Virus record (IMG/VR): IMGVR_UViG_3300009158_000046
Coordinates: 8,978-72,977 of that record
DNA length: 64,000 nucleotides
Strand: one strand, 5' to 3'
Source of the DNA: a virus
Shown: positions 1 to 64,000 of the stretch, one piece after another
Layout: each line of letters opens with the position of its first letter
Position numbering within the stretch: position 1 is the stretch's first letter
Notes under the pieces: model-generated
The model's database searches: none
Told to the model about the DNA's origin: nothing
What the model saw: only the letters and a program-made list of their open reading frames with translations
Translations under genes and position numbers: made by a program

Positions 1-210
1 GCGGAGAAGACGGATCTGGCGGAGCAGGGCTTTGAAATCGATACCGATTGTCCCCAAGCTCTGCCAGAGAATCCACAGGGGACCCGTCAAGGCATAACAA
101 CCTGCATCATACAGAGAACACTTGAGTGAGCAAGTGTCCCTGGAGGCTGTGACAACGGGCATTGGACCCAGCTTTTTGTTGCGAGTCATAGCTGTGAAAT
201 AGAAGCGCAT
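1..210 (-). CDS. Cys-rich hypothetical phage protein (partial, runs off the window)
   Basis: Manual translation MRFYFTAMTRNKKLGPMPVVTASRDTCSLKCSLYDAGCYALTGPLW...; GGAG RBS upstream; C-x3-C-x6-C cluster. Not in the ORF track. Confidence 0.75.
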   Translation of the reverse strand, partial: MRFYFTAMTRNKKLGPMPVVTASRDTCSLKCSLYDAGCYALTGPLWILWQSLGTIGIDFKALLRQIRLLR

Positions 211-227
211 TCGCAGGACTCCAGAAT

Positions 228-257
228 CAAAAAGGCCCGCCGTGAGGCGAGCCTTTT
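228..257 (-). terminator. Intrinsic terminator
   Basis: AAAAGGCCCGCC-GTGA-GGCGAGCCTTTT hairpin with T-run on the minus strand; the same stem recurs at 6046-6073. Confidence 0.75.
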
Positions 258-313
258 GGGATTGATGTCGGGGGATTTAGGGTTAGCTAATCAGTAAAAC
301 TGACTGCTAGGGG

Positions 314-568
314 TCAGTGGCAATCGTCAATTTTCTTTCGAAGTTCCGATTTATCAGTCACGTTGAAATAGAACCAGTACGGTCGACTATTGCCTTGTTT
401 GACTCTCTGCTTTGCATAATCGAGAGAGTTGAACGTGCTGCCGCCATCAGATCGCGCACCAATCTTGGAGATTGCGATAATTTCTGATGGGGTGAGGTAG
501 CCGCCAAATTGGCGACCTTCCATGTGGACGATTTTCTTGATCGTGGAAGGAGAGATCTGATTTGCCAT
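314..568 (-). CDS. hypothetical protein
   Basis: 84 aa ORF coupled (TGATG) to the upstream ORF. Confidence 0.6.
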   Translation of the reverse strand: MANQISPSTIKKIVHMEGRQFGGYLTPSEIIAISKIGARSDGGSTFNSLDYAKQRVKQGNSRPYWFYFNVTDKSELRKKIDDCH

Positions 569-768
569 CAGCCGTCTTCCGTCGCGGCGCTCTCACGGCA
601 GTCCGGGCAGGTTTCCCAATCCCGTACTCCATGCTCGCAAGGTGCCATGCTGCGAAGCCATGACTGGCGCTGTGCTTCCCACATGGCCTGCTGCTGTTCC
701 GGCGTCATGGCGTCGTAACGAGCTTGCGCGTCAGCAAAGGCGCGCTGCAGTTCATCGCGGTCTTTCAT
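568..768 (-). CDS. hypothetical protein with CxH...CxxC motif
   Basis: 66 aa, PCEHGVRDWETCPDC; AGGAG upstream. Confidence 0.65.
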   Translation of the reverse strand: MKDRDELQRAFADAQARYDAMTPEQQQAMWEAQRQSWLRSMAPCEHGVRDWETCPDCRESAATEDG

Positions 769-922
769 CTGTGGGATGCTCCTGTGCGTGTACGGCCTTG
801 ACGTGCTGCTTCACGGCGATGCGATCAGCGAACACCTTGTCGCAGTGCGGACAGCGGTGGGTTCTGAGAACGCGCCACCGCCAGCCGCCGTCAAACCAGA
901 CGGTTCTGGGCTTGGTGGTCAT
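752..922 (-). CDS. 56 aa C2H2 zinc-finger microprotein
   Basis: Manual translation MTTKPRTVWFDGGWRWRVLRTHRCPHCDKVFADRIAVKQHVKAVHAQEHPTDERPR; ATGA overlap with the stop of 919..1272; fills the operon gap. Confidence 0.7.
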   Translation of the reverse strand: MTTKPRTVWFDGGWRWRVLRTHRCPHCDKVFADRIAVKQHVKAVHAQEHPTDERPR

Positions 923-1272
923 GATCGCGGCTCCGGCGGGTTGAGTGCGCGGATCATCTGCGGGTAAGGAACCGTTGGCGTTGCCACAAGCACTTCCCAG
1001 CCGGGTCCTTTCTGCGCTTGAACGTTAACGGTCGGGGCTCTTTCTACGGCTTCCGCCGCCGCGTCCCGGCCTTCAATCCAGCCGTCACGACGGCCACGCC
1101 AATAAGCCTTCACACGCTGTTGCTCGCACAGCCCCCATTCCCGTTCGGCGGCGTCTGCACGGGCCTCCAGTTTAGCAATCCGAACGGCCTGCTGGTCGAG
1201 CAGGTCGGCGGCGGCGTCCATGCTGGGCGTCTGAAACGACCGCAACCACGTTGTCAGTTCCTCGCGCGTCAT
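919..1272 (-). CDS. hypothetical protein (coiled coil)
   Basis: 117 aa, ATGA-coupled, AAGGAG RBS. Confidence 0.65.
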   Translation of the reverse strand: MTREELTTWLRSFQTPSMDAAADLLDQQAVRIAKLEARADAAEREWGLCEQQRVKAYWRGRRDGWIEGRDAAAEAVERAPTVNVQAQKGPGWEVLVATPTVPYPQMIRALNPPEPRS

Positions 1273-1556
1273 GGCGTCGGCTCCTTGTCGATCAGGTTTT
1301 TGATCGGCCGAACGACCGCGTCCAAGATGAAAGAGATGTTCCAGGCTGCGCCGCTCGGGCCGTGGAAGTCGGCATGATACCGGATCGCCACTTCGGCTAA
1401 CTTTGCCGCCTCCGTCAGGGCGGCGATGCGGGCGGCGTCCCGCTCGGCCTGGATGGTCTCGGCGATGAGAGCGCGCAGCTTATCGTAGCCCATGTCGATG
1501 GACGGGATCCCGACCGGCGGCAGGATCGTCAGTGCGACTTCCTCCGGCGTCTTCAT
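1269..1556 (-). CDS. hypothetical protein
   Basis: 95 aa, GGAGGATGGAG upstream. Confidence 0.65.
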   Translation of the reverse strand: MKTPEEVALTILPPVGIPSIDMGYDKLRALIAETIQAERDAARIAALTEAAKLAEVAIRYHADFHGPSGAAWNISFILDAVVRPIKNLIDKEPTP

Positions 1557-1611
1557 GCTCCATCCTCCTGTGGCTCATCCATGTGAAGGATCTCGTCTGC
1601 GGCCCGGTCCA

Positions 1612-1890
1612 TCACTCGCCCTCCACTCGCAACCACGGGAATGCTTCGCGAACACGGGACTCTGTAGACTCGTCCCAGAACCCAGAGACAAAAATGGATC
1701 GGGCCTTTGCCCATTCCTCCCGCGTCAGCACGACCGTGGGAGGTGGGCGGTGGCGCTCATAGGCCTTGATGGCGGCGTCGGCGGCGCGAAGGACAGTCGG
1801 AACGTCGCGCAACACGTCAGCGTCTAGGCCCCACCCTTCGCAAATAGCCTGCGCCATGACCTGCCGGAGATCGTCTGTCGGTTCGGTCAT
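1612..1890 (-). CDS. hypothetical protein
   Basis: Start re-assigned to MTEPTDD (ATGA overlap with the upstream stop). Confidence 0.6.
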   Translation of the reverse strand: MTEPTDDLRQVMAQAICEGWGLDADVLRDVPTVLRAADAAIKAYERHRPPPTVVLTREEWAKARSIFVSGFWDESTESRVREAFPWLRVEGE

Positions 1891-2195
1891 GGTGACGGCT
1901 CCCCTCCAAACCCCAACTGCTTTTCGGCTTCCCACGCTCGACGCAAAGCCGATCCGTTCACGCCTTTGAAAACGGGACCTTCCATCGTCACGTCGATGGC
2001 CACGGCTTCTCGGTACAAGCAGAGCAGTCGAAACAAGCTGGCGACACGAATGTCGCCAGCGAGGGTCTCGGGGTGATTGCGGTAGGCCGCGATGGCGGAG
2101 TCAGCAAAGTCGATCCAGTTGCGCCCCGGAGAAGTCATGATCGCATTGGCGACAAAGCGTCGAAGGTCTTCAGACTCGGGAGCATCAGCCCTCAT
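1887..2195 (-). CDS. hypothetical protein
   Basis: MRADAPESED..., GGAGG RBS. Confidence 0.6.
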   Translation of the reverse strand: MRADAPESEDLRRFVANAIMTSPGRNWIDFADSAIAAYRNHPETLAGDIRVASLFRLLCLYREAVAIDVTMEGPVFKGVNGSALRRAWEAEKQLGFGGEPSP

Positions 2196-2604
2196 CAAAG
2201 CCTCCAACCTTCTTGGTGATCAGCGTCACCCGGTCGAACTGGACGTCGACAGCGATAATGGCCACCTCATCGACGCAGCCGTAGCTTGAGACCCACAAGG
2301 GAGTTCCCTCATCCATGAGGAAATCTCCGCCTTTGTAGCCCTCCAAAGTGGAGTTCAGGATTGTCCGGAGGCAGTCCAGGAACGGGGCCACGGTAGTCGC
2401 GAACCCGCGCTCGAAAGCCAGATCAGAGTAGTAGCCACGATAGCTGTGAGGCCGAAATGGTGCCGTTCCGTCATCGAAAACCACATCGGCATTCGGAAAT
2501 GCGATTTCCAGTTTGGCGATGAGCTGTCCAAGCGTCACATGATAGTTCTGACGGGTGACGCGAGACGTAGCGCTCATCGCATCAAGTAATTTCTGCATGT
2601 CCAT
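2185..2604 (-). CDS. conserved-looking hypothetical phage protein
   Basis: 139 aa with HSYRGYYSDLAF and GYKGGDF motifs. Confidence 0.7.
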   Translation of the reverse strand: MDMQKLLDAMSATSRVTRQNYHVTLGQLIAKLEIAFPNADVVFDDGTAPFRPHSYRGYYSDLAFERGFATTVAPFLDCLRTILNSTLEGYKGGDFLMDEGTPLWVSSYGCVDEVAIIAVDVQFDRVTLITKKVGGFDEG

Positions 2605-2618
2605 GATGATCCCCCTTT

Positions 2619-2651
2619 GAAAAAGAAAGGGCCGGTCTTTCGACCGGCCCT
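2619..2651 (-). terminator. Intrinsic terminator
   Basis: AGGGCCGGTC-TTTC-GACCGGCCCT followed by a T-rich tail on the minus strand. Confidence 0.7.
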
Positions 2652-2655
2652 GGCT

Positions 2656-3021
2656 TCAGGCCAGCTTGACGAGAAGGGTACTTCCTTCGATCCGGGCTTC
2701 CGGGGTCCAGGTCTTCATCGGGTCGGTGACACCGGGAGGAACGAGGACGCTGGAGGTGTACTTGCCGACGCCGTTGGACTGGACACGCAGGCGAGCCCGG
2801 TGCTTTTCGTCCACAGGCGACAGGGCGTACCAACCCTGGTCGTCGCCGTCTCCGCGAGCCACTGAAAGGCGGTCATCCGCCTTCCAGCCGAGAGCCTGGA
2901 CGAGGCTGGGCGGCATCTTCAGCCGCCCGGCAATGCCGTCCGGGACGCGAACCACGGCGAACCGCAGCTCGGTCACAAACGTCCACTGCTTGACCTCACG
3001 TTCAATCAACTGAAAGCCCAT
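2656..3021 (-). CDS. AbrB/MazE-like (swapped-hairpin) putative DNA-binding protein
   Basis: Start at MGFQLIERE after AGGAG; LKMPPSLVQALGWKADDRLSV resembles the AbrB pattern. Confidence 0.5.
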   Translation of the reverse strand: MGFQLIEREVKQWTFVTELRFAVVRVPDGIAGRLKMPPSLVQALGWKADDRLSVARGDGDDQGWYALSPVDEKHRARLRVQSNGVGKYTSSVLVPPGVTDPMKTWTPEARIEGSTLLVKLA

Positions 3022-3037
3022 CTTGTATTCTCCTGTG

Positions 3038-3874
3038 TCATTCGAAGTCGTCGTAGTCGTCCGACCCAACATCAACCGTGCCGGTGTCAATGACATCGGC
3101 ATCGGGGCTGTCGTAAGTCGCCACAGTATTCTGATGCTTGCGGACGAACTCATCAATGTACGACTTGGAAATCTCCTCCAGGACTTCGTACTTGCAGACC
3201 CGCATCTTTGAGCCGTCGTAGTCGGTCGGAACCGAAACGACGTCCTCGGGCCAGAAAGCGCAGAGAACGACACGGCGATCGTCCTGCCACAGCCCGAAAT
3301 TCGGGATGTAGCGATAGGCCCCGAGATGGAGACCGTGGCTGCAGGTGTTGTCGGGATTGTCGTCCACGTCGCCGCGATCGATCTCGACAACCTTGCCGAT
3401 CGAGTTGTCGAACTTGCCGCTATAGACGTCGGTGAAGTCGTCCCGCACGACCTTGAGAGCGGTCATGCGCCCGTCTGCCAGCCACGGCAGGTCATTGACC
3501 TGAGCGAAGATGGGGAAACGGGTCCGAGCCGAATTGGTCGGATTGCGGTAGAGGCTCTCCAGCACGTTGAGCAGCGGCTGGAACGGCACATTCTCGGCCT
3601 GCAGCTTGAGCAGCTTCTCGGTGAAGTAGTTGTCGATCCGGTTGCCCTTGTAGAGCACCGAGTCGTAGGTCACCTCGAACCGGCCCTGGCTGACAGTCCG
3701 CAGAGCCTCGCCGCTGTCGCACCAGCCGATGAGCTGGTCGACGTCGGCGGTGGAGGTGAGGAGGCGCTCACGCGCCGCCTCGAAGTTGGAGTTGTCCCTG
3801 CCGATGTGGTGGGGCTGGCCCTTGGCGAAGAACGTGATGGAATGGTCAGCGATCGTGAACGGGATGTTCGTCAT
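3038..3874 (-). CDS. rIIB: RIIB-like protein
   Basis: TCSHGLH and PEDVVSVPTDYDGSKMRVCKYEV motifs; follows rIIA. Confidence 0.9.
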   Translation of the reverse strand: MTNIPFTIADHSITFFAKGQPHHIGRDNSNFEAARERLLTSTADVDQLIGWCDSGEALRTVSQGRFEVTYDSVLYKGNRIDNYFTEKLLKLQAENVPFQPLLNVLESLYRNPTNSARTRFPIFAQVNDLPWLADGRMTALKVVRDDFTDVYSGKFDNSIGKVVEIDRGDVDDNPDNTCSHGLHLGAYRYIPNFGLWQDDRRVVLCAFWPEDVVSVPTDYDGSKMRVCKYEVLEEISKSYIDEFVRKHQNTVATYDSPDADVIDTGTVDVGSDDYDDFE

Positions 3875-3901
3875 GGTAGGTCTCCTGTTTTGACGGAAGG
3901 A

Positions 3902-3916
3902 TGAAAGGTTTCAACC
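3902..3916. promoter_or_regulatory. Palindromic operator-like site (imperfect copy)
   Basis: TGAAAGGTTTCAACC containing the rIIA stop codon. Confidence 0.6.
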
Positions 3917-6028
3917 GTGCTCAGCGGCACGAGCTTCAAGATCGAGATAGTAATCAAGATCCTGGACGTTCGAGTTATAGTACCCCAACTCCTGAACGAA
4001 GCGATGCAGGAGCTTGTACTTCTCCCTGAGGAGTTCGTACTCACCACCCAACTCCTGTGCGGGGCTGGGCGTCTCCACCAACTGACGAGCGTCGGCAGTG
4101 AATTTGTAGTAGTAGTTGTAGAGATTGCGCTCGTCAGACTTGTCTTCGCCAGACTTGTGGAGCATCACCTTGGTGAGAAAGGCTGCGAAGTCGATAGGCT
4201 TCCTGCGAACCAACAGGTTAGCCTTCATCTTGAGGTTCTCGACACTACGGTCGAGAGCGTCGGCCTGCCGCTTACCCCTTGCGACAGCATCGAAGTCCAT
4301 CTTGCTTTCGACGATCTGCTTGAGCCAGGGGCCAAACATCGTCCACTTTTGGAACTTCGGGGTCTCATCGAAAATGATGACGTTCGGGACTTCGTCGACG
4401 TACCCTGTCAGCTTGAGCAGCCGCAGGATCTCGCCGACGTGGCCCCGCATCATGTTGGTGTTGTAGGTGTGGTTAGGATCGGTGAGGTAGTTCCGGTTCC
4501 GCATCTGGGTGCGGCTGCCGACCTCCCGGTCGACGACGTAGATGCCGCCTTCCTTGAGAGAGATGGAGACGTCATTGATCTCGCCGTTGGCGAAGATCGA
4601 CTTCTTCTTGACGGTCAGGCGAGAACGACCCTCACGGGCGATCTTGGGCAGCTTGACCTTGCCGAGATCGAACACCGCCGGGTCGGTGCGGGTCAGTCCA
4701 AAGCGACCGAGGACCGCGTCGACGTGGTCGTTGTCCTTGCCGATGCAGCGCAGCCAAAGCACCCGGCCGGTCAGACGGGGCTTGAGGGCCGTGATACGTT
4801 CGAACGAGCGACTGGTTGTGGTCTGAATGATGACGCTGCGAATGCCAGCGCCATAGGAGCCGATGCTCCAGCTCCAATTTGCCTTGCCACGACCCTCTGA
4901 GAAGCGGTCGAAGACGGGGCTGTCCTGATCGCTGTTGAAGACGCAGGCGCTGACCTCGTCATGGTTGGACTTGAAGGTGCTGACGATCGGCGTCTTGCCC
5001 CTGTAGAGCACCTTGCTCTCCAGGTGCTTCGCAGCGCCACTCGGCATCGTGTTGGTTCGGTCGTGGAAGAGGACGCAGGCCTCGAAGAAGTTCTCGGCCG
5101 TGTCGATGTGGTCCTGCAGCTCGACGACGTAGGCCAGCTCGAAGGCCTTGATCGTCTCCATCAGCGTCTGCTTGGTGGTGGCGTCGTAGCCAAGCTCCTC
5201 GTTCGACGTGGTGGGCGTGAGGCTGCCCAGAGGCACGTCGAACAGGATCGGCACGCGCCGCCATGGCCAGTCGGGCATGTCGAGAGCCGCCATGTCGACC
5301 GGGAACAGGATGCAGCCCATCCGAACCCTGGGACCGCTGAACGGCACAGTGTCCTTCTGGTACTGGACCCAGCCGTCGCCGGAAGCGGCGATGACCTCGC
5401 TACCGAAGTCGATCTCCGGATAAATCTTCGGCCGGGGGCGAAAGCCCCAATAGGCAGACTGGGCTTCCCACCGGACCTTGTCGATGTCCTCGCGCCGGAT
5501 CGGGAACGACACCTCCAAGCCGGTCGGCTCGTCGGTCGGGCTCTCGTCGATCAGGTCCCAGCCGGGCTTGCCGTCTGGCTGGATCGCCATGGTGTAGGTC
5601 CGCACCATGCCGTCGAAGAACGAGCGCACGGTGAAGGAGCCAGCGCCCTGGCCGAGCTGGGTGCCGTTGATCAGGTAGCCGTAGGGGCTCTTGGAGCCGA
5701 GGCCACGGTGACCCTGGCTGTCGGCGTCGTTGTCCTTGGTCGAGTTGCCGAACTCGCAGAAGACGTTGACGACGTCGTCGTGGCTGAGGCCGGGGCCGCA
5801 GTCACGGATCCGGAACACCGGCTTGAAGATGGTGGGCAGGAAGACCTCGAAGCTGGTCTTGGTGTCCCAGGCGTTGGACCCCAGCTCCTGAAGGAAGTAT
5901 TTGATCTTGTTCTTCGCAATGCCGGACATGAGAGTGTAGTACATGACCGGAGTTGCACGAATGCCAGCCGTGCCGTGGCTGATCGTCTCAGACGTGATCT
6001 TGGTGTAGGTTCCGTAATTCGGTATCAT
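3911..6028 (-). CDS. rIIA: RIIA-like protein with N-terminal GHKL ATPase
   Basis: ELGSNAWD, IRDCGPGLS and GLGSKSP GHKL motifs; adjacent to rIIB; GGAG RBS before MIPNYG. Confidence 0.88.
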   Translation of the reverse strand: MIPNYGTYTKITSETISHGTAGIRATPVMYYTLMSGIAKNKIKYFLQELGSNAWDTKTSFEVFLPTIFKPVFRIRDCGPGLSHDDVVNVFCEFGNSTKDNDADSQGHRGLGSKSPYGYLINGTQLGQGAGSFTVRSFFDGMVRTYTMAIQPDGKPGWDLIDESPTDEPTGLEVSFPIRREDIDKVRWEAQSAYWGFRPRPKIYPEIDFGSEVIAASGDGWVQYQKDTVPFSGPRVRMGCILFPVDMAALDMPDWPWRRVPILFDVPLGSLTPTTSNEELGYDATTKQTLMETIKAFELAYVVELQDHIDTAENFFEACVLFHDRTNTMPSGAAKHLESKVLYRGKTPIVSTFKSNHDEVSACVFNSDQDSPVFDRFSEGRGKANWSWSIGSYGAGIRSVIIQTTTSRSFERITALKPRLTGRVLWLRCIGKDNDHVDAVLGRFGLTRTDPAVFDLGKVKLPKIAREGRSRLTVKKKSIFANGEINDVSISLKEGGIYVVDREVGSRTQMRNRNYLTDPNHTYNTNMMRGHVGEILRLLKLTGYVDEVPNVIIFDETPKFQKWTMFGPWLKQIVESKMDFDAVARGKRQADALDRSVENLKMKANLLVRRKPIDFAAFLTKVMLHKSGEDKSDERNLYNYYYKFTADARQLVETPSPAQELGGEYELLREKYKLLHRFVQELGYYNSNVQDLDYYLDLEARAAEHG

Positions 6029-6045
6029 TTGTTGCTCCAAAAATG

Positions 6046-6073
6046 AAAAGGCCCGCCAATGGCGAGCCTTTTT
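6046..6073 (-). terminator. Intrinsic terminator
   Basis: AAAAGGCCCGCC-AAT-GGCGAGCCTTTTT. Confidence 0.7.
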
Positions 6074-6096
6074 CGATAAAGACGAGGATGGTTAGT

Positions 6097-6114
6097 GGTT
6101 GAAAGCTTTCAACC
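6097..6114. promoter_or_regulatory. Palindromic operator-like site
   Basis: Perfect 18 bp palindrome GGTTGAAAGCTTTCAACC abutting the stop codon at 6114. Confidence 0.75.
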
Positions 6115-6458
6115 TACTCGGAGTTGCTGATCGCGTTCGAAGCCTCCTGGAAGATCACGAAGTGCTTGGAGCGGACGTAGTGGACGAACCGCGTTTCCCA
6201 GTCCTTGGAGGCAGTCCTACGCAACTCTCCACGCTTGGCCTGCACGAGCTGCAGTGCGAGCTTCTTCATCCGCATCGCCATGCGGGCCTTGCGGAGCCAG
6301 ACAGCGTCGTCCTGACGTTCGGGGTCGATGAGGTGGCCCTCGATGACGCCGAGTGCCTGCGTGAGCACGAGCTGGGCGTTGTGGCAGTCGTCGAGAGTCT
6401 TGAGATCGTCGATGACCCAATCGGGGCCGTCGATCTCGATGACAGGTACGGGCTTCAT
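6114..6458 (-). CDS. hypothetical protein
   Basis: 114 aa, ATGA-coupled, AAGGAG RBS. Confidence 0.7.
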   Translation of the reverse strand: MKPVPVIEIDGPDWVIDDLKTLDDCHNAQLVLTQALGVIEGHLIDPERQDDAVWLRKARMAMRMKKLALQLVQAKRGELRRTASKDWETRFVHYVRSKHFVIFQEASNAISNSE

Positions 6459-6955
6459 TTCAGGATCTCCTTCAGTTCCTTGAGGGTTCGGGGCCGGTAG
6501 CCGATGGCATCGACGCCGACATCGAGCGAGTTGCCCTCCCCGGTCATCGCGCCGTGGACGTGACCGAAGAGGTGGATGGAGCCATGCCGGTCACGGTTCC
6601 AGCTCCGGAGGGGGTAGTGGCAGAGAACGACCGGCAGTCCGGTGTCCGGGTCGGTCAGCTCTGCCATTGGGAAGTTGGGCTGGATTATCGCGCGGGTGTC
6701 GTAGTGATCGTGGTTGCCCTGGATGAGGATGATCGTCCCGTTCAGGGTTGAGACGAGATCCCGGATCTGGGACTTCTTCTTGTGAAAGGCGAAGTCGCCC
6801 AGGTGGTAGACGACGTCCCTTGGCTTCACGACCGAGTTCCACGTCTCAATCATGTGCCGGTCCATCTCATCGACAGAGGAGAAGGGCCGCTTGCAGTATT
6901 TGATGATGTTGACGTGGCCGAAGTGGGTGTCAGAGATGAAGAAGGTCTCGCTCAT
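6455..6955 (-). CDS. calcineurin-like metallophosphoesterase
   Basis: SDTHFGH, HLGD, GNHD and GHVH motifs. Confidence 0.92.
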   Translation of the reverse strand: MSETFFISDTHFGHVNIIKYCKRPFSSVDEMDRHMIETWNSVVKPRDVVYHLGDFAFHKKKSQIRDLVSTLNGTIILIQGNHDHYDTRAIIQPNFPMAELTDPDTGLPVVLCHYPLRSWNRDRHGSIHLFGHVHGAMTGEGNSLDVGVDAIGYRPRTLKELKEILK

Positions 6956-7497
6956 TCTGTCGCCAGTCCTCTGTCGGGAGAAAGCCAGTTCGGGTTCTTG
7001 GTGATGCGATAGGCAACTTCGCGAGTGGCACGCTCGGTCTTGAAGTCGCCGATGGCGAGAGCGAGACCGTCACTGCCTCGGCCGTAGAGGGTCCAGAACG
7101 CGGTAGGTCGGCTGTCTCCAACCCCCACGTAGCCGAAATACAAGTCCTCGATTGCCTGGGTTGCGAGTTCGTAGGTCTGGTATGACCTGATCTCACCCTC
7201 CCAGAGCACGCACGGCCTCATCTCGTAGCTGACAAAGACGGGCGGTGTTGGCTGGGGAGGTTCTGGCCGGTCGAGAACCACGCCAAAAGCTTCCAGCGCC
7301 AGCTTGCGCTTTTCGATCTCGGCCGTCAGGTGATCGAAGGTGAGTTTGCGTAGGTCAGCGGAGAAGTCCTTGGACGGATAGGCGTTGAGAGCCACGGATA
7401 TGGTAGTAGAGAGCGCCTGTCCGTCTAACCGGAGATCCTCCAGGCTTTGGATCTCGTCGTTGAGCCGGGTTACGATATTGATGTTCTTGATATTCAA
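6952..7497 (-). CDS. hypothetical protein
   Basis: 181 aa, coupled to both neighbours. Confidence 0.65.
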   Translation of the reverse strand: MNIKNINIVTRLNDEIQSLEDLRLDGQALSTTISVALNAYPSKDFSADLRKLTFDHLTAEIEKRKLALEAFGVVLDRPEPPQPTPPVFVSYEMRPCVLWEGEIRSYQTYELATQAIEDLYFGYVGVGDSRPTAFWTLYGRGSDGLALAIGDFKTERATREVAYRITKNPNWLSPDRGLATE

Positions 7498-7709
7498 GAG
7501 ACTACCCTCGCTTCTGTTGCCTCGATCCAGACTTTTGCCCCGCAGTCCAGGGGTTTGTCTGGACGGTGGATGACGCGGACGGGGCCGGTGAGTTCGACCT
7601 CGTGTGCGTAGATACGTTTCCGCCCCTGCCGGATGGTCAGGGGCGGATCATTTCGGCCGTGCTTGCGGTTGGCAGCCACGACGCTGCGGTTGACGTGGAC
7701 TCTAATCAT
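7494..7709 (-). CDS. small basic conserved-looking phage protein
   Basis: IHVNR...RPDKPLDCGAKVWIE; ATGA-coupled. Confidence 0.7.
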   Translation of the reverse strand: MIRVHVNRSVVAANRKHGRNDPPLTIRQGRKRIYAHEVELTGPVRVIHRPDKPLDCGAKVWIEATEARVVS

Positions 7710-7909
7710 CCAGGCACCACCACAACCGGAACTTCGGGGTAGTCGGTCGACTTGATGACGACGGCGATGCTGGCTGTGTGGGGATCGTGCCTGTCCAGCA
7801 GCTCGTCATAGTGAGCCTGAGCGTCTGACAGGCTTTCGTGGGCGTGGTAGTGGTCGTTCAACTTGCTATCCACCCACACGACCAGGAACATGGGCTGCAT
7901 CATCAGCAC
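7706..7909 (-). CDS. hypothetical protein
   Basis: 67 aa, in operon. Confidence 0.6.
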   Translation of the reverse strand: MLMMQPMFLVVWVDSKLNDHYHAHESLSDAQAHYDELLDRHDPHTASIAVVIKSTDYPEVPVVVVPG

Positions 7910-8376
7910 TCACCTGAGTTGTCGGCATCAGTCCCAGCGAGGACTTCTTCCCACTCGGGACGCCCGTTGGTCAGGTAATTGCGGAGAGCCTGGGCAGCCT
8001 GCTCGGCCGAGATGTTCTCGTACTCCCAGCGATAGGTTCGGCCAGACTCTTGGCCTGGATAGAACAACTCCTTCAGATCTTCGGTTGGGGCGTTGGAAAC
8101 GAATTTGTCGGCATCGTCCCTGTCGAAAATCCAAATGCCGTCGATTTTCTTGCCGTTCATGAGGGCGTAGGCCCATCCGCCGATACAGCCGACAGTTCCG
8201 CAATGATCAGACTGGGGCTGGGCCACGACAGACATGTTGAAAAGGCTTGGACTGATGAAGTCTGGATCGTTTGTATCGGGGACGTGACGGAGCTTCCCGC
8301 TCTCAAGTCCCTTGAGGACACGGATGAGGGAGGCGTGCAGTTCGGTGTCGATGTTGAGCTGTTCGGCGGTCATCAT
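7903..8376 (-). CDS. hypothetical protein
   Basis: 157 aa, FNM...HCGTVGCIGGWA motif. Confidence 0.7.
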   Translation of the reverse strand: MMTAEQLNIDTELHASLIRVLKGLESGKLRHVPDTNDPDFISPSLFNMSVVAQPQSDHCGTVGCIGGWAYALMNGKKIDGIWIFDRDDADKFVSNAPTEDLKELFYPGQESGRTYRWEYENISAEQAAQALRNYLTNGRPEWEEVLAGTDADNSGEC

Positions 8377-8576
8377 TTGCTGAGGTTCCCTTTGTTGACG
8401 GAGAGGACGGTGAGAAGCTGGCCGTAGACGAGGTCGGTCTTGGGCTGCTCACGGAAGTCTTCGACGGTGTGCTCGGTGAGCCAGTCACCGGTCACATCGA
8501 CGATGGTCTGGACCTGTTCGGTCGCCCATCGGGCGGCTTCCGCGTCGGTCTGGATGGAGAGAAGGGGGTGGGTCAC
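8373..8576 (-). CDS. hypothetical protein
   Basis: 67 aa, GTGA-coupled. Confidence 0.6.
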   Translation of the reverse strand: MTHPLLSIQTDAEAARWATEQVQTIVDVTGDWLTEHTVEDFREQPKTDLVYGQLLTVLSVNKGNLSK

Positions 8577-8851
8577 AACTCCCTCCCGTAGTGGCAGAGC
8601 AAGATCTCGCCCCTGTAGTCTTCGATTGCCGGATCGAGGCGACCCGTCACGGTGATCAGGTCGAAGTCGAGGATGTCCCCGTCCGGTTGGGGAAAGCCGA
8701 TGTCGACACCGTGGCGCAGGTAGAAGTCGCGCCGCTCGTTCAGGTCGACCGAGTGAATGTCGGCGTAATCGGCCCCCTCATGTGAAACGACCCGGCCAGT
8801 GACCGGGTCGATTTCGAGGCTTCCGTAGGTTCCGAATGCGTGGATTGTCAT
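8573..8851 (-). CDS. hypothetical protein
   Basis: 92 aa, GGAGG RBS. Confidence 0.65.
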   Translation of the reverse strand: MTIHAFGTYGSLEIDPVTGRVVSHEGADYADIHSVDLNERRDFYLRHGVDIGFPQPDGDILDFDLITVTGRLDPAIEDYRGEILLCHYGREL

Positions 8852-9093
8852 TTGATGTCCTCCTGCACGAGATCGACCAAGTTGGCTGTAAAAGGGCCAT
8901 GAATAGTCATGGCTGGGGACAGGCTGAGGTCGGGAAGATCCTCGCTGTCGAATGACAAGTCAGAGATGATGTCTCCTTTCAGCTCCAGACATGTCGAATT
9001 CAACTCACAAACGAGGCTGTAGGCCTCGTCCTTGCTGTTGGCCTTGACGTAGGCGGTGGCGGCGATCTTGATGTCGATTGCGTAGAGGTTCAC
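8848..9093 (-). CDS. acidic hypothetical protein
   Basis: 81 aa, coupled. Confidence 0.6.
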   Translation of the reverse strand: MNLYAIDIKIAATAYVKANSKDEAYSLVCELNSTCLELKGDIISDLSFDSEDLPDLSLSPAMTIHGPFTANLVDLVQEDIK

Positions 9094-9284
9094 TGGAGCA
9101 ACTCCCCCTCTGGAGTTCCGCTGTGTCGGTTGAGCGTGATCTTGACCTCGACTAGGTAGTTCCAGTCGGGACCAGCCTCGATGAGGTCATGGACCTCCTC
9201 GATCTCCTCGACCTGCTCCATTGCCGTGACGCCGACGCCATTGACGACGTAGGTCCTCAGCACGTTCCAGCGCTTCTCACCCAT
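9090..9284 (-). CDS. hypothetical protein
   Basis: 64 aa, coupled. Confidence 0.6.
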   Translation of the reverse strand: MGEKRWNVLRTYVVNGVGVTAMEQVEEIEEVHDLIEAGPDWNYLVEVKITLNRHSGTPEGELLQ

Positions 9285-9492
9285 CCCTGGACCTCATGAC
9301 GGCCACGACGTTGCGGAGCGGGACGTAGACGGGTCGATCGGTCTTCGGCAGGAGGACGACGATGTCCACCTGGGGGACGCGGGGCATGGGTTCCCACAAG
9401 CAGTTCACGAGCCAGATGCCGGTGCTCAAGAGCACGTCGATGTTGGGGCTGTTGATGTCGACAGTGACTGCCTTGAATTCAGCGAGGGTCAT
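9277..9492 (-). CDS. hypothetical protein
   Basis: 71 aa, AAAGGA RBS. Confidence 0.6.
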   Translation of the reverse strand: MTLAEFKAVTVDINSPNIDVLLSTGIWLVNCLWEPMPRVPQVDIVVLLPKTDRPVYVPLRNVVAVMRSRDG

Positions 9493-9634
9493 TGTTCGAT
9501 CGTCCTTTCAAAAGATCGTGGATCAACTTGGCCTCTCGCTTTGAGATGCGACGGCCAGATCGGTTTGATGCGGCGATAGCCTTGTTGACGGCCACCGGGG
9601 AGTAGCGGACAGGCGGGGGGCGATAGGGCTTCAT
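9479..9634 (-). CDS. 51 aa basic microprotein
   Basis: Manual translation MKPYRPPPVRYSPVAVNKAIAASNRSGRRISKREAKLIHDLLKGRSNNDPR; ATGA overlap with the stop at 9631. Confidence 0.6.
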   Translation of the reverse strand: MKPYRPPPVRYSPVAVNKAIAASNRSGRRISKREAKLIHDLLKGRSNNDPR

Positions 9635-9972
9635 GCTCCCATCCTCCGCTCGGCTTCGACCATGCGGTGGTACTCGGCCTCGTCACGCTGGATGTCGTCC
9701 CAACGGGCGAGGAGGTCGGGGGGAGTGCGGTCGCGGTCCACGACCATGACCTTGCCGGTGCCGCCGCAAGGGTCGCACTCGCGGTCGTAGCGTCCGGCGA
9801 AGTAGTCCTCCTCGAACTCTGGTCCGGCCTCGTCCATCTCGTCGGCCGTGTAGGCACCGAGGTGGAGTGAGTTCTTGCCGTGGCCGTTGCAGGTCGAGCA
9901 GATCTCGAACTTGTAGGGGAGACGGATGGGCTCTTCGCCCTCGCCGTCGTCGATGATGGGGGGATTAGCCAT
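9631..9972 (-). CDS. DnaJ-type CxxCxGxG zinc-ribbon protein
   Basis: CSTCNGHG and CDPCGGTG; start MANPPII. Confidence 0.75.
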   Translation of the reverse strand: MANPPIIDDGEGEEPIRLPYKFEICSTCNGHGKNSLHLGAYTADEMDEAGPEFEEDYFAGRYDRECDPCGGTGKVMVVDRDRTPPDLLARWDDIQRDEAEYHRMVEAERRMGA

Positions 9973-10186
9973 GATCGGGCAGCTCCGGGATGAGGTTGCG
10001 GGTGACGTCAAGCCAGACGCGGTCCTTGCACAGGACGCTCTGGAACACGGGACCATCGAAGGTCCCCTCCCCGATCGTGCATTTGCGCTTGGTCGGGTAG
10101 CGCTCGAAGAAGGCCTTGGCGGCTTGTCGCGGGGTCTTTCCCCGGACGAAGGGCACGCCAGAACGGGTGGCGATGAATTCCTTCAC
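9965..10186 (-). CDS. hypothetical protein
   Basis: GTG start after AGGAG, GTGA-coupled. Confidence 0.55.
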   Translation of the reverse strand: MKEFIATRSGVPFVRGKTPRQAAKAFFERYPTKRKCTIGEGTFDGPVFQSVLCKDRVWLDVTRNLIPELPDHG

Positions 10187-10602
10187 GACAGTCTCTCCTG
10201 CATGGCCTCGATGACCCTGCGCTGCAGGGCGACGATGTCGGCCAGGGTCTGGGGTTCTTCGATGTCGGCGAGTTCGAGCTGCCGGGCCAACGAGACCGGC
10301 AGACGGCACTTTTGTTGAAAGCTTTCAACAGGTTGGCGAGGTGGGGGCGGAGCCGGAGCCGGGATTTCGACCGGCAGTCCAGGGGTCTGGAGACCGGGGA
10401 GACCGAACTCCGCCCGCAGCGTGTCGACGGCTGACTGGAGCTGGTCGACGATCTCCTGGGCCTGCTCGGGCGTGTACTCGTAGGAGTACCGGTTGGTGAG
10501 GTGGCCTAGAATGCGAAACGCCTCCAAAGTGGTTTGGAGGCGTTTCGAGGATAGGCGCTGAAAGTTCTGGGCTTTAGGGCTGTCGTTCAATGGGCACCCC
10601 AT
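10183..10602 (-). CDS. conserved-looking hypothetical phage protein
   Basis: KAQNFQRLSSKRL...LGHLTNRYSYEYTPEQ helical N-terminus and Pro-rich linker; exact start uncertain. Confidence 0.65.
   Translation of the reverse strand: MGCPLNDSPKAQNFQRLSSKRLQTTLEAFRILGHLTNRYSYEYTPEQAQEIVDQLQSAVDTLRAEFGLPGLQTPGLPVEIPAPAPPPPRQPVESFQQKCRLPVSLARQLELADIEEPQTLADIVALQRRVIEAMQERLS
10313..10330. promoter_or_regulatory. Palindromic operator-like site, intragenic
   Basis: Perfect 18 bp palindrome TGTTGAAAGCTTTCAACA. Confidence 0.7.
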
Positions 10603-10759
10603 AAGCGATAGGGACAAGCCGATAGTCGTGGTAGCGCAGGTTCTTGACGATCTCGGCCCACACCTTGTGGGCGAGTTCACGGTTGCTCTCGATCACGCCG
10701 GAGAAATGCCAGGGTGACGACGGAGAAGCCTTGAGTTCGACCCTGTAGTTGTAGGTCAT
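10574..10759 (-). CDS. hypothetical protein
   Basis: MTYNYRVELK..., ATGA-coupled. Confidence 0.6.
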   Translation of the reverse strand: MTYNYRVELKASPSSPWHFSGVIESNRELAHKVWAEIVKNLRYHDYRLVPIAYGVPIERQP

Positions 10760-11229
10760 GCTGCCAGCTCCGTGGTGAGTTCGAATGTCCGTATGCAGAA
10801 AGCAGCCTCGGACATCCAGCGTGGCTTCTGGGCTTCGACAAACTCGGCGACCGAGGAGTTGGGCTCGACACTCCAAGTGTCCACGAGTGCCCGGACCTCG
10901 TCGAAGGTGAGGTGGAACAAGCGCAGATGGGACCTCAAATTCTCGACGTGCAAGGACTGGAACTGGGGGTAGAACCCGGCCCAATACTTGGCGTTCTCGA
11001 CAGCGTGCATCGGTACGCCATCGAAGCTGGAGAGGTGGATCTGGGCCAGCGGTTCAAGGTCAGGCCACTGGGCCACCAGTAGGTGGTGGAGGGTTCCGGC
11101 CTGTTCGAGGCGTCCATCCTTGAACAGCCGTCCAACCAAGGAGAAGTAGGGAGGCTTGCCCGTGATCTTGGCGTCAGCCACGAGCTTGAGGGTGCCGTCC
11201 GGGGACTGGCAGGATCGGATCACAGACAC
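10756..11229 (-). CDS. hypothetical protein
   Basis: 157 aa, IHLSSFDGVPMHAVENAKYW motif. Confidence 0.7.
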   Translation of the reverse strand: MSVIRSCQSPDGTLKLVADAKITGKPPYFSLVGRLFKDGRLEQAGTLHHLLVAQWPDLEPLAQIHLSSFDGVPMHAVENAKYWAGFYPQFQSLHVENLRSHLRLFHLTFDEVRALVDTWSVEPNSSVAEFVEAQKPRWMSEAAFCIRTFELTTELAA

Positions 11230-11504
11230 TGTAATGCTCGCGATTTGAGGGTTTCGGGGTCCCTGATGCCGTCGAGAAACCAGAGACGGAGGAAAATGGG
11301 GACCACGTCGTAGTCCCAGACGTGGTCGGAGAAGGCGGGCGAGAGCGGATCGACGACCATGGAGAACTTGGTCACGAGGTCGCGGGTCTCTGGCGGGCCG
11401 TGCTGCTCAATCAGCGGGCCGTAGCTCGCGTACTCGATCTCGTGCATGTGCAGCCACGCCGCCTGGGCGGTGTTGCAGATGTCCAGCCAGCGCTGTTCAG
11501 CCAT
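11220..11504 (-). CDS. hypothetical protein
   Basis: 94 aa, GGAGG RBS. Confidence 0.65.
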   Translation of the reverse strand: MAEQRWLDICNTAQAAWLHMHEIEYASYGPLIEQHGPPETRDLVTKFSMVVDPLSPAFSDHVWDYDVVPIFLRLWFLDGIRDPETLKSRALQCL

Positions 11505-11844
11505 AGACCACCTCCCCGAACACCCAACCCTGGAAGAACACGTCGGCGTCCTCGGCGTCGTAGTAGTCCATGGTGAAGTCGGGGCGCTGGGCGAGGAGGA
11601 GGTTCAGGCCACGCTGGATGTGCTCGAAGGGCACGCTGGTGGGTTCGTCATCGTCGGGGGTGACGACCAGGATCGTGCTCGCAGGGAGCGTGTAGGTCTC
11701 CGGGTTGGAGTAATCGACGGAGGCCTGATACTTGATCCGGATCTTTTGGCACCAGTAGGACGATCCGCCCTCGACTGCCGTTGTCATGAGTTCGGCAATG
11801 TCCTGGGGGCTGAAGGTCCGGGGGGTGGGGACAATCCAAGTCAT
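11497..11844 (-). CDS. hypothetical protein
   Basis: AVEGGSSYW and YDAEDADVFFQ...FGEVVYG motifs; AAAGGA RBS. Confidence 0.7.
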   Translation of the reverse strand: MTWIVPTPRTFSPQDIAELMTTAVEGGSSYWCQKIRIKYQASVDYSNPETYTLPASTILVVTPDDDEPTSVPFEHIQRGLNLLLAQRPDFTMDYYDAEDADVFFQGWVFGEVVYG

Positions 11845-11858
11845 TGGGAGATCCTTTC

Positions 11859-12260
11859 TCAAGAGACGCGGAACCGGCCGGAGGCCGCGAGGCGGATGCT
11901 CTGGATTTCCGAGTTGTGGCGCGAGTAGTTGGCCTGCAAGACACGCACGTCATTGCGGAGATCCGTGACCTCCTTGGTGAGGTTGAGCAGGAGCTGCTGG
12001 ATCTCGGAGGGGAGCGGAGCCGGAGGCTGTGCCGGTTTCAGGTTCCCGAACTCGGCCTTTCGCAGATAGGCGACGGTGTTGCTCGACACCGGCACGTTCA
12101 TGAAGTCAGCCACGAACTTGGCGACGTTCTCGTCGTCCCAGCCGGGGTTGAACTCGATGAACTCTGTGTCGGGAACCTTGGACGTGACCTCGGTCAGCTT
12201 GTTGTAGATCGAGAGCCGGGTCTTGAAGTCAGCGTTGGTACGCTTGGAAGTCTGTGCCAT
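11859..12260 (-). CDS. hypothetical protein with C-terminal coiled coil
   Basis: Start MAQTSK directly after a palindrome that provides GAAAGGG. Confidence 0.7.
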   Translation of the reverse strand: MAQTSKRTNADFKTRLSIYNKLTEVTSKVPDTEFIEFNPGWDDENVAKFVADFMNVPVSSNTVAYLRKAEFGNLKPAQPPAPLPSEIQQLLLNLTKEVTDLRNDVRVLQANYSRHNSEIQSIRLAASGRFRVS

Positions 12261-12277
12261 GGTTGAAACCCTTTCAG
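12261..12277. promoter_or_regulatory. Palindromic operator-like site over RBS (imperfect copy)
   Basis: Minus strand reads CTGAAAGGGTTTCAACC-ATG. Confidence 0.7.
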
Positions 12278-12459
12278 TCGTCACCAAAGTGATTGGTCGC
12301 GAAATCTTCGACGATCCGGATAGCCTCATCGTGTTCGGAAAAGGCTTCTGGCTCTTCGTCTCGATCAGCCATCGCTGAACGAGCGAGATTGACGACGATT
12401 TGCAGTGCATCAGCCAGATCGAGCCGCACACCGTCGTCTTTGTTTTCATTAACGTTCAT
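12274..12459 (-). CDS. acidic hypothetical protein
   Basis: 61 aa, flanked by two palindrome copies. Confidence 0.65.
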   Translation of the reverse strand: MNVNENKDDGVRLDLADALQIVVNLARSAMADRDEEPEAFSEHDEAIRIVEDFATNHFGDD

Positions 12460-12477
12460 GGTTGAAACCCTTTCAAC
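12460..12477. promoter_or_regulatory. Palindromic operator-like site over RBS
   Basis: Minus strand reads GTTGAAAGGGTTTCAACC-ATG. Confidence 0.75.
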
Positions 12478-12479
12478 GG

Positions 12480-13052
12480 TTAGTAGTCCTGGAATGCTTT
12501 CAGAAGCTGGGTGATGATCTTGTCACCCAGACCAGCGCGGAGCTTGAGAGCTGTCGCCATACATGCGTGGTACATGGCGAGTGCTTTGCGGGAGTCCGGG
12601 TCGTACCCGAAGTCGGATGCCCAGTCCTCGAAGGACGAGTGGTTGATGACACTGGCGTCGAGGAGGATGCAGTAGATGACGTCGAGGTCGTTCGGCTTGA
12701 TTGGCCGGGATCGGTCCAGGGGGTAGAGGTGCCAGTCCTCGGGATTGGCGGCACCGGAGAGCCACTGCGGTTTCGAGGGAAACCCGGTCTCACACTCCGC
12801 CTTGATCCGGCCACGGAGGATGCGACGGTCCCAGGGTGTCTTCTGGGGCAAGGGCTTGAGCAGTCTGGAAACCGGGCACTGCCCGGATCTTGCGCTGTAG
12901 TCCACGTCCACGATGGGGTGCTTGTCCCTGTGCAGGGTCACGCGCCAGTTGAGGCAGGGGTCCTTGTCCGCGTTGCGAGACTTGGAGTGCGGGACGAAAG
13001 CCGAGCTGAGCCACAGGCCCAGCTCGACCTGCAAAACGGCTGGGTCTGCCAT
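12480..13052 (-). CDS. hypothetical protein
   Basis: Start MADPAV; SFEDWASDFGYDPDSRKA motif. Confidence 0.7.
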   Translation of the reverse strand: MADPAVLQVELGLWLSSAFVPHSKSRNADKDPCLNWRVTLHRDKHPIVDVDYSARSGQCPVSRLLKPLPQKTPWDRRILRGRIKAECETGFPSKPQWLSGAANPEDWHLYPLDRSRPIKPNDLDVIYCILLDASVINHSSFEDWASDFGYDPDSRKALAMYHACMATALKLRAGLGDKIITQLLKAFQDY

Positions 13053-13423
13053 CAGACCAACTCGACGATCCGCTTGGTCTCGACGCGGGCGATCAGGACC
13101 ACCCTTGAGACACGGACGAGTTCGACGTGCTTCTCTGAGGCCTTCTGCTCGGCGGTTTCGAGTGCGTCCGGGTATTCGTCGTCGTCGAAGTGGACGTGGT
13201 GCGAACTCCGGATGCCACCGAATGTCTCGTCCCATGTCACCATCCAGCCGTGCTTGGTGTCGGAGGTGTTTCGCTTCACCAAAGCGGCAAAGTTCGATGC
13301 CAGTTGGTCGTACAAATCCTTCGCTTCCTTGAGCGGAAGGTCCGTATGAGCGCGGATCGCCTTGATCGTCTCGATAGGTCCGTTCTTCGACGCACGGATC
13401 AGTTCGTTGATTAAGCCAAGCAT
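13052..13423 (-). CDS. protein with ribosomal L7/L12 C-terminal-like motif
   Basis: IETIKAIRAHTDLPLKEAKDLYD resembles the bL12 CTD consensus (IK.VR..TGLGLKEAKDLVE). Confidence 0.65.
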   Translation of the reverse strand: MLGLINELIRASKNGPIETIKAIRAHTDLPLKEAKDLYDQLASNFAALVKRNTSDTKHGWMVTWDETFGGIRSSHHVHFDDDEYPDALETAEQKASEKHVELVRVSRVVLIARVETKRIVELV

Positions 13424-13437
13424 GGAAGTTCTCCAGG

Positions 13438-13818
13438 TTAGTAGGTGACGTAGTGGGGGTGACCGTTCTCGAAGGCTTCGAGAGCGAGATCGCGGGACTC
13501 GTAGGGTGTCTCGGCAGCCTCCTCAGGGGTGATGAGACACCACGACTGGGGGCCTTCAGCGCCGGACTCGAAGTCGTTGCTCCACTTGATCACTGCCATG
13601 ACGTTGGCTTTGACCGTGGTTGCCCTGCTGAAGGATGCGCAGTCGCAGTCCATGCCCCAGTAGGAGATGCCGACGACACCGTCGTCACTGAGGGCGGCGA
13701 TCCTGCGGGAAAGCGACAGACGCTCGTTGAGCCAGTCCGGGTTGCGGCCGATCCATGTGAGCAACTGACGCCGCAAGGCGGGCTTGGTTTTGTAGATCTC
13801 ACGAAAGGTCGTGGTCAT
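13438..13818 (-). CDS. hypothetical protein
   Basis: 126 aa, MDCDC and RDLALEAFENGHPH motifs. Confidence 0.7.
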   Translation of the reverse strand: MTTTFREIYKTKPALRRQLLTWIGRNPDWLNERLSLSRRIAALSDDGVVGISYWGMDCDCASFSRATTVKANVMAVIKWSNDFESGAEGPQSWCLITPEEAAETPYESRDLALEAFENGHPHYVTY

Positions 13819-14012
13819 GGCATCACCTTGTAGATGCTGTTGCGGGTCTCGAAGACGTTGCGGACGAAGTCAGCCTTCAGCAGACGGCTGGTGACGAGCC
13901 GTTCTGCCGATGGAGCCATTGGATGGGGGTCGATCGGCGTGACCACGAGGTGCGGGGCGGGGTGGAGCCGGATCTCATGAAGGCGGGCTCGATAGAGTGG
14001 TTTACTTGGCAT
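13815..14012 (-). CDS. hypothetical protein
   Basis: MPSKPLYR...FETRNSIY; ATG follows a palindrome copy. Confidence 0.65.
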   Translation of the reverse strand: MPSKPLYRARLHEIRLHPAPHLVVTPIDPHPMAPSAERLVTSRLLKADFVRNVFETRNSIYKVMP

Positions 14013-14027
14013 GTTGAAAGCTTTCAA
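14013..14027. promoter_or_regulatory. Palindromic operator-like site abutting ATG
   Basis: Minus strand reads TTGAAAGCTTTCAAC-ATG. Confidence 0.75.
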
Positions 14028-14066
14028 AGGTTAGAATTGCGGATTTTAGTCCTAGCTTTTGGCCAG

Positions 14067-14100
14067 AAAAGTGCCCGCAGGATCGGGCGAACCTGCGGGC
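14067..14100 (-). terminator. Intrinsic terminator
   Basis: Minus strand GCCCGCAGG-loop-CCTGCGGGC-ACTTTT. Confidence 0.65.
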
Positions 14101-14169
14101 TAGTGGGGGAGGAACGCCCTGAATGGACGACCTGAGAGGATCATATCGCGGGTGCTTGGTGTGCGCTGA

Positions 14170-14676
14170 CTAACTCCTTAGGAGATATTGAGGGAGGTAC
14201 TCCTCGATGATGGAGTGCTTGAGGCCCGTCATGCGGGCGATCTCGTCGATCGACTGCCCTGCGTAGGCACCGATGTCCCGGAATTCCCGGAAGTAGTCCT
14301 CGGCGGGGTCGTAGGAGCCGTCCACGAGGTCCTCCAGCCGGTAGGAGGGGCCAGGGGAGAGCGAGATCACCTGCGAGGGCCTGCCGGTCTCTGTGTGGGC
14401 GTGCAGGGGGTTCACACAGGCCGCGCAGAGGCAGGTTCTCCTGACCAGGGGGGTGTGGTCGTAGAGGTGGTGGTGGAAGGCGTACAGGAGCCTCCTGACG
14501 GCCACTCTGCGGCCGAGGAAACTGACCATGGGGGTTGGCGAGGGGTCAGAACTGCCGACACCCGTCCAGATCCAGTGGATGTGGTTCTCGGGCTCGTCGG
14601 GGAAGCCGAGAGGCTCCTCGATGAACTCGGACATTTTGCGGATGCGGCCACGGAGGAGGTCACGGAGCGATTTCAT
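14170..14676 (-). CDS. HNH-endonuclease-like protein (degenerate) with possible C-terminal HTH
   Basis: WIWTG...RRLLY...TCLCAACVNPLH; AGGAGG RBS. Confidence 0.65.
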   Translation of the reverse strand: MKSLRDLLRGRIRKMSEFIEEPLGFPDEPENHIHWIWTGVGSSDPSPTPMVSFLGRRVAVRRLLYAFHHHLYDHTPLVRRTCLCAACVNPLHAHTETGRPSQVISLSPGPSYRLEDLVDGSYDPAEDYFREFRDIGAYAGQSIDEIARMTGLKHSIIEEYLPQYLLRS

Positions 14677-14747
14677 GGGGCCTCCTGGTAGGGTGGTAGC
14701 TTGAGGTGCCGTGAGGGGCGTCTGCGGGGCTGCTAGGTGCCATGAAG

Positions 14748-14798
14748 GTGGCCGTAGCCGTGGGCGTGGGCGTGGGCCTTGTGGCCGTGGCCGTGGGC
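14748..14798 (+). repeat. Tandem GTGGSC hexamer repeats (8 units)
   Basis: GTGGCC GTAGCC GTGGGC GTGGGC GTGGGC CTT GTGGCC GTGGCC GTGGGC. Confidence 0.8.
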
Positions 14799-14884
14799 GG
14801 GGGGCTGAGCGTTTTCACACAGTGTGCGTAAATTCGCGCAGTGTGGAGTCAAACTCCCATAGAGATCTCACGGATTTTTCGCGC

Positions 14885-15052
14885 TCAAATTACTGATAGA
14901 AAACGGTTAGGAAATAAAAATGGATTTGGGCTTATGATAATACAGCTTTATATCTAGGAGTATTACTTATATATCCTATATATTATTATTTTTCTTTAGT
15001 GGGTGATATAAAAAAATTTACTCCCCCTAAAAACTATCAGGAAACAAAATAG
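14885..15052. other. Very AT-rich non-coding island (candidate origin unwinding element or terminus)
   Basis: For example TATTACTTATATATCCTATATATTATTATTTTTCTTT in a GC-rich genome; no ORF. Confidence 0.55.
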
Positions 15053-15442
15053 CAGCGAAGGCGCTTTCTGCGCCTCCGTTGCCAATCACCCGGTCAAAAC
15101 GCGCTGAAATTGCTGCGTTTTTTCTTATACTCCCAGGGGGGTTCCAAGATTTGGGAGGATGCGGGGACCCCCCGGCCGGCCAGAATTTTGACCGCCAGTC
15201 CATGTCTGCTTGGATCTCTGTAGGAGATACTGCCGTACCTCCCTACGAGTCTGCCGCTGGCACTCACGGCGCTCTTCCCGCATCTTGTCCTTCCACGGAT
15301 TGCACATGTTCGACGTCCTTGTCGTCACCCCTCCCCGGCCACCACCACGGCAACCTCCATGGGAGTATTTGAAACAGCCCAACCCCCGACTCCTTCATAG
15401 GAACGAGAAAATAGGACTATTTCCCTAGATAGCAGGCGCAAC

Positions 15443-15494
15443 TGCTACCTCCTCGCCCACGCACTAGACTGCGCTCGTGGGCGAGGAGGTAGCA
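15443..15494. repeat. Perfect 19 bp inverted repeat with 14 nt loop
   Basis: TGCTACCTCCTCGCCCACG ... CGTGGGCGAGGAGGTAGCA. Confidence 0.85.
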
Positions 15495-15536
15495 ACGAAC
15501 TACGTTGTGGGCGTATATCCGAAGCTATACTTCGAT

Positions 15537-15612
15537 GTTGAAAGGTTTCAACGCTTCCCTATTGGTTGAAAACTTTCAACCAAGACGAGGCCGGTTGAAA
15601 GTTTTCAACCGG
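15537..15612. promoter_or_regulatory. Three phased copies of the GTTGAAA-N2-TTTCAAC palindrome
   Basis: Cores at 15537-15552, 15565-15580 and 15594-15609 (28-29 bp period). Confidence 0.85.
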
Positions 15613-15624
15613 CCCACGCCCGTG

Positions 15625-16107
15625 TCAGCACCCACGCTCGCGCCGGGGACGGGGGCGGATGAAACGGAACTTGGGTGGCGTGGAGATGGTTGGCTCGCGT
15701 AGCGGAACCGACTTCGGCACCTCGGGCGGGAGGTTGCGACAGAAGTCGTTGCGAAGCGCGACCTTGGTGTCGTGCTCGATCTGGCGCTTCTGTTCGGCCA
15801 TCATGGCCTGATAGTAGCGAGCGACCTCGGCATCCTCCTCCGCCTCCTCGATGTCGGCGAGACTCCGCAACACCCTGGCCCCGGCTTTGACCGTGGGCTT
15901 GGGCTTGGGCTCGGACTCGGGCTCGGGGGTGGGCTTGGGGCTGACGATGACACCATGCTCGGTCACATGCACACGGGGCGCACGGGGCGAGCGGATGGGT
16001 GCGAGCGTGGGCTCGGGTGTGGCGCGGGTGATGGTCAGCCCGGAGCGCTCTGCGGCCATCTGTGCGGCCGAAAGCTCCCGGTAATTTCTCTTGCCAACTA
16101 AGAACAT
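15625..16107 (-). CDS. Pro/Glu/Lys-rich hypothetical protein
   Basis: MFLVGKRNY... after AAGGGA; PKPTPEPESEPKPKP linker. Confidence 0.6.
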   Translation of the reverse strand: MFLVGKRNYRELSAAQMAAERSGLTITRATPEPTLAPIRSPRAPRVHVTEHGVIVSPKPTPEPESEPKPKPTVKAGARVLRSLADIEEAEEDAEVARYYQAMMAEQKRQIEHDTKVALRNDFCRNLPPEVPKSVPLREPTISTPPKFRFIRPRPRRERGC

Positions 16108-16122
16108 TTGGTTTTCCCTTTT

Positions 16123-16140
16123 GGTTGAAAGGCTTTCAAC
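16123..16140. promoter_or_regulatory. Palindromic operator-like site
   Basis: GGTTGAAAGGCTTTCAAC just upstream of the RBS of 15625..16107. Confidence 0.75.
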
Positions 16141-16260
16141 GTCATGCACACGCACGCTCGGGCGCGCGGGTGCGGGTGGGCGGGTGGGCGGGTGCGCGCG
16201 TGGGTGCGCGCCTGCGTGGGCGGGCGGGTGCGCGCGTAGGCGCGCGAGGGCAGGTTACGC

Positions 16261-16580
16261 TACCGTCCGGTATCCTACTTGCCGGTATCGCTACCCTACC
16301 GGCAGGTAGGATACCGGCCGGTATGGACGACACCGCGCGGCAATGTCCGCTTGCGGACACAAGTGTGGCGTGGCGCACCCTTGTGTCCGAAACCGTACAA
16401 AAGCCCGACAAAATGAAACCGGCCGGAGCGATTGCGCTCCGGCCGGTTGCGCCTTGCGTCACAAGCGACGCAAGGCGCGGCGACGATGGCGGCGGCGGAT
16501 CATGGCGCGGCGTTCCTGTAGCGTCACGATGACAAGCCAGATGCCGGTTGCGAGGGTGGCGCATAGAAGCGCCACCACGA
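16261..16580. repeat. Cluster of five long inverted repeats
   Basis: 27 bp arms with 2 mismatches (16261-16323); 10 bp (16354-16389); 14 bp (16417-16448, terminator-like on minus); 12 bp (16449-16478); 8 bp (about 16555-16576). Confidence 0.8.
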
Positions 16581-16619
16581 TGCAAAGCCCTAAGGCGTGC
16601 AATTCATCAGGGGAAAGCA

Positions 16620-17576
16620 TCAGGCGGCTTTCCGGTTCTGGACCTTCGCCACAGCCTTGCGCCTCGCCTTCGCCTTGGCGACGTCGCGCACGGTTTCCGC
16701 TTCCGCGAATTCCGCCATGCTCGGCCCGTCCGCTTGCGCCGCCTTGACCGCTTCCGCTTCCGTGCGGATCCGCTCCGCTTCCGCCGTCAGTTCGCGGATT
16801 CGGTTCGCCAATGCGTCAATCGCGGTCTGGCAATCGGCGACGGTTTCCAGCTTGGCAATCGCGGTCAAGGCATTGCCCAATTGCGAAATAGGCGCGGACT
16901 TGACCGGAGCGGAAGCCTCCGGAGCGGGGGCGATTGCATCGGCAAGGCTAGTTTCCGCCTTGGCCAAGGCTTCCGCCGGAGCGGGGACGGGAGCGGGGAC
17001 GGGAGCGGGGACGTCGTCCGCGTCGTCCGCGTCGTCCGCGTCGTCCGCGTCGTCTTCCCGCGCTTCCGCTTCCGCCTTGGCGCGCAATTCGGCCGCGTCC
17101 TTCGCGTTCTGCTTTTCCGCCTTATCGGCCGCTTTGATCTGTGCCGCAGTGCGATAAAGCGGCGAACCGGCGTGACGTTGCAGGGACACGGCCGATGTCA
17201 TGCCATGGTCCGCAAGCCATGCCTTCAGCGTGGTTGCGGCGGCGTCCGGTTCGGCATGCGAGATGACGGACGCCACGACGTCCGGGTGACGGGCTTCCAT
17301 CCCGTCCGCGATCTGGCGCGCCGCCTTGCGATAGCGGCTCGCGCTCGCCTTATCAATCGTCGGAGCGGCTTCGAGAACCTTGTTTAGTGCGTCGTCGACT
17401 TCAGCGTTAACCCGGTTCCGCTTGTGGGCAATGGCCACAAGCGCCATGGCCAGCGACAAGCCGAACGCTGCGGATTCGTATGCAAGTGCGCTAGCTTTGG
17501 CGAAGCCGCATGCTTTGGCGAAGGACAGGGCCGGAGCGGCCGGAGCGGCGGAAGCGGTGTTTGACTTGCGAGGCAT
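16620..17576 (-). CDS. Ala-rich helical protein with (DDA)n and (PAPV)n linker
   Basis: 318 aa; ATG directly after a palindrome providing GAAAGG; terminator-like hairpin downstream. Confidence 0.75.
   Translation of the reverse strand: MPRKSNTASAAPAAPALSFAKACGFAKASALAYESAAFGLSLAMALVAIAHKRNRVNAEVDDALNKVLEAAPTIDKASASRYRKAARQIADGMEARHPDVVASVISHAEPDAAATTLKAWLADHGMTSAVSLQRHAGSPLYRTAAQIKAADKAEKQNAKDAAELRAKAEAEAREDDADDADDADDADDVPAPVPAPVPAPAEALAKAETSLADAIAPAPEASAPVKSAPISQLGNALTAIAKLETVADCQTAIDALANRIRELTAEAERIRTEAEAVKAAQADGPSMAEFAEAETVRDVAKAKARRKAVAKVQNRKAA
16978..17054 (+). repeat. Coding tandem repeats (12 bp x3 and 9 bp x4.5)
   Basis: (GGAGCGGGGACG)3 followed by (TCGTCCGCG)n. Confidence 0.85.
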
Positions 17577-17594
17577 GGTTGAAAGCCTTTCAAC
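17577..17594. promoter_or_regulatory. Palindromic operator-like site over RBS
   Basis: Minus strand reads GTTGAAAGGCTTTCAACC-ATG. Confidence 0.78.
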
Positions 17595-17849
17595 TTAGGA
17601 AATTATTCCGATACAGCACCATTGCTATATCGAACACATAGCCTGCGCCTATACTTTGATGACTCCAACTAGACTTAACAAAAAAGTTTTTTTACTTCGC
17701 CCAGGACAAGCCGAAGGGGCTAAGTGCTTGAAATTGCTAGGTTTTTACCCATGGGTAGATGCTTTTACCGCCCGAAATTTTTTTTCCGCGTCCTGCAGTC
17801 CGACTTTCACTTCCGCCGAAATTTTCGGTTTCCAAGTGCTAGCACTAGC

Positions 17850-17877
17850 AAAAAGGCCGGGGAACGGGTCCCCGGCC
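17850..17877 (-). terminator. Intrinsic terminator after the primase-helicase gene
   Basis: GGCCGGGGA-ACGGG-TCCCCGGCC with T-run on the minus strand. Confidence 0.75.
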
Positions 17878-17964
17878 AAGCTCCCTAGGAGTTACGATTC
17901 CGCTTCTGAACTTCGTCCCAGAACATCGACCTTCGAACAAGATCCCAGAACTCACCGTCTACTT

Positions 17965-20418
17965 CTACGCCACCTTCTTGACCGCAAGTGTGATCGACGT
18001 GAACCCGACTATCTCTCCGGTCTCGCCCACGACCTTCTCGCGAATTCCCTCCTGGGAACCCCTCCACCGAAAGCGTTCGGTGAATTCGCGCAAGTTCACA
18101 GGCGACACAAAGGCCCGATTTCTGCAGAAGTGCCGGTAATCGGAATAGAGGGTGTCGACCAAAGTGAAGGTATTCGTACCGACCGCTGCCCCCACCAACA
18201 GGTGTCCCTCTTCGAGGCAGCGGTCGAAGTAAAAACGGACTGAGTCCGCGCTCCGGGCCATCTCGTTGACGGCCCTCTGAGAGGACGGGGGCATCACGTA
18301 GCCCTTCATCGCCCTCAACCCGCGAATGCCCTGAACTGCCCAGGCGATGATGGCCGGGGCCTCAAGTTCGACAATCAGTTCGGCATAGCGGGGGATGCGA
18401 ACCCCCTCCTCGATCTTCTTGTGGAACTCGAAGATGACCCACCGCCGGTCATACCCCCCGTCAGGACTGTCGACCTTGGGGAGCTTGTTGGTCCCGAACC
18501 AGTGAGCGCACTTCGGCTCAAGGGTGAACTTGTCCTTGCCCTTGAACTCGACCCCGATCGGGGCACCCTCGACGACCTGCTTGAACAATGCGCCGTCGAT
18601 GCGCTTGGTGTCCTTCATCTCGGCAACGTGGTTCATGAGCTTTCCGGCCATGGCGACCAGCTCGAACCTCTCGCCAAAGACCTCCGGCCTAACCTCGCAA
18701 CACGTCCCCGGTGGCATCAGGCCCCGAACAACGTCCATGATGGTCGACTTTCCGGATCCGGGCTCGCCATAGAACAGGAAGGCGCGGTGGTAGGTCGCCG
18801 CGACCCCGAACAGCGTGGCAGCCATGGCTTGCTGGAGACATTCGACCCGCTGCTCATAGTCGGACTCCTGGCCCCAATATGACTGCAGCATCTCAAGCCA
18901 CTTCACGCAGTGGCCATTTTCTTCCGGGTTGTAGATGTACGGGTGGACGTAGACGCACCCAAAGTTCTTGTCGTGAGGAAGAAGCTCAAGGTCCTGGGTC
19001 AAATACCCATTGGCAAAGTTGATGCCGGGCACCTTGGTCAGGCAAAGAGCCTTCTCACACTTGCCCTGGAGCACCTTGACGATGCCCACATGGTCGGACT
19101 TGCGCTTGGCCGCTGGCAACCGGCCGTAGTTCTCGGAAACGAAGTTCTCAAGCCACTCTCTCCCGACCTTCTGCCAGTGGGTGCCGTGCCACTCCCAGAA
19201 GTTCCCGATGTCGAACCGGAACTCGCCACGCTGTTCCAGGTCCTCAAGAGCCATGGCGGCAATTTCTTCGTGACTGTTCCCCTCCCGGTCACCGCCTTGC
19301 AGGCTTTTCAGCCTCTTGCGGACGTCAGAGAGAGTGACACGCCGACCAGACCCCTCCACCAGCAGCCGAAGGAGCCTTGTCTGCTCCATCTCGACCATGT
19401 CGTCGTTCATGGCGATGCGGGCCAGAGCTGTCTCAAGAGCCCGCATCACGATGGGGGAGTTGTTGTCGACGGCGATTTCACGCAGAAATTCGGCCTCGAT
19501 CTCGTTCGGCGGCAGCTTGCGGTGCTGTCTGCCGATCTCGTCGAGACCAAGATCCTTCTTCAACTCTTCGGAAAGACCCTCGTCCCACCCATCAGGAAGG
19601 GCCTTGTTCTTCGCCAAAACGTCCCGGCGAAGCATTTCGGCGAGCTTTTCGACCGCTTTGTGGGTCGTCACGTCGTCGCCAGCGACCTTTTCGGTGCGCT
19701 CTTCGACCCAGGTGACCAGATGCCCCATGGCCTCGAAGAAGGTGCAGCTCCCGCGCAGAATTTCCCACGCTGCCGTGCCCGCAAGGCGAACGAGCATGTT
19801 GTCGCGACCGCCAGACGCCACATAGCGCAGAGCGGACGCCTTCTGGGTGACGGCAGACGTCCTGACACCGACGTCAGCCAGCGTCTCCCGCAGCAAACTT
19901 TCCCATCCGCGTGGCAGGACAGGGATCCCTCCCCTCCTGACCCACGCCTCCAGGTCGCACGACGACCGGTACGCCGCCCCGGTGTCGGGATGGATCGATG
20001 GTGGAATGACGAACTGCCGCCCGGAGGACAGAAAGTCCATGATCTGGTTGCCGTCAGCGTCCTTCAGCGTGAAAGACAACTCTCCCGAATAGGCAAAGAC
20101 CAGCAGCTTGCCCTTGCGGCCCCACCTCTCGTAGCCCGAGACCGGCAGGATGCGCTCGATAGCGCCAATGACACGGGGATCATCCGTGTCAATGTCGACA
20201 CCCACCAACCCGGACTGGCGACCGCATGCCACCCCGACGTTGTTGCGGCTGTATTGTGACAGCCACGCAGCTCTGGTGTCCTCGTCTGGAAGCTCATTCG
20301 CCCATGTCGTCCACGCGCTGACGACAGGGCGCTTGCCGATCAGTGGGAGAACCGACACTCCGGCATCCCACAATCCCGGCGCAACTGCCCCGAAAATATC
20401 GCCCATTCCGTCCCCCAT
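17965..20418 (-). CDS. Bifunctional Prim-Pol primase fused to D5/P4-type SF3 helicase
   Basis: NVGVACG, GVDID and QFVIPPSIHPDTG (Prim-Pol); GGRDNML (PriCT-like); INFANG; Walker A GEPGSGKST; GTNKLP. Confidence 0.92.
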   Translation of the reverse strand: MGDGMGDIFGAVAPGLWDAGVSVLPLIGKRPVVSAWTTWANELPDEDTRAAWLSQYSRNNVGVACGRQSGLVGVDIDTDDPRVIGAIERILPVSGYERWGRKGKLLVFAYSGELSFTLKDADGNQIMDFLSSGRQFVIPPSIHPDTGAAYRSSCDLEAWVRRGGIPVLPRGWESLLRETLADVGVRTSAVTQKASALRYVASGGRDNMLVRLAGTAAWEILRGSCTFFEAMGHLVTWVEERTEKVAGDDVTTHKAVEKLAEMLRRDVLAKNKALPDGWDEGLSEELKKDLGLDEIGRQHRKLPPNEIEAEFLREIAVDNNSPIVMRALETALARIAMNDDMVEMEQTRLLRLLVEGSGRRVTLSDVRKRLKSLQGGDREGNSHEEIAAMALEDLEQRGEFRFDIGNFWEWHGTHWQKVGREWLENFVSENYGRLPAAKRKSDHVGIVKVLQGKCEKALCLTKVPGINFANGYLTQDLELLPHDKNFGCVYVHPYIYNPEENGHCVKWLEMLQSYWGQESDYEQRVECLQQAMAATLFGVAATYHRAFLFYGEPGSGKSTIMDVVRGLMPPGTCCEVRPEVFGERFELVAMAGKLMNHVAEMKDTKRIDGALFKQVVEGAPIGVEFKGKDKFTLEPKCAHWFGTNKLPKVDSPDGGYDRRWVIFEFHKKIEEGVRIPRYAELIVELEAPAIIAWAVQGIRGLRAMKGYVMPPSSQRAVNEMARSADSVRFYFDRCLEEGHLLVGAAVGTNTFTLVDTLYSDYRHFCRNRAFVSPVNLREFTERFRWRGSQEGIREKVVGETGEIVGFTSITLAVKKVA

Positions 20419-20912
20419 TACACTCCGGTGGTTTCAGCAACCGACCGCAAGTGCTGCAATCTCTTCATGAACTCATTGCGCTGATCCTTGTTGCAGACGT
20501 TGTCTAACGTCTCCAAGATCACGCTCTGGAATTCGGAAACTTCTTTCAGCGTATAAATACGTTCTTTCAGAGAGGTCCACTTCTCCAAAAGTGCTGTTTT
20601 CGCCTTCAAAACGGCCACTCGATCGCTGGTTTCAGCACCTACAAGGTCGTTTTCCAGGGCTTTCATCTCTGAGATGGTCTTCTCCACCTCTCGAAGCATG
20701 ACGTCGAACCGGTCGCCAGCCTCGTCAATCCAGTCCGTAGAGGCCTCAATCTTGGCCTCCTGGAACAGTAATTTCCTCAGATATTCCTTCTCTTTTGCGG
20801 TATAGGGGCACTCTGGAGCCTCTAAATACTCCTTTCCGATGCCATTTGACGCCAAAAAGACTGCCTGAAGCCGGATTTCAAAGCCATCCGGTAGCTTCGG
20901 GTAGGTAGCCAT
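20418..20912 (-). CDS. helical hypothetical protein (possible terminase small subunit or helicase partner)
   Basis: 164 aa, TAATG-coupled to the primase gene, divergent from terL. Confidence 0.7.
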   Translation of the reverse strand: MATYPKLPDGFEIRLQAVFLASNGIGKEYLEAPECPYTAKEKEYLRKLLFQEAKIEASTDWIDEAGDRFDVMLREVEKTISEMKALENDLVGAETSDRVAVLKAKTALLEKWTSLKERIYTLKEVSEFQSVILETLDNVCNKDQRNEFMKRLQHLRSVAETTGV

Positions 20913-21031
20913 GCTTGGATCTCAAGGATGTGGGGACTCAACCTGACTGATCCCCTACTCGGGCGCAATCAAAGCTCCCAAGGAGTCTGCTCTCCTTTAC
21001 TTGGTGATGACCTGACCCCACTTTCAACGCC

Positions 21032-22777
21032 ATGAACAGTTACCTCCGAGAATTCCTCATCACGGCAGAGTCGCGGTTTGATAGCGACAGCTCGACTACG
21101 TCGATGTCGGAGTGGATCATCAAGAATACTCGACATCGGAAGAAGCCATTCTCGTTTGAAGGTTTCGAATTCCAGCGTCGAATTGTCGACGACATGCACC
21201 CGGACTTGTGCGTGATCAAGATCTCGCAGGTCGGCCTGACCGAAGTGCAGCTTCGCAAGAACCTGGGCTTTCTTCGTCGCAATACAGCAGTGACATCGAT
21301 CTTCACGATGCCCACTGACACGATGCGAGACCGCGTCTCGCAGACTCGTGCGAAGCCGCTGATCGACTCCGAACCGGTCTTCAACCCGCCCAACACCGAC
21401 AAGCCGATCCGGCAGAAGGGCCTCTACCAGATCGGAGACAGCTTCGGATACTTCACCGGTTCGACGGAGGGTGATGCCACCTCGATCCCGGCAGACATGC
21501 TGCTCCACGACGAGATCGACCTGACCGACCAGCAGATGATTGGCCTTTTCCAGAGCCGTCTCCAGGCATCGAGGTTCAAGATCAGGCAGGCGTTCTCGAC
21601 GCCAACCTTCCACGGCTACGGCATCGACAGTCTCTACTCGGTGTCGGACCAGCACGAGTATCTCTACCGCTGCCCAGGTTGCCGACAGCACCAGATCCCC
21701 GAGTTTGCCCCACGCTTCCTGGCTCTTCCTGGTCTCAACTCGGACCAGAGCGACCTCTCGCTGCTGAGCCCGGATGAGATCGCGATGATCGACTTCGACA
21801 AGGCACACTGGCGGTGCGGAAACTGCTCGAAGCCGCTCGATCTCACCGACGCCAGCCTGCGCGAGTGGGTGGCCACCTATCCGGGACGACGTTCACGAGG
21901 CTACCGGGTCCGACCAACCTCCGTCGCCACCATCACGCCGTCCTACATCTTTCAGCAGCTCATCCGCTACCAAGCGGCCGGAAACCTGAAGGGCTTCCAC
22001 AACACGGTGCTGGGCGAGCCATTCAACGACAGCAACGCCCGGCTGTCGGAAACCGAGATCCGGGCCGTGATGACAGGACCGGCGGTGCCGGAGATCCCAT
22101 TCTACGTCCCCTGCTTCCTGGGCATCGACGTCGGCATCGTCTGCAGCCTGATCCTGGCTACGGCAGACACAACCGTGCTGTTCGAGCAGGTGCCACAGAA
22201 CAAGATCCTCGACCGCGTGGCCGAGCTTCACTCCCGATACACGATCGTGTCGGGCTGCATCGACCGTTACCCCTACACCCCGCTCTCCGAGCAGCTTCGC
22301 GATGCCCACCCCGGCATCGTCATGCCGATCCACTACGCCACCGCCCCGAACTCGGCCCCCCTCAAGGAGGTGAAGGACGAGTTCGATGTCGTCACGCACT
22401 GGTCAGCACATCGAACCAAGACGCTCGACACGGTTGTCGCAAGGGTCCGCTCCGGAAAGTTCAAGCTGGCTGGCTACGGCAGCCTCCAGAACGTCGTGAT
22501 CAACCACCTCAGGGACATGGTCCGTATCGAGCAACCGGACGTTCCACCGGTATGGAACAAGATCAAAGGAGAAGATCACTTTTTCCATGCCATGGGTTAC
22601 ATGTTTCTCTCAAATCGTCTTCGTGATGCACAGCTTTACAGTTCAGAATCTGAACGTCGTAGCAACATCATACTGTTCGGCGTCAATGCTTTACAGGGAG
22701 CTGATCTATCGCCAAATGGTCTGAACAAGCGCTTAGGCGGTGAGCTGGGCTCGTGGCATTCTTCGACGGTCTTCTGA
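21032..22777 (+). CDS. terL: Terminase large subunit, GpA-like family
   Basis: KISQVGLTE (GpA-type Walker A), LLHDEID (Walker B), STPT, two CxxC, GIDVG and EDHFFHA nuclease motifs. Confidence 0.9.
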   Translation: MNSYLREFLITAESRFDSDSSTTSMSEWIIKNTRHRKKPFSFEGFEFQRRIVDDMHPDLCVIKISQVGLTEVQLRKNLGFLRRNTAVTSIFTMPTDTMRDRVSQTRAKPLIDSEPVFNPPNTDKPIRQKGLYQIGDSFGYFTGSTEGDATSIPADMLLHDEIDLTDQQMIGLFQSRLQASRFKIRQAFSTPTFHGYGIDSLYSVSDQHEYLYRCPGCRQHQIPEFAPRFLALPGLNSDQSDLSLLSPDEIAMIDFDKAHWRCGNCSKPLDLTDASLREWVATYPGRRSRGYRVRPTSVATITPSYIFQQLIRYQAAGNLKGFHNTVLGEPFNDSNARLSETEIRAVMTGPAVPEIPFYVPCFLGIDVGIVCSLILATADTTVLFEQVPQNKILDRVAELHSRYTIVSGCIDRYPYTPLSEQLRDAHPGIVMPIHYATAPNSAPLKEVKDEFDVVTHWSAHRTKTLDTVVARVRSGKFKLAGYGSLQNVVINHLRDMVRIEQPDVPPVWNKIKGEDHFFHAMGYMFLSNRLRDAQLYSSESERRSNIILFGVNALQGADLSPNGLNKRLGGELGSWHSSTVF

Positions 22778-24237
22778 ATATCATCCAGCCGAAGAAGAAG
22801 TCGAAGGTCGGCGGCAGCACGATCACGACCACCTATCAGCCGACGAACGCCGCCCAGAAGCTGGCCATTCCGGCGTATCGCGACCACCTCTCCGACGTCT
22901 TCACCACCCGGACATCCAGCGACAGCAGGGCACTCCTCAAGAGCCTTTTTCGCAACGACCCGGACATTTCGTCTGCGGTGAATGGCTACCTCACGATGGC
23001 GAACACCGAGATGTTCGCCTACGCCGAGACGGTTGAGGGGACGATCGATCCAGAGGTCTCGAAGTCGCTTCAGGCGATCATCAAGCGCCTCACCCGGCAG
23101 GTGGATTACACCCAGGGTTTTCAGTTTAAGCAGTCGATCTACCAGCTCAACGAGAACCTTCGATACATGCTGCTCCTGCGAGGCGGCATCGGCGGTGAGC
23201 TGGTTGTCGACAAGAACGGAAATCCTGACGGCGTTCGCAACGTGGACCTCTCCACGATTGAGTGGTTCGAGGCGAAGCCCGGCGAATACAAGCCATCGCA
23301 GATCGTCTCGGGCCAGCAGACCAACACCAGCCTCGACGTCCCGACCTTCTTCGTCAGCTTCTACCGGCGGGATCCGACAACGATCTACACGGACAGCACG
23401 TTCGTCGCGGCCATCAACACGATCGCAGCCCGGCAGCAGGTCATCAACGACCTCTACCGGATCATGCAGAAGACCGGATTTCCCCGGATCAACGTCACGC
23501 TGCTCGAAAGCGTCGTCATCGAGAACGCGCCAGCCTCGGTGAAGCTCGACCCGGACAAGTTGAAGACCTGGGTCAACGAGCGTCTCGCAGAGTTGCAGGC
23601 GACTTTCGCCAGCATCCAGACGAACCAGGACCTCATCCACACCGACGCGATCGAGGTGAAGATCCTGAACGATCGCAACCCCGGCATGGCGATCGACATC
23701 TCCAGCGTGATGGAAACGCTGAACGCCCAGAACCAAGCGGCCCTCAAGACAATGGCGACGATCCTTGGTCGCGGCACCGCTGGCGTGAACACGGGTTCGG
23801 TCGAGGCTCGGATGGCAGCGATGTTCGCCGACGAGCTGAATGAGCCGTTGGCCGAGTTCTGGGAGAAGCTGCTCAGCTTCTGCCTACACCAGCAGGGCTT
23901 CCAGGGTTTCGCTGTGGTCAAGTTCCGACTTGCGGAGCTGCGTCCCGATCTTGAGTTGGAACCACAGAAGCAGCTTAGAGCTGCTCGTCTACGTCAGGAC
24001 CTGTCTGACGGCATCATTTCTGACACCGAGTACAGCCTGGAAATGTACGGACGTCTGCCAAACGCAGACGCCCCTCCCCTATCGGGAACCAACTTCCTCA
24101 CTCCGAAACCGACCGTTTCAGACGTCAGCCCCAACTCTGATCCGCTTGGACGATCTGTGTCACCGGATGCAAATCCAAAAGCCGCTAATGCCAATCCGAA
24201 GAAGAGTTTCGGTGCTCCTTCTGCACCGAAGAAGTAA
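22753..24237 (+). CDS. Portal protein
   Basis: 494 aa directly after terL; size and position. Confidence 0.75.
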   Translation: MAFFDGLLNIIQPKKKSKVGGSTITTTYQPTNAAQKLAIPAYRDHLSDVFTTRTSSDSRALLKSLFRNDPDISSAVNGYLTMANTEMFAYAETVEGTIDPEVSKSLQAIIKRLTRQVDYTQGFQFKQSIYQLNENLRYMLLLRGGIGGELVVDKNGNPDGVRNVDLSTIEWFEAKPGEYKPSQIVSGQQTNTSLDVPTFFVSFYRRDPTTIYTDSTFVAAINTIAARQQVINDLYRIMQKTGFPRINVTLLESVVIENAPASVKLDPDKLKTWVNERLAELQATFASIQTNQDLIHTDAIEVKILNDRNPGMAIDISSVMETLNAQNQAALKTMATILGRGTAGVNTGSVEARMAAMFADELNEPLAEFWEKLLSFCLHQQGFQGFAVVKFRLAELRPDLELEPQKQLRAARLRQDLSDGIISDTEYSLEMYGRLPNADAPPLSGTNFLTPKPTVSDVSPNSDPLGRSVSPDANPKAANANPKKSFGAPSAPKK

Positions 24238-24284
24238 CAACTTAGATCTACTACCTTCAATTCACGGGACACCACAGCGGTTTT

Positions 24285-24313
24285 CTTGAAACAGAAACCT
24301 GTTCTCATTATCT
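24285..24313 (+). promoter_or_regulatory. Promoter CTTGAA-N17-TTATCT
   Basis: Similar to 26204-26232; alphaproteobacterial sigma70/RpoH-style spacing. Confidence 0.6.
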
Positions 24314-24342
24314 CAGCCAGAGCTAAACCGGAGTAGCTACTG

Positions 24343-26007
24343 ATGCCCAGCCAGCTTGTTACCAAGGTGATCGACGGCATCCCCTACCGCATGGTGGATC
24401 TCTCGGGCACGAACGACGGTCCCTACATCCCGGCCGATGCAGCTTTTGACGCAGCCTTTGAAAAGAGCGTCGTCGGCACTTCGCGTGATAAGTTTCGAGA
24501 CGAGTTTTTCAGCTTCAACAACACCACGATTTGGGAGGTGGTTCAGCAGGGTGCAGGCGCTGCTATCACCGTTGCAGGCACTACCGCCGGTTCTCGTTAC
24601 CTGAATATCGCCACTGGCGTCGGCATCAACGAAGAGACCATCATTCAGTCCAGGCAGTCTTTCAAGATGCCTGTGAAACTGGCTTTCGGACTGTCGATGT
24701 CGCAGCGCATCGTCAACCAGGAAGTGTTTGTCGAACTCGTCAGCGTCAACTCGTCTGGTGTCATTGAGACTGACGCCACGTTTCCATCTCCAAACGCGAA
24801 CAATGCGCTCAACGTTGTTTCCTACAAGTTCGACTCGACTGTCCCAACGTCTGCCATCTACATCACACGCGGCTTTGGCACACCGGAACTGGTTTCGACC
24901 TCGACGGCTCTTGTGTCGACGACCGTCGCCACTGGCACAGGCCCCAATTTCCTTCCGGCCGGTGTGTGGGAAATCAACTCTGACATGGAAGAGGCGGTCT
25001 TCCAGACCCGCGCCATCGACTCCGTCGCGGCTGTCAACGCTGCTTTCAAGCGGACCCAGAACCTGCCTGACCCGCTCAAGGAGTACAAGATCCGCATCCG
25101 TGTCAAGAATCTGAGCACGGCTCCTGCATCGACCACCGACGTTCGCTTTCACTTCTTCCGGCTGCTCGACACGACCCGCTTTACGGTCGACTTCGCGCGT
25201 CACATGGGGCGCGCGAACGACATCTCGGACAGCCTTCCGGTCGCTATTTCGAACACTCCTGCGGTCACGGTCGCTTCGGGCACGCTGACGACACTGACGA
25301 CCTGCACCACGCTCGCCTCCATGACGGCGGGCTGGCTTGGCATTCCCAACACCATTGCGGACGTCGTCTCTGCCGCCCTCACCACGACCACAACCACGGC
25401 GGCTATCATTCCGACCGCTGGCACCGAGTATGAGGTGAACATTCCGGTCACCGCTGTGTCGGGAACGACGCCGACACTCGATGTGATCATCCAGGAAAGT
25501 GATGATACGGCCACCAACTGGTTTGACGTCTACCATTTCCCCCGCATCACTGCGGTGGGGATTTACCGCTCGCCCAAGCTGGTCCTCAAGGGCAACCGCA
25601 TTCGCTACGTCCAGACGGTTGCCGGTACGACCCCGTCTTTCACCCGTGCCGTCAACCGCCTTCAGGGCAACGCAACCGGCATTCTGCCGATGCGGCGCAT
25701 TCTTGATCGCGCCGTGTCTCTCACGACTTTGAATGCCGCTACGGCCAACGTTCAGGCTCAGGAATGCCGAAACGTCCAGCTTGCGATCAACATTGGTGCA
25801 GTTACCACCACGGCTCCGGCTCTTCAGCTCCAAGGGTCTGATGACAACGGAGCAACTTGGTACAGCATCGGAACTGCTCTGACCGCAGTGGCTTCGTCAA
25901 CGGTTCAGCTTACAGTCAACAACGTCAACTCTGAATTAGTTCGAGCCGTAGTCAGCACTGCTGGTGTCGGTGTCACCGCTGGTTATGTATCACTCAAAGT
26001 GTTTTGA
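24343..26007 (+). CDS. Thr/Ala-rich beta-strand virion protein (possible head fibre or decoration)
   Basis: 554 aa between portal and head genes; two C-terminal repeats ending SDDxxxxW. Confidence 0.6.
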   Translation: MPSQLVTKVIDGIPYRMVDLSGTNDGPYIPADAAFDAAFEKSVVGTSRDKFRDEFFSFNNTTIWEVVQQGAGAAITVAGTTAGSRYLNIATGVGINEETIIQSRQSFKMPVKLAFGLSMSQRIVNQEVFVELVSVNSSGVIETDATFPSPNANNALNVVSYKFDSTVPTSAIYITRGFGTPELVSTSTALVSTTVATGTGPNFLPAGVWEINSDMEEAVFQTRAIDSVAAVNAAFKRTQNLPDPLKEYKIRIRVKNLSTAPASTTDVRFHFFRLLDTTRFTVDFARHMGRANDISDSLPVAISNTPAVTVASGTLTTLTTCTTLASMTAGWLGIPNTIADVVSAALTTTTTTAAIIPTAGTEYEVNIPVTAVSGTTPTLDVIIQESDDTATNWFDVYHFPRITAVGIYRSPKLVLKGNRIRYVQTVAGTTPSFTRAVNRLQGNATGILPMRRILDRAVSLTTLNAATANVQAQECRNVQLAINIGAVTTTAPALQLQGSDDNGATWYSIGTALTAVASSTVQLTVNNVNSELVRAVVSTAGVGVTAGYVSLKVF

Positions 26008-26009
26008 CC

Positions 26010-26144
26010 ATGTCGAAAACCGGAGAGTGTTACTGGATAGACCAGTACGAAACTCTCTGGCTTGCAGAGAGCTTCGTCGATAACGACGGAGTCGTGTCTA
26101 CTACACAGACGATGATCGAAGCTGCTCCTGAAGTCTATTCTTAA
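26010..26144 (+). CDS. 44 aa hypothetical protein
   Basis: Manual translation MSKTGECYWIDQYETLWLAESFVDNDGVVSTTQTMIEAAPEVYS, starting 2 nt after the previous stop. Confidence 0.5.
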   Translation: MSKTGECYWIDQYETLWLAESFVDNDGVVSTTQTMIEAAPEVYS

Positions 26145-26203
26145 ATGCACCTTCATTTTACTGTAGTTAATAACTACAACTCACAAGATATAACAGAACT
26201 TTA

Positions 26204-26232
26204 CTTGAAACAGGAACCTCGTCCCATTATTT
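26204..26232 (+). promoter_or_regulatory. Promoter CTTGAA-N17-TTATTT for head genes
   Basis: CTTGAAACAGGAACCTCGTCCCATTATTT; palindrome TGTAGTTA-A-TAACTACA at 26162-26178 upstream. Confidence 0.6.
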
Positions 26233-26263
26233 CCGCAAGGCCATAGCCTTGGGTCATTGCGCG

Positions 26264-27334
26264 ATGAAGCAGGTAGCCATTACGTCAGATATTCAGAGCC
26301 GACTGCAAGTTGCAGTCGGGTCGGAAATCGACGTCAGCAACCTCGCAATCTACGAGGCGATCGCCCTCAACACCCGCCCGGTGCGTAAGCAGCACCCGAT
26401 GTACGTCGGTGGGACGCACACCAAGCACTTCCTGGAGCAGATGGCGGCTGCGGTCGGCAAGGAAAGCCTGCCTCTCCAGATCCAGCACGACGCAGGACCC
26501 CTCCCGGTCGGCCGTATCTTCTACGGCGAGGTGATCGACTCCCCGAACGGCATCAGCGAGCTTCGCGTGCTGTTCTGGGTCGACCGGACCAATTCCGACA
26601 TCGTCAATCTCGTCGACAACGGCACCGTCGATCAGGTGTCCGTGTCAGTGCTGCCAGCCAAGGTCACCTGCAACATGTGCGGGTTCAACTTCCTTGGCGA
26701 TACCGCCACCATCGACAACGTTTGGACGGGTACGTGCGATCAGGGGCACGTCATGGGCACCGATGGTGCCCACGTCATCATGAACGATCTGAACCGCTGG
26801 TTCGAAATGAGCCTCGTCGGCCAGGGAGGAATCCCCGGTGCTCGGATCGTCCCACGCACCGGGGCTCTGCTCGCGGCAAGTGGGAGTGACCTTCCCTTCC
26901 TGACCCTCACGCTCTCGTCCAATGAACTGGAGAAGCTGTCCATGGACCTCACCAAGCTCATCTCCGAGCTGACCGACAGCAAGGCCGAAGTGGTCGCCCT
27001 CAAGGCGTCTCAGGCCACGCTGACCGAGCAGCTCGCCACTGCGGCCTCGTCCATCGCCACGAAGGATGCCGAGATCGAGGCCCTGAAGGCCCAGATCAAG
27101 GATCCCGCTGTCGACACCACGGCTGTCAACGCGCTTTCCGACATCGCCAAGCATGTCCTGGCGCTGACCGGGGATGCCACCGGCACTCCTCCGGCCGAGG
27201 CCGACAAGATCGTCGAACTTGTCAAGACGACGAAGCTTTCGATCGCTCCTGCCTCCTCGAAGGCCGCTGACGGCAGCGAAGACGGCAAGGAAGCTCCCCT
27301 GATGCTTGCCGCCTCGGCGTTCAAGCGGCGCTAA
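26264..27334 (+). CDS. Prohead protease / scaffold fusion
   Basis: QIQHD...PVGRI, VSVS and WFEMSLVGQG (HK97-like protease pattern) followed by a coiled coil. Confidence 0.7.
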   Translation: MKQVAITSDIQSRLQVAVGSEIDVSNLAIYEAIALNTRPVRKQHPMYVGGTHTKHFLEQMAAAVGKESLPLQIQHDAGPLPVGRIFYGEVIDSPNGISELRVLFWVDRTNSDIVNLVDNGTVDQVSVSVLPAKVTCNMCGFNFLGDTATIDNVWTGTCDQGHVMGTDGAHVIMNDLNRWFEMSLVGQGGIPGARIVPRTGALLAASGSDLPFLTLTLSSNELEKLSMDLTKLISELTDSKAEVVALKASQATLTEQLATAASSIATKDAEIEALKAQIKDPAVDTTAVNALSDIAKHVLALTGDATGTPPAEADKIVELVKTTKLSIAPASSKAADGSEDGKEAPLMLAASAFKRR

Positions 27335-27351
27335 CCTGAGAGGTCTGACCC

Positions 27352-27753
27352 ATGCCCACTCTTCCCTTCCACAACATCGTCACCCTCAAGGGTATTCACT
27401 TCGATGACTTCGAGGTGACGATGAACCTTGCCACGACCATCACCAAGTCCGACGAGGGCAAGGCCGTGTCGTTCGACACGGGCGCGGCAAACAAGGCCAA
27501 GCTCGCGGCTGACGGCGACGTTCTACTCGGTCGCCTTGAGCTGGTCGAAGTCCGTTCCAGCTCGCAGGTGCTCGGGACGGTCGCCCTGATGTTCATCAAC
27601 ACCCTCCCGGTCAAGTCGGGCTCGACGGTCAACATCGGTGACACCGTCGTCGGCGCTGGCTCTGGCGAGGTCAAGGCCGGGACGGCGAACCCTACCGACA
27701 ACATCGTTGTCGAGAAGATCAGCTCCACCCAGGTCGTCGTCTTCAAGCGCTAA
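27352..27753 (+). CDS. Head decoration/cement protein
   Basis: 133 aa beta-rich ORF between scaffold and capsid genes. Confidence 0.6.
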   Translation: MPTLPFHNIVTLKGIHFDDFEVTMNLATTITKSDEGKAVSFDTGAANKAKLAADGDVLLGRLELVEVRSSSQVLGTVALMFINTLPVKSGSTVNIGDTVVGAGSGEVKAGTANPTDNIVVEKISSTQVVVFKR

Positions 27754-27765
27754 GGAGCCCCACAC

Positions 27766-28968
27766 ATGACCGCGCCCCTCAAGTCCCTGACCGCGATCCA
27801 GCGTGTTGCGCCCGAGGCGCTTCTCGCCGGGATCAAGAACGAGTCCCGCAGCGCCTCGGCAGAAGCCGGGCAGAACCTGCTCAGCAATGCCGCTGACTAC
27901 GGCCTGGAGCTGCGTGACTACCTGCGCCTCGCCATCGACCCCCGCAAGTCGGAGCGCCGTGGCGACTTTGGCGACCTGAACGGCTACGAGGCAGCTTTGC
28001 TGTATCTCGGCCTGCCTTTCAAGGACGACTTCGACAGTGGCGTCACGCTCGACCTCGCTTCGGACACCTTCCAGACCTTCCCCGGCACCCGCGCGATGTT
28101 CCCCGAGGTCATCGACGATCTGGTGCAGTGGAAGTACCGGCAGGACCAGTTCGAGGTCGTTGCTCCGATGGTCGCCCAGACCCGCACGATCGCCGGGAAT
28201 GAGCTGCTGACGACGATCGTCAACGACAGCCAGGATGACTACACCCTGATGCGTCCGATCGCCGAGCTGGCGACCATCCCTGTCTGGTCGATCCGCACCA
28301 CCCAGCAGTCCGTCAAGATGTGGAAGATCGGCGGCGGCTACAAGACCTCCTACGAGTTCTCACGCCGTGCCCGTCTCGACATCCTGACCCCCTACGCCAA
28401 CCGCATCAACCGCGAGCTGGAGCGCTCCAAGGTTGCTGTCGGCACCAGCGTGCTGGTCAACGGCGACGGTGTCGTCGGAGCCGCCCCGGTGGTCACCCAG
28501 TCGTCGTTCAACAGCACGGCGATCGGCACCGCGACCAACAACGTCCTCTCCTACAAGCACCTTCTGGCGTGGCTCGTTGCCCGCGCCCAGGCCGGTACTC
28601 CGGTGGACACGGTGGTCGGCAACTGGGACGCCTACATCCAGTGGCTGCTCCTGTTCGCGGTTCCGCTGGCGAACGGCGGCGGTGACATGACGGCTGCTGC
28701 CAACATGGCCCGCGCTGGCTTCCAGATGGGCGGCGTGCCGATCCTCCAGGGTCAGGTGAACTTCGCCATCTCCTCGACGGCGACGGCCAACCAGCTCCTG
28801 GGCTACTCCAAGGCCGACACCATGGAGGAGCTGCAGGAGGCCGGTTCGCTGATCAGCGAGGCGGAGCGCGCGGTCATGAACCAGTCGGTGACCTACACGA
28901 AGTCCGAGGTCTCGGGCTTCCGCCTTGTGTTCCCGGACACCCGCTCGATCTTCAACTTCGGCGCGTGA
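27766..28968 (+). CDS. Major capsid protein
   Basis: 400 aa, strong codon bias, AAGGAG RBS, terminator downstream, position. Confidence 0.8.
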   Translation: MTAPLKSLTAIQRVAPEALLAGIKNESRSASAEAGQNLLSNAADYGLELRDYLRLAIDPRKSERRGDFGDLNGYEAALLYLGLPFKDDFDSGVTLDLASDTFQTFPGTRAMFPEVIDDLVQWKYRQDQFEVVAPMVAQTRTIAGNELLTTIVNDSQDDYTLMRPIAELATIPVWSIRTTQQSVKMWKIGGGYKTSYEFSRRARLDILTPYANRINRELERSKVAVGTSVLVNGDGVVGAAPVVTQSSFNSTAIGTATNNVLSYKHLLAWLVARAQAGTPVDTVVGNWDAYIQWLLLFAVPLANGGGDMTAAANMARAGFQMGGVPILQGQVNFAISSTATANQLLGYSKADTMEELQEAGSLISEAERAVMNQSVTYTKSEVSGFRLVFPDTRSIFNFGA

Positions 28969-28975
28969 TCCACAT

Positions 28976-29007
28976 TGGCTCCAGGGCTTTTGCCCTGGAG
29001 CCATTTT
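28976..29007 (+). terminator. Intrinsic terminator after the capsid gene
   Basis: TGGCTCCAGGGC-TTTT-GCCCTGGAGCCA-TTTT. Confidence 0.8.
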
Positions 29008-29021
29008 CATGAGGGATCTCC

Positions 29022-29342
29022 ATGGCCAAGCTGCTTGTTGAAACTCGTGGCGACTATCAGCTCGTCGATTTCGAGAGCAACACACTCGCCCAAGCCCACC
29101 GTCCGTCTGTCGTACCGGCAGGCGGTTTTTTTGATGCCGAAATCCAGAACCGCAGGTTGACTCTTCTGGCCGAGCTTGCCGATACCGCGACTGACGAGGA
29201 CTGGGTGGAAACCCTGGAAGCGTCTGGCGAAGTGACATTGGCAATCGAGGCTTTCAAGTCGATGCACGCCCTCGTCATCGTCAAGAAGACCGAGCCGGTG
29301 AAGACTGCGCCTGCCTCAAGGCGTGGCTCGAAGGTTAGCTGA
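29022..29342 (+). CDS. hypothetical (virion morphogenesis) protein
   Basis: 106 aa, GAGG RBS. Confidence 0.65.
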   Translation: MAKLLVETRGDYQLVDFESNTLAQAHRPSVVPAGGFFDAEIQNRRLTLLAELADTATDEDWVETLEASGEVTLAIEAFKSMHALVIVKKTEPVKTAPASRRGSKVS

Positions 29343-29344
29343 TC

Positions 29345-30061
29345 ATGGACGTTCTTGTCGGGACCGCCGCCACCCTGCGTGTGGACTTCAACGGCCCGGT
29401 AGGGACGCTTTCTGCCGACGCGAGTTCAATATCGTGGCGGCTGTTCAATACTGCCGGGGTGCAGATTGGAAGCACGACCTCCGTCGCCAACGCGGCGGGG
29501 GTCGGTTCCGTCAGCATCGAGGTGCTGGCCACCAATCACACGATCGATGCTGCCCGCCGCTTCGAGAAGCGCACTCTCGTCACGACATGGAAGTGCGGCG
29601 GCAAGAGCTACGCTGACCGCACGACCTACCGCGTCATCCCGCTCCTGAACCACTCGGTCACGGCCGACGATGTGCGGACCCTGCTGGGCCTCAACGAGGA
29701 CGAGCTTCAAGACACCGAGATCGACATCACTGCCGCCTACTTCCGCTTCGAGGAGGACGCCACTCAGGCGGCTCTGGAGACGGCGCTGGCCAGCGGCACC
29801 ATGAGCGAGGTCCGGGCCAACAGGGGCATTGCCGCTGATGCTGCCCTTGCGATCATCCCGTCGATGCCTATCCGCACGACGCAGACCCAGGCCAATGGGG
29901 AACTCCGCAGCGAACGGTTCCGCACACCTCCGGACTTTTCCGCGCTGGAAGCCACTATCCGCAATCAGCGGTCTGAGGCTCTCACCGCAGTGGCGTCGAC
30001 CGAAACCATTGTTCCCAGTCTGCTGGTTCTCACATCGCCCACAGACGTCATCACGGGGTAA
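29345..30061 (+). CDS. Putative head-tail adaptor
   Basis: VTADDVRTLLGL motif; position. Confidence 0.55.
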   Translation: MDVLVGTAATLRVDFNGPVGTLSADASSISWRLFNTAGVQIGSTTSVANAAGVGSVSIEVLATNHTIDAARRFEKRTLVTTWKCGGKSYADRTTYRVIPLLNHSVTADDVRTLLGLNEDELQDTEIDITAAYFRFEEDATQAALETALASGTMSEVRANRGIAADAALAIIPSMPIRTTQTQANGELRSERFRTPPDFSALEATIRNQRSEALTAVASTETIVPSLLVLTSPTDVITG

Positions 30062-30064
30062 GCC

Positions 30065-30595
30065 GTGTTCACGCTTCAGCGGACCAGCAAGCGGTTTTCC
30101 GATTGGCTCAAGACTCAGGACGGTCGCGAGTTTCGAGGCACCATTCAGCCGCTCAAAGAGGGCAGCGTATCGGCATCGACCTTTGCCGAGGGGCGCTACA
30201 TGCTCCACGTCGCCGTCAACGAGCCGGTCACCGCCGGTACGGTCATCTTTGATCGCTGGAACAGGCCGTTCCTGGTCGGCAGCCATGACATTCGCAGGGA
30301 CGCCCGGTCGCACAAGCTGTTCGTGATGACCGACTACGTCTCGTGGACACGCTCCGTTCCGCAGACCGACCTCGTCACCGGCTTGAAGAAGAGCGAGCAG
30401 GAAGTTGAACTGGGTCCGATCTGGTGCGCGATCGAAATCTTCGGCCGCGAGGAGGTTGATCGCGCTGTCCACGTCGGCTTTGACCGATCCAAGGTTCTGA
30501 CCGGTTCCCCGATCTTGCTCAATGACAAGATCGACGGTCGCATGGTGCGTCGTCTCTTCAACGTGTTCGGGGTGTGGAGTGGCGAAATCCAGTAG
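30065..30595 (+). CDS. Putative head closure protein
   Basis: 176 aa beta-rich; position. Confidence 0.5.
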   Translation: MFTLQRTSKRFSDWLKTQDGREFRGTIQPLKEGSVSASTFAEGRYMLHVAVNEPVTAGTVIFDRWNRPFLVGSHDIRRDARSHKLFVMTDYVSWTRSVPQTDLVTGLKKSEQEVELGPIWCAIEIFGREEVDRAVHVGFDRSKVLTGSPILLNDKIDGRMVRRLFNVFGVWSGEIQ

Positions 30596-31490
30596 GCCGG
30601 GTCCACCCGTCCGAGGGTCAAGCACCCTCCCCGACATTGTCCGTGTCAAATTCCGCATCGGTGATACGCGAGCCGGTGGGCGGCAGTCGGACGTCCAGGG
30701 CGGGCTGCTGAATGAGCCTCAGGTCCAGGCGTTTCAGAAAACCATGCTGGACGTCATCAAGGTGCGCGCCTCTGGCCGCATCCAGGCGGCGTTTCGCAGA
30801 TCGCTTGACAAGATCGAAGACGACATCCGTCAAGATCTTGATGACTTTGCCCAGATCGCCCTGAGGTTCGCGACCAGTCAGGAAAGTCCCGAGCGTGGAA
30901 CCCTGAAAATCGCCCCTCCCCCGGTTGCGCGCACATCGGGAACGGCCACTTTCAAGTCGTTCATTCGAACATCGAATGCTGACTTGCGGGCTGCGGCTTT
31001 GGACTGGCCATCCCTGACCAAGCGCTGGATGGATCAGAAGAAGAACAGAACCTTCTTCGTCGGCAAGGGTGCGGCTCTAGGCCGAAGAGGAGGTCTCAAG
31101 GGCTTTCTTGGTCGAGAGCTGGGAAACGCCTACCAAGAGCTTTTTGATCCTCGCATCGTGCTTCGAACAGAGAACGAGAGAACTGACAAGGGCACCGTGC
31201 GGGAACGGGTTGCTCGCATCACCGTGTCATTTTCGCAGAAGAACCCGGCTCTCGCGAGAGAGATCCAGGGTCTTGGCAAGACCGGCGTGGATGACTCCGG
31301 CATTCTGGAGTCGCTGTTCGCCGGTCGCGATGACGTCATCCGCAAGCTGGAAAACCGAGGCAAGGGACGTCGCCCAAAGCGTCCATGGGTCGGGGCCTTT
31401 GCCCGCTTTTGGCTGGTGAACCGCATGCCGGAAGTGGCAAACAGCTCTCTCAGCCAAAACATCGCCCGCCTCAAGAGAAGCGAGTTCTGA
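30579..31490 (+). CDS. Putative neck/tail completion protein
   Basis: Basic; WPSLT and RPKRPWV motifs; start uncertain. Confidence 0.5.
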   Translation: MAKSSRPGPPVRGSSTLPDIVRVKFRIGDTRAGGRQSDVQGGLLNEPQVQAFQKTMLDVIKVRASGRIQAAFRRSLDKIEDDIRQDLDDFAQIALRFATSQESPERGTLKIAPPPVARTSGTATFKSFIRTSNADLRAAALDWPSLTKRWMDQKKNRTFFVGKGAALGRRGGLKGFLGRELGNAYQELFDPRIVLRTENERTDKGTVRERVARITVSFSQKNPALAREIQGLGKTGVDDSGILESLFAGRDDVIRKLENRGKGRRPKRPWVGAFARFWLVNRMPEVANSSLSQNIARLKRSEF

Positions 31491-31493
31491 CCC

Positions 31494-31928
31494 ATGTTCA
31501 ACGTTTCGCGGATCGCGGTCATCAAGTTGATCAACGACACTATGCAGAGTCTGACGCCACCCACCGGCATCGGACTTCAGTACATTGACTGGGATGATGC
31601 TTCGGACATCCAGGATGTGCCGCCCACTGACCTGATCGGTCTGAACGGCTTCGCCATGACGGACCTGGACAGGGTCCATGACGTGATGTTTGGCGTCTCG
31701 GTGGCCAGCTACAACGACCCGAACCTGTTTCGCGTCAGTCGCTACGCTGACCTCTTTTACCGGACTTTGAAGACCGGCTCTTACTTCTCTGTTTGGAATG
31801 CTGACACGGCGCAGAAGATCGGCAACATCACGCTCTATGCCGGAACTTCTGTCTCTCCGATCACGCGAGCTGAAAATCGCGCGATGCAGAACATTGTTGC
31901 TAAGGGACGTCTGGTTCTGACGACTTGA
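31494..31928 (+). CDS. Putative tail terminator
   Basis: 144 aa preceding the tail tube gene. Confidence 0.5.
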   Translation: MFNVSRIAVIKLINDTMQSLTPPTGIGLQYIDWDDASDIQDVPPTDLIGLNGFAMTDLDRVHDVMFGVSVASYNDPNLFRVSRYADLFYRTLKTGSYFSVWNADTAQKIGNITLYAGTSVSPITRAENRAMQNIVAKGRLVLTT

Positions 31929-32127
31929 GGTCCAGCGTCGGCCCTCCTCCTGCTCGATAGAGGAAGTGTAGGAGATCTCGGGTCCCTTGGTTTTGTTCGG
32001 ACAGCCCAACTTCAACCAAGTATGTGACTTCGGCTGAAAGACTGCGGTGATTGAATTCGGCTCTCTTTTTCAGAATGTCGTACATCGCATCTGAAACTGA
32101 GATCGAAAAAGTCCTCTTCTGCATCAC
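31900..32127 (-). CDS. Arc-like ribbon-helix-helix regulator
   Basis: TFSISVSDAMYDILKKRAEFNHRSLSAEV matches the Arc pattern. Confidence 0.8.
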   Translation of the reverse strand: MMQKRTFSISVSDAMYDILKKRAEFNHRSLSAEVTYLVEVGLSEQNQGTRDLLHFLYRAGGGPTLDLKSSEPDVP

Positions 32128-32152
32128 GACATCCCACTAATGCTAACAGCCT

Positions 32153-32185
32153 ACTTGTTGAACAAGTGGGATTTGATGCCGATAT
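32153..32185. promoter_or_regulatory. Palindrome ACTTGTT-G-AACAAGT overlapping a candidate tail-tube promoter
   Basis: GTTGAA-N17-CGATAT at 32157-32185, in the divergent gap between the Arc-like and tail tube genes. Confidence 0.5.
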
Positions 32186-32224
32186 TGCAAGCGCACAAGT
32201 TTCATTCCTGCCTTGGAGATCCCT

Positions 32225-33022
32225 ATGCCCGGCAGCGCAAAGACTTCCCAGTTTTTCTTCTCCACCGCCACGGTTCTGGTGGGAACCCAGTCCGAGCAGC
32301 TCACGCTGAACACGGCAGCCAACAGCATCGGCCTCGTGAAGAACGTGGCGGTCGAGGCCGATCCCGGCACCGTCGACCTGACCCAGGGCATCATGAACGA
32401 TCTCGTGATGACCATGGTCAACTCGATGAACATCAAGGTGAGCATGGAAGTGTACGAGTACACCGCCAAGAACCTCGCCTACGGCCTCTCGCTCGACGGC
32501 ACGGGCTCCAACTACGCGGCCAACGCCAGCTCCTACACTCTGGCTGCTGCCGTCGCAGCAGCAGCGACCACCCTGACTGTCGCCACGGACTTGACGACCA
32601 CGTTCACCGCCGGTTCGTGGATCTTCATCCAGGAAGGCACGGACGACGTCATTCATCTTGCCCGCGTGGTTTCCTCGGCTTTCTCCTCGCCGAACACCAC
32701 GATCACCTTCACCGGTATGCCCGTTCCGACCGGCATGTCGTTCACGACCGCTGGCCGCGTCGGCAAGCTGAACAAGATCGACTTCGACCCGAACGCCGCC
32801 ATGGTCTCGCTGTCGGTTCGCATCCTCGGCACGCTCGCCACCGACAAGCGCCCGATTGGTCTGCACTTCCCGAAGGTGAAGGTGACCAAGGGCTTCTCGA
32901 TGCGCTTTGCTGCCGACAACTTCGGCAATCTGCCCTTCGAGTTCATGCCCTACTCGCCCATCTCCACCGACCCCGGCTACAACGCGCAGTACAATCAGCG
33001 CATGCACGTCTTCGTGCCGTGA
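32225..33022 (+). CDS. Major tail tube protein
   Basis: SIGLVKNV and FGNLPFEF motifs; strong codon bias; precedes chaperones and tape measure. Confidence 0.75.
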   Translation: MPGSAKTSQFFFSTATVLVGTQSEQLTLNTAANSIGLVKNVAVEADPGTVDLTQGIMNDLVMTMVNSMNIKVSMEVYEYTAKNLAYGLSLDGTGSNYAANASSYTLAAAVAAAATTLTVATDLTTTFTAGSWIFIQEGTDDVIHLARVVSSAFSSPNTTITFTGMPVPTGMSFTTAGRVGKLNKIDFDPNAAMVSLSVRILGTLATDKRPIGLHFPKVKVTKGFSMRFAADNFGNLPFEFMPYSPISTDPGYNAQYNQRMHVFVP

Positions 33023-33067
33023 TGATCTTCAAGTAGCGGCTCTGCCCTCGGTCGTTACTTGTGATAG

Positions 33068-33106
33068 ACTGCCCTCGCGATTATATCGCGAGGGCAGTTT
33101 TATTTT
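33068..33106 (+). terminator. Intrinsic terminator with 14 bp stem, overlapping a candidate promoter
   Basis: ACTGCCCTCGCGAT-TAT-ATCGCGAGGGCAGT-TTTATTTT. Confidence 0.8.
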
Positions 33107-33115
33107 GAGGGCACC

Positions 33116-33523
33116 ATGGAAGACAAACTCGAAATACAGGTTCTTACTTCAGACAGTACCTCAGAGACACGAACCGTGTTCATGAGCTACGGGCTTCTGA
33201 ACAGCCTTACGGGGCTCATTGGAGATCCTGACAGAGCAGTGATGTTGGAGACGGATCCGGAACTCTGCAGCACCATCGTGACGGCTGTGTTTGTTCCTCG
33301 GACTCCATCCGGAAAGATCAACGTCAAGCTCGAAGATTACGACCCCCCTGGTCTCACCACCACGGAAGCAGAGAAGCTGTTCGACTGGGTGAAAGGGCAT
33401 GTGGTCGATTTTTTTACGCGAAGGCTCCGCAGCTCCCTAAAGCTGATGGAGGACCGAAAGGACGAGCTGAAAGCAATCGGGTCCTCACTGGTTGGCTTGA
33501 GTCCCGCACCTTCGAAGACATGA
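33116..33523 (+). CDS. Tail assembly chaperone (gpG-like)
   Basis: Position; slippery T-TTT-TTT at 33409-33415. Confidence 0.75.
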   Translation: MEDKLEIQVLTSDSTSETRTVFMSYGLLNSLTGLIGDPDRAVMLETDPELCSTIVTAVFVPRTPSGKINVKLEDYDPPGLTTTEAEKLFDWVKGHVVDFFTRRLRSSLKLMEDRKDELKAIGSSLVGLSPAPSKT

Positions 33524-33777
33524 TCGTGTTCACGCTTGGAGTAAGGCCCAGTGCTCTTATCGACATTTACTGGTCCCACTCCCTGCGTGATCTACAGACT
33601 ATCACTCGGTTGCGTATGGAATACGAGATGGTGAAGGCCTCATCCTTCACCGAAAGTCTCGCTGAGATCGCAAAGGCATTATTCCCGAGCGATGAGAGCA
33701 AGCGAGCTAGTGGGAACGTCATCAGCAGCGTCGATGACGCTATGGCTCTAGCAGCGGAGATCAACGCCAGTGGCTGA
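33415..33777 (+). CDS. Tail assembly chaperone extension (gpT-like, -1 frame)
   Basis: The -1 frame is open from the slippery site through the ATG at 33520 to 33777. Confidence 0.7.
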   Translation, partial: YAKAPQLPKADGGPKGRAESNRVLTGWLESRTFEDMIVFTLGVRPSALIDIYWSHSLRDLQTITRLRMEYEMVKASSFTESLAEIAKALFPSDESKRASGNVISSVDDAMALAAEINASG

Positions 33778-36700
33778 CGACATCGAAATTGGCATTGGCG
33801 CAGATGCCACTTCCGCAGTCTCTGGCATCAACAAGATGGTGCAGGGCCTCAACGACGCCGTCAGGGCGGCGGGGAGGCTGGAGCAGGTCTATCGAAGCAT
33901 CAGTGCTCAGGCAGCGCGGGGCAACGAGGACGCCATTGCTCGTCTGAAAGACCTTCGCGACCAGATCAAGCTGGAAAGCGAAGCTCTGCAGGTCCGCAAG
34001 TCAAAGGTCATGCAGACGGAGAGTGTTCGCGGACGCGGCCGGACACTTGCCGATGACAGTCTCGCAGACTTCACCGTCCAGGCCTACACCAAGGGCTTCA
34101 ACGTCAACAACAAGCAGATCGAGGCCCGCATCCGGCAGGCCGCGAGCAAGGCTGCAGAGCGCCTCGTAACCGCCACCGCCGAGGCGCTGGAGGCGCAGCT
34201 CAACTCGACGAAGATCGCCACCTACGCCAAGCAGCTCCGCAACAGCACTCCGGAAGCGCGCAACGCCTCGATCATCCAGATCCAGGACCGAGAGTCCCGG
34301 CGCGTGCAGCAGTACGGCGGCTATTCCTCGCTCGCCGAATATCAGGCTGCCAAGGATGCCGAGCGGAATGCAAGGTATCTTGAGCGCGTTCGGACTGCCA
34401 CACTGGCGAAGCAGGATGCTGAGTACAACCGGGCGGCAGCCGCCCGGATGCGTGAAGAGGCGCGTGTTAATCAGCAGGAAGAGAAAGGCAGCTTTTCCAA
34501 CCAGAGCCTGAGGAAGGGAGAGCTGCTTCGCGATCGTGCGGACCGCTTCTTCGACTATGGTGGTCTTGGCGCTGCGGTCCTGGCCGTGACTAGCATGACT
34601 AAGAACTTGCTTGATCTTGACGACGCAATGCTGCGGTTCCAGGCGATCACCCAGACTTCCAACCTGGAGATGGTGACCTTCAAAAAGAACATTCTGGAGA
34701 TGGGGCAATCTAGCCGCTACTCTATCAAGGATCTGACGGAAGCCGCCATCACGCTGGGCCAGACCGGTCTGTCCGGCAGTGCCGTCACCACGGCACTTGC
34801 TCCGATTGTTCAGCTCGCCACGGCGTCGGGGTCGAACATCGGTCAGTCGGTGGAAGTCGTCACTGCCGCCATGGGTGCCTACAACATGGAGGCGTCTCGC
34901 GCAGGCGAGGTCGCCAATACCATGACGGCAGCCCTGAACCTGACCAAGCTGACGATGCAGCAGCTCTCGCTGGGCATCCAGTACGCCGCCAACGTGGCGC
35001 GCGAGAGCGACATCTCCTTCACCGAACTGACGGCGGTCATTGGCGGTCTCGCACAGGCCGGTATCCGCAGCGGTTCGACACTCGGCACCGGCACCCGGCA
35101 GCTCATCCAGGAGCTGTCCGCACCCGGCGACAAGTTGAAGAACATCCTGAAAGAGCTGAACATTCAGCTCGGCGACATCGACATTCGGGGCAACACTTTC
35201 ACCGGGGTTCTGGAGAACCTGCGGAGCAAGGGCTTCGGCACTGCAGAGGCTCTTCGTGCCCTTGACCTGCGTGCTGCTTCTGCCTTCTCCGCACTGGCTG
35301 GCCAGACCGACACGGTCAAGCGCCTTCAGGAAAGTCTGCTGTTGACCAATGCGGCTGCTGAAGGGTCAGCGACAGCCAACCAGAGCCTTTCGGCGTCCTT
35401 CACCCGGCTCAACAACACGATGGTCGGATTGGCTGACAAGGCGTTTGGCCCCGTCATGACGGCCATGAAGGGCGCTACGGACGGTGCAAATGCCCTGTTC
35501 TCGGCTCTTGGATCAAGCGAGTCTGTGAACAAGATCGTGGCGTTCGGCGCGTCGGCTGCAGTGGGTGCCATCGCTATCTCGCAGTTGGCTCGTGGCATGA
35601 GCGTTCTCAGTGCTGCGATCTTTGGTCTTGGGACTGCCGGAACTGCCCTAGCCTTTGTGAATACGGGTCTCGCCGCTATCGCCACCAACCCCCTGGTCGT
35701 CGGTGGTGGTCTTGCCGCCGTTGGTCTTGCCGCCGTGTTGCTGAGCGGATCCAGCGCGGCCGAGAAGCTGGCAGAACGCCTCGACCGTGTGAAGAAGAGC
35801 CTCAACGATCTGCAGTCCAGCCAGATCCAGACACAGGCCTCGCTGCAGACCCTTGAGACCATGCTCGACAGCATCATCCGCCGCCGGGACAAACTCAATG
35901 AGGACCCTCTGCTGCGCCGCACGGCCATCATCGAGGCCCAGAAGGCATTCGAACAGTGGGGCCTCACTGTTGATGCCACCTCAACCAGCGTCGACAGCCT
36001 GATCAAGGCTCTTCAGAGCCTGCGCGGCGTCATGCAAGAGGACATGACCCGAAACCTCAGTCAGCAGCTCATTGACCTTGAGATCAAGTTCAAGTTGCTC
36101 AAGCAACAAATGGCTGAAGACAAGGTTGGAACGGTCAAGAACCTGTTTTCTGCTGCTGGCGGAAACATGTTCAGCGGAGACCGTAGGACTTTCCTCAGCT
36201 CGCAGTTCGGTAGGCTTGGTGTCACGAACGGCGAAGACATCATGAATTTCATGATGCAGAACCCTGACAACATGAACATCGGAGACGTCAGGGGAACGTC
36301 GAACAAATACTTCACGTCTCTGCGCGATGAGCTGGACAGGGTTAAGGGAAACATCCGCAACATCGAGCGCAAGGATGTCATCGACGCACCCACCCAGGCC
36401 GAGCTGGACCGCCTTCGTCAGGCCGAAGTCCTGATCACTGCCCTCATCAAGGAGCTGGGAGATTTCGTCAGCCGGGCCACGAACCTGCAGGGCAACATTC
36501 GCCAGCGGGAAGAGGCCAGCCTTGCCGGACGCGCTTCTACCATCCAGGACGGTGCGACCTACAAGGGTCTGATTGCTCGTCGTGACGAGTTGTTTGGACA
36601 GGTCACCTCCGGAGAGCGCGTCATTCTCTCCAACGAGAACCTTTCGGCTGGTCAAAAGGCGAATGCAATCCGTGACCTTCGCGCGAGCGTGGCACAGGAA

Positions 36701-39484
36701 GTTGAAGCAGTAACAAAAGAACTGAACACCTACACCGACGAGTTGAAGAAGTCTGGAGTTAACGAAGAGGTCATTCGACGTGCATTCGATGCCTTGACTG
36801 CACAGCTCAAGGCCCTTGCCGATGGCGTTACTGGAGCTATCGACCTCAAGAAGACGGAAATCAGTGAAGGTTTGCTTGCCAATCGTCAGCAGAAGTCCAG
36901 GCTGGACCGTGAGCTGCAGCAGAATATGCGGATTCTGCAGACCACGACAGACAAGGCAATTTTCGATGCCGTCGATCAGCGAATTCAGCAGATCCTGAAA
37001 GAGATGGCTGCCAACTCCGCATCGACCCTCAGGTTCGAGATGGGGCTTCCCCGCAAGCTCAGCGCTGAGCAAGAGCTGGCGGTGCAGGAAAACGCGGATG
37101 CCTCGATCCGCCGTGAACTAGACTATCTGGAAAAGCGCAACGAGATCGAGAAGCGCCGCATCGATCAGTCCCTCGCTGCTGAAGACCGGATGCTGGCCGC
37201 TCAGCGTGCCGAGATCGATAAGCAGATAGCGTCGATGCAGAAGGAGCTGAACGACCCGCGCACGACCGAGGAAAAGGCCAAGAAGCTCAAGAGCGCGATC
37301 GAGGCGTTGATCGAGAAGGGCATCCAGATCCTGGAGCGCCAAGGTGAGATCGACGTTCGCCGAAGCGTGTCGAAAACCCCCGAAGGCTACAACCTCGTGC
37401 CCGGCGTGATCGACAAAGGCACGGTTGCCGGACAGATCGTCGATGCGCTTCGTGGCCTGCGCCGTGAAGACCTAGCCGGAGTTGCGCTGGGCTTTGGAGC
37501 TGCCGAAAGCGGCTTTGACCCCAGCGCACGCAACAAAAGCGGAGCGACGGGTCTTTTCCAGTTCATGCCCCAGACATGGGATCGGTTCGGACGTGGTGGA
37601 AACATCAACAAGGTCGAGGATCAGGTCCGGGCCTTTGTCGAGTACGTCGACATTCTCGGCAAGGTCTTTACCGACAAGACCGGAAGGATAGCCACGCCTC
37701 GTGAGCTTTACGCCCTGTGGCAGCAGGGGGAAGGCGGAGCTGGTCGCCTCTTTTCTGCGAACCCGAATGCCAGTGCGTTCGAGACCCTCGCTCCAGCCTA
37801 TCGGGATCGCAACACTGCGGCCAAGGCCATCACCGGCAACGGTGGCACTCTCGACATGACGGTCTCTCAGTTCCTCGAAGTGGTCATGGGTCACTTCGAC
37901 AAGTCGGTTGCGAAAAACGGCGGCAAGATCGTCAAGACGACAAACGATGTCGCCACTGAAGAGGCTCGTGCTCGTACCGAAGCTGGTCGAACCGGCTACG
38001 GCCAGAAGGCGGCAGACGCTGAGAAAGGTGTGTCTGACAAGATCTGGGAAAATCTGAAGAAAAAAGCTTCTGAGGAAGACAAGGTCGACATGCGAAACAT
38101 CGAGAGCAAGCGCAAGCTGCTCTCCCAGTCGTTCGACCCTGGCGAGGCTCAGAAGACTCTCAAGGAGATCCTTGATCTCTATAAGCAGATGGCTGAACGC
38201 GCCGTCGAGACCCTGAAAAAGAGCCCCGAGTTTCAGGGTCTTTCTGCAGACCAGCAGAAGGAACGCATCAGTGAGATCCGCTCCAAGTACCGCGAGATGG
38301 CGGAGAGAGAAGCCCTTGGTGGAGCGGCAACGGCGGGAAAGACTGTCTCAACCAAGGACAAGCAGGAACTCGATCGGCTGAAGAAGCAGAAAGAGCTGAT
38401 GGATGAAAATCGCTCCGGCTATTCGGCCGAGGAGTACCGGTCTGTCGAGAAGGCTTTGGAAGCACAGCAAAAGAAGGTCGATTTCGCTGATCGTGAGTTG
38501 AAGCTCACCCAGGAGTTGGCGACCGTCAACCAGACGATCAAGCAGATCACGGAAAGCGGTCTCGGCACGGAAAGGGAGCTGACTGATTTGACAGCTCGAA
38601 AGGCCGCGCTGGAACGTGAAGTCGGAGAGGCCAAAAAGACGTCTGCAATCGTCTCTGACTCTGAGGCCCGGAAGGCAAGCGGCGGCAACATCGGCAATGC
38701 CCTTTCCGCAGGAGCGGACAAGTTCTTCAAGGGCAACGGCATGAAGACTGCCACTGGCGAATGGAAGTCCATGACCGAGCAGATGTCCGACATGTGGGGA
38801 CAGGCCCTGGGTTCGATGGACAGCTCTTTGTCCACGCTGTTCGTGAACCTCGCCAGCGGCACCATGAAGGCCAAGGACGCCTTCAAGCAGTTCGCCATGT
38901 CGGTCATCCAGGACATGATGAAGATCGTGTCCCAGGCCCTCTCCAAGCAGATCCTGGCGGCACTCTTCGGTGGAGCTGACAGCAAGGGCAATTCGATCTT
39001 CGGTAGCCTTGGAAACCTTTTTGGTGGTGGCGGTGGTGAAGCTGCGGCTGAAGGCGGTGGCGGGTTCTTCAGCGGGATTGGGAGCTGGTTCTCTGGCCTC
39101 TTTTCCTACAACGGCGGAGCAATGCGCTTTGCCGGAGGCGGCATGATTCCCCACTACGCCGGAGGGGGAGCAGCGTCGAACCGGGATAGCCAAATGATCA
39201 TGGCTCAGCCGGGTGAGTACATGGTCCGCAAGACCGCTGTCGACGCCGTGGGTCGCGACACGTTGGATCAGATCAACAACCTCGGCCCCAACAAGGTGTC
39301 GAAACCCGGCCCGATGCCGCAGCCGAAGCAGCCAAAGCCGAGCAACGTCAACGTCTGGGTGGTGTCGCCTGAGCAGGTTCCGCCGCCCAGTCCCCGCGAC
39401 ATCATCGCCACCGTCGCCCAGGACATTCAGAACCGGGGCACCATTCGCCAGCTCGTCAAGCAGGTTTCAGTGGGTCACGTTTGA
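33770..39484 (+). CDS. Tape measure protein with lytic transglycosylase (SLT) domain
   Basis: 1904 aa, helical; tape-measure core; AESGFDPSARNKSGATGLFQFMPQTW; C-terminal GG...GEY motif. Confidence 0.92.
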   Translation: MADDIEIGIGADATSAVSGINKMVQGLNDAVRAAGRLEQVYRSISAQAARGNEDAIARLKDLRDQIKLESEALQVRKSKVMQTESVRGRGRTLADDSLADFTVQAYTKGFNVNNKQIEARIRQAASKAAERLVTATAEALEAQLNSTKIATYAKQLRNSTPEARNASIIQIQDRESRRVQQYGGYSSLAEYQAAKDAERNARYLERVRTATLAKQDAEYNRAAAARMREEARVNQQEEKGSFSNQSLRKGELLRDRADRFFDYGGLGAAVLAVTSMTKNLLDLDDAMLRFQAITQTSNLEMVTFKKNILEMGQSSRYSIKDLTEAAITLGQTGLSGSAVTTALAPIVQLATASGSNIGQSVEVVTAAMGAYNMEASRAGEVANTMTAALNLTKLTMQQLSLGIQYAANVARESDISFTELTAVIGGLAQAGIRSGSTLGTGTRQLIQELSAPGDKLKNILKELNIQLGDIDIRGNTFTGVLENLRSKGFGTAEALRALDLRAASAFSALAGQTDTVKRLQESLLLTNAAAEGSATANQSLSASFTRLNNTMVGLADKAFGPVMTAMKGATDGANALFSALGSSESVNKIVAFGASAAVGAIAISQLARGMSVLSAAIFGLGTAGTALAFVNTGLAAIATNPLVVGGGLAAVGLAAVLLSGSSAAEKLAERLDRVKKSLNDLQSSQIQTQASLQTLETMLDSIIRRRDKLNEDPLLRRTAIIEAQKAFEQWGLTVDATSTSVDSLIKALQSLRGVMQEDMTRNLSQQLIDLEIKFKLLKQQMAEDKVGTVKNLFSAAGGNMFSGDRRTFLSSQFGRLGVTNGEDIMNFMMQNPDNMNIGDVRGTSNKYFTSLRDELDRVKGNIRNIERKDVIDAPTQAELDRLRQAEVLITALIKELGDFVSRATNLQGNIRQREEASLAGRASTIQDGATYKGLIARRDELFGQVTSGERVILSNENLSAGQKANAIRDLRASVAQEVEAVTKELNTYTDELKKSGVNEEVIRRAFDALTAQLKALADGVTGAIDLKKTEISEGLLANRQQKSRLDRELQQNMRILQTTTDKAIFDAVDQRIQQILKEMAANSASTLRFEMGLPRKLSAEQELAVQENADASIRRELDYLEKRNEIEKRRIDQSLAAEDRMLAAQRAEIDKQIASMQKELNDPRTTEEKAKKLKSAIEALIEKGIQILERQGEIDVRRSVSKTPEGYNLVPGVIDKGTVAGQIVDALRGLRREDLAGVALGFGAAESGFDPSARNKSGATGLFQFMPQTWDRFGRGGNINKVEDQVRAFVEYVDILGKVFTDKTGRIATPRELYALWQQGEGGAGRLFSANPNASAFETLAPAYRDRNTAAKAITGNGGTLDMTVSQFLEVVMGHFDKSVAKNGGKIVKTTNDVATEEARARTEAGRTGYGQKAADAEKGVSDKIWENLKKKASEEDKVDMRNIESKRKLLSQSFDPGEAQKTLKEILDLYKQMAERAVETLKKSPEFQGLSADQQKERISEIRSKYREMAEREALGGAATAGKTVSTKDKQELDRLKKQKELMDENRSGYSAEEYRSVEKALEAQQKKVDFADRELKLTQELATVNQTIKQITESGLGTERELTDLTARKAALEREVGEAKKTSAIVSDSEARKASGGNIGNALSAGADKFFKGNGMKTATGEWKSMTEQMSDMWGQALGSMDSSLSTLFVNLASGTMKAKDAFKQFAMSVIQDMMKIVSQALSKQILAALFGGADSKGNSIFGSLGNLFGGGGGEAAAEGGGGFFSGIGSWFSGLFSYNGGAMRFAGGGMIPHYAGGGAASNRDSQMIMAQPGEYMVRKTAVDAVGRDTLDQINNLGPNKVSKPGPMPQPKQPKPSNVNVWVVSPEQVPPPSPRDIIATVAQDIQNRGTIRQLVKQVSVGHV

Positions 39485-39894
39485 TGCCGAATTTTGATTT
39501 TCCCTACCACAAGGTCACGGATGAATACCCGGAGAGCAGCATCATTCTGCGCTTCGGTCGTGGCTACCAGTTTGCATCGAAGCCGCGTGGGCCTGACCAG
39601 CTCATTTTCCATCTCGAATTCCCGGTGATGTACTGGTACTTCAACGGCACAACAATAGATCGCACTGTCAAACCTCAATTCAACTTTGCATTCTTGCAGG
39701 ACTTTTATGAGTCAGTGAGGATGTACGACACGTTCACCTACACCCACCCATCCCGTGGGGTGCAGACCGTGCGGTTCCAGAAACCACTTCCGCCGGTCAA
39801 AGGGATCAGCAACGCGGTGATCTACGAGCCAACGATCTCCCGCACCCGGCACGCCATTGACGCCTTCAACATCGATCTGATCCAGCAGCCATGA
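39484..39894 (+). CDS. Minor tail protein, lambda gpM-like
   Basis: RFGRGYQ and TFTYTHP; follows the tape measure gene. Confidence 0.65.
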   Translation: MPNFDFPYHKVTDEYPESSIILRFGRGYQFASKPRGPDQLIFHLEFPVMYWYFNGTTIDRTVKPQFNFAFLQDFYESVRMYDTFTYTHPSRGVQTVRFQKPLPPVKGISNAVIYEPTISRTRHAIDAFNIDLIQQP

Positions 39895-40382
39895 CAGCTC
39901 CCAACGCACAGCTTGTTGAAGCCCAGAAGCTCACCTCAGACGCTCTTGTCGACCTGTTCGAGGTGTTCCTGGTGGGCGCTCCGAATGGGACCTACGTGCG
40001 GTTCACGAACGGCAAGAGCGTGACGTGGCAGAGCAAGACCTACGAGGCGCTGGGTTGCAAGTTCTCGACCGTCAGCCGCACTGCGGAGCCAGAGCGCAGC
40101 CGCCCGACACTCACCGTGATCAACCCCTTGGGCATCTTCAACAGCTATGCCTTCAAGGGGTATTTCGAGCAGGCGACGGTGATCCGAAAGCGCGTGCTGT
40201 TGCAGCACATCACCAGCAACACAGCTTTGAGTGACGACACCTATTTCTACATTTCCAAAGTCAAGGAAATGATCGCCGACCAGTCGGTCTCGTTCGAGCT
40301 TAGAGCCCTCAGCGACGGTCCGGACCTGATGATCCCGGCTCGTGTTTTCATTCCGCCAGACTTTCCGTTTGTCACTCTCTAG
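39891..40382 (+). CDS. Minor tail protein, lambda gpL-like (short)
   Basis: VTWQSKTYEA, RPTLTV, VSFEL and IPARV motifs. Confidence 0.7.
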   Translation: MTAPNAQLVEAQKLTSDALVDLFEVFLVGAPNGTYVRFTNGKSVTWQSKTYEALGCKFSTVSRTAEPERSRPTLTVINPLGIFNSYAFKGYFEQATVIRKRVLLQHITSNTALSDDTYFYISKVKEMIADQSVSFELRALSDGPDLMIPARVFIPPDFPFVTL

Positions 40383-40398
40383 GTTGAAAGCTTTCAAC
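40383..40398. promoter_or_regulatory. Palindromic operator-like site between stop and ATG
   Basis: TAG-GTTGAAAGCTTTCAAC-G-ATG. Confidence 0.75.
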
Positions 40399-40399
40399 G

Positions 40400-40885
40400 A
40401 TGCTGAAGTACGATCACCTTCTTGGACGTCCTTTCAAGCATGGAAGCAAGGACTGCTACGGATTGATACGCGACTTCTATCTCGACAATTTCGGGATCCC
40501 GCTTCGCAACTATGCCCGACCCGACGACCACTGGGACAATGGTCTGAACCTCTACATGGAGTTGTTTCATGCCGAGGGGTTCCGCCCTCTCGACTGCCTT
40601 CCCATGTTCTGGAGGCCGGGAGACGCGCTGCTGATGGCCATCCGGTCGTCTGTTGCAAATCATGCGGCAGTCATTGTCGAGGACGGCCTGATCCTGCACC
40701 ACCTCTACGGTGGACTGTCGCGGGCCGAGCCCTACAGGGGCTTCTTTCGCGACACGACAGTGGCGGTGCTTCGGCACAAGGACGTGACCTACGAACCCGA
40801 AGAAAAGACCCTCGACCTGCTGGAGAGCCTGCCAGATGCTTTGCGACGTAAACTTGCTGACTTCCTTCCTGACCGGGGAGAATGA
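40400..40885 (+). CDS. NlpC/P60 tail tip protein (gpK C-terminal half-like)
   Basis: GRPFKHGSKDCYGL, NHAAV and ILHH. Confidence 0.85.
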   Translation: MLKYDHLLGRPFKHGSKDCYGLIRDFYLDNFGIPLRNYARPDDHWDNGLNLYMELFHAEGFRPLDCLPMFWRPGDALLMAIRSSVANHAAVIVEDGLILHHLYGGLSRAEPYRGFFRDTTVAVLRHKDVTYEPEEKTLDLLESLPDALRRKLADFLPDRGE

Positions 40886-41219
40886 GCGCGTTGGCCTCGT
40901 GCTCAAGGACGGCACGGTCGTCGAGCTGGAGAACATCTGCCACGACCCAAAGAATGGTTTCGAGGTCGATGCCGCCGAACTCGTCAAATACTACAGTGAC
41001 GCTGTGGCAACATGGCATACACATCCTGATGCCACATCCAATCTCTCTGTGGGGGATTTGCAAAGCTATCTGAACTATCCGGAGTTGACGCACTACTTAG
41101 TTGGAACAGACGGCGTTGCGACGTATTTCGTCGAGAATGGCCGCGTTCTGAGGGCCGAGGATGCTGCGTCGGATCCACCTGCACGGATCGCTCAAGAAGA
41201 TCCATCCCGAAGTCATTGA
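40836..41219 (+). CDS. JAB/MPN-domain tail protein (gpK N-terminal half-like)
   Basis: ERVGL and WHTHP...LSVGD JAMM motif. Confidence 0.8.
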   Translation: MLCDVNLLTSFLTGENERVGLVLKDGTVVELENICHDPKNGFEVDAAELVKYYSDAVATWHTHPDATSNLSVGDLQSYLNYPELTHYLVGTDGVATYFVENGRVLRAEDAASDPPARIAQEDPSRSH

Positions 41220-41715
41220 GGTTGAGGCTGACAACGTCGGAGAGGCTCTCCGCGTCGTCACCACACAGCTCCCCGGCTTCAAGCCCAACGCCATCGAGGG
41301 CTACAAACGCATCCAGGTTGCCGGTTGCCGCACCGTCGAGGACTTGTTCTCCGAGACGGACATGGTGGACATCCACGTCTTCCCGCAGCTCAACGGCGGC
41401 AAGAGCGGCGGCTTTATCCAGATCCTGCTTGGTGTCGTCCTGATCGCCGCCGCTTTCGCCATCGGCGCTGCTGGCTTCCTGGGTGGGCTGCTGCTCAAGG
41501 TCGGGGCGATGATGCTGCTGGGCGGCATCCTACAGCTCATCTCTGCACCGAAGCGGGACAAGGACGACAAGCAGCAGCAGAAGAGCCACTACCTCGGACC
41601 GCCGCAGAACACGGTCGAAATCGGAACCCGCATTCCGATCCTCTACGGCCGGAGGAAGGTCGGTGGCCACTACCTGTCCTTCAACGTGTCGGCTGTTGAG
41701 GGGAGCGTCGGCTAA
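41161..41715 (+). CDS. Tail assembly protein, lambda gpI-like
   Basis: IHLHGSL, Gly/Ala hydrophobic segment, IPILYGRRKVGG. Confidence 0.82.
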   Translation: MLRRIHLHGSLKKIHPEVIEVEADNVGEALRVVTTQLPGFKPNAIEGYKRIQVAGCRTVEDLFSETDMVDIHVFPQLNGGKSGGFIQILLGVVLIAAAFAIGAAGFLGGLLLKVGAMMLLGGILQLISAPKRDKDDKQQQKSHYLGPPQNTVEIGTRIPILYGRRKVGGHYLSFNVSAVEGSVG

Positions 41716-44700
41716 TGGGTCTCTTCGGCAGCTCCACCAAGCAGCAGCACACCCAGCCGGATACGCTGTTTTCCGACGACATCATGGAGGTCGTGCTGGC
41801 GGTCTCGGAGGGGCCGATCGTCGGTCTCGACACGCCAAGGGACTTCTTCATCAACGACACGCCGTTGGTGAATTCGAGCTACACGCCGAACATCGGCAAT
41901 TTCGATCTGCGAATTCACAAGGGCAACAACCCCGGCGAGGTTTTCAAGACGAACCTCGGCGGCGCTGGATCCACGGTCAACCTGAACGTCAACCTGGAGA
42001 CCAACCTTCCTGTCGTCGGTAGCGGAACCAAAAGGAACATCGATTTTCTGGAAGTCCGCATCGTCATTCAGCGGCTCTACGCAACCAACTCGCGTGGCGA
42101 GTGGCCGTGGTGGGCTGACTTCAAGGTTGAAGTCAAACCGCACTCCTCTGGGACGTGGGCGGCGGGAATTGACTTTTCGACCCCTCCCCCGGCGGTCACC
42201 ACGACGACCAACTACGTTCAATACACAGGCCAGAACCAGAACCCCGGAGAAGACTACAACGCCTATTATCGGCTGACGAAGATCGACTCGGCTGCCCCAT
42301 CAGCGCCGACCGACTTCTCGTTGATTTGGTTCAACAGCGCATCCAACTACACACCCAAGATCTGGAACGGGACGGCATGGGTCGCCCCTCCGGGCCTCGT
42401 GTACACCTACGTGGCCCTTCCAGATTACAGCTATTACACATGGAACGACGGCAATTACGTTCCCAATGGCAGTGGGGGCTATAACTTCGCCGCCACGGGT
42501 TCAACCGTCAAAGCCATCATCGGCTGGAATGGCGCTCCTCCGGTCTTCGGAAACCCCCAGGATCTGTGGGTCACTCCGTCGAATGTCTTGGATCAGACGT
42601 CCCCCACTGTCTATTCGTGGAACGGCTCGACCTGGGTCGACTACATGGATTGGGCAGAGATCCCATCCGCAAGCCCAGGCACGTTCTCGGTCTACGGAAA
42701 GACAACCTCAAACTATGTAAAAGAGTATCGGATCCCAGTTCCTCGGATCAACGATACCTTTGATGTACGAGTCACGAAGCTCAGCGCTCCCAACACGGGA
42801 AGCGAGTTTTCGGACATCATGTTTGAGAGCTTTCAGGAAGTCACCACTGATCCCCTGCAGTTTAACGATATTGCCATTGCTCATCTGACCGTTAGGGCTT
42901 CTGAGCAGTTCAGCTCCATTCCGACCTTCACGGGTATCTACAAGGGCCGCATGGTGCGGGTCCCTTCCAACTACAATCCTGTCACCAAGGTCTATACCGG
43001 CCTATGGGACGGCGTGACGTTCAACATCGCCTGGACCGACAACCCGGCCTGGATTGTCTACGACCTCGTCACGAACACCCGCTACGGCATGGCGGCGTAT
43101 TACACGGTCAACCTTGACCGGATGTCGATCTATGAGTTCGGCAAGCACTGCGACCTTCACGGCTTCACCTACAATGAGCTGATCCAGGAGCCCCGCAATC
43201 TCGTCGAAGCGATCGACTATGTCTGCGGCATCGCGGGCGGTCGCTTCATCGACCTTGGCAATGGCTACGCGACGATCCTGTTCGACGCTGACGATCAGGC
43301 TGCCGTGGCGCTCTTCACGCCGGAGAACGTCGTCGACGGTGTCTTCACCTACGGCTTCACGGACATCACCAGCCGCAAGAACGACATCACTGTCTCGTTC
43401 ATCAATCCTGATCTGAACTGGCGCGAAGATCGCCGTCGCATCTACGACCAAACGGTCATCAACACCTATGGTCGCAACCCCGAAGAGTTCATCGCTGTCG
43501 GATGCATCAGCGAGACTGAGGCCATCAAGCGTGGTCGCCTACGCCTCATCATGGCCCAGACGGAACGCGCGGTGGTCACCTTCAAGACCAACCGCCTGGG
43601 CCTTTACCTGAGGCCTTTCGACGTCATCCTGATTGCGGACGACGCCAGCGGGTTCGGCATTCATGGCCGAGTGAAGACGGTCAACTCGACGACGAGCCTG
43701 ACGCTGCGAGACTCCGTCTATTTCGAGGCGGGGTTTACTTACAAGATTTCATTCCAGGTGCCGGACGGAAACGGCAACAACCAGCTCGTCAAACACAATC
43801 TGGTCACCAGCTCGGGGTCGACAACCAGTCTCACACTGGCGACCCCTCTGACCGTCACGCTACCGACCAGCGCTGCGTTCTCGATTGAGTGCTCCACAAC
43901 GACGACAGGGACGCCGAAAGCGTTCCGTGTGACCTCCATTGAAGAGTCGGACGGTGATGCCGACGTGGTCACCGTTTCGGCCATGGAGGTCAACAGGACC
44001 AAGTGGGCCTACGTCGATGGCACCATCACAGTCATCAGTGTCGGAGATGGTGGACGCCCGACGCGCTTTGTCGACCCGCCCGCAAACCCGATTGCAGTGG
44101 GTCGATCGGTCTCTGCGACCCGCCAGGAAATTCACATCTCTTGGGATACCAGCCCGAACAGGTTCGTTCGCAGCTACAACCTCTATTGGTCGTTCAACAC
44201 CGGACAGACCGAACTTTTCGGAACAAGCCGGACGCCAGCCTACGTCATCGAGGACGCAAAGGAAGGCTTCTACAGCTTTGCCTTGACGGCTGTTTCGATC
44301 GACGGTGTGGAGTCCCCTCCTGTTTATTTTGAGCACCGCGTGCTGGGGATTTCCGGGACGAGCCGAGCTGTCGCTCCTCCCTCTTTCATCCAGCTCACGA
44401 ACGGCAGCAGCGCCACCGAATTCAGAGGGCGCGAGCCCTCAATCTCGTGGGGCAACAGCGGAGATCCGTTCTTTCTGAATTTCAACGTCAGGGTCTTGCA
44501 CCCGTCGACGTCGGTGACGTTGCGCGAGTTCAACACGCGCGGCAACACCTACACCTACCCCTATCTGGACAACCAGACTGACTTTGGAGGAACGGCTTCA
44601 AGGTCGATGATCTTTGAGGTTCGAGCGCTCGACTCGACAGGCATGTATTCCATGCCAGTTCGGCTGACCGCGTCGAACCCTTCTCCCGGCCTCGTATCGC

Positions 44701-47700
44701 CGTCCATTGTCTCCAACACCAATGGCATCACGATTTCGTTCAGCGCACCGGCTGATGCCGATGTCTTGGGATCGGTGATTTGGTGCTCTACCACAAACGG
44801 TTTCAATCCTCTCACCACTACCCCTGATTACGAAGGCCCAAACACCTCGGTCTTTTTGGATAAGGCTGCTGGAACCTACTACATCCGTGTCGGATGCTAT
44901 GACGCATTCGGCCGGACAGGCATGAACATCACCTCTCAAGTGACAATCGGAGTGTCCGATGAGGTCGATCTCACGCCTCCAGCCACACCCACTGGCCTGA
45001 CGCTGACGCCCTCCACGGTTGTGAAGGCTGATGGCACGCTCGACAGCGTCATCACTCTCACCTGGACGGCAAACAATGAGCCCGATCTTGCTGGCTACCT
45101 GATCCAGATCAAGGAAGGGGCAAGTGGTAATTTCATCGAGTTCGATACCTCTTTGACGAGGTATGAATTCCACAACCTGACGCCTGCAGTTTCCTACACC
45201 GCAAAGATCGCGGCATTTGACAAGGTCAATAACAAATCGTCGTTCACAACCACTGTGTCGGCCACGGCGGGCTTGAACACCACCCCACCGGGGTCGGCCA
45301 CCGCTTTCAGTGCGACGTCGTCGCTGCAGACCAACTTCCTCACCTGGACCAATCCGACCAATTCGGATCTGGCATATGTGGAAGTCTGGATGGCCACGAC
45401 GAACAACCGGGCATCTGCGGCCATTGTCGCAAAGGTCAATGGCACGTCGTTCACCCACTCTGGCCTGACGACGAACCAGAGCTATTTCTACTGGCTACGG
45501 CCGGTCAACACGTCGGGAACGGTTGCGGCTGCCTATACCCCAACCTCGGCAACTGGTGGTCTATCGGCAACGCCGGGCACCTTGTCCGGAGTGGAATTCA
45601 ACACCTCGCTCCGTCCGGTAGAGTCCGTCAGCGCACTCCCCACAACAGGGAACTTCGATGGTCGCATCGCCTATCTGACCACTGACAAGAAGATCTATCG
45701 CTACAACGGCACCACGTGGGTCTCGACCGTCCCGACGACGGACCTGACAGGCTTTGTCGCCAACACTCAAATCAATGATCGAACCATCAGCGGCACCAAA
45801 CTTGTCACTGGAGCGATCACCTCTGCGGAAATGCTGGCTGGTGCGGTCACGGCATCAAAGATTGCCGCATCGACCATTCATAGCCTGCTGCCAAATCCGA
45901 CATTTGAAGATGGGGTTATGTACCCCTGGACCACTGCCTTTGGCACCAACTATGTCGAGGCAGCGACAGACAATGCCTCGGGCCTCTACCGTATGGTTCT
46001 GCAAAGAACTTACGACATTGGCGGTGGACAGCTTGCGGCATATGTCTATGCGAACGCATTTTCAGTAACTGCTGGAGATGTTCTTCAAGCAGAGTTCCGC
46101 ATCAAAGGAACGTCCAATTCCTCCGGCGGTGCTTATCTGCGCCTTACTTGGCTTGACAGTGCCAAGTCTAATGTCGGTTACAGCGACGCAGTTTCAAGCG
46201 GTGCCTTTACAACCACTTGGACCGTATATGGTGGGCAGGTAACAGTACCGGCCAACGCTCGATATGCTTCGGTTGAGATCTACCACTACGTCCAGTCCAG
46301 CAGCACTTACATGCTTGTGGATCAGGTGGTTGTTCGACCCACCTTTGGTGCAAATGCCATTGGCAATTCTGCCATTTCAACGGCCAAGATCCAGGACAGC
46401 GCCATCACGGCTGCCCAGATTGCTTCAGCAGCAATCTCCACGGCAAAGATCCAGGACAGCGCCATCACTCCGGCCCAGATTGCGGCTGGAGCCATTACGT
46501 CGGTTAAGCTTGTCGACTCGGCAGTTACAAACGCCAAACTGGCAGATAGCACCGTCAGTACGGCCAAGATCATCGATGCTGCAATCACAAATGCCAAAAT
46601 TGCAGATAATACAATCAACACCAAAAAACTTATTATTGCCGATTTTGAAAATCTTGTTGAAAATCCGCATTTTGGAGATGGTGACGTTGGTTGGGTTCGC
46701 GGTACTGGCGTCACTATTGTAAATGACTCCGCCAATGCTTTTACTGGTAATTGGTTACTCAAAATTGGTATTGGAGCAACAGGCATTGCGGTAAGAAATG
46801 AACTTATTTTCCCTGTTGTTTCCGGCCAGGAATTTTATGTTGAAGCTAGGGCAAAATGTGTCGGTGCGGATGTCGGTATTAATCTTCGTATTCGATTTTT
46901 AGCTGCCGACAAATCCTCATTTGTTGCTGCTTCTGGGGTGGCCTTTTACACAACAGATACGTCTTATATTTTACGGTCTGCCACTATTACAACTCCAGCC
47001 GGGGCAATATACGCTTGGGTAGATTTTAATCCCATAGGTACTATAACAACTGGACGTTGGGACGTTGGCTATGTTCGCTGTCAAAGGCGCAATGCCAGTG
47101 AACTGATAGTTGATGGCGCAATCACAGCGTCCAAAATTCAGGCTGCCTCTATCACGGGCGACCGTCTTGTCGCGAACACCATCACTGCTGGTCAGATCGC
47201 CACCAACGCCGTCACGGCTGACAAGATCGCCGCAAACTCGGTGAGTGCCGACAAGATCGCGGCAAACACGATCACCGCTGGTCAGCTTGCTGCCAACGCC
47301 GTCACGGCCGACAAGATTGCCGCAAACTCGATCACTGCCACCAAACTGGTGTTGGTCGACAACACCATTCTCGGGCCTGATCCTGGTTTCTACGATCTGG
47401 CTTGGTGGTCTCTTTCTGGAATTTCCGGCTATAACGCTTATTCCGGCAGTACATCTCCGCAACCTCAGCGATTTTTGGGTGTCACTCGTTTAGGTGACAG
47501 CGACTACATCAGTAACACTTTTCAGATTGAACAGGGAGCTTACTACCGACTTAAACTTCGCATCTGGATTAGCACAGACGCAGCCGGGTGGATTGGACTT
47601 GCAGTTCATATTCCGTGGACTGCCTGGGCTATTCCCTATCCTTATTCTTTTTTGGCAAGCGTGGACTCAAGCGGCTATCCCCTGATTAATTTGTCGACAA

Positions 47701-50546
47701 CGACAATCACGAAGGGACAGTGGGTCGAATTTGAGAGTATCTATCAGGCATCTGCCGCCCAAGCGACTTACCTTCAATTCCGGACAAGGCATAACCTTTC
47801 GGCTGGAAGCTTCCAATTTAAGTGGGAAGTGACCCGCGCCGTGTCTGCGGGCTTGGTGGTAGATGGATCTATTATCACCAGCAAGCTGTCAGCCAACGCC
47901 GTCACGGCCGACAAAATCGCCGCTAACACGATCACGGGCGACCGCATTGCGGCCAACACGATCAACGCCGACAGGATTATTGCCAACACGATCACCGCGA
48001 CACAGATCGCCGCCGCCACCATCACGGGCGACCGTCTTGTCGCGAACACGATCACCGCTGGCCAGATCGCCGCGAACACCATCACCGCGACCCAGATCGC
48101 CGCAAACACCATCACCGCCAGTCAGATTGCCGCGAACACCATCACCGCGACCCAGATCGCCGCCGACACCATCACCGCTGGTCAGATTGCAGCAGGCGCA
48201 ATCACGGCCTCAGAACTTGCAGCAGGCTCAGTCCTGGCATCAAAGATTGGCGTCGGTATCAGCCAGAATATGGCTCTCAACTCTGACACGGCTGCTGGAC
48301 TTATCCATTACGAGCTGGGCTGGCGTTCATGGGCTGGAAGTCCGACCCCACAGTACACTGTAAGCTCGGATCCGTGGCAGCCTTTGGGAATGAAGGCTAT
48401 TGCTCTGTATGTGCCAGGAACCCCCAACGGAATTCAAGACATCTACCATAAGCCAAAAACAGTAGGTAATAGCTATCAGCTTTTTCCAGTTGTTGCTGGA
48501 CAGCGTTACGAGTTTTCTTATTACGTTTCAGTTCACCGTTGCGATGCTTATGCGGGACTGCTCTTCTTCGGAGACGATGGATCAACTCAGCTTCTTTACG
48601 TTGGTGGCAATGCCGTTCCTTCCAACGGCGTATCAGGACGGCTTGCAAGCTGGACTAGGGCCAGCGTGTTTGCCACTGCCCCATCCAATGCCGCCTATGT
48701 GATGCCGATTATTCGTGCTTCATTTTCTGGTACACAATCCGACCCATACATCTTTTTCACTGCTGTTCATTTTGGCGATGCAACTCCAAACCAGACCGAG
48801 CTGACGCCTTGGTCACCGGCTGGTGGCACCATCATCGATGGCACCAGGATTGTCACCGGCACACTCAATGCCGACAAGATCATCGCCGGAACGATCACGG
48901 GTGACCGTTTCAATACCGGCACGTCGCTGCCCGGCACGATCACGGTTGGCTCTACGGGCGTGTCAATTGACACCGTGCAGTCCAGGTCGAGCGACCCGGC
49001 GGCGCGCATCAACGCCGTTGGCACCACCATCGACCCAGGCAGGATCCTCATCTCGGGCGGAACGACGCTGGCAAGCTGGCGCAATGGCTCCGACGCTACC
49101 AAGATTGAAGGTGGTGCGATCTACGCCAACACCATCACGGCCAACAAGCTGCGGATTGGCAGCCGCGCAATCAGCACTGTTGCTGTGGAATTTGAAACTG
49201 AAAAGTCTACCAACGGTAGTGGCCGTGTAAAGTGGACCTCTGGCTATGTGTTGTATGAAGCTGATGATGGAACTCAAACCGCAACGTTGATTAGCGCTGG
49301 TTATGCTGACTATGCCAACTTCAACTCATGGACATACATATACTGGACAAAGGGAGGCTCTTCTTTAGCTGCTACAACTGATTGGGCAACAGCTCAATCT
49401 GCAAATAACGTGATATTGGCAAGCTACACCGCCTATGCCGGACTGGCGGTGAACTACGGCGGAGTGATCATCGACGGAACCCGCATCACTGCCGGGACCA
49501 TCACCGCCGACCGCATCGCTGCCAACAGCATCACGGCAGGACAGATCGCTGCTGAGACGATTACCGGCACGCAGCTCGCGCCGCTGACCATCAAAGCGTC
49601 CAACCTTCTGGTGACCGGCGAAAACAAGGTGCTCGACCCCTTCTTCGATAGCGACGAGTGGGTGATCGACAGCGGCCTCTATTTTGAAAACAACTCCCAG
49701 TGGGGCAGCATCGGCACTCGCCGATACGCGGTGTGGTGGTCCGGTGCTGGCGGTGGCCCAGGAGGTGCTCGCAAGCACCTTTATTCCCGCAACTACATTC
49801 GCGTTTCGCCGGATCAAAAGTATCGCATCCGCGCTAAAATGTACAACGGCGGAAGCTGTGGCTTCTACCTTGGAATTAATTTCTACAATTCGGCTGGCGG
49901 CTATCTAGGTGGAAATTTCAATAGTGTATCACCTGGTTTCAGCGGCTATTTCTCATTTGGAAACATTGTCCCTCCAGCCAATACTGCCTACGGTCTGATC
50001 TACATCTTCAATGATACCAATATGTCCGGCATCATGCTGGCGTCTGACATTTCCTTCGGTCAGATGGTCGGCACGGCATTCATCGAAGATGCGGCAATCA
50101 GCAATGCCAAAATCGGCAATCTGGAAGTCGACAATATCAAACTTGCCAACGGTTCGGTGACCACGGTCGTGGCTGCTGGAACTGCTTCATCTTTAGACGC
50201 AGTTGCTACGGTCACGATTACCGTTCGTGCAAATGCAAAAATACTTCTAATTGCAACTGCTGGAGGCATTTTTGCTGGCTCAACTAATGGTGCAGGATCT
50301 GTTACAACAAAATTCTTAGACATATTAGACAGCTCTCTTACAACTCTGTATTCAAGGGTTTCCCAGTATGCACTTCTCAATTCTGTAGGAAACACTGGTG
50401 GAGATACTGGTGTTGATATTTATTATTACTATCACGCTCCAGTATCTACACAGTACATATATGTAGCATCCACGTCTGGAACCCTCACGTTCAAAGCACG
50501 AGGCCAGGGTGTGACAGTCCTTACCGCTGTCGAACTGGCAAAGTAG
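41715..50546 (+). CDS. Tail tip / central fibre, lambda gpJ-like, with FN3 and multiple carbohydrate-binding-like modules
   Basis: VSEGPIVGL, GRMVRVPSNYNP and AWTDNPAW; FN3-like repeats; modules separated by ITADKIAAN-type decapeptide repeats. Confidence 0.9.
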   Translation: MGLFGSSTKQQHTQPDTLFSDDIMEVVLAVSEGPIVGLDTPRDFFINDTPLVNSSYTPNIGNFDLRIHKGNNPGEVFKTNLGGAGSTVNLNVNLETNLPVVGSGTKRNIDFLEVRIVIQRLYATNSRGEWPWWADFKVEVKPHSSGTWAAGIDFSTPPPAVTTTTNYVQYTGQNQNPGEDYNAYYRLTKIDSAAPSAPTDFSLIWFNSASNYTPKIWNGTAWVAPPGLVYTYVALPDYSYYTWNDGNYVPNGSGGYNFAATGSTVKAIIGWNGAPPVFGNPQDLWVTPSNVLDQTSPTVYSWNGSTWVDYMDWAEIPSASPGTFSVYGKTTSNYVKEYRIPVPRINDTFDVRVTKLSAPNTGSEFSDIMFESFQEVTTDPLQFNDIAIAHLTVRASEQFSSIPTFTGIYKGRMVRVPSNYNPVTKVYTGLWDGVTFNIAWTDNPAWIVYDLVTNTRYGMAAYYTVNLDRMSIYEFGKHCDLHGFTYNELIQEPRNLVEAIDYVCGIAGGRFIDLGNGYATILFDADDQAAVALFTPENVVDGVFTYGFTDITSRKNDITVSFINPDLNWREDRRRIYDQTVINTYGRNPEEFIAVGCISETEAIKRGRLRLIMAQTERAVVTFKTNRLGLYLRPFDVILIADDASGFGIHGRVKTVNSTTSLTLRDSVYFEAGFTYKISFQVPDGNGNNQLVKHNLVTSSGSTTSLTLATPLTVTLPTSAAFSIECSTTTTGTPKAFRVTSIEESDGDADVVTVSAMEVNRTKWAYVDGTITVISVGDGGRPTRFVDPPANPIAVGRSVSATRQEIHISWDTSPNRFVRSYNLYWSFNTGQTELFGTSRTPAYVIEDAKEGFYSFALTAVSIDGVESPPVYFEHRVLGISGTSRAVAPPSFIQLTNGSSATEFRGREPSISWGNSGDPFFLNFNVRVLHPSTSVTLREFNTRGNTYTYPYLDNQTDFGGTASRSMIFEVRALDSTGMYSMPVRLTASNPSPGLVSPSIVSNTNGITISFSAPADADVLGSVIWCSTTNGFNPLTTTPDYEGPNTSVFLDKAAGTYYIRVGCYDAFGRTGMNITSQVTIGVSDEVDLTPPATPTGLTLTPSTVVKADGTLDSVITLTWTANNEPDLAGYLIQIKEGASGNFIEFDTSLTRYEFHNLTPAVSYTAKIAAFDKVNNKSSFTTTVSATAGLNTTPPGSATAFSATSSLQTNFLTWTNPTNSDLAYVEVWMATTNNRASAAIVAKVNGTSFTHSGLTTNQSYFYWLRPVNTSGTVAAAYTPTSATGGLSATPGTLSGVEFNTSLRPVESVSALPTTGNFDGRIAYLTTDKKIYRYNGTTWVSTVPTTDLTGFVANTQINDRTISGTKLVTGAITSAEMLAGAVTASKIAASTIHSLLPNPTFEDGVMYPWTTAFGTNYVEAATDNASGLYRMVLQRTYDIGGGQLAAYVYANAFSVTAGDVLQAEFRIKGTSNSSGGAYLRLTWLDSAKSNVGYSDAVSSGAFTTTWTVYGGQVTVPANARYASVEIYHYVQSSSTYMLVDQVVVRPTFGANAIGNSAISTAKIQDSAITAAQIASAAISTAKIQDSAITPAQIAAGAITSVKLVDSAVTNAKLADSTVSTAKIIDAAITNAKIADNTINTKKLIIADFENLVENPHFGDGDVGWVRGTGVTIVNDSANAFTGNWLLKIGIGATGIAVRNELIFPVVSGQEFYVEARAKCVGADVGINLRIRFLAADKSSFVAASGVAFYTTDTSYILRSATITTPAGAIYAWVDFNPIGTITTGRWDVGYVRCQRRNASELIVDGAITASKIQAASITGDRLVANTITAGQIATNAVTADKIAANSVSADKIAANTITAGQLAANAVTADKIAANSITATKLVLVDNTILGPDPGFYDLAWWSLSGISGYNAYSGSTSPQPQRFLGVTRLGDSDYISNTFQIEQGAYYRLKLRIWISTDAAGWIGLAVHIPWTAWAIPYPYSFLASVDSSGYPLINLSTTTITKGQWVEFESIYQASAAQATYLQFRTRHNLSAGSFQFKWEVTRAVSAGLVVDGSIITSKLSANAVTADKIAANTITGDRIAANTINADRIIANTITATQIAAATITGDRLVANTITAGQIAANTITATQIAANTITASQIAANTITATQIAADTITAGQIAAGAITASELAAGSVLASKIGVGISQNMALNSDTAAGLIHYELGWRSWAGSPTPQYTVSSDPWQPLGMKAIALYVPGTPNGIQDIYHKPKTVGNSYQLFPVVAGQRYEFSYYVSVHRCDAYAGLLFFGDDGSTQLLYVGGNAVPSNGVSGRLASWTRASVFATAPSNAAYVMPIIRASFSGTQSDPYIFFTAVHFGDATPNQTELTPWSPAGGTIIDGTRIVTGTLNADKIIAGTITGDRFNTGTSLPGTITVGSTGVSIDTVQSRSSDPAARINAVGTTIDPGRILISGGTTLASWRNGSDATKIEGGAIYANTITANKLRIGSRAISTVAVEFETEKSTNGSGRVKWTSGYVLYEADDGTQTATLISAGYADYANFNSWTYIYWTKGGSSLAATTDWATAQSANNVILASYTAYAGLAVNYGGVIIDGTRITAGTITADRIAANSITAGQIAAETITGTQLAPLTIKASNLLVTGENKVLDPFFDSDEWVIDSGLYFENNSQWGSIGTRRYAVWWSGAGGGPGGARKHLYSRNYIRVSPDQKYRIRAKMYNGGSCGFYLGINFYNSAGGYLGGNFNSVSPGFSGYFSFGNIVPPANTAYGLIYIFNDTNMSGIMLASDISFGQMVGTAFIEDAAISNAKIGNLEVDNIKLANGSVTTVVAAGTASSLDAVATVTITVRANAKILLIATAGGIFAGSTNGAGSVTTKFLDILDSSLTTLYSRVSQYALLNSVGNTGGDTGVDIYYYYHAPVSTQYIYVASTSGTLTFKARGQGVTVLTAVELAK
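47870..48250 (+). repeat. 30 bp tandem repeats encoding ITAxxIAANT
   Basis: About 12 units such as AACACCATCACCGCGACCCAGATCGCCGCA; related blocks at about 46360-46630, 47110-47345 and 49470-49610. Confidence 0.85.
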
Positions 50547-50555
50547 GAGACACCA

Positions 50556-51059
50556 ATGTCTGACGTCTTGATCCCGCCATCCGATGCCCAACTGCCACCT
50601 GCGGTGATCTTACCCTCGATCTCAGAACCAATGTCGTCAATCAACGATCCAAGTGCATTACTTCCGTTCGTACAGTACGACCTTGCAGACGGGCGTATTC
50701 TGGTACGCGGCCAGATGCAGAAGACGGTTGTCGAAAGTCTACTCGATCAGAACTACGCTGTTGGGGTTGGAGATCCAGAACTGAACTACGTAAATCTGGA
50801 TGACAAGACAATCATGGAACGTGAATTTGTTCAATTCAACGTTGACAACCCCAGCGTGCCAGCCGGTGAGGTTGTGACAATCACCGACCTCCCGTCCGGA
50901 ACTGCCGTTTTCTTGAACGGCAACAACGTCGGCGCTTCCGAAGGGGAATGTGAATTCACACCCAACGAACCCGGCACCTACCGCTTCGAGTTTGTGCCGC
51001 CCCATCCCCGCTGGCGCAAAACCCTTCTGACCATCACAGCAACGGACACTTCGCCATGA
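50556..51059 (+). CDS. Tail-associated hypothetical protein
   Basis: 167 aa, AGGAG RBS, FTPNEPGTYRF. Confidence 0.7.
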   Translation: MSDVLIPPSDAQLPPAVILPSISEPMSSINDPSALLPFVQYDLADGRILVRGQMQKTVVESLLDQNYAVGVGDPELNYVNLDDKTIMEREFVQFNVDNPSVPAGEVVTITDLPSGTAVFLNGNNVGASEGECEFTPNEPGTYRFEFVPPHPRWRKTLLTITATDTSP

Positions 51060-51457
51060 TCATCAGCGCAGGACGATCGTTAGATCGATACAAGACAGAA
51101 CTGAAGAAGAAGGTCGACGCTGGCGCTGAAACGACACGGCTTCGTTTCATCACTCCAGGATCTGGTCAGGCCATGGTCTACCAGGAAAAGCTTCGGCAAG
51201 CTTACGCCTATCTGGTGGATGAAACTTCAGAAGCGTTTAGTCACATTCATCTTGAAGCTGCGGCAGCCGGAGTGACTCCGCAGGTGATGGCACAAATCAT
51301 CATCCAAAAGGCCGAGATGTGGCGTGAGGTTTCTGCCGTTATCGAAGCCACTCGATTCAGTGCCAAAGCTGCTGTCGACTCTGCCACCAATTTTGCAGGG
51401 GCAGATGCGGCTGCCTCTGTGAATTGGGATCAAGTTCTTTCTGCTTTTGGATCCTGA
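51056..51457 (+). CDS. Tail fibre assembly-like protein
   Basis: RFITPGSGQAMVYQEK and IEATRFSAKAAVDSA pattern. Confidence 0.65.
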   Translation: MIISAGRSLDRYKTELKKKVDAGAETTRLRFITPGSGQAMVYQEKLRQAYAYLVDETSEAFSHIHLEAAAAGVTPQVMAQIIIQKAEMWREVSAVIEATRFSAKAAVDSATNFAGADAAASVNWDQVLSAFGS

Positions 51458-51520
51458 TTCAAAGTTCTCAAGTAATTAGTCATCTCGTTTGCTAGCACGG
51501 CGCACCCCCATATTGGGGGC

Positions 51521-51706
51521 ATGGACGATATTACGCTCACGCTCTCCGTGGCCGAGGCCAACATGGTTCTCGCAGCCCTTGAAAAACACCAGATCCAGCT
51601 CGCTGAGCTGCACACGAAAGTGAAGGTCAATGCCGAACGACAGCTTGCCCCTTCCCTCGCCGTCCAGTCAGCCGAACCCGAAGGCAAAGTACGCTTGGAC
51701 CTTTGA
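51521..51706 (+). CDS. hypothetical protein (possibly leaderless)
   Basis: 61 aa; promoter-like sequence ends about 6 nt before the ATG. Confidence 0.55.
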   Translation: MDDITLTLSVAEANMVLAALEKHQIQLAELHTKVKVNAERQLAPSLAVQSAEPEGKVRLDL

Positions 51707-51908
51707 GCAGCACCCCGAGGGGGAGCCCGGAAAGGTCTTCAAGTTTCGTCTGACGGCCACGATGCCCGGCCGGGATCCGATCTCGATCACCGGATCTTTC
51801 GCACCCCCGGAAGGTGTCACCGAAGATCAGCTTCAGGCGTCGGCAGAAAGCACCCTGCCGATGGACCACTTCTACAGCTTCCTCAATAGCGCGTTTCTGC
51901 CGGAATGA
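51630..51908 (+). CDS. hypothetical protein
   Basis: 92 aa, ATGA-coupled to the next ORF. Confidence 0.5.
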   Translation: MPNDSLPLPSPSSQPNPKAKYAWTFEQHPEGEPGKVFKFRLTATMPGRDPISITGSFAPPEGVTEDQLQASAESTLPMDHFYSFLNSAFLPE

Positions 51909-52093
51909 GCCGCTCGGTCGCCATCATGGGTTACGGGACCCAGGACGATCGACGCAGGGTCGAGGCCTTGGCTCGTCTCCAGAACATCTCGGTCAGCCAG
52001 TGGCTGATCGCCACCATCAGGCGGGAATACACGGCAGTCTATGGGGACGCCAAGCCCGCCCCTGCCCTCAAGGAGTCCTCCAATGTTCGATAG
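51905..52093 (+). CDS. small ribbon-helix-helix-like protein
   Basis: DRRRVEALARLQNISVSQWL pattern. Confidence 0.55.
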   Translation: MSRSVAIMGYGTQDDRRRVEALARLQNISVSQWLIATIRREYTAVYGDAKPAPALKESSNVR

Positions 52094-52574
52094 CATGCCG
52101 CCATGGATGCGCTGGGCTATGGCCGAGATCGGCGTCAAGGAAACCCCCGGCCGCGACAAGAGCACCCCGCGCATTCTGGCCTATCGAAAGATGGCCAAGA
52201 TTCCTCTTACCGGGGATGACGGCGACGTGCCGTGGTGCGCCATTTTCGCGAACGCCAGCCTTGAGATGAATGGCAAGCGTGGAACGCGCAACGGCCTCGC
52301 CCGATCCTTCATGGATCGGCCGATGCAGCGCATGAAGGGTCCCGCCCTCGGCTGCTTCGTCGTCCTCTCCCGTGGCCGCAACAAGAGCCTTGGCCACGTC
52401 GGCATCTATCGGGGTGAGACCGACACGCTCGTCTATCTGGTCGATGGCAACGCCAATGACAGCGTCGGCGTCCACGCCTACCCGAAGGACAAGGTGCTCG
52501 GCTACTTCTGGCCCGGCGGAGGTCCTATCCCGCCTGCCGCCCCCGTCAAGATCAAGGCTGGGGCTCGGCTCTGA
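52083..52574 (+). CDS. Endolysin, TIGR02594-like Cys/His peptidase
   Basis: PPWMRWAMAEIGVKE, VPWCAIFAN, GHVG and GNANDSV; AAGGAG RBS. Confidence 0.85.
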   Translation: MFDSMPPWMRWAMAEIGVKETPGRDKSTPRILAYRKMAKIPLTGDDGDVPWCAIFANASLEMNGKRGTRNGLARSFMDRPMQRMKGPALGCFVVLSRGRNKSLGHVGIYRGETDTLVYLVDGNANDSVGVHAYPKDKVLGYFWPGGGPIPPAAPVKIKAGARL

Positions 52575-52711
52575 TGAAATGGGTGCTGATCGCGGTGTCA
52601 ATCTTCCTGGCTGGGTGTGTTCCCAGCCCGCCCACTCGTGAGCAGTACAGGATCCTGTTTTCCGACATTGCCAAAGACCTTTCCACCCCTCCGAAGGAGT
52701 CACCAAAATGA
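52574..52711 (+). CDS. 45 aa lipoprotein
   Basis: Manual translation MKWVLIAVSIFLAGC-VPSPPTREQYRILFSDIAKDLSTPPKESPK; LAGC lipobox; TGATG and ATGA coupling on both sides. Confidence 0.75.
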   Translation: MKWVLIAVSIFLAGCVPSPPTREQYRILFSDIAKDLSTPPKESPK

Positions 52712-52911
52712 AGAGCCTTTTCACCAGTCCCGGCATCATCACCGGCTTTCTGTCGATGATCGGCGCGTTCTCCGTCGCCATGGGCAAGCCTGCCCTCGGC
52801 TCATTCTTCCAGGATCCGAACACCGCACAGGCAGTCACGGGTCTTGTGAGCGGCTGTATGGCGCTCACCGCCGGTTTCCTGGATGGTTGGAAGAAGTTGC
52901 CCACTCAGTGA
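52708..52911 (+). CDS. Putative holin
   Basis: 67 aa with two hydrophobic segments, in the lysis cassette. Confidence 0.55.
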   Translation: MKSLFTSPGIITGFLSMIGAFSVAMGKPALGSFFQDPNTAQAVTGLVSGCMALTAGFLDGWKKLPTQ

Positions 52912-53150
52912 GCGCGGCCACTTTGGCGGGAATCATTCTCGCCATCCTGAAGTTCGCCGGGAGTTTGATGGCCTTCGCCCAGGAGAAGAAGCTCCTGAGC
53001 GAGGGTCGGAAGCTGGAGATTGCTGATGAACTATCTCGTCAGATTTCCGCGCTCCGCCGAGCGGATGGCATCCGCAACCGTGCTGTTGATGATGCTCGTC
53101 GCGTGCCAGCAGACCAGCCACTTCCAGACGACGGCTACCGCCGCGATTAG
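52908..53150 (+). CDS. i-spanin (Rz-like)
   Basis: N-terminal TM segment then helical domain; GTGA-coupled. Confidence 0.65.
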   Translation: MSAATLAGIILAILKFAGSLMAFAQEKKLLSEGRKLEIADELSRQISALRRADGIRNRAVDDARRVPADQPLPDDGYRRD

Positions 53151-53268
53151 CCCGCTGCTGTTTTGCGATGGCTACAGGCCCGTCCGCTGGTCTGTGAAGG
53201 ACACGAGGGAAACCCAGAACCAGATCGTTCCCAACAACCGCATCTTCAAAGAGGAATGTCAGAAGTGA
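53020..53268 (+). CDS. o-spanin (Rz1-like lipoprotein)
   Basis: Overlaps the i-spanin in another frame; LVAC lipobox; further Cys residues; start uncertain. Confidence 0.7.
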   Translation: MLMNYLVRFPRSAERMASATVLLMMLVACQQTSHFQTTATAAISPLLFCDGYRPVRWSVKDTRETQNQIVPNNRIFKEECQK

Positions 53269-53615
53269 GCGACGATGACGCGGATGATGCGGGAAAGAAC
53301 GACTGGCACCTTGAGAAAAAGGTGACCATCTCCCTGATCGTGTCCATCCTGCTGCAGACCTGCGCGATCGTGTGGTGGGGCAGCAAGCTCGACAGCCGGG
53401 TTGGCTTTCTTGAAGAGAAAGTCACCATGGAGCACAGCAGGATCGACAATCAAGAGAAAGAGTTCAAAGACGCAGCATCGCGACTGGCCCGCGTTGAAGA
53501 GCGGACTGCCGCGATGCTCGACATCCTTCGGCGGATTGAAGTGCGGATAGACGCCATTCCGAGCCGGAGAACCCAGGTCGACATCCCCATCCCCCTCCCC
53601 ACGACACTGCGCTAG
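53265..53615 (+). CDS. single-TM coiled-coil membrane protein (lysis-associated)
   Basis: WHLEKKVTISLIVSILLQTCAIVWWGS followed by a coiled coil. Confidence 0.7.
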   Translation: MSDDDADDAGKNDWHLEKKVTISLIVSILLQTCAIVWWGSKLDSRVGFLEEKVTMEHSRIDNQEKEFKDAASRLARVEERTAAMLDILRRIEVRIDAIPSRRTQVDIPIPLPTTLR

Positions 53616-53624
53616 GAGAAGAAG

Positions 53625-53741
53625 ATGCTGCTTTTCGCATTCCTGCTGATGGCGTCACTGCTTCCCGCAATCCTGACCTCGGCGTCCACGATCTGGCCCG
53701 ATATGTTCTTGTTTCACCTTTTTGATCCTCCGAGTCTTTAA
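53625..53741 (+). CDS. 38 aa hydrophobic peptide
   Basis: AGGAG RBS; MLLFAFLLMASLLPAILTSASTIWPDMFLFHLFDPPSL. Confidence 0.45.
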   Translation: MLLFAFLLMASLLPAILTSASTIWPDMFLFHLFDPPSL

Positions 53742-53762
53742 CGCTCCCGGTCTGCCCGAATG

Positions 53763-53787
53763 AGAAAGAGGCCCCGATTGGGGCCTC
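53763..53787 (-). terminator. Terminator between convergent operons
   Basis: GAGGCCCC-GATT-GGGGCCTC with TTTCT tail on the minus strand. Confidence 0.6.
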
Positions 53788-53791
53788 GATC

Positions 53792-54151
53792 TCATTCTGA
53801 CGGCTTTGGCGGAGGATTGAATTTCAGGACCTTGCCGGGGGGGACCTTGAACCGGTCGTCGGTCCCCAGGTCCTTGTCGAAATGCTCGATGAGGAAGGCC
53901 ACGTTGCAACCGATCAGACAGAGGTGCGGCAGTCCACTCTCCTCGTCGATGTCTTCTCCATCCTTCACAGCATCGATATGCCGCTGAAGACTGTCGAGCA
54001 AGGAAGACCAATTGAAGCCCTTGCGCCAGTTGTGGCGGTCGTACTTCAAAGCCCCGTAGGTCATCCCCATTCCGACATACCGGTTGAGAGATGACGGAAC
54101 CAAAGACAGAAGGGGTTTGTTCGAGTTGTATCGAAGAGCCTTGTTGGTCAT
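53792..54151 (-). CDS. dATP/dGTP diphosphohydrolase-like protein (DUF5664)
   Basis: KPLLSLVP, YGALKY..HNWRKG, SLQRH and DEESGLPHL. Confidence 0.88.
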   Translation of the reverse strand: MTNKALRYNSNKPLLSLVPSSLNRYVGMGMTYGALKYDRHNWRKGFNWSSLLDSLQRHIDAVKDGEDIDEESGLPHLCLIGCNVAFLIEHFDKDLGTDDRFKVPPGKVLKFNPPPKPSE

Positions 54152-54657
54152 GGAACGCTCGTGAATAGAAAGTGGAACCTGTCGAGCCATCGGGATGCCG
54201 CCTCCTGGTGAGTCCAGGGGTAGACCTCGACTCCAAGGAGCTGCTCTTCGGGGTAGGTCGTGTCGAACAGCGCCGACATCTCGTCCTTGCGGATCTGCTT
54301 GTCCCAAGGTGTGACCCTCAAGAAATCCGCGTACTCGATCTTGAGCAGCCGTCCAATCCGGCGCAGGACCTTCTCCTCGTACTCGATGATCTGAGGACAC
54401 ATCGACTTGAGAAGGGCGTTGATGTCGCCGATGAAAACCTCGGGACAGTCATGGATCAGGGCAGCTTTGGCCAGCTCCTCCGGCACGATGTCGGAAAGCA
54501 GGACTGAGTGCTGAGCCACGCTGTAGGGGAACTTGCCATTCCCGCAGTAGCGGTTGATGCGCGACAGAGACAGCGCAAAGACCCAAGGCCTGAATTCATT
54601 GTAGTCGAGCCGGATGGGGTCGACCAACTGGTTGGTTCCCAACCATGACTTGATCAT
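54148..54657 (-). CDS. HD-domain deoxynucleotidase (YfbR/YfdR-like)
   Basis: NRYCG, YSVAQHS and LIHDCPEVFIGDI. Confidence 0.88.
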   Translation of the reverse strand: MIKSWLGTNQLVDPIRLDYNEFRPWVFALSLSRINRYCGNGKFPYSVAQHSVLLSDIVPEELAKAALIHDCPEVFIGDINALLKSMCPQIIEYEEKVLRRIGRLLKIEYADFLRVTPWDKQIRKDEMSALFDTTYPEEQLLGVEVYPWTHQEAASRWLDRFHFLFTSVP

Positions 54658-55076
54658 CGGACTTCCCACAGCCAGCGAAAGTACGGCCCGCGCTTCGTGT
54701 CGGGAACCTTGCGGGGAATGAGGTAGAGAACGACCCACCCGTCAGGGCGCTTCTGCTGGCACATCTCATGGGTGCCAGCGTCGTACTTGACCCTCGCCCG
54801 GCTGATCTCGTTGAAGAACTCGACAGGCCAGTTGGGTTCGATGTTCGACCGAACGGCGACCACCCACTGCTCCATGCCCGGCTTTCCGAGAGAAGAGATG
54901 TCCTTGGGACGTGGACCTGACGGTGCCAGCACCGGACCGGTTGGTTGCGGTCCGTACTCATCCTTCAGGAGCTTGTAGTTAATTCCCAGATCGCGAGACA
55001 CTTTCGAAATGTTGTTGTGTCGTAGGCGTAACTGGCGGCGGATTTCAGACTCGTCCATTCGTATCTCACAATTCAA
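54654..55076 (-). CDS. hypothetical protein with N-terminal HTH-like motif
   Basis: NISKVSRDLGINYKLL. Confidence 0.65.
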   Translation of the reverse strand: MNCEIRMDESEIRRQLRLRHNNISKVSRDLGINYKLLKDEYGPQPTGPVLAPSGPRPKDISSLGKPGMEQWVVAVRSNIEPNWPVEFFNEISRARVKYDAGTHEMCQQKRPDGWVVLYLIPRKVPDTKRGPYFRWLWEVR

Positions 55077-56988
55077 TTACATGATCCGCCGTTGGAGGCT
55101 TATGGGTGATTATGATCACCTGAGAGATTTTGTCTGACAAACTCTTGAGGGAGTTCTGCGTGAACTCAGATCGATCTTCATCCATCGAAGCGTCGATCTC
55201 GTCCCCGACGAACACCGAAAAGACGTTGTTCGTCAGGACCTGACCCAGACCGATCCTGAGAGCGAGGTTGGCACAGGCCTTCCCCGACCCCGACAAGGTG
55301 GCGAGCTTCTGGCCGTCCACCGACACGTCGAAGTTCTCGTCCACGACGACCTGGGAACGCTGACCGCCAGTCATCTGGGCCAGAAGATGGCTCGCAACCC
55401 GGTTCAGGCTCGGGACGAGATGCGTCTTGATCTTCGTGCGAATCTCACCGAAGCCCTCCTTCACGGCAGCCCAGCCGTCGCGCTGCTCCTGCAGCTCGGT
55501 GATCTGGGCGATCCTGTCCTCGTAGATCTGCTTGGCCACCGCGTAGGCAGCTACTGCCCTCTCGTACTCACGAGCCTGCTGCAGGCGGGGGACGATCAGC
55601 GCGAGGCGATCGGTCTCCAGCTTGAGCGCCACGAACCGGGCGGTCTTGATGTCGCGTTCTGCGACGTAGGCCTCGTACTCGGTAAGCCGCTGCTGGTAGA
55701 CAGCCGTGGCCCTGTCGTAGGCCCGGAGGCACTCCAACGTCCGTTTCAGGACAGCCACGTCGTCTCCATGCACAGAGACCACAGCAGCCCTCTGGGCGTG
55801 CGACAGGGCTCGGGCTGGGGCAGTGCGAGGGTGAGCAGGCTTGCCGGTCTGTACGGCGTCCGCAACCGCGTTCCAGCCCGAGATGATGGAGGGTGTGTCC
55901 CAATCCCGAAGCATGTCGAGCTGCGATCTGACGAACCGCATGTCGATCTCGTGGCCGAGTGGACCGAGCTTCTCCAGCTCGGCCTTGACCTTCTCGATCT
56001 CGCCATCCTGGAGCGTGAACTCCTTGCCGCACGGACAGGTCAGCTTGGGGGCTTTCTGCAGGGTGGCGATCTGCTTCTGCAGGAACACGACCCTCTCCTG
56101 CCGACCCGCCTCTTCGGTGAGGAGCTGACAATGGTCGAGGCTCATTGACGGGCGAGGATGGGCCAGCATGAAGCGCTGGCGCTCAAGCCAGCGGTCATGT
56201 TCGACCCACTGCCTGGAGACCTCCTCCGGGTCGTAGTCGATGACCGGAAGAGAGAGGAGCTGAATGGCTTCCGAGATGGCATCGGCATCGCCAGAAACGG
56301 GCGTGGGAGCCTCTGGTCGGTAGATCTCGCGGGTGAGCCAACCCTGAAGCTGATCCTGCTCACTCTTGAGCGCCATGAGGCGCTCGACCTCGACTGCCAG
56401 ATCATCGGCTGTGGCGCAGTAGCCCTCAGGAACCTGAGGAGCCTCCGGCTTCACCAGCCCGCGCTCCAGGACCTCGCACTCCTTCTTGAGGAGAAGCGCT
56501 TCACCGTTGGCCCACGCATTCAGCTCGTCGATCCGGTCGGCACCGATGAGCCGATCGACCATGAGCTTGCGCTCGGAGGGCTTCATCTTGCCCAGCGCTT
56601 CGACGTCCCCCTGCCCTGCCACGTTGGCCGTGTCGAAGACGGTGAGGTCGTAGCCGAAAATCTCCAGGATCTTCTTGTTGACCGGGCTGGTTCCCGTGGC
56701 GACCACGCCACCGGCATCGCTCAGCTTGGCATTGGATGAGGTCCGCTCGACGGAAAACTCGACGCCTCGCACGACAAAAGTCATGCTCATCTTGAGGCTC
56801 TTGTAGTCCGTCATCGGGCCACGAAGCGCACCAGCACCGAACAGGCCATACCTGACCATCTCGATGACCATCGACTTCCCGGCCTCATTGCGGCCGGTGA
56901 TGGCAACACTACCCTTGGGCAGGTTCTGATTGAATGTCAGCGTTCTTCCGGTCGGGAACGTCACTGTGTATGTCAGTTGCTTGATCAC
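55066..56988 (-). CDS. SbcC/Rad50-like ATPase
   Basis: GRNEAGKS, Q-loop GQGD, coiled coil with CPCG, LSGSGK, DEID and IITH. Confidence 0.9.
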   Translation of the reverse strand: MIKQLTYTVTFPTGRTLTFNQNLPKGSVAITGRNEAGKSMVIEMVRYGLFGAGALRGPMTDYKSLKMSMTFVVRGVEFSVERTSSNAKLSDAGGVVATGTSPVNKKILEIFGYDLTVFDTANVAGQGDVEALGKMKPSERKLMVDRLIGADRIDELNAWANGEALLLKKECEVLERGLVKPEAPQVPEGYCATADDLAVEVERLMALKSEQDQLQGWLTREIYRPEAPTPVSGDADAISEAIQLLSLPVIDYDPEEVSRQWVEHDRWLERQRFMLAHPRPSMSLDHCQLLTEEAGRQERVVFLQKQIATLQKAPKLTCPCGKEFTLQDGEIEKVKAELEKLGPLGHEIDMRFVRSQLDMLRDWDTPSIISGWNAVADAVQTGKPAHPRTAPARALSHAQRAAVVSVHGDDVAVLKRTLECLRAYDRATAVYQQRLTEYEAYVAERDIKTARFVALKLETDRLALIVPRLQQAREYERAVAAYAVAKQIYEDRIAQITELQEQRDGWAAVKEGFGEIRTKIKTHLVPSLNRVASHLLAQMTGGQRSQVVVDENFDVSVDGQKLATLSGSGKACANLALRIGLGQVLTNNVFSVFVGDEIDASMDEDRSEFTQNSLKSLSDKISQVIIITHKPPTADHVIEL

Positions 56989-57190
56989 GGAGCGCCTCGA
57001 ATACTGCAGTGAGATTGTATTGCTTGATCTTGGAAACGATGTTGCAAATCACAAAGTCATAGTTTGGGTCTTTGCCTCTCAGTCGAGACAAACTATCCCA
57101 ATACAGACCTGCTTTTGCGGCTTCATATAGATGAGTGACAAGTGACCTTTCGACGTCGGTCAACCAAGTTTGACCGATCAGGAAGGTCAT
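56909..57190 (-). CDS. hypothetical protein
   Basis: Fills the gap between the SbcD-like and SbcC-like genes; lower GC. Confidence 0.5.
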   Translation of the reverse strand: MTFLIGQTWLTDVERSLVTHLYEAAKAGLYWDSLSRLRGKDPNYDFVICNIVSKIKQYNLTAVFEALRDQATDIHSDVPDRKNADIQSEPAQG

Positions 57191-57195
57191 GCTGT

Positions 57196-58164
57196 TCAGG
57201 TGAAAGTGGCTGACCATTTGCTCTTCACAGCCTCCATGATGGGGGCCGGAATTGACTTCCCAGCCATCGACTCCTCGAAGATTTTCTGGAGGCTGAAGTC
57301 GCCAAGGCTGACGTCGATGTCGGCAAGGTCAGTCTCTTCGGCCGCGCGCTCGACCTTGAGCTGGAGGCAGTCGATGTCGAGGTCGAAGACCTCTCCCGGC
57401 TTCAGGTAGACGCGGATGCACTTGTCTCGTGCGAAGTCCGAGCCGTGCAATTCCAGCTCGTTGGCCAGCGTCTCCAGGTCCGTCGTGACGTACCAGTCCC
57501 CGGTGGCGTCCTCTGCGAAGCTGAAAGGCTGCATCGAGCCGACAACCTCGACCTGGACGTCGTCGCGAGCGAAACTGTCGGGAAGGTGGACGTGGCCGGT
57601 GTAGGCCGACGTGATTCCGATCTTGGCCAACGAGGCTGTGGGGATCATGTTGAATGGGGCCGATCGAGCGTCGACATCCCAGTGACCGGCTGCGACCAGA
57701 GCGGTCCCCTGCGGAACTCCGGCAATGATCTCCTCGGCGCTCTTGACCGGATCCCAGCCGCACATGAGAAGATGTCCGATGCCCTCCCACCCGGTCACGC
57801 AGGTGACGTGGTTCTCCACCAGCCGGGAGAAAACCTCGAAGGCCGAAGTGGCTTCCAGGTCACGGCTGGCGTCGTGGTTGCCGCGCAAGACATAGAACCG
57901 GCAGTCCTTGTACTTGCTGGCGGCATCCCGATAGGCCATGGCCGTTTCGAGGATGGTGCCAAGGTCTACGACTGGAGCGTCGAACAAATCGCCAAGATGG
58001 ACGTGGACCTTGGCTCCTTCCGGAGACAGCTCGCGCACGAACTGGTCCCACACCATGGCCTCACGATGCCCGATCCGGTGAAGAGGAACGTGATGGCGGA
58101 ACTTGCGACCAAGGTGAGTGTCGCCGAGAAACTTCACCTTGAGGTCATCGATGTCGATGATCAT
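57196..58164 (-). CDS. SbcD/Mre11-like nuclease
   Basis: GDTHLG, GDLFD, GNHD, GHVH and GSMQP; start MIIDID. Confidence 0.88.
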   Translation of the reverse strand: MIIDIDDLKVKFLGDTHLGRKFRHHVPLHRIGHREAMVWDQFVRELSPEGAKVHVHLGDLFDAPVVDLGTILETAMAYRDAASKYKDCRFYVLRGNHDASRDLEATSAFEVFSRLVENHVTCVTGWEGIGHLLMCGWDPVKSAEEIIAGVPQGTALVAAGHWDVDARSAPFNMIPTASLAKIGITSAYTGHVHLPDSFARDDVQVEVVGSMQPFSFAEDATGDWYVTTDLETLANELELHGSDFARDKCIRVYLKPGEVFDLDIDCLQLKVERAAEETDLADIDVSLGDFSLQKIFEESMAGKSIPAPIMEAVKSKWSATFT

Positions 58165-58697
58165 GCTTTGAACGCTCCCGCGATCTGATAGATGACGTCG
58201 TTCAGGGCGTTGTGCTTGTCGCCAGAGGACGGGATCGACTTCCAGAACTCGTCGATGGTGTGGCCACGGGCGTAGATGTAGGTGTTGAGGTCTTTGGCGT
58301 GCCGATAGTGCAGCGGCGGAATGTGCCCGAACTGCCGCCAGTAGGACTGCAGGAATGGCCAGTCGAAACTGATCGGCTTGGACCAGAACTGCAGCGGCTT
58401 GCGGCACGGCGTGCGCTGCAACCACAATGTGAAGTCGTCGATCACCAGCTTCGGATCCTCAGCTCGTATGAGGATGTTCTCGAAGGTCTCGGCCTTTTGC
58501 TGAGCCCACCACTGGCGGGTGCTGACGTCCCAGTACCGGGTGGGGAGTTCTGAGGCGAGACAGCGATCGAACATCTCAGAGGTGTCGATCTGTTTCGTCT
58601 CCAGGTCGAACCTGACAGCCGCGATCTGAATGATGGCCGAGTGTGAAGGGTCGAGACCGGTCGTCTCAAGGTCGACCATCACGCTGTCGTAAGTCAC
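58161..58697 (-). CDS. DEDDh 3'-5' exonuclease
   Basis: MVDLETTG, SFDWPFL and HNALND. Confidence 0.88.
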   Translation of the reverse strand: MTYDSVMVDLETTGLDPSHSAIIQIAAVRFDLETKQIDTSEMFDRCLASELPTRYWDVSTRQWWAQQKAETFENILIRAEDPKLVIDDFTLWLQRTPCRKPLQFWSKPISFDWPFLQSYWRQFGHIPPLHYRHAKDLNTYIYARGHTIDEFWKSIPSSGDKHNALNDVIYQIAGAFKA

Positions 58698-59110
58698 AGG
58701 TTCCACGGCTGAAGCTCCGCCCATTTGGCAGAGGACTTCCCGGCCTTCTGCATGACTGCGAGATCGTTGAAAGGCACCACGAACCACCCACCGCTGGAGA
58801 TGGATTTGACGTAGATCGTGTAGGTGCCACCGGCTGCCGTGATTTGCCTCGCCTTCCCGAGCTGCGTCGGCCGCAGCATCGAGAAGGGGAAGCTCGTCGG
58901 GTTTGCGGTCGACTTGACCTCGCAGAACTCCGACCGGCCGTCCAAGATCAGCAGATAATCGGAAGGCTGGGATGCGACATTTCCAGCCTTCCCGGCGAGT
59001 GCGAAAAATGAACTCGCATCGTCGAAGCGGTGAAGATAGGCCCGCTTTCCGAACGAGGCAATTCGAGCCTCGAACTCTTTCTCAGCGGACTTTCCAGTGT
59101 TCGTTGCCAT
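58694..59110 (-). CDS. RecU-like Holliday junction resolvase
   Basis: GKSAE..FE, PSDY and EVKST (PD-(D/E)xK). Confidence 0.75.
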   Translation of the reverse strand: MATNTGKSAEKEFEARIASFGKRAYLHRFDDASSFFALAGKAGNVASQPSDYLLILDGRSEFCEVKSTANPTSFPFSMLRPTQLGKARQITAAGGTYTIYVKSISSGGWFVVPFNDLAVMQKAGKSSAKWAELQPWNL

Positions 59111-59113
59111 GAT

Positions 59114-59590
59114 TTACCATGGCAGACCCAACTGATCTTCGCTGACAATATCCCTAGGGAGATAATCCAAGCTGACGCCAGATTGGGAAAACATTTCCTC
59201 TGTGACGACGAAGCTGTCTTTCCAACGAGGATTGTCATTAGGAATTGTCACCACCCTCTTGACCCCCGCCTGGATGAGCATTCCGGCGCAGCCAGAACAG
59301 GGGCACAGAGGCCAAACATAGACAGTCGAGCCCTCCAACGAAGCAGTGGCATTCAATATCGCGTTCGCTTCGGCATGGATGATCCGGGGGTACTTGAGTT
59401 CCCGAACTTCGTAGAGGTGGTTGTCGTCGCAAACACCCCGCGCAAAGCCGTTGTAGCCGAGACTGAGAACCCGGCGTTTGGCGTCCACGGCCACGGCCCC
59501 GACTTTCGTGCTGGGGTCTCGCGACCAGCTCGCTACCTCACGAGCCAACCGGATAAAGCGGCAATCCCACTTTCGGGTGCTTTCCGTCAT
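59114..59590 (-). CDS. dCMP deaminase
   Basis: SRDPSTKVGA, GYNG, HAEANA and PCSGC. Confidence 0.93.
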   Translation of the reverse strand: MTESTRKWDCRFIRLAREVASWSRDPSTKVGAVAVDAKRRVLSLGYNGFARGVCDDNHLYEVRELKYPRIIHAEANAILNATASLEGSTVYVWPLCPCSGCAGMLIQAGVKRVVTIPNDNPRWKDSFVVTEEMFSQSGVSLDYLPRDIVSEDQLGLPW

Positions 59591-59700
59591 CGAAACACCG
59601 TTTTGAAAGTCAGGAACACCGGCAGGCACATCAAGGAGAACACGACGCCAAGAAGCATCGCGCTGAGGGCAGCCACCAGAACCGTCCGAATGCCCTCCAT
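59587..59700 (-). CDS. 37 aa membrane peptide
   Basis: MEGIRTVLVAALSAMLLGVVFSLMCLPVFLTFKTVFR; ATGA-coupled to the dCMP deaminase gene. Confidence 0.5.
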   Translation of the reverse strand: MEGIRTVLVAALSAMLLGVVFSLMCLPVFLTFKTVFR

Positions 59701-59702
59701 GT

Positions 59703-60191
59703 TCAAATCCCCGCCATTCTCATGACCTTCCGGCCGTAAGCCGTGCAGACTGGACGAGCGCCAATGCCGCGTTCGTACAGAGAGACACCGGCACAGCCGT
59801 GGCCACCTCGCGCCAACGCCAGCTTCAGGTAACGCACACCGGCTTCAAGCCCGGTCGAGCAGTCCAGGAGATTGCCGTGAACGCCCACAGAGCGGGCTGT
59901 GGGTGGAAGCACTTGCATGATCCCGGTTGCACCAGACCGGTTGCGAGCCCGGCAGTTTCCGCCGCTCTCAACCTTGATGACGCCCCGGACAAGATGGGTC
60001 GGGACGCCGTGCTTGGCTGCGACCTTCGACACCAGATCGTGGGGCCGTTCGCGGGGGAGCGGAACCTTGGCACGAGCATACGGCACGGTGTCGTATCGCT
60101 CGTCAGCTTTGGCTGGAATAGACAAAATCAGCGCCACCAGACTCAGTCCATACACCAAGACAAATATATAGAATGCTATCTTACGAGTCAT
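59703..60191 (-). CDS. Lytic transglycosylase (SLT) with N-terminal signal/TM segment
   Basis: IKVESGG, GATGIMQV and AGVRYL. Confidence 0.88.
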   Translation of the reverse strand: MTRKIAFYIFVLVYGLSLVALILSIPAKADERYDTVPYARAKVPLPRERPHDLVSKVAAKHGVPTHLVRGVIKVESGGNCRARNRSGATGIMQVLPPTARSVGVHGNLLDCSTGLEAGVRYLKLALARGGHGCAGVSLYERGIGARPVCTAYGRKVMRMAGI

Positions 60192-60203
60192 AACTTGAAT
60201 TCC

Positions 60204-61133
60204 TTACTCGAAGTCCTTCCGAAGCTGTTTCCAACCTCGGAAGTTTCCGGACCACAGCTCACGGTTCGGCTGAGCGACGTGCTCCAGTGGTGACAGATGC
60301 TTGATTTGGCCGTCGCCGATGAGCTGCTGAAACAGCCGCAGATCGTCTTCCGGATCGGTAGGCTTGCCATCGTGGGTGAGGTAGGAGACCCGCGCGCACC
60401 GGGCTGCCGAGATCTGGCGAGCCATCATGGTGAGAAGGCTGCCCGTGACATTGGCCTTGATGCCGTAGGCCCAGAGCCGATCGTTGTCCCCACGGGTGCC
60501 CCAGTAGGGCATGTGCCACTCGTGATCCAAAACCAGCTTTGGCTTGCTGTAGTCCATCGCCTCCCGCATTCGGCGGGCCAGCAGGGCGATGTGCGGTTCG
60601 GCGTCACCATGATCGCGAAGCAGGAAGAAGTTGTCCCACTCGGTCGCCGTGACCACGACGTTGATGTGGGAAAACGGCTCCAGCAGCCGGTTCACGATCT
60701 GCTTGTGGTAACCGGCGTCGTCGAAGGCCTGAGCCATCTTGATGGCGCTGTCACGAGCTTTCAGCCACGCCTCCTCGCGAGAGCCGTAGACGTAGTCGTC
60801 CGAGCCGAAGCCGACGACGACCTCAGCGTTGTGCTCCTCTCCCGCCTGCATGCCCTTCTGGTTCTTGCCCCAGAACATCGGCACGGCAGGATCGTCAATG
60901 ACGTCCTGGATGAGGCGCTTGACCGGAATGGCGCGAGACGAGCTGGCGTTGCGGCTCAGCATCTCGTCTTCCATCAGGGAGGGAGTGCGGACCTCCTCCT
61001 CGCCCCAGCGCACCAGCCGGTGCGTCCGACCTTCGGCATGGATCCAGCGGGGGTAGCGAAGCTGCATCGTCGTCAAACGAATGCCCTTCGTCGACACGCT
61101 GTCGGCGATGACGTATGCGGAAATCGTCGTCAT
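60204..61133 (-). CDS. thyX: FAD-dependent thymidylate synthase-like protein
   Basis: HAE.RTHR...SRNASSSRAIP, HKQIVNRLLEP, SAARCARVSY and HLSPLEH. Confidence 0.8.
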   Translation of the reverse strand: MTTISAYVIADSVSTKGIRLTTMQLRYPRWIHAEGRTHRLVRWGEEEVRTPSLMEDEMLSRNASSSRAIPVKRLIQDVIDDPAVPMFWGKNQKGMQAGEEHNAEVVVGFGSDDYVYGSREEAWLKARDSAIKMAQAFDDAGYHKQIVNRLLEPFSHINVVVTATEWDNFFLLRDHGDAEPHIALLARRMREAMDYSKPKLVLDHEWHMPYWGTRGDNDRLWAYGIKANVTGSLLTMMARQISAARCARVSYLTHDGKPTDPEDDLRLFQQLIGDGQIKHLSPLEHVAQPNRELWSGNFRGWKQLRKDFE

Positions 61134-61546
61134 CAGTGCTTGCCCTTCCCGGTCTGGCCGAACACGAGATTGGCAACCATCGCGTCGATGTCATGAGCGA
61201 AGTCAGGACAGATTTCCTTGAGGAAATTGATCTGCCTGCAGAAGACGTTGACTGCCACGCTGACCCTGGGACCAGAGTCGTCAGAGCCGCCAAACTCGCG
61301 AGCCTCAATCCACCCCATCATGAAGATGTCGAGTGCCCGCTGAAGCTCCAGAACCTCCTCACACAAGCCGCATTCACATTCCTCTTCTGAACGATCGCTT
61401 TCGATAGCAATCTTCGCAAAGCCAGAAGTGATGACGTAGACAATTCGAGCATATTCACTCGAATTCAATTCGCCAGTCGCAGGGCTTTTTACCTTGTCGA
61501 GCAGGAAATTCCCAACCTCGACAGACTTCTGAATAAAATCTTCCAT
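61133..61546 (-). CDS. hypothetical protein
   Basis: 137 aa, GGAGG RBS. Confidence 0.65.
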   Translation of the reverse strand: MEDFIQKSVEVGNFLLDKVKSPATGELNSSEYARIVYVITSGFAKIAIESDRSEEECECGLCEEVLELQRALDIFMMGWIEAREFGGSDDSGPRVSVAVNVFCRQINFLKEICPDFAHDIDAMVANLVFGQTGKGKH

Positions 61547-61583
61547 TCGACACCTCCGAAAAATTGATTCTACTCATTGATAG

Positions 61584-64000
61584 TCAAGCGGCGAGCCGAA
61601 CTCTCTGAGAGTAAAGCCAGTCGACTGCATGATTGATTTCGTCATCAGTGGCGCGCTTGCCCTCACGGGCCTCACCAAAGATTTCTTTTGGAAGCTCGAA
61701 CAACTCGATCTGGCCGAGCGGAGATTTCTTTGAGTTCCAAGGTTCGAAGGTCAGTCCAACACTTGGAGAACTGTCCAGCTTGCACTTGGTGAACAGCGAC
61801 GGATGATCGGTCATCACGTCGTAGATGAGCCGAATAGCTGGAGCTGTGAGGTCGCGGTGGATCGAAAAGACCAGCTCGTCGTGGACGGGCATGAGGAAGC
61901 GCGCCTCACGCGGCGTCCAACCCATGTCCTTGAAGCGCTGGTTGATCCGCAGGATCGAGCGCTTGGCGATCGTCGCGCAGCTCCCCTGGATGTAGGCGTT
62001 GACGGTCTGATTGCCGCCACGACGCCGGATCTTGTTCGCCATCCAGCGAACCAGCGCGTAGAACTCCTTCATCAAGGGGTCTGGCGGGTTGTGGATGAAC
62101 TTCGAGCAAAACTCGTTGTGCCACGCCTCGGTCGCCTCGTACCGCGTGTAGCGGTGGCCGTCCGGCATCGTGATGAAGCCGTTGCGGGCAACCTCGGCGA
62201 TGAGGTCGAGCCGCCACTGCTCGGCAACCCAGAAGCGCTCCTTGTAGCGGTCGGTGGCTGCGCTGGCCTTGTCCGGCCCCCACCCCATCCGTTCCGCGAT
62301 GGTGCTCAGGAAGCCTGAATACCAGTAGTTGAAGTTCGCACCCTTACCCACCTCCGTGCGCCAATACTTGTAGGCACCAGCAGGTGTCAGAGGCTCCGAC
62401 TTGAGGTTGTGTTTGAGGCGATCAAGGTTCTCCAGGTCAGGGAACCCTGACCAGTCAACCGTCGTGCGAAGGGACTTGAACATCTCGGTGTTCAAGCCGG
62501 GCACCTCAACCGACAGGATGTCAGCCGCTGCTCCCGAGTGCAGGTCATCGTGAGGGAGCTGGCCAAAGGCCGAGATGAACTCCGGATCGCCGGAGAACTC
62601 GCCGATCTCGACCAGCTCGATCGCGGACCAGTCGAGAGAGACCATGACGTGGTCATCGTGATCTGCCTCGAAAAAGCCGCGCACGTAGGTGCTGTCGCCG
62701 CGCTTGGCGAGCTGCATTGAGTTCGGCTCGGAAGCCGCCATGCGGCGAGTTGCCAGCATCGAGGTGACGGTCGGGTAGAGCCGACCAGTCTCTGGATCCG
62801 TGAGGTCCAGGTAAGGCTGCAGGTACAGCTTCATCCGCTGGTCGATGCCCGACATGGCATTGAGGCAGTCGACGACCGTGGCAGCAGGCCCCGTCAGACC
62901 TTCGCGCAGCTTGCCGCGAGCCTCGCCATCGCTCTGCAACTTGCCGTGGGTGACGAGCAGCTTCGCGCCGATGAGGTCGTACAGCAGGACCCGGATCGGC
63001 ATGTAGTGGCTGAAGTTCGGGCCTAAGCCCTTCTCGAAGCCGAAGGACTTGGAGACGGAGCCGTTGACGCGGCTCAGCTCGACCTTCGCATCCGGATGGT
63101 CAGCCTGCTCAGCCCATGCGGCAATCGCCTTCCGGTACTTGGCGAAGTTGTTCGCGTACCACTTCTCGTGAGCAAGCAGCTTCAGGTTCGGCTCTGCCGA
63201 AAACGGCAGGAGCTGACGCACGGCGGCACGCATCGTCCGCAGGGTCTCGCCAGCCTTTTGCTGCTCGTTGGCCTTCTGATCGACGATGGCCGGGGTGTTG
63301 ACCCTCAGACCACCGAGGCGCAAGTCCGCATAGACATGCGTCATGGGGTTCTCGGTCTCGTTGAAAGCTTTCAACACCGGAACGCCGCCGTTCTGCAGCA
63401 TGAAGGAGATAAGGTAGCGAAACAGACTGACGGCCCAGTAGGCGTCGTCTGCGCCGTAGGCAGCGACGTCCTCACCGGTGAGCTTGCCCATGTGGATCTC
63501 GTCCCCAAGGGTCTCCTTGAAGGTGGCCATCTGGACGCCGAAAAAGGACTTGACCACGTCCTTGAGGCCGTAGCCGTAGGCCATCTCCTTGATGTAACCG
63601 TTGTAGGAGTGGGCAGCGTCCGAGGACTTCGAGAGGATCTTGAAGACGAACTCCTCCAGCTCCCGACCTAGCTTGCTGGTCTCAGGATCAAACTGGGTGG
63701 AGAGGCGCTCCAGGATGGGCAGCAAGGACTTGATGCCTCCGAGATCAGCCCGGCCAAAAACTCCCTTGTCGTACTGGTCGGGACCGAAGGCCGACACGCA
63801 CATCTGCATCGTGCAGAGGATGTGGGGCGGCAGGTCGTAGTCCAGGCAGGATTTGAGAACCGCGATTTCGAACGGCGCATTGTGCGCCACCCACATCGCG
63901 CCATCCTTGCGGGCGTCGAGCAGCCACCTCAGGTCGCTGGGCTTGAGGGCGTTCTGCCAGTCGGCGTGACCGAAGTTCAGGTAGACGCCTTTGTGAGGCA
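61584..64000 (-). CDS. Family A DNA polymerase (N-terminus outside the window)
   Basis: AHNAPFE (ExoII), YGADD (ExoIII), DWSAIEL (motif A), R...KGANF (motif B), PVHDEL (motif C); frame open to the window edge. Confidence 0.92.
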   Translation of the reverse strand, partial: PHKGVYLNFGHADWQNALKPSDLRWLLDARKDGAMWVAHNAPFEIAVLKSCLDYDLPPHILCTMQMCVSAFGPDQYDKGVFGRADLGGIKSLLPILERLSTQFDPETSKLGRELEEFVFKILSKSSDAAHSYNGYIKEMAYGYGLKDVVKSFFGVQMATFKETLGDEIHMGKLTGEDVAAYGADDAYWAVSLFRYLISFMLQNGGVPVLKAFNETENPMTHVYADLRLGGLRVNTPAIVDQKANEQQKAGETLRTMRAAVRQLLPFSAEPNLKLLAHEKWYANNFAKYRKAIAAWAEQADHPDAKVELSRVNGSVSKSFGFEKGLGPNFSHYMPIRVLLYDLIGAKLLVTHGKLQSDGEARGKLREGLTGPAATVVDCLNAMSGIDQRMKLYLQPYLDLTDPETGRLYPTVTSMLATRRMAASEPNSMQLAKRGDSTYVRGFFEADHDDHVMVSLDWSAIELVEIGEFSGDPEFISAFGQLPHDDLHSGAAADILSVEVPGLNTEMFKSLRTTVDWSGFPDLENLDRLKHNLKSEPLTPAGAYKYWRTEVGKGANFNYWYSGFLSTIAERMGWGPDKASAATDRYKERFWVAEQWRLDLIAEVARNGFITMPDGHRYTRYEATEAWHNEFCSKFIHNPPDPLMKEFYALVRWMANKIRRRGGNQTVNAYIQGSCATIAKRSILRINQRFKDMGWTPREARFLMPVHDELVFSIHRDLTAPAIRLIYDVMTDHPSLFTKCKLDSSPSVGLTFEPWNSKKSPLGQIELFELPKEIFGEAREGKRATDDEINHAVDWLYSQRVRLAA
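63360..63375. promoter_or_regulatory. Palindromic operator-like site inside the polymerase gene
   Basis: GTTGAAAGCTTTCAAC, encoding LKAFN. Confidence 0.65.

Follow-up and report, generated by a model that had tools for sequence, protein, structure and literature searches.

Short words repeated at the gene junctions of a genome have been described in several groups of phages. The stoperators of Cluster A phages are 13-bp asymmetric words, all in one orientation, that are read by a two-domain monomer according to PMC9283540. In Cluster K, the SAS words stand just upstream of a subset of start codons and include the ribosome-binding site; they are asymmetric and in one orientation, and upstream of them are found the ESAS, 17-bp imperfect inverted repeats with spacers of 4–13 bp, the function of the SAS not being known in the account given by PMC3203893. 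The 26-bp repeat of Citrobacter phage Mordin also lies upstream of starts and includes the ribosome-binding site, again with no function known in its description (PMC4611695), and the lytic siphoviruses coliphage T1 and Citrobacter phage Stevie carry 16–20 copies of a 22-bp repeat, mostly intergenic, given there without a known role (PMC4319613). The PeSLs of T4-type phages are repeated intergenic elements of hyperplastic early regions, at which insertions, deletions and replacements of genes are described among close relatives (PMC2839356).

Dispersed start-associated repeats (SAS, Mordin, T1/Stevie) are thus without known function, and an element of this class is followed here through about a dozen related genomes. 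The phage is a Seuss-like siphovirus with an integrase and a tape measure protein, whose attP copies the 5' half of a Beijerinckiaceae tRNA-Pro. The window, i.e. the whole stretch of 64,000 nucleotides that was analysed, corresponds to positions 8978–72977 of its genome. An Rfam scan of the window found no RNA family, and ARAGORN predicted no tRNA either there or in L001.

The palindrome and its surroundings

The palindrome GTTGAAA-N2-3-TTTCAAC occurs in 10 perfect copies in the window (starts at 6098, 10314, 12461, 15537, 15565, 15594, 16124, 17578, 40383 and 63360). In 100 dinucleotide-preserving shuffles of the window the mean was 0.01 and none reached 10, in line with the initial annotation, which held such a recurrence to be beyond chance. 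The 13 dispersed copies that it had listed are all present, with coordinates within 1–2 nt, apart from one correction: not two but three of them are imperfect (3900 and 14013 with one mismatch, 12262 with two). A fourteenth copy, perfect, lies outside the window at genome position 6845, which brings the whole 72,977-bp genome to 11 perfect and 3 imperfect copies. Half-sites are seldom free of full sites, the window having 17 occurrences of GTTGAAA and 14 of TTTCAAC. Centres of other lengths than 2 or 3 nt give no family, and we found in the genome no other palindromes or k-mers repeated to a comparable degree.

Mismatches of the imperfect sites aside, the 7-nt arms are invariant across the 14 copies. 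The centres differ (GC, GG/CC, AC/GT, CCC/GGG, GCC/GGC), with 3 nt in four sites and 2 nt in the remainder. Constant arms around a variable centre are the pattern expected of half-site contacts by a symmetric dimer, not of an RNA loop reader. Moreover the arm centres are 9–10 bp apart, so that the inverted half-sites stand about one helical turn from each other, as in the operators of XRE-type dimers.

The sites of the window are listed below, the gene positions resting on our own simple gene caller.

3900..3915: imperfect site GATGAAA-GG-TTTCAAC, one mismatch; overlaps the rIIA stop, 25 nt upstream of the rIIB ATG
6098..6113: perfect site, 2-nt centre; directly follows (0 nt) the stop of a 114-aa gene, with the rIIA ATG 69 nt downstream
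10314..10329: perfect site, 2-nt centre; within a 135-aa ORF on the minus strand, where it encodes PVESFQQK
12262..12278: imperfect site, 3-nt centre, two outer-arm mismatches; holds the TGA stop of a 61-aa gene, 1 nt before the ATG of a 133-aa gene, and provides GAAAGG
12461..12477: perfect site, 3-nt centre; occupies a 20-nt gap between genes, 1 nt short of the ATG that opens the 61-aa gene, and provides GAAAGG
14013..14028: imperfect site, 2-nt centre, one mismatch; 0 nt before the ATG of a 65-aa gene
15537..15609: tandem triplet of perfect sites, 2-nt centres (15537, 15565, 15594), spaced by 28–29 nt
16124..16140: perfect site, 3-nt centre; 16 nt upstream of the ATG of a 160-aa gene, which has a separate AAGGG Shine-Dalgarno
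17578..17594: perfect site, 3-nt centre; 1 nt before the ATG of a 318-aa gene, and provides GAAAGG
21022..21028, plus strand: lone TTTCAAC, a right half-site without left arm, 3 nt before the terL ATG
40383..40398: perfect site, 2-nt centre; between tail genes homologous to lambda L and K, 0 nt after TAG and 1 nt before ATG
63360..63375: perfect site, 2-nt centre; inside the family A DNA polymerase (PolA) gene, where it encodes LKAFN

Most of what had been noticed about the placement of the sites holds. Eleven of the 13 window sites lie in the early/control arm, between 3900 and 17578. The next ATG is 0–1 nt away at five of them (12262, 12461, 14013, 17578 and 40383), three of these five carrying GAAAGG, and five sites (3900, 6098, 12262, 12461 and 40383) touch or overlap the upstream stop codon. 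The half-site CTTTCAAC reported before the terL ATG is present as well.

Abutment to a start concerns five of the 12 non-coding sites, whereas 2000 placements within non-coding DNA gave 0.15 on average and 2 at most; as this null is restricted to non-coding DNA, the intergenic location does not explain it. Nine of the 14 copies are nevertheless not at a start. The copies of the tandem triplet stand 15–72 nt past the stop of the 160-aa gene, where a 948-bp gap without genes begins, and they are 860–917 nt from the next start; in the first one to be transcribed (15594), the stem is extended to 12 bp and looks like a terminator followed by a T-poor tail. With the two copies inside coding sequence, this makes at least five sites that cannot act on a start codon. 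Other landmarks are a terminator-like hairpin (6072–6046) between site 6098 and the rIIA ATG, and the terminator that follows the primase gene, the 318-aa gene being the first one past it. Sites 12262 and 12461, each followed by CATG, form a 19-nt direct repeat flanking the 61-aa gene.

The two in-gene copies, 63360 in PolA and 10314 in the 135-aa ORF, are placed as initially described. The frame of this ORF shows a coding signal on either side of the site, and an alternative start 4 nt after it was rejected on the same coding signal. The PolA of three relatives reads (I/L)xTFF where site 63360 encodes LKAFN, and in the relative G010 an in-gene copy of its own palindrome is completed by an AGG arginine codon. 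The replacement of TFF by AFN and this AGG-completed copy suggest a selection on the DNA word itself.

Palindromes of the relatives and the candidate reader

Eleven relatives (Seuss, G001, G002, G003, G004, G006, G008, G009, G010, G011 and G013) have an over-represented palindrome of their own, and G010 has two families. These have arms of 6–7 nt and Bonferroni-corrected P values of 2e-3 to 1e-25, and their counts exceed the maxima of Markov simulations. The centre also varies in length in Seuss, G004 and the second family of G010. The word of the present phage was not found in five IMG/VR relatives, nor was any match obtained by megablast among cultured phages; the exact 16-mer occurs in 17 IMG/VR contigs, once each, which looks like chance.

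The word thus changes while positions are kept. A palindrome proper to the lineage precedes rIIA by 5–69 nt in this phage, Seuss, G009, G010 and G011, which use four different words for it, and the primase gene is closely followed by copies in this phage, G002, G003, G006 and G008. As for the conservation in related phages that had been proposed as a check, it fails for the word itself in the five IMG/VR relatives and holds for lineage-specific palindromes at the same positions. In G009 and G011 a TTGACC precedes the site by 6 nt, which places the site over a promoter-like spacer and -10 region. In Seuss, four of the seven unique copies are a few bases upstream of a start with a ribosome-binding site, and all five intergenic sites are 1–16 nt from a start within gaps of 56–266 nt; given such wide gaps, compaction alone is not enough to account for sites that overlap the ribosome-binding site. 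All five sites of G002 are 51–405 nt from a start.

Among metagenome contigs, a search with rIIA returned nothing, and a search with the 190-aa early protein returned only one unrelated contig. The tandem-motif pattern was found there in at least 119 loci, 12 of those listed having two or more full sites; as none of the listed loci encodes a relative of this phage's proteins, they are treated as unrelated.

Five binders had been put forward within the window. Three of them, the 134-aa (54654), 62-aa (51905) and Arc-like 75-aa (31900) proteins, are conserved in relatives and have DNA-binding-like features, so they stay on the list: any of them could be the reader instead of the protein favoured below. 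The other two have fared worse: the Ala-rich 318-aa protein (16620) has no detectable relative in 12 relative genomes (a set without G005 and G007), and the 121-aa "AbrB-like" protein (2656) has tblastn relatives in G006 and G008 only, with no match to a DNA-binding family. The strongest candidate was missed, and lies just outside the window. This 154-aa protein (genome 6294–6758, minus strand) is encoded directly after the integrase and attP, where an immunity or control gene is usually found. Its N-terminal domain is predicted to consist of three helices, and its C-terminal domain to be an XRE/Cro-like helix-turn-helix.

The AF2 model of the 154-aa protein has a pLDDT of 93.4, and the nearest Foldseek neighbours of its C-terminal domain are dimeric proteins that bind operators, C.AhdI, C.BclI, BldD, SinR, lambda cI and P22 c2 (weak matches, E 4e-3 to 8e-2). 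Modelled as a homodimer it scores 0.49, against 0.06 for the best control, with contacts agreeing at 100% between runs and a partner pLDDT of at least 72; this mark is reached by 20 of 30 solved one-chain pairs and by 1 of 23 single chains. Among 1.84 billion proteins the family counts 57 representatives, and in IMG/VR it was found at nine loci, all on contigs of 52–86 kb; used alone as query against IMG/VR, the protein found no relative, and a word-indexed search returned its own cluster only. Homologues were detected in Seuss, G002, G003 and G006–G013. The match with the palindromes is not complete: no palindrome family was detected in G012, which has the protein, and no 154-aa homologue in G004, which has a family. 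A lineage palindrome lies upstream of the gene itself, at 86 nt in this phage, 254 nt in G008 and about 300 nt in G010. On these models and positions, the two-HTH protein is the leading candidate reader of the putative sites.

Proposed operators on DNA and competing explanations

We see about an even chance that the palindromes are operators on double-stranded DNA for a symmetric dimeric regulator encoded by the phage. The enrichment, the placement, the conservation of class and positions in relatives, the fold of the candidate and the gene indels at sites are shown above or below; protein binding, the identity of the reader and the direction of its effect are what we infer here. The putative regulon would comprise the early arm (11 of the 14 sites), the rII genes, the regulator's own gene, and the single sites of the polymerase gene and the tail operon. 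A bound dimer would stand in the way of RNA polymerase, at early promoters or a little downstream of them as well as at gene junctions, and early genes would be shut down or silenced, in the lytic programme or in the lysogen. At short junctions the purine-rich inner half (GAAAGG) might double as ribosome-binding site, and the repeats might provide short homologies where early genes are gained and lost. A phage-wide control system with a dimeric protein, one of the readings initially offered, is the best supported, also by the lineage-specific palindromes found at the same positions in relatives.

DNA is favoured by the conserved arms with a free centre, the start-distant sites, the sites in coding sequence, the weak RNA folding and the XRE-like candidate; RNA is favoured by the overlap with the Shine-Dalgarno and the 2- or 3-nt centre. 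Indeed a rigid dimer should not tolerate both centres, although the lac operator O1 and its symmetric form offer a precedent for a variable centre. Abutment to starts far above chance also stands against an operator on DNA, and so does the lack of a consistent promoter found at the sites (1 of 28 orientations has a correctly spaced -10-like hexamer, in antisense). In a strain 93% alike, indels crowd the stretch that holds the third tandem site.

Since the site provides the Shine-Dalgarno, a translational operator on RNA has to be considered: the hairpin would hold the Shine-Dalgarno of early cistrons, and a phage protein reading it would lower translation, like T4 RegA or a coat-protein operator. 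This we find somewhat unlikely. It would account for the five of 14 sites that end 0–1 nt before an ATG, with an AAAGG at 9 nt from it, the modal AAGG spacing of the genome, and a GAAAGG complementary to the CCUUUC 16S rRNA tail of the candidate host family. It would also account for the Seuss sites having GAGG or GGAGG 1–6 nt from four starts despite wide gaps. A centre of 2 or 3 nt is harmless in a hairpin loop, and the differing palindromes at one place upstream of rIIA look like stem covariation. However invariant arms with a free loop are the reverse of known protein-hairpin recognition, and neither the tandem copies nor the two in-gene ones have a start on which to act, while the G002 sites stand no closer to one than 51 nt. 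The hairpin is missing from the minimum-energy fold in all four minus-strand start-abutting contexts, with z-scores of -1.55 to 0.73 across all five start-abutting contexts; the promoter predicted in G009 and G011 would start the transcript within or after the site; and the RegA family is absent (no match to PF01818 at E <= 1 in the genome).

The operator on DNA might also be only one of several roles. That a single word serves, throughout the group, as DNA operator of a fast-evolving two-domain repressor, as Shine-Dalgarno hairpin on the mRNA, thereby governing transcription as well as translation, and as joint for swapping early genes, each lineage re-inventing word and reader while keeping positions (rIIA, the primase-proximal early region, the regulator gene), is in our opinion unlikely. 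Another possibility is that the regulator gene, beyond attP, comes under the host tRNA promoter only after integration, which would make an integration-dependent switch.

Recombination as the primary role, with regulation secondary, appears very unlikely. The sites would then be portable junctions for the exchange, deletion or insertion of early-gene cassettes, as with the PeSLs of T4-type phages. Strains were compared through contigs of other DNA runs, on the best-supported 40 of 737 differences. Three of the eight listed joints end at a site or at most 9 nt from one: the 61-aa gene between sites 12262 and 12461, flanked by the direct repeat, is missing in contig X6, and the 65-aa gene next to site 14013 in contigs X3 and X6. 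One more contig links the final base of site 6098 to a point 12 nt beyond site 17578, and nearly all the early genes lying between sites are without relatives in the five related genomes that were compared first. On the other hand five of the eight listed joints are not at sites, and joints at repeats are the expected by-product of any dispersed repeat. Recombination moreover leaves unexplained the palindromy, the PolA copy, the tandem triplet, and the rIIA position kept with a changed sequence. The integrase is an ordinary tyrosine recombinase (31.6 bits as integron integrase, TIGR02249, against a cut-off of 265), and known core sites of tyrosine recombinases are longer than 16–17 bp.

We hold as highly improbable that the palindrome is a promoter element or a host box of the CRP/FNR/FixK type. 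Each arm contains TTGAAA, a 5/6 match to the -35 hexamer TTGACA, with TTGAAA-N16-CATCCT upstream of rIIA, and the 2-nt sites fit TTGA-N6-TCAA, the form of the FixK/FNR box. An acceptable -10 follows in the single antisense orientation mentioned above, the promoter scan found 3 sites against 3.9 expected, and transcripts from ATG-abutting sites would begin inside the gene. The extra central base of four of the 14 sites departs from the fixed spacing of CRP/FNR/FixK boxes, unrelated words occupy the same positions in relatives, and among the proteins scanned there is neither a member of the CRP family nor a sigma factor. The initial annotation had said that an exact match to a host regulator box would make the element a known one; exact copies of the motif were looked for in five Beijerinckiaceae genomes (candidate hosts, 22.6 Mb in total) and number 0, which makes the motif phage-specific.

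Two further ideas were rejected: N4-type hairpin promoters, as the giant 2943-aa protein is a lambda J-like tail protein and not a virion RNA polymerase, and an integron-like system, as the integrase is ordinary. In integron attC sites the cores GTTRRRY and RYYYAAC are separated by a long imperfect palindrome (~57–141 bp); here the two core-like words are only 2–3 nt apart.

Comparison with described systems

The initial annotation called the system unrecognised. This is fair for the present group of phages, the genome paper of Seuss making no mention of palindromes. The kind of element is however known, stoperators, SAS/ESAS, PeSLs and T1/Stevie repeats being dispersed phage repeats too. Its interest is that in related genomes the word has changed, the positions are kept, and one conserved protein stands out as candidate reader. 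As Caulobacter phage Seuss can be grown on a standard laboratory host, an operator, a translational operator, or both at once, are directly testable. If pairs of reader and word are confirmed, they would amount to a set of orthogonal pairs of repressor and operator, and would illustrate how a phage regulon is rewired while its targets stay in place.

T4 RegA represses the translation of early mRNAs including rIIA and rIIB, at unstructured sites of loose consensus. The likeness, one protein acting on many early initiation regions including rII, would apply only if the RNA reading were right, and the present phage has no RegA-family protein.

C-proteins, SinR, lambda cI and P22 c2 bind short palindromes, and the C-terminal domain of the candidate is predicted to share the fold of these XRE-type proteins, with a comparable dimer in the model. 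Unlike those systems, which have one to few operators at one locus, we find 14 sites genome-wide, and the candidate has an extra N-terminal helical domain.

The T1/Stevie repeats compare by their many, mostly intergenic copies, and differ in being asymmetric and oriented with transcription as described in PMC4319613. Unlike SAS and ESAS, a single compact palindrome carries here the ribosome-binding site, with five of 14 copies at starts. As at PeSLs, indels end at the sites (three of the eight listed joints and one further); PeSLs however combine a strong sigma-70-like promoter with a terminator stem-loop in the account of PMC2839356, whereas the present sites have no consistent promoter, and a terminator-like stem only at copy 15594.

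The stoperators of L5 and Cluster A (gp71) are also many dispersed copies of a short word at junctions, like the 14 copies found here, 12 of them non-coding; there the repressor acts at its own promoter, and the sequence of the stoperator differs between relatives (PMC9283540, PMC6550527). Unlike stoperators, the present sites are palindromes of 16–17 bp with no sequence relation to them, and their candidate reader is XRE-like and is modelled as a symmetric dimer.

Copy number and placement of the palindrome

The window holds 10 perfect copies of the palindrome GTTGAAA-N2-3-TTTCAAC, where dinucleotide-preserving shuffles give an expectation of 0.01, and a tolerance of up to two mismatches adds the sites 3900, 14013 and 12262. 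The 13 palindromes listed in the initial annotation were all recovered by pattern search, with coordinates agreeing to within 1-2 nt; the sites with an imperfect arm, counted there as two, are three. A 14th copy, perfect, lies outside the window at genome position 6845. No family with spacers other than N2-3 was found in the window, and no other word shows a comparable repetition in the whole 72,977-bp genome.

Sites of the palindrome (window starts unless "genome" is stated)
12262, 12461, 14013, 17578 and 40383: five start-abutting sites, ending 0-1 nt before an ATG
16124, 3900 (rIIB) and 6098 (rIIA): sites 16-69 nt upstream of a start
genome 6845: site 86 nt upstream of the gene of a 154-aa protein
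tandem triplet: copies 28-29 nt apart, after the stop of a 160-aa gene, opening a 948-bp gene-free gap
two in-gene sites: one in PolA, one in a 135-aa ORF (ORF confirmed by coding signal)

Abutment on a start, found for 5 of the 12 non-coding sites, is far above chance even when only non-coding positions are considered: 2000 random placements on non-coding DNA gave 0.15 abutting sites on average and never more than 2. On the coding strand, the three start-abutting sites with a three-base centre read GAAAGG, to which the CCUUUC tail of Methylocapsa 16S rRNA is complementary, and the distance from the end of their AAGG to the ATG, 9 nt, is the modal AAGG spacing in this genome. These three copies thus supply the ribosome-binding site.

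The genes of this genome, called with our own simple gene caller and identified with Pfam and PHROGs, are those of a siphovirus (tape measure, lambda J-like tail protein of 2943 aa, family A polymerase), together with a primase-polymerase/helicase, an SbcCD-like nuclease, rIIA and rIIB; the IMG/VR record, of 72,977 bp, carries a 123-bp terminal repeat, and the window covers its bases 8978-72977. A long minus-strand block of early, replication and nucleotide genes and a plus-strand block of structural and lysis genes diverge between the primase side and terL. A TerL comparison places Caulobacter phage Seuss (43%), which is syntenic, and Achromobacter phage JWF (41%) closest among cultured phages.

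The gene-free gap (window 14677-15624) holds, besides the triplet, an inverted repeat with a 17-bp stem (about 15440-15497), a terminator-like hairpin (15078-15056) and an AT-rich island of about 100 nt (about 14930-15020). As the equivalent region of Seuss contains the 1748-bp terminal repeat, the gap may hold genome ends, an origin or early promoters. Directly after it comes a 168-aa HNH/endonuclease-like protein (14170-14676, minus strand; PHROG E 4e-9). Two other proteins deserve mention: an early one of 123 aa (13052-13423, minus strand) has a Pfam match, just over the cut-off, to the C-terminal domain of ribosomal protein L7/L12 (E 1.2e-5) and a weak NCBIfam one, an odd cargo for a phage, and is encoded among the genes with palindrome-bearing starts; the other, of 56 aa (752-922, minus strand), shows a match below the cut-off (E 2e-6) to a C2H2-type zinc finger.

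Palindromes of the relatives

Searches of cultured phages (megablast), of IMG/VR and of metagenome contigs (rIIA query) brought up no close relative that shares the word. More distant relatives carry lineage-specific palindrome families of their own, with corrected P values of 2e-3 to 1e-25 and above the simulated maxima; the comparison took in Seuss and the relative genomes designated G001-G004, G006 and G008-G013, and in G012 a search found no palindrome family.

Palindrome families in relatives (genome; arm and centre; copies)
Seuss; TTTACC-N2-3; 7 unique
G001; GAGTTC-N3; 3
G002; GAGTTC-N3; 5
G003; GTTCAA-N3; 3
G004; TAATTAC-N2-3; 5
G006; TTCCCG-N2; 3
G008; GTCTCT-N3; 5
G009; GGTACG-N3; 9
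G010; TGTACG-N3; 9
G010, second independent family; CCATAT-N3-4-ATATGG; 7 (7104, 50682, 51568, 51729, 52267, 53347, 59349)
G011; GGTACG-N3; 5
G013; GC-rich word; 4

In the second family of G010, five of the seven copies stand within 2.7 kb, and the centre again has one base of play. The genomic positions are conserved across relatives although the word differs: this phage, Seuss, G009, G010 and G011 each have a copy 5-69 nt upstream of rIIA, and copies stand just past the end of the primase gene in this phage, G002, G003, G006 and G008. The five intergenic copies of Seuss are 1-16 nt from annotated starts and bear GAGG or GGAGG; all five copies of G002 keep a distance of 51-405 nt from starts. 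The rIIA copy of G009 and G011 has a TTGACC 6 nt upstream, which puts a promoter-like spacer and -10 region under the palindrome.

Level of action and candidate reader

We give about an even chance to the palindromes being DNA operators. For this reading we count the invariant arms with a free centre, at least five copies without a start to act on, and the overlap with the promoter-like region at rIIA of G009 and G011. The in-gene copies point the same way—the PolA copy encodes AFN where relatives retain TFF, and an AGG codon completes the in-gene copy of G010—as does the predicted XRE-like fold of the 154-aa candidate discussed below. Finally, the free RNA hairpin is weak and absent from the minimum-energy fold of all four minus-strand start-abutting contexts; the folding z-scores of all five start-abutting contexts range from -1.55 to 0.73. 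That the palindromes act at the RNA level is rather improbable in our estimate, and draws on the overlap with ribosome-binding sites, here and in Seuss, even with ample intergenic space, and on the one-base play in the centre, seen again in several lineages. The two readings are compatible, not exclusive. A third, raised by the initial annotation, in which the motif is the box of a host regulator, is very unlikely, the exact motif being absent from five Beijerinckiaceae genomes (22.6 Mb, 0 copies).

Among the matches listed from unrelated metagenome contigs, some of them GC-rich, twelve loci (L108:4017-4083, L138, L109, L081 and eight more) carry GTTGAAA-N2-3-TTTCAAC in pairs or triplets, 24-90 nt apart and mostly with an AT centre. 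No protein shared between these contigs and the phage was found among the matches listed, and they may be operators of another regulator with a similar half-site.

The candidate reader of the palindrome is a protein of 154 aa with two HTHs (genome 6294-6758, minus strand), whose gene is placed behind the 14th site. Its homologue in Seuss (E 4e-11) is gp077, which bears a Cro/C1-type regulator annotation. The family is small (57 full-length representatives; nine contigs of 52-86 kb in IMG/VR), with three helices in the N-terminal part and a near-invariant ME-G--DF(T/S)LSEL in the C-terminal part. Profile searches detected homologues in G003 and G006-G013, and BLAST those of Seuss and G002; none was detected in G004 or, by tblastn alone, in G001. 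The AF2 model is confident (pLDDT 93.4); Foldseek weakly places the C-terminal domain nearest to C.AhdI, C.BclI, NHTF, BldD, SinR, lambda cI and P22 c2 (E at least 4e-3). The homodimer model scores 0.49 against 0.06 for the best control, a mark that 20 of the 30 solved one-chain pairs attain, as does 1 of the 23 single chains; runs agree on 100% of contacts, the partner pLDDT is at least 72 and the modelled interface passes through the conserved DFSLS loop. This modelling supports a predicted self-pairing of the protein. Other conserved small proteins are possible readers, of 134 aa (54654), of 62 aa (51905) and an Arc-like ORF (31900). The latter, ribbon-helix-helix-like and of 75 aa (31900-32127, minus strand), is antisense within a 296-bp gap of the structural block and conserved in G009-G012.

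The 154-aa gene neighbours a tyrosine integrase (genome 6985-8046), which Seuss lacks. Downstream of the integrase, just left of the window (genome 6861-6984), a fragment preceded by TTGCAA-N15-TATAAA is identical to nucleotides 1-37 of tRNA-Pro(TGG) in 38 genomes, almost all of them Beijerinckiaceae, and is probably attP. The phage would thus probably be temperate, integrating at tRNA-Pro in a host belonging to Beijerinckiaceae. Since the part of the tRNA present on the phage is the 5' half, the palindrome and the regulator gene would come to lie directly behind the host tRNA promoter upon integration. The module recurs in G008: integrase, own palindrome, same tRNA-like fragment, then regulator gene. 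G006 is classed as a provirus, and its record has the integrase at one end and the regulator at the opposite one, which is what integration at an attP between the two genes should give.

Gene flux and known dispersed repeats

Strain variants were followed over window 3000-18500 on contigs of four other DNA runs, which inform on presence only. In X6 (about 93% alike) the 61-aa gene between sites 12262 and 12461, bracketed by a 19-nt direct repeat, is absent and the contig continues with the right arm, leaving a single copy of the site. Both in X6 and in X3 (about 99% alike) the 65-aa gene behind 14013 is absent, the site, ATG and two codons being fused to the next gene. A single low-depth contig of X6 runs from the final base of site 6098 straight on to a position 12 nt past site 17578; among the joints listed, five others are away from sites, and the early-gene replacements seen in both variants at 6954-7077 (122 to 137 nt) and 7239-7714 (474 to 262 nt) have no palindrome at their bounds. 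We take gene flux to be a consequence of the repeats, not their purpose. Variation is also seen in a 318-aa Ala-rich protein (16620-17576, minus strand) with DDADDADDADD and PAPVPAPVPAP repeats, whose gene has in X3 a 21-nt insertion at 17097 among dense substitutions.

We found no description of this lineage-specific class of palindromes in the literature on start-associated sequences or on Caulobacter phage Seuss, whose genome paper does not mention its palindromes. The putative mechanism is directly testable in the Seuss-Caulobacter system. Among the dispersed phage repeats, gene flux at repeats is likewise described for PeSLs (PMC2839356), which have a promoter-terminator make-up that the palindrome sites lack; L5 stoperators (PMC9283540, PMC6550527), Cluster K SAS/ESAS (PMC3203893) and the repeats of Mordin (PMC4611695) and T1/Stevie (PMC4319613) are defined by an asymmetry, whereas the sites described here are palindromic.
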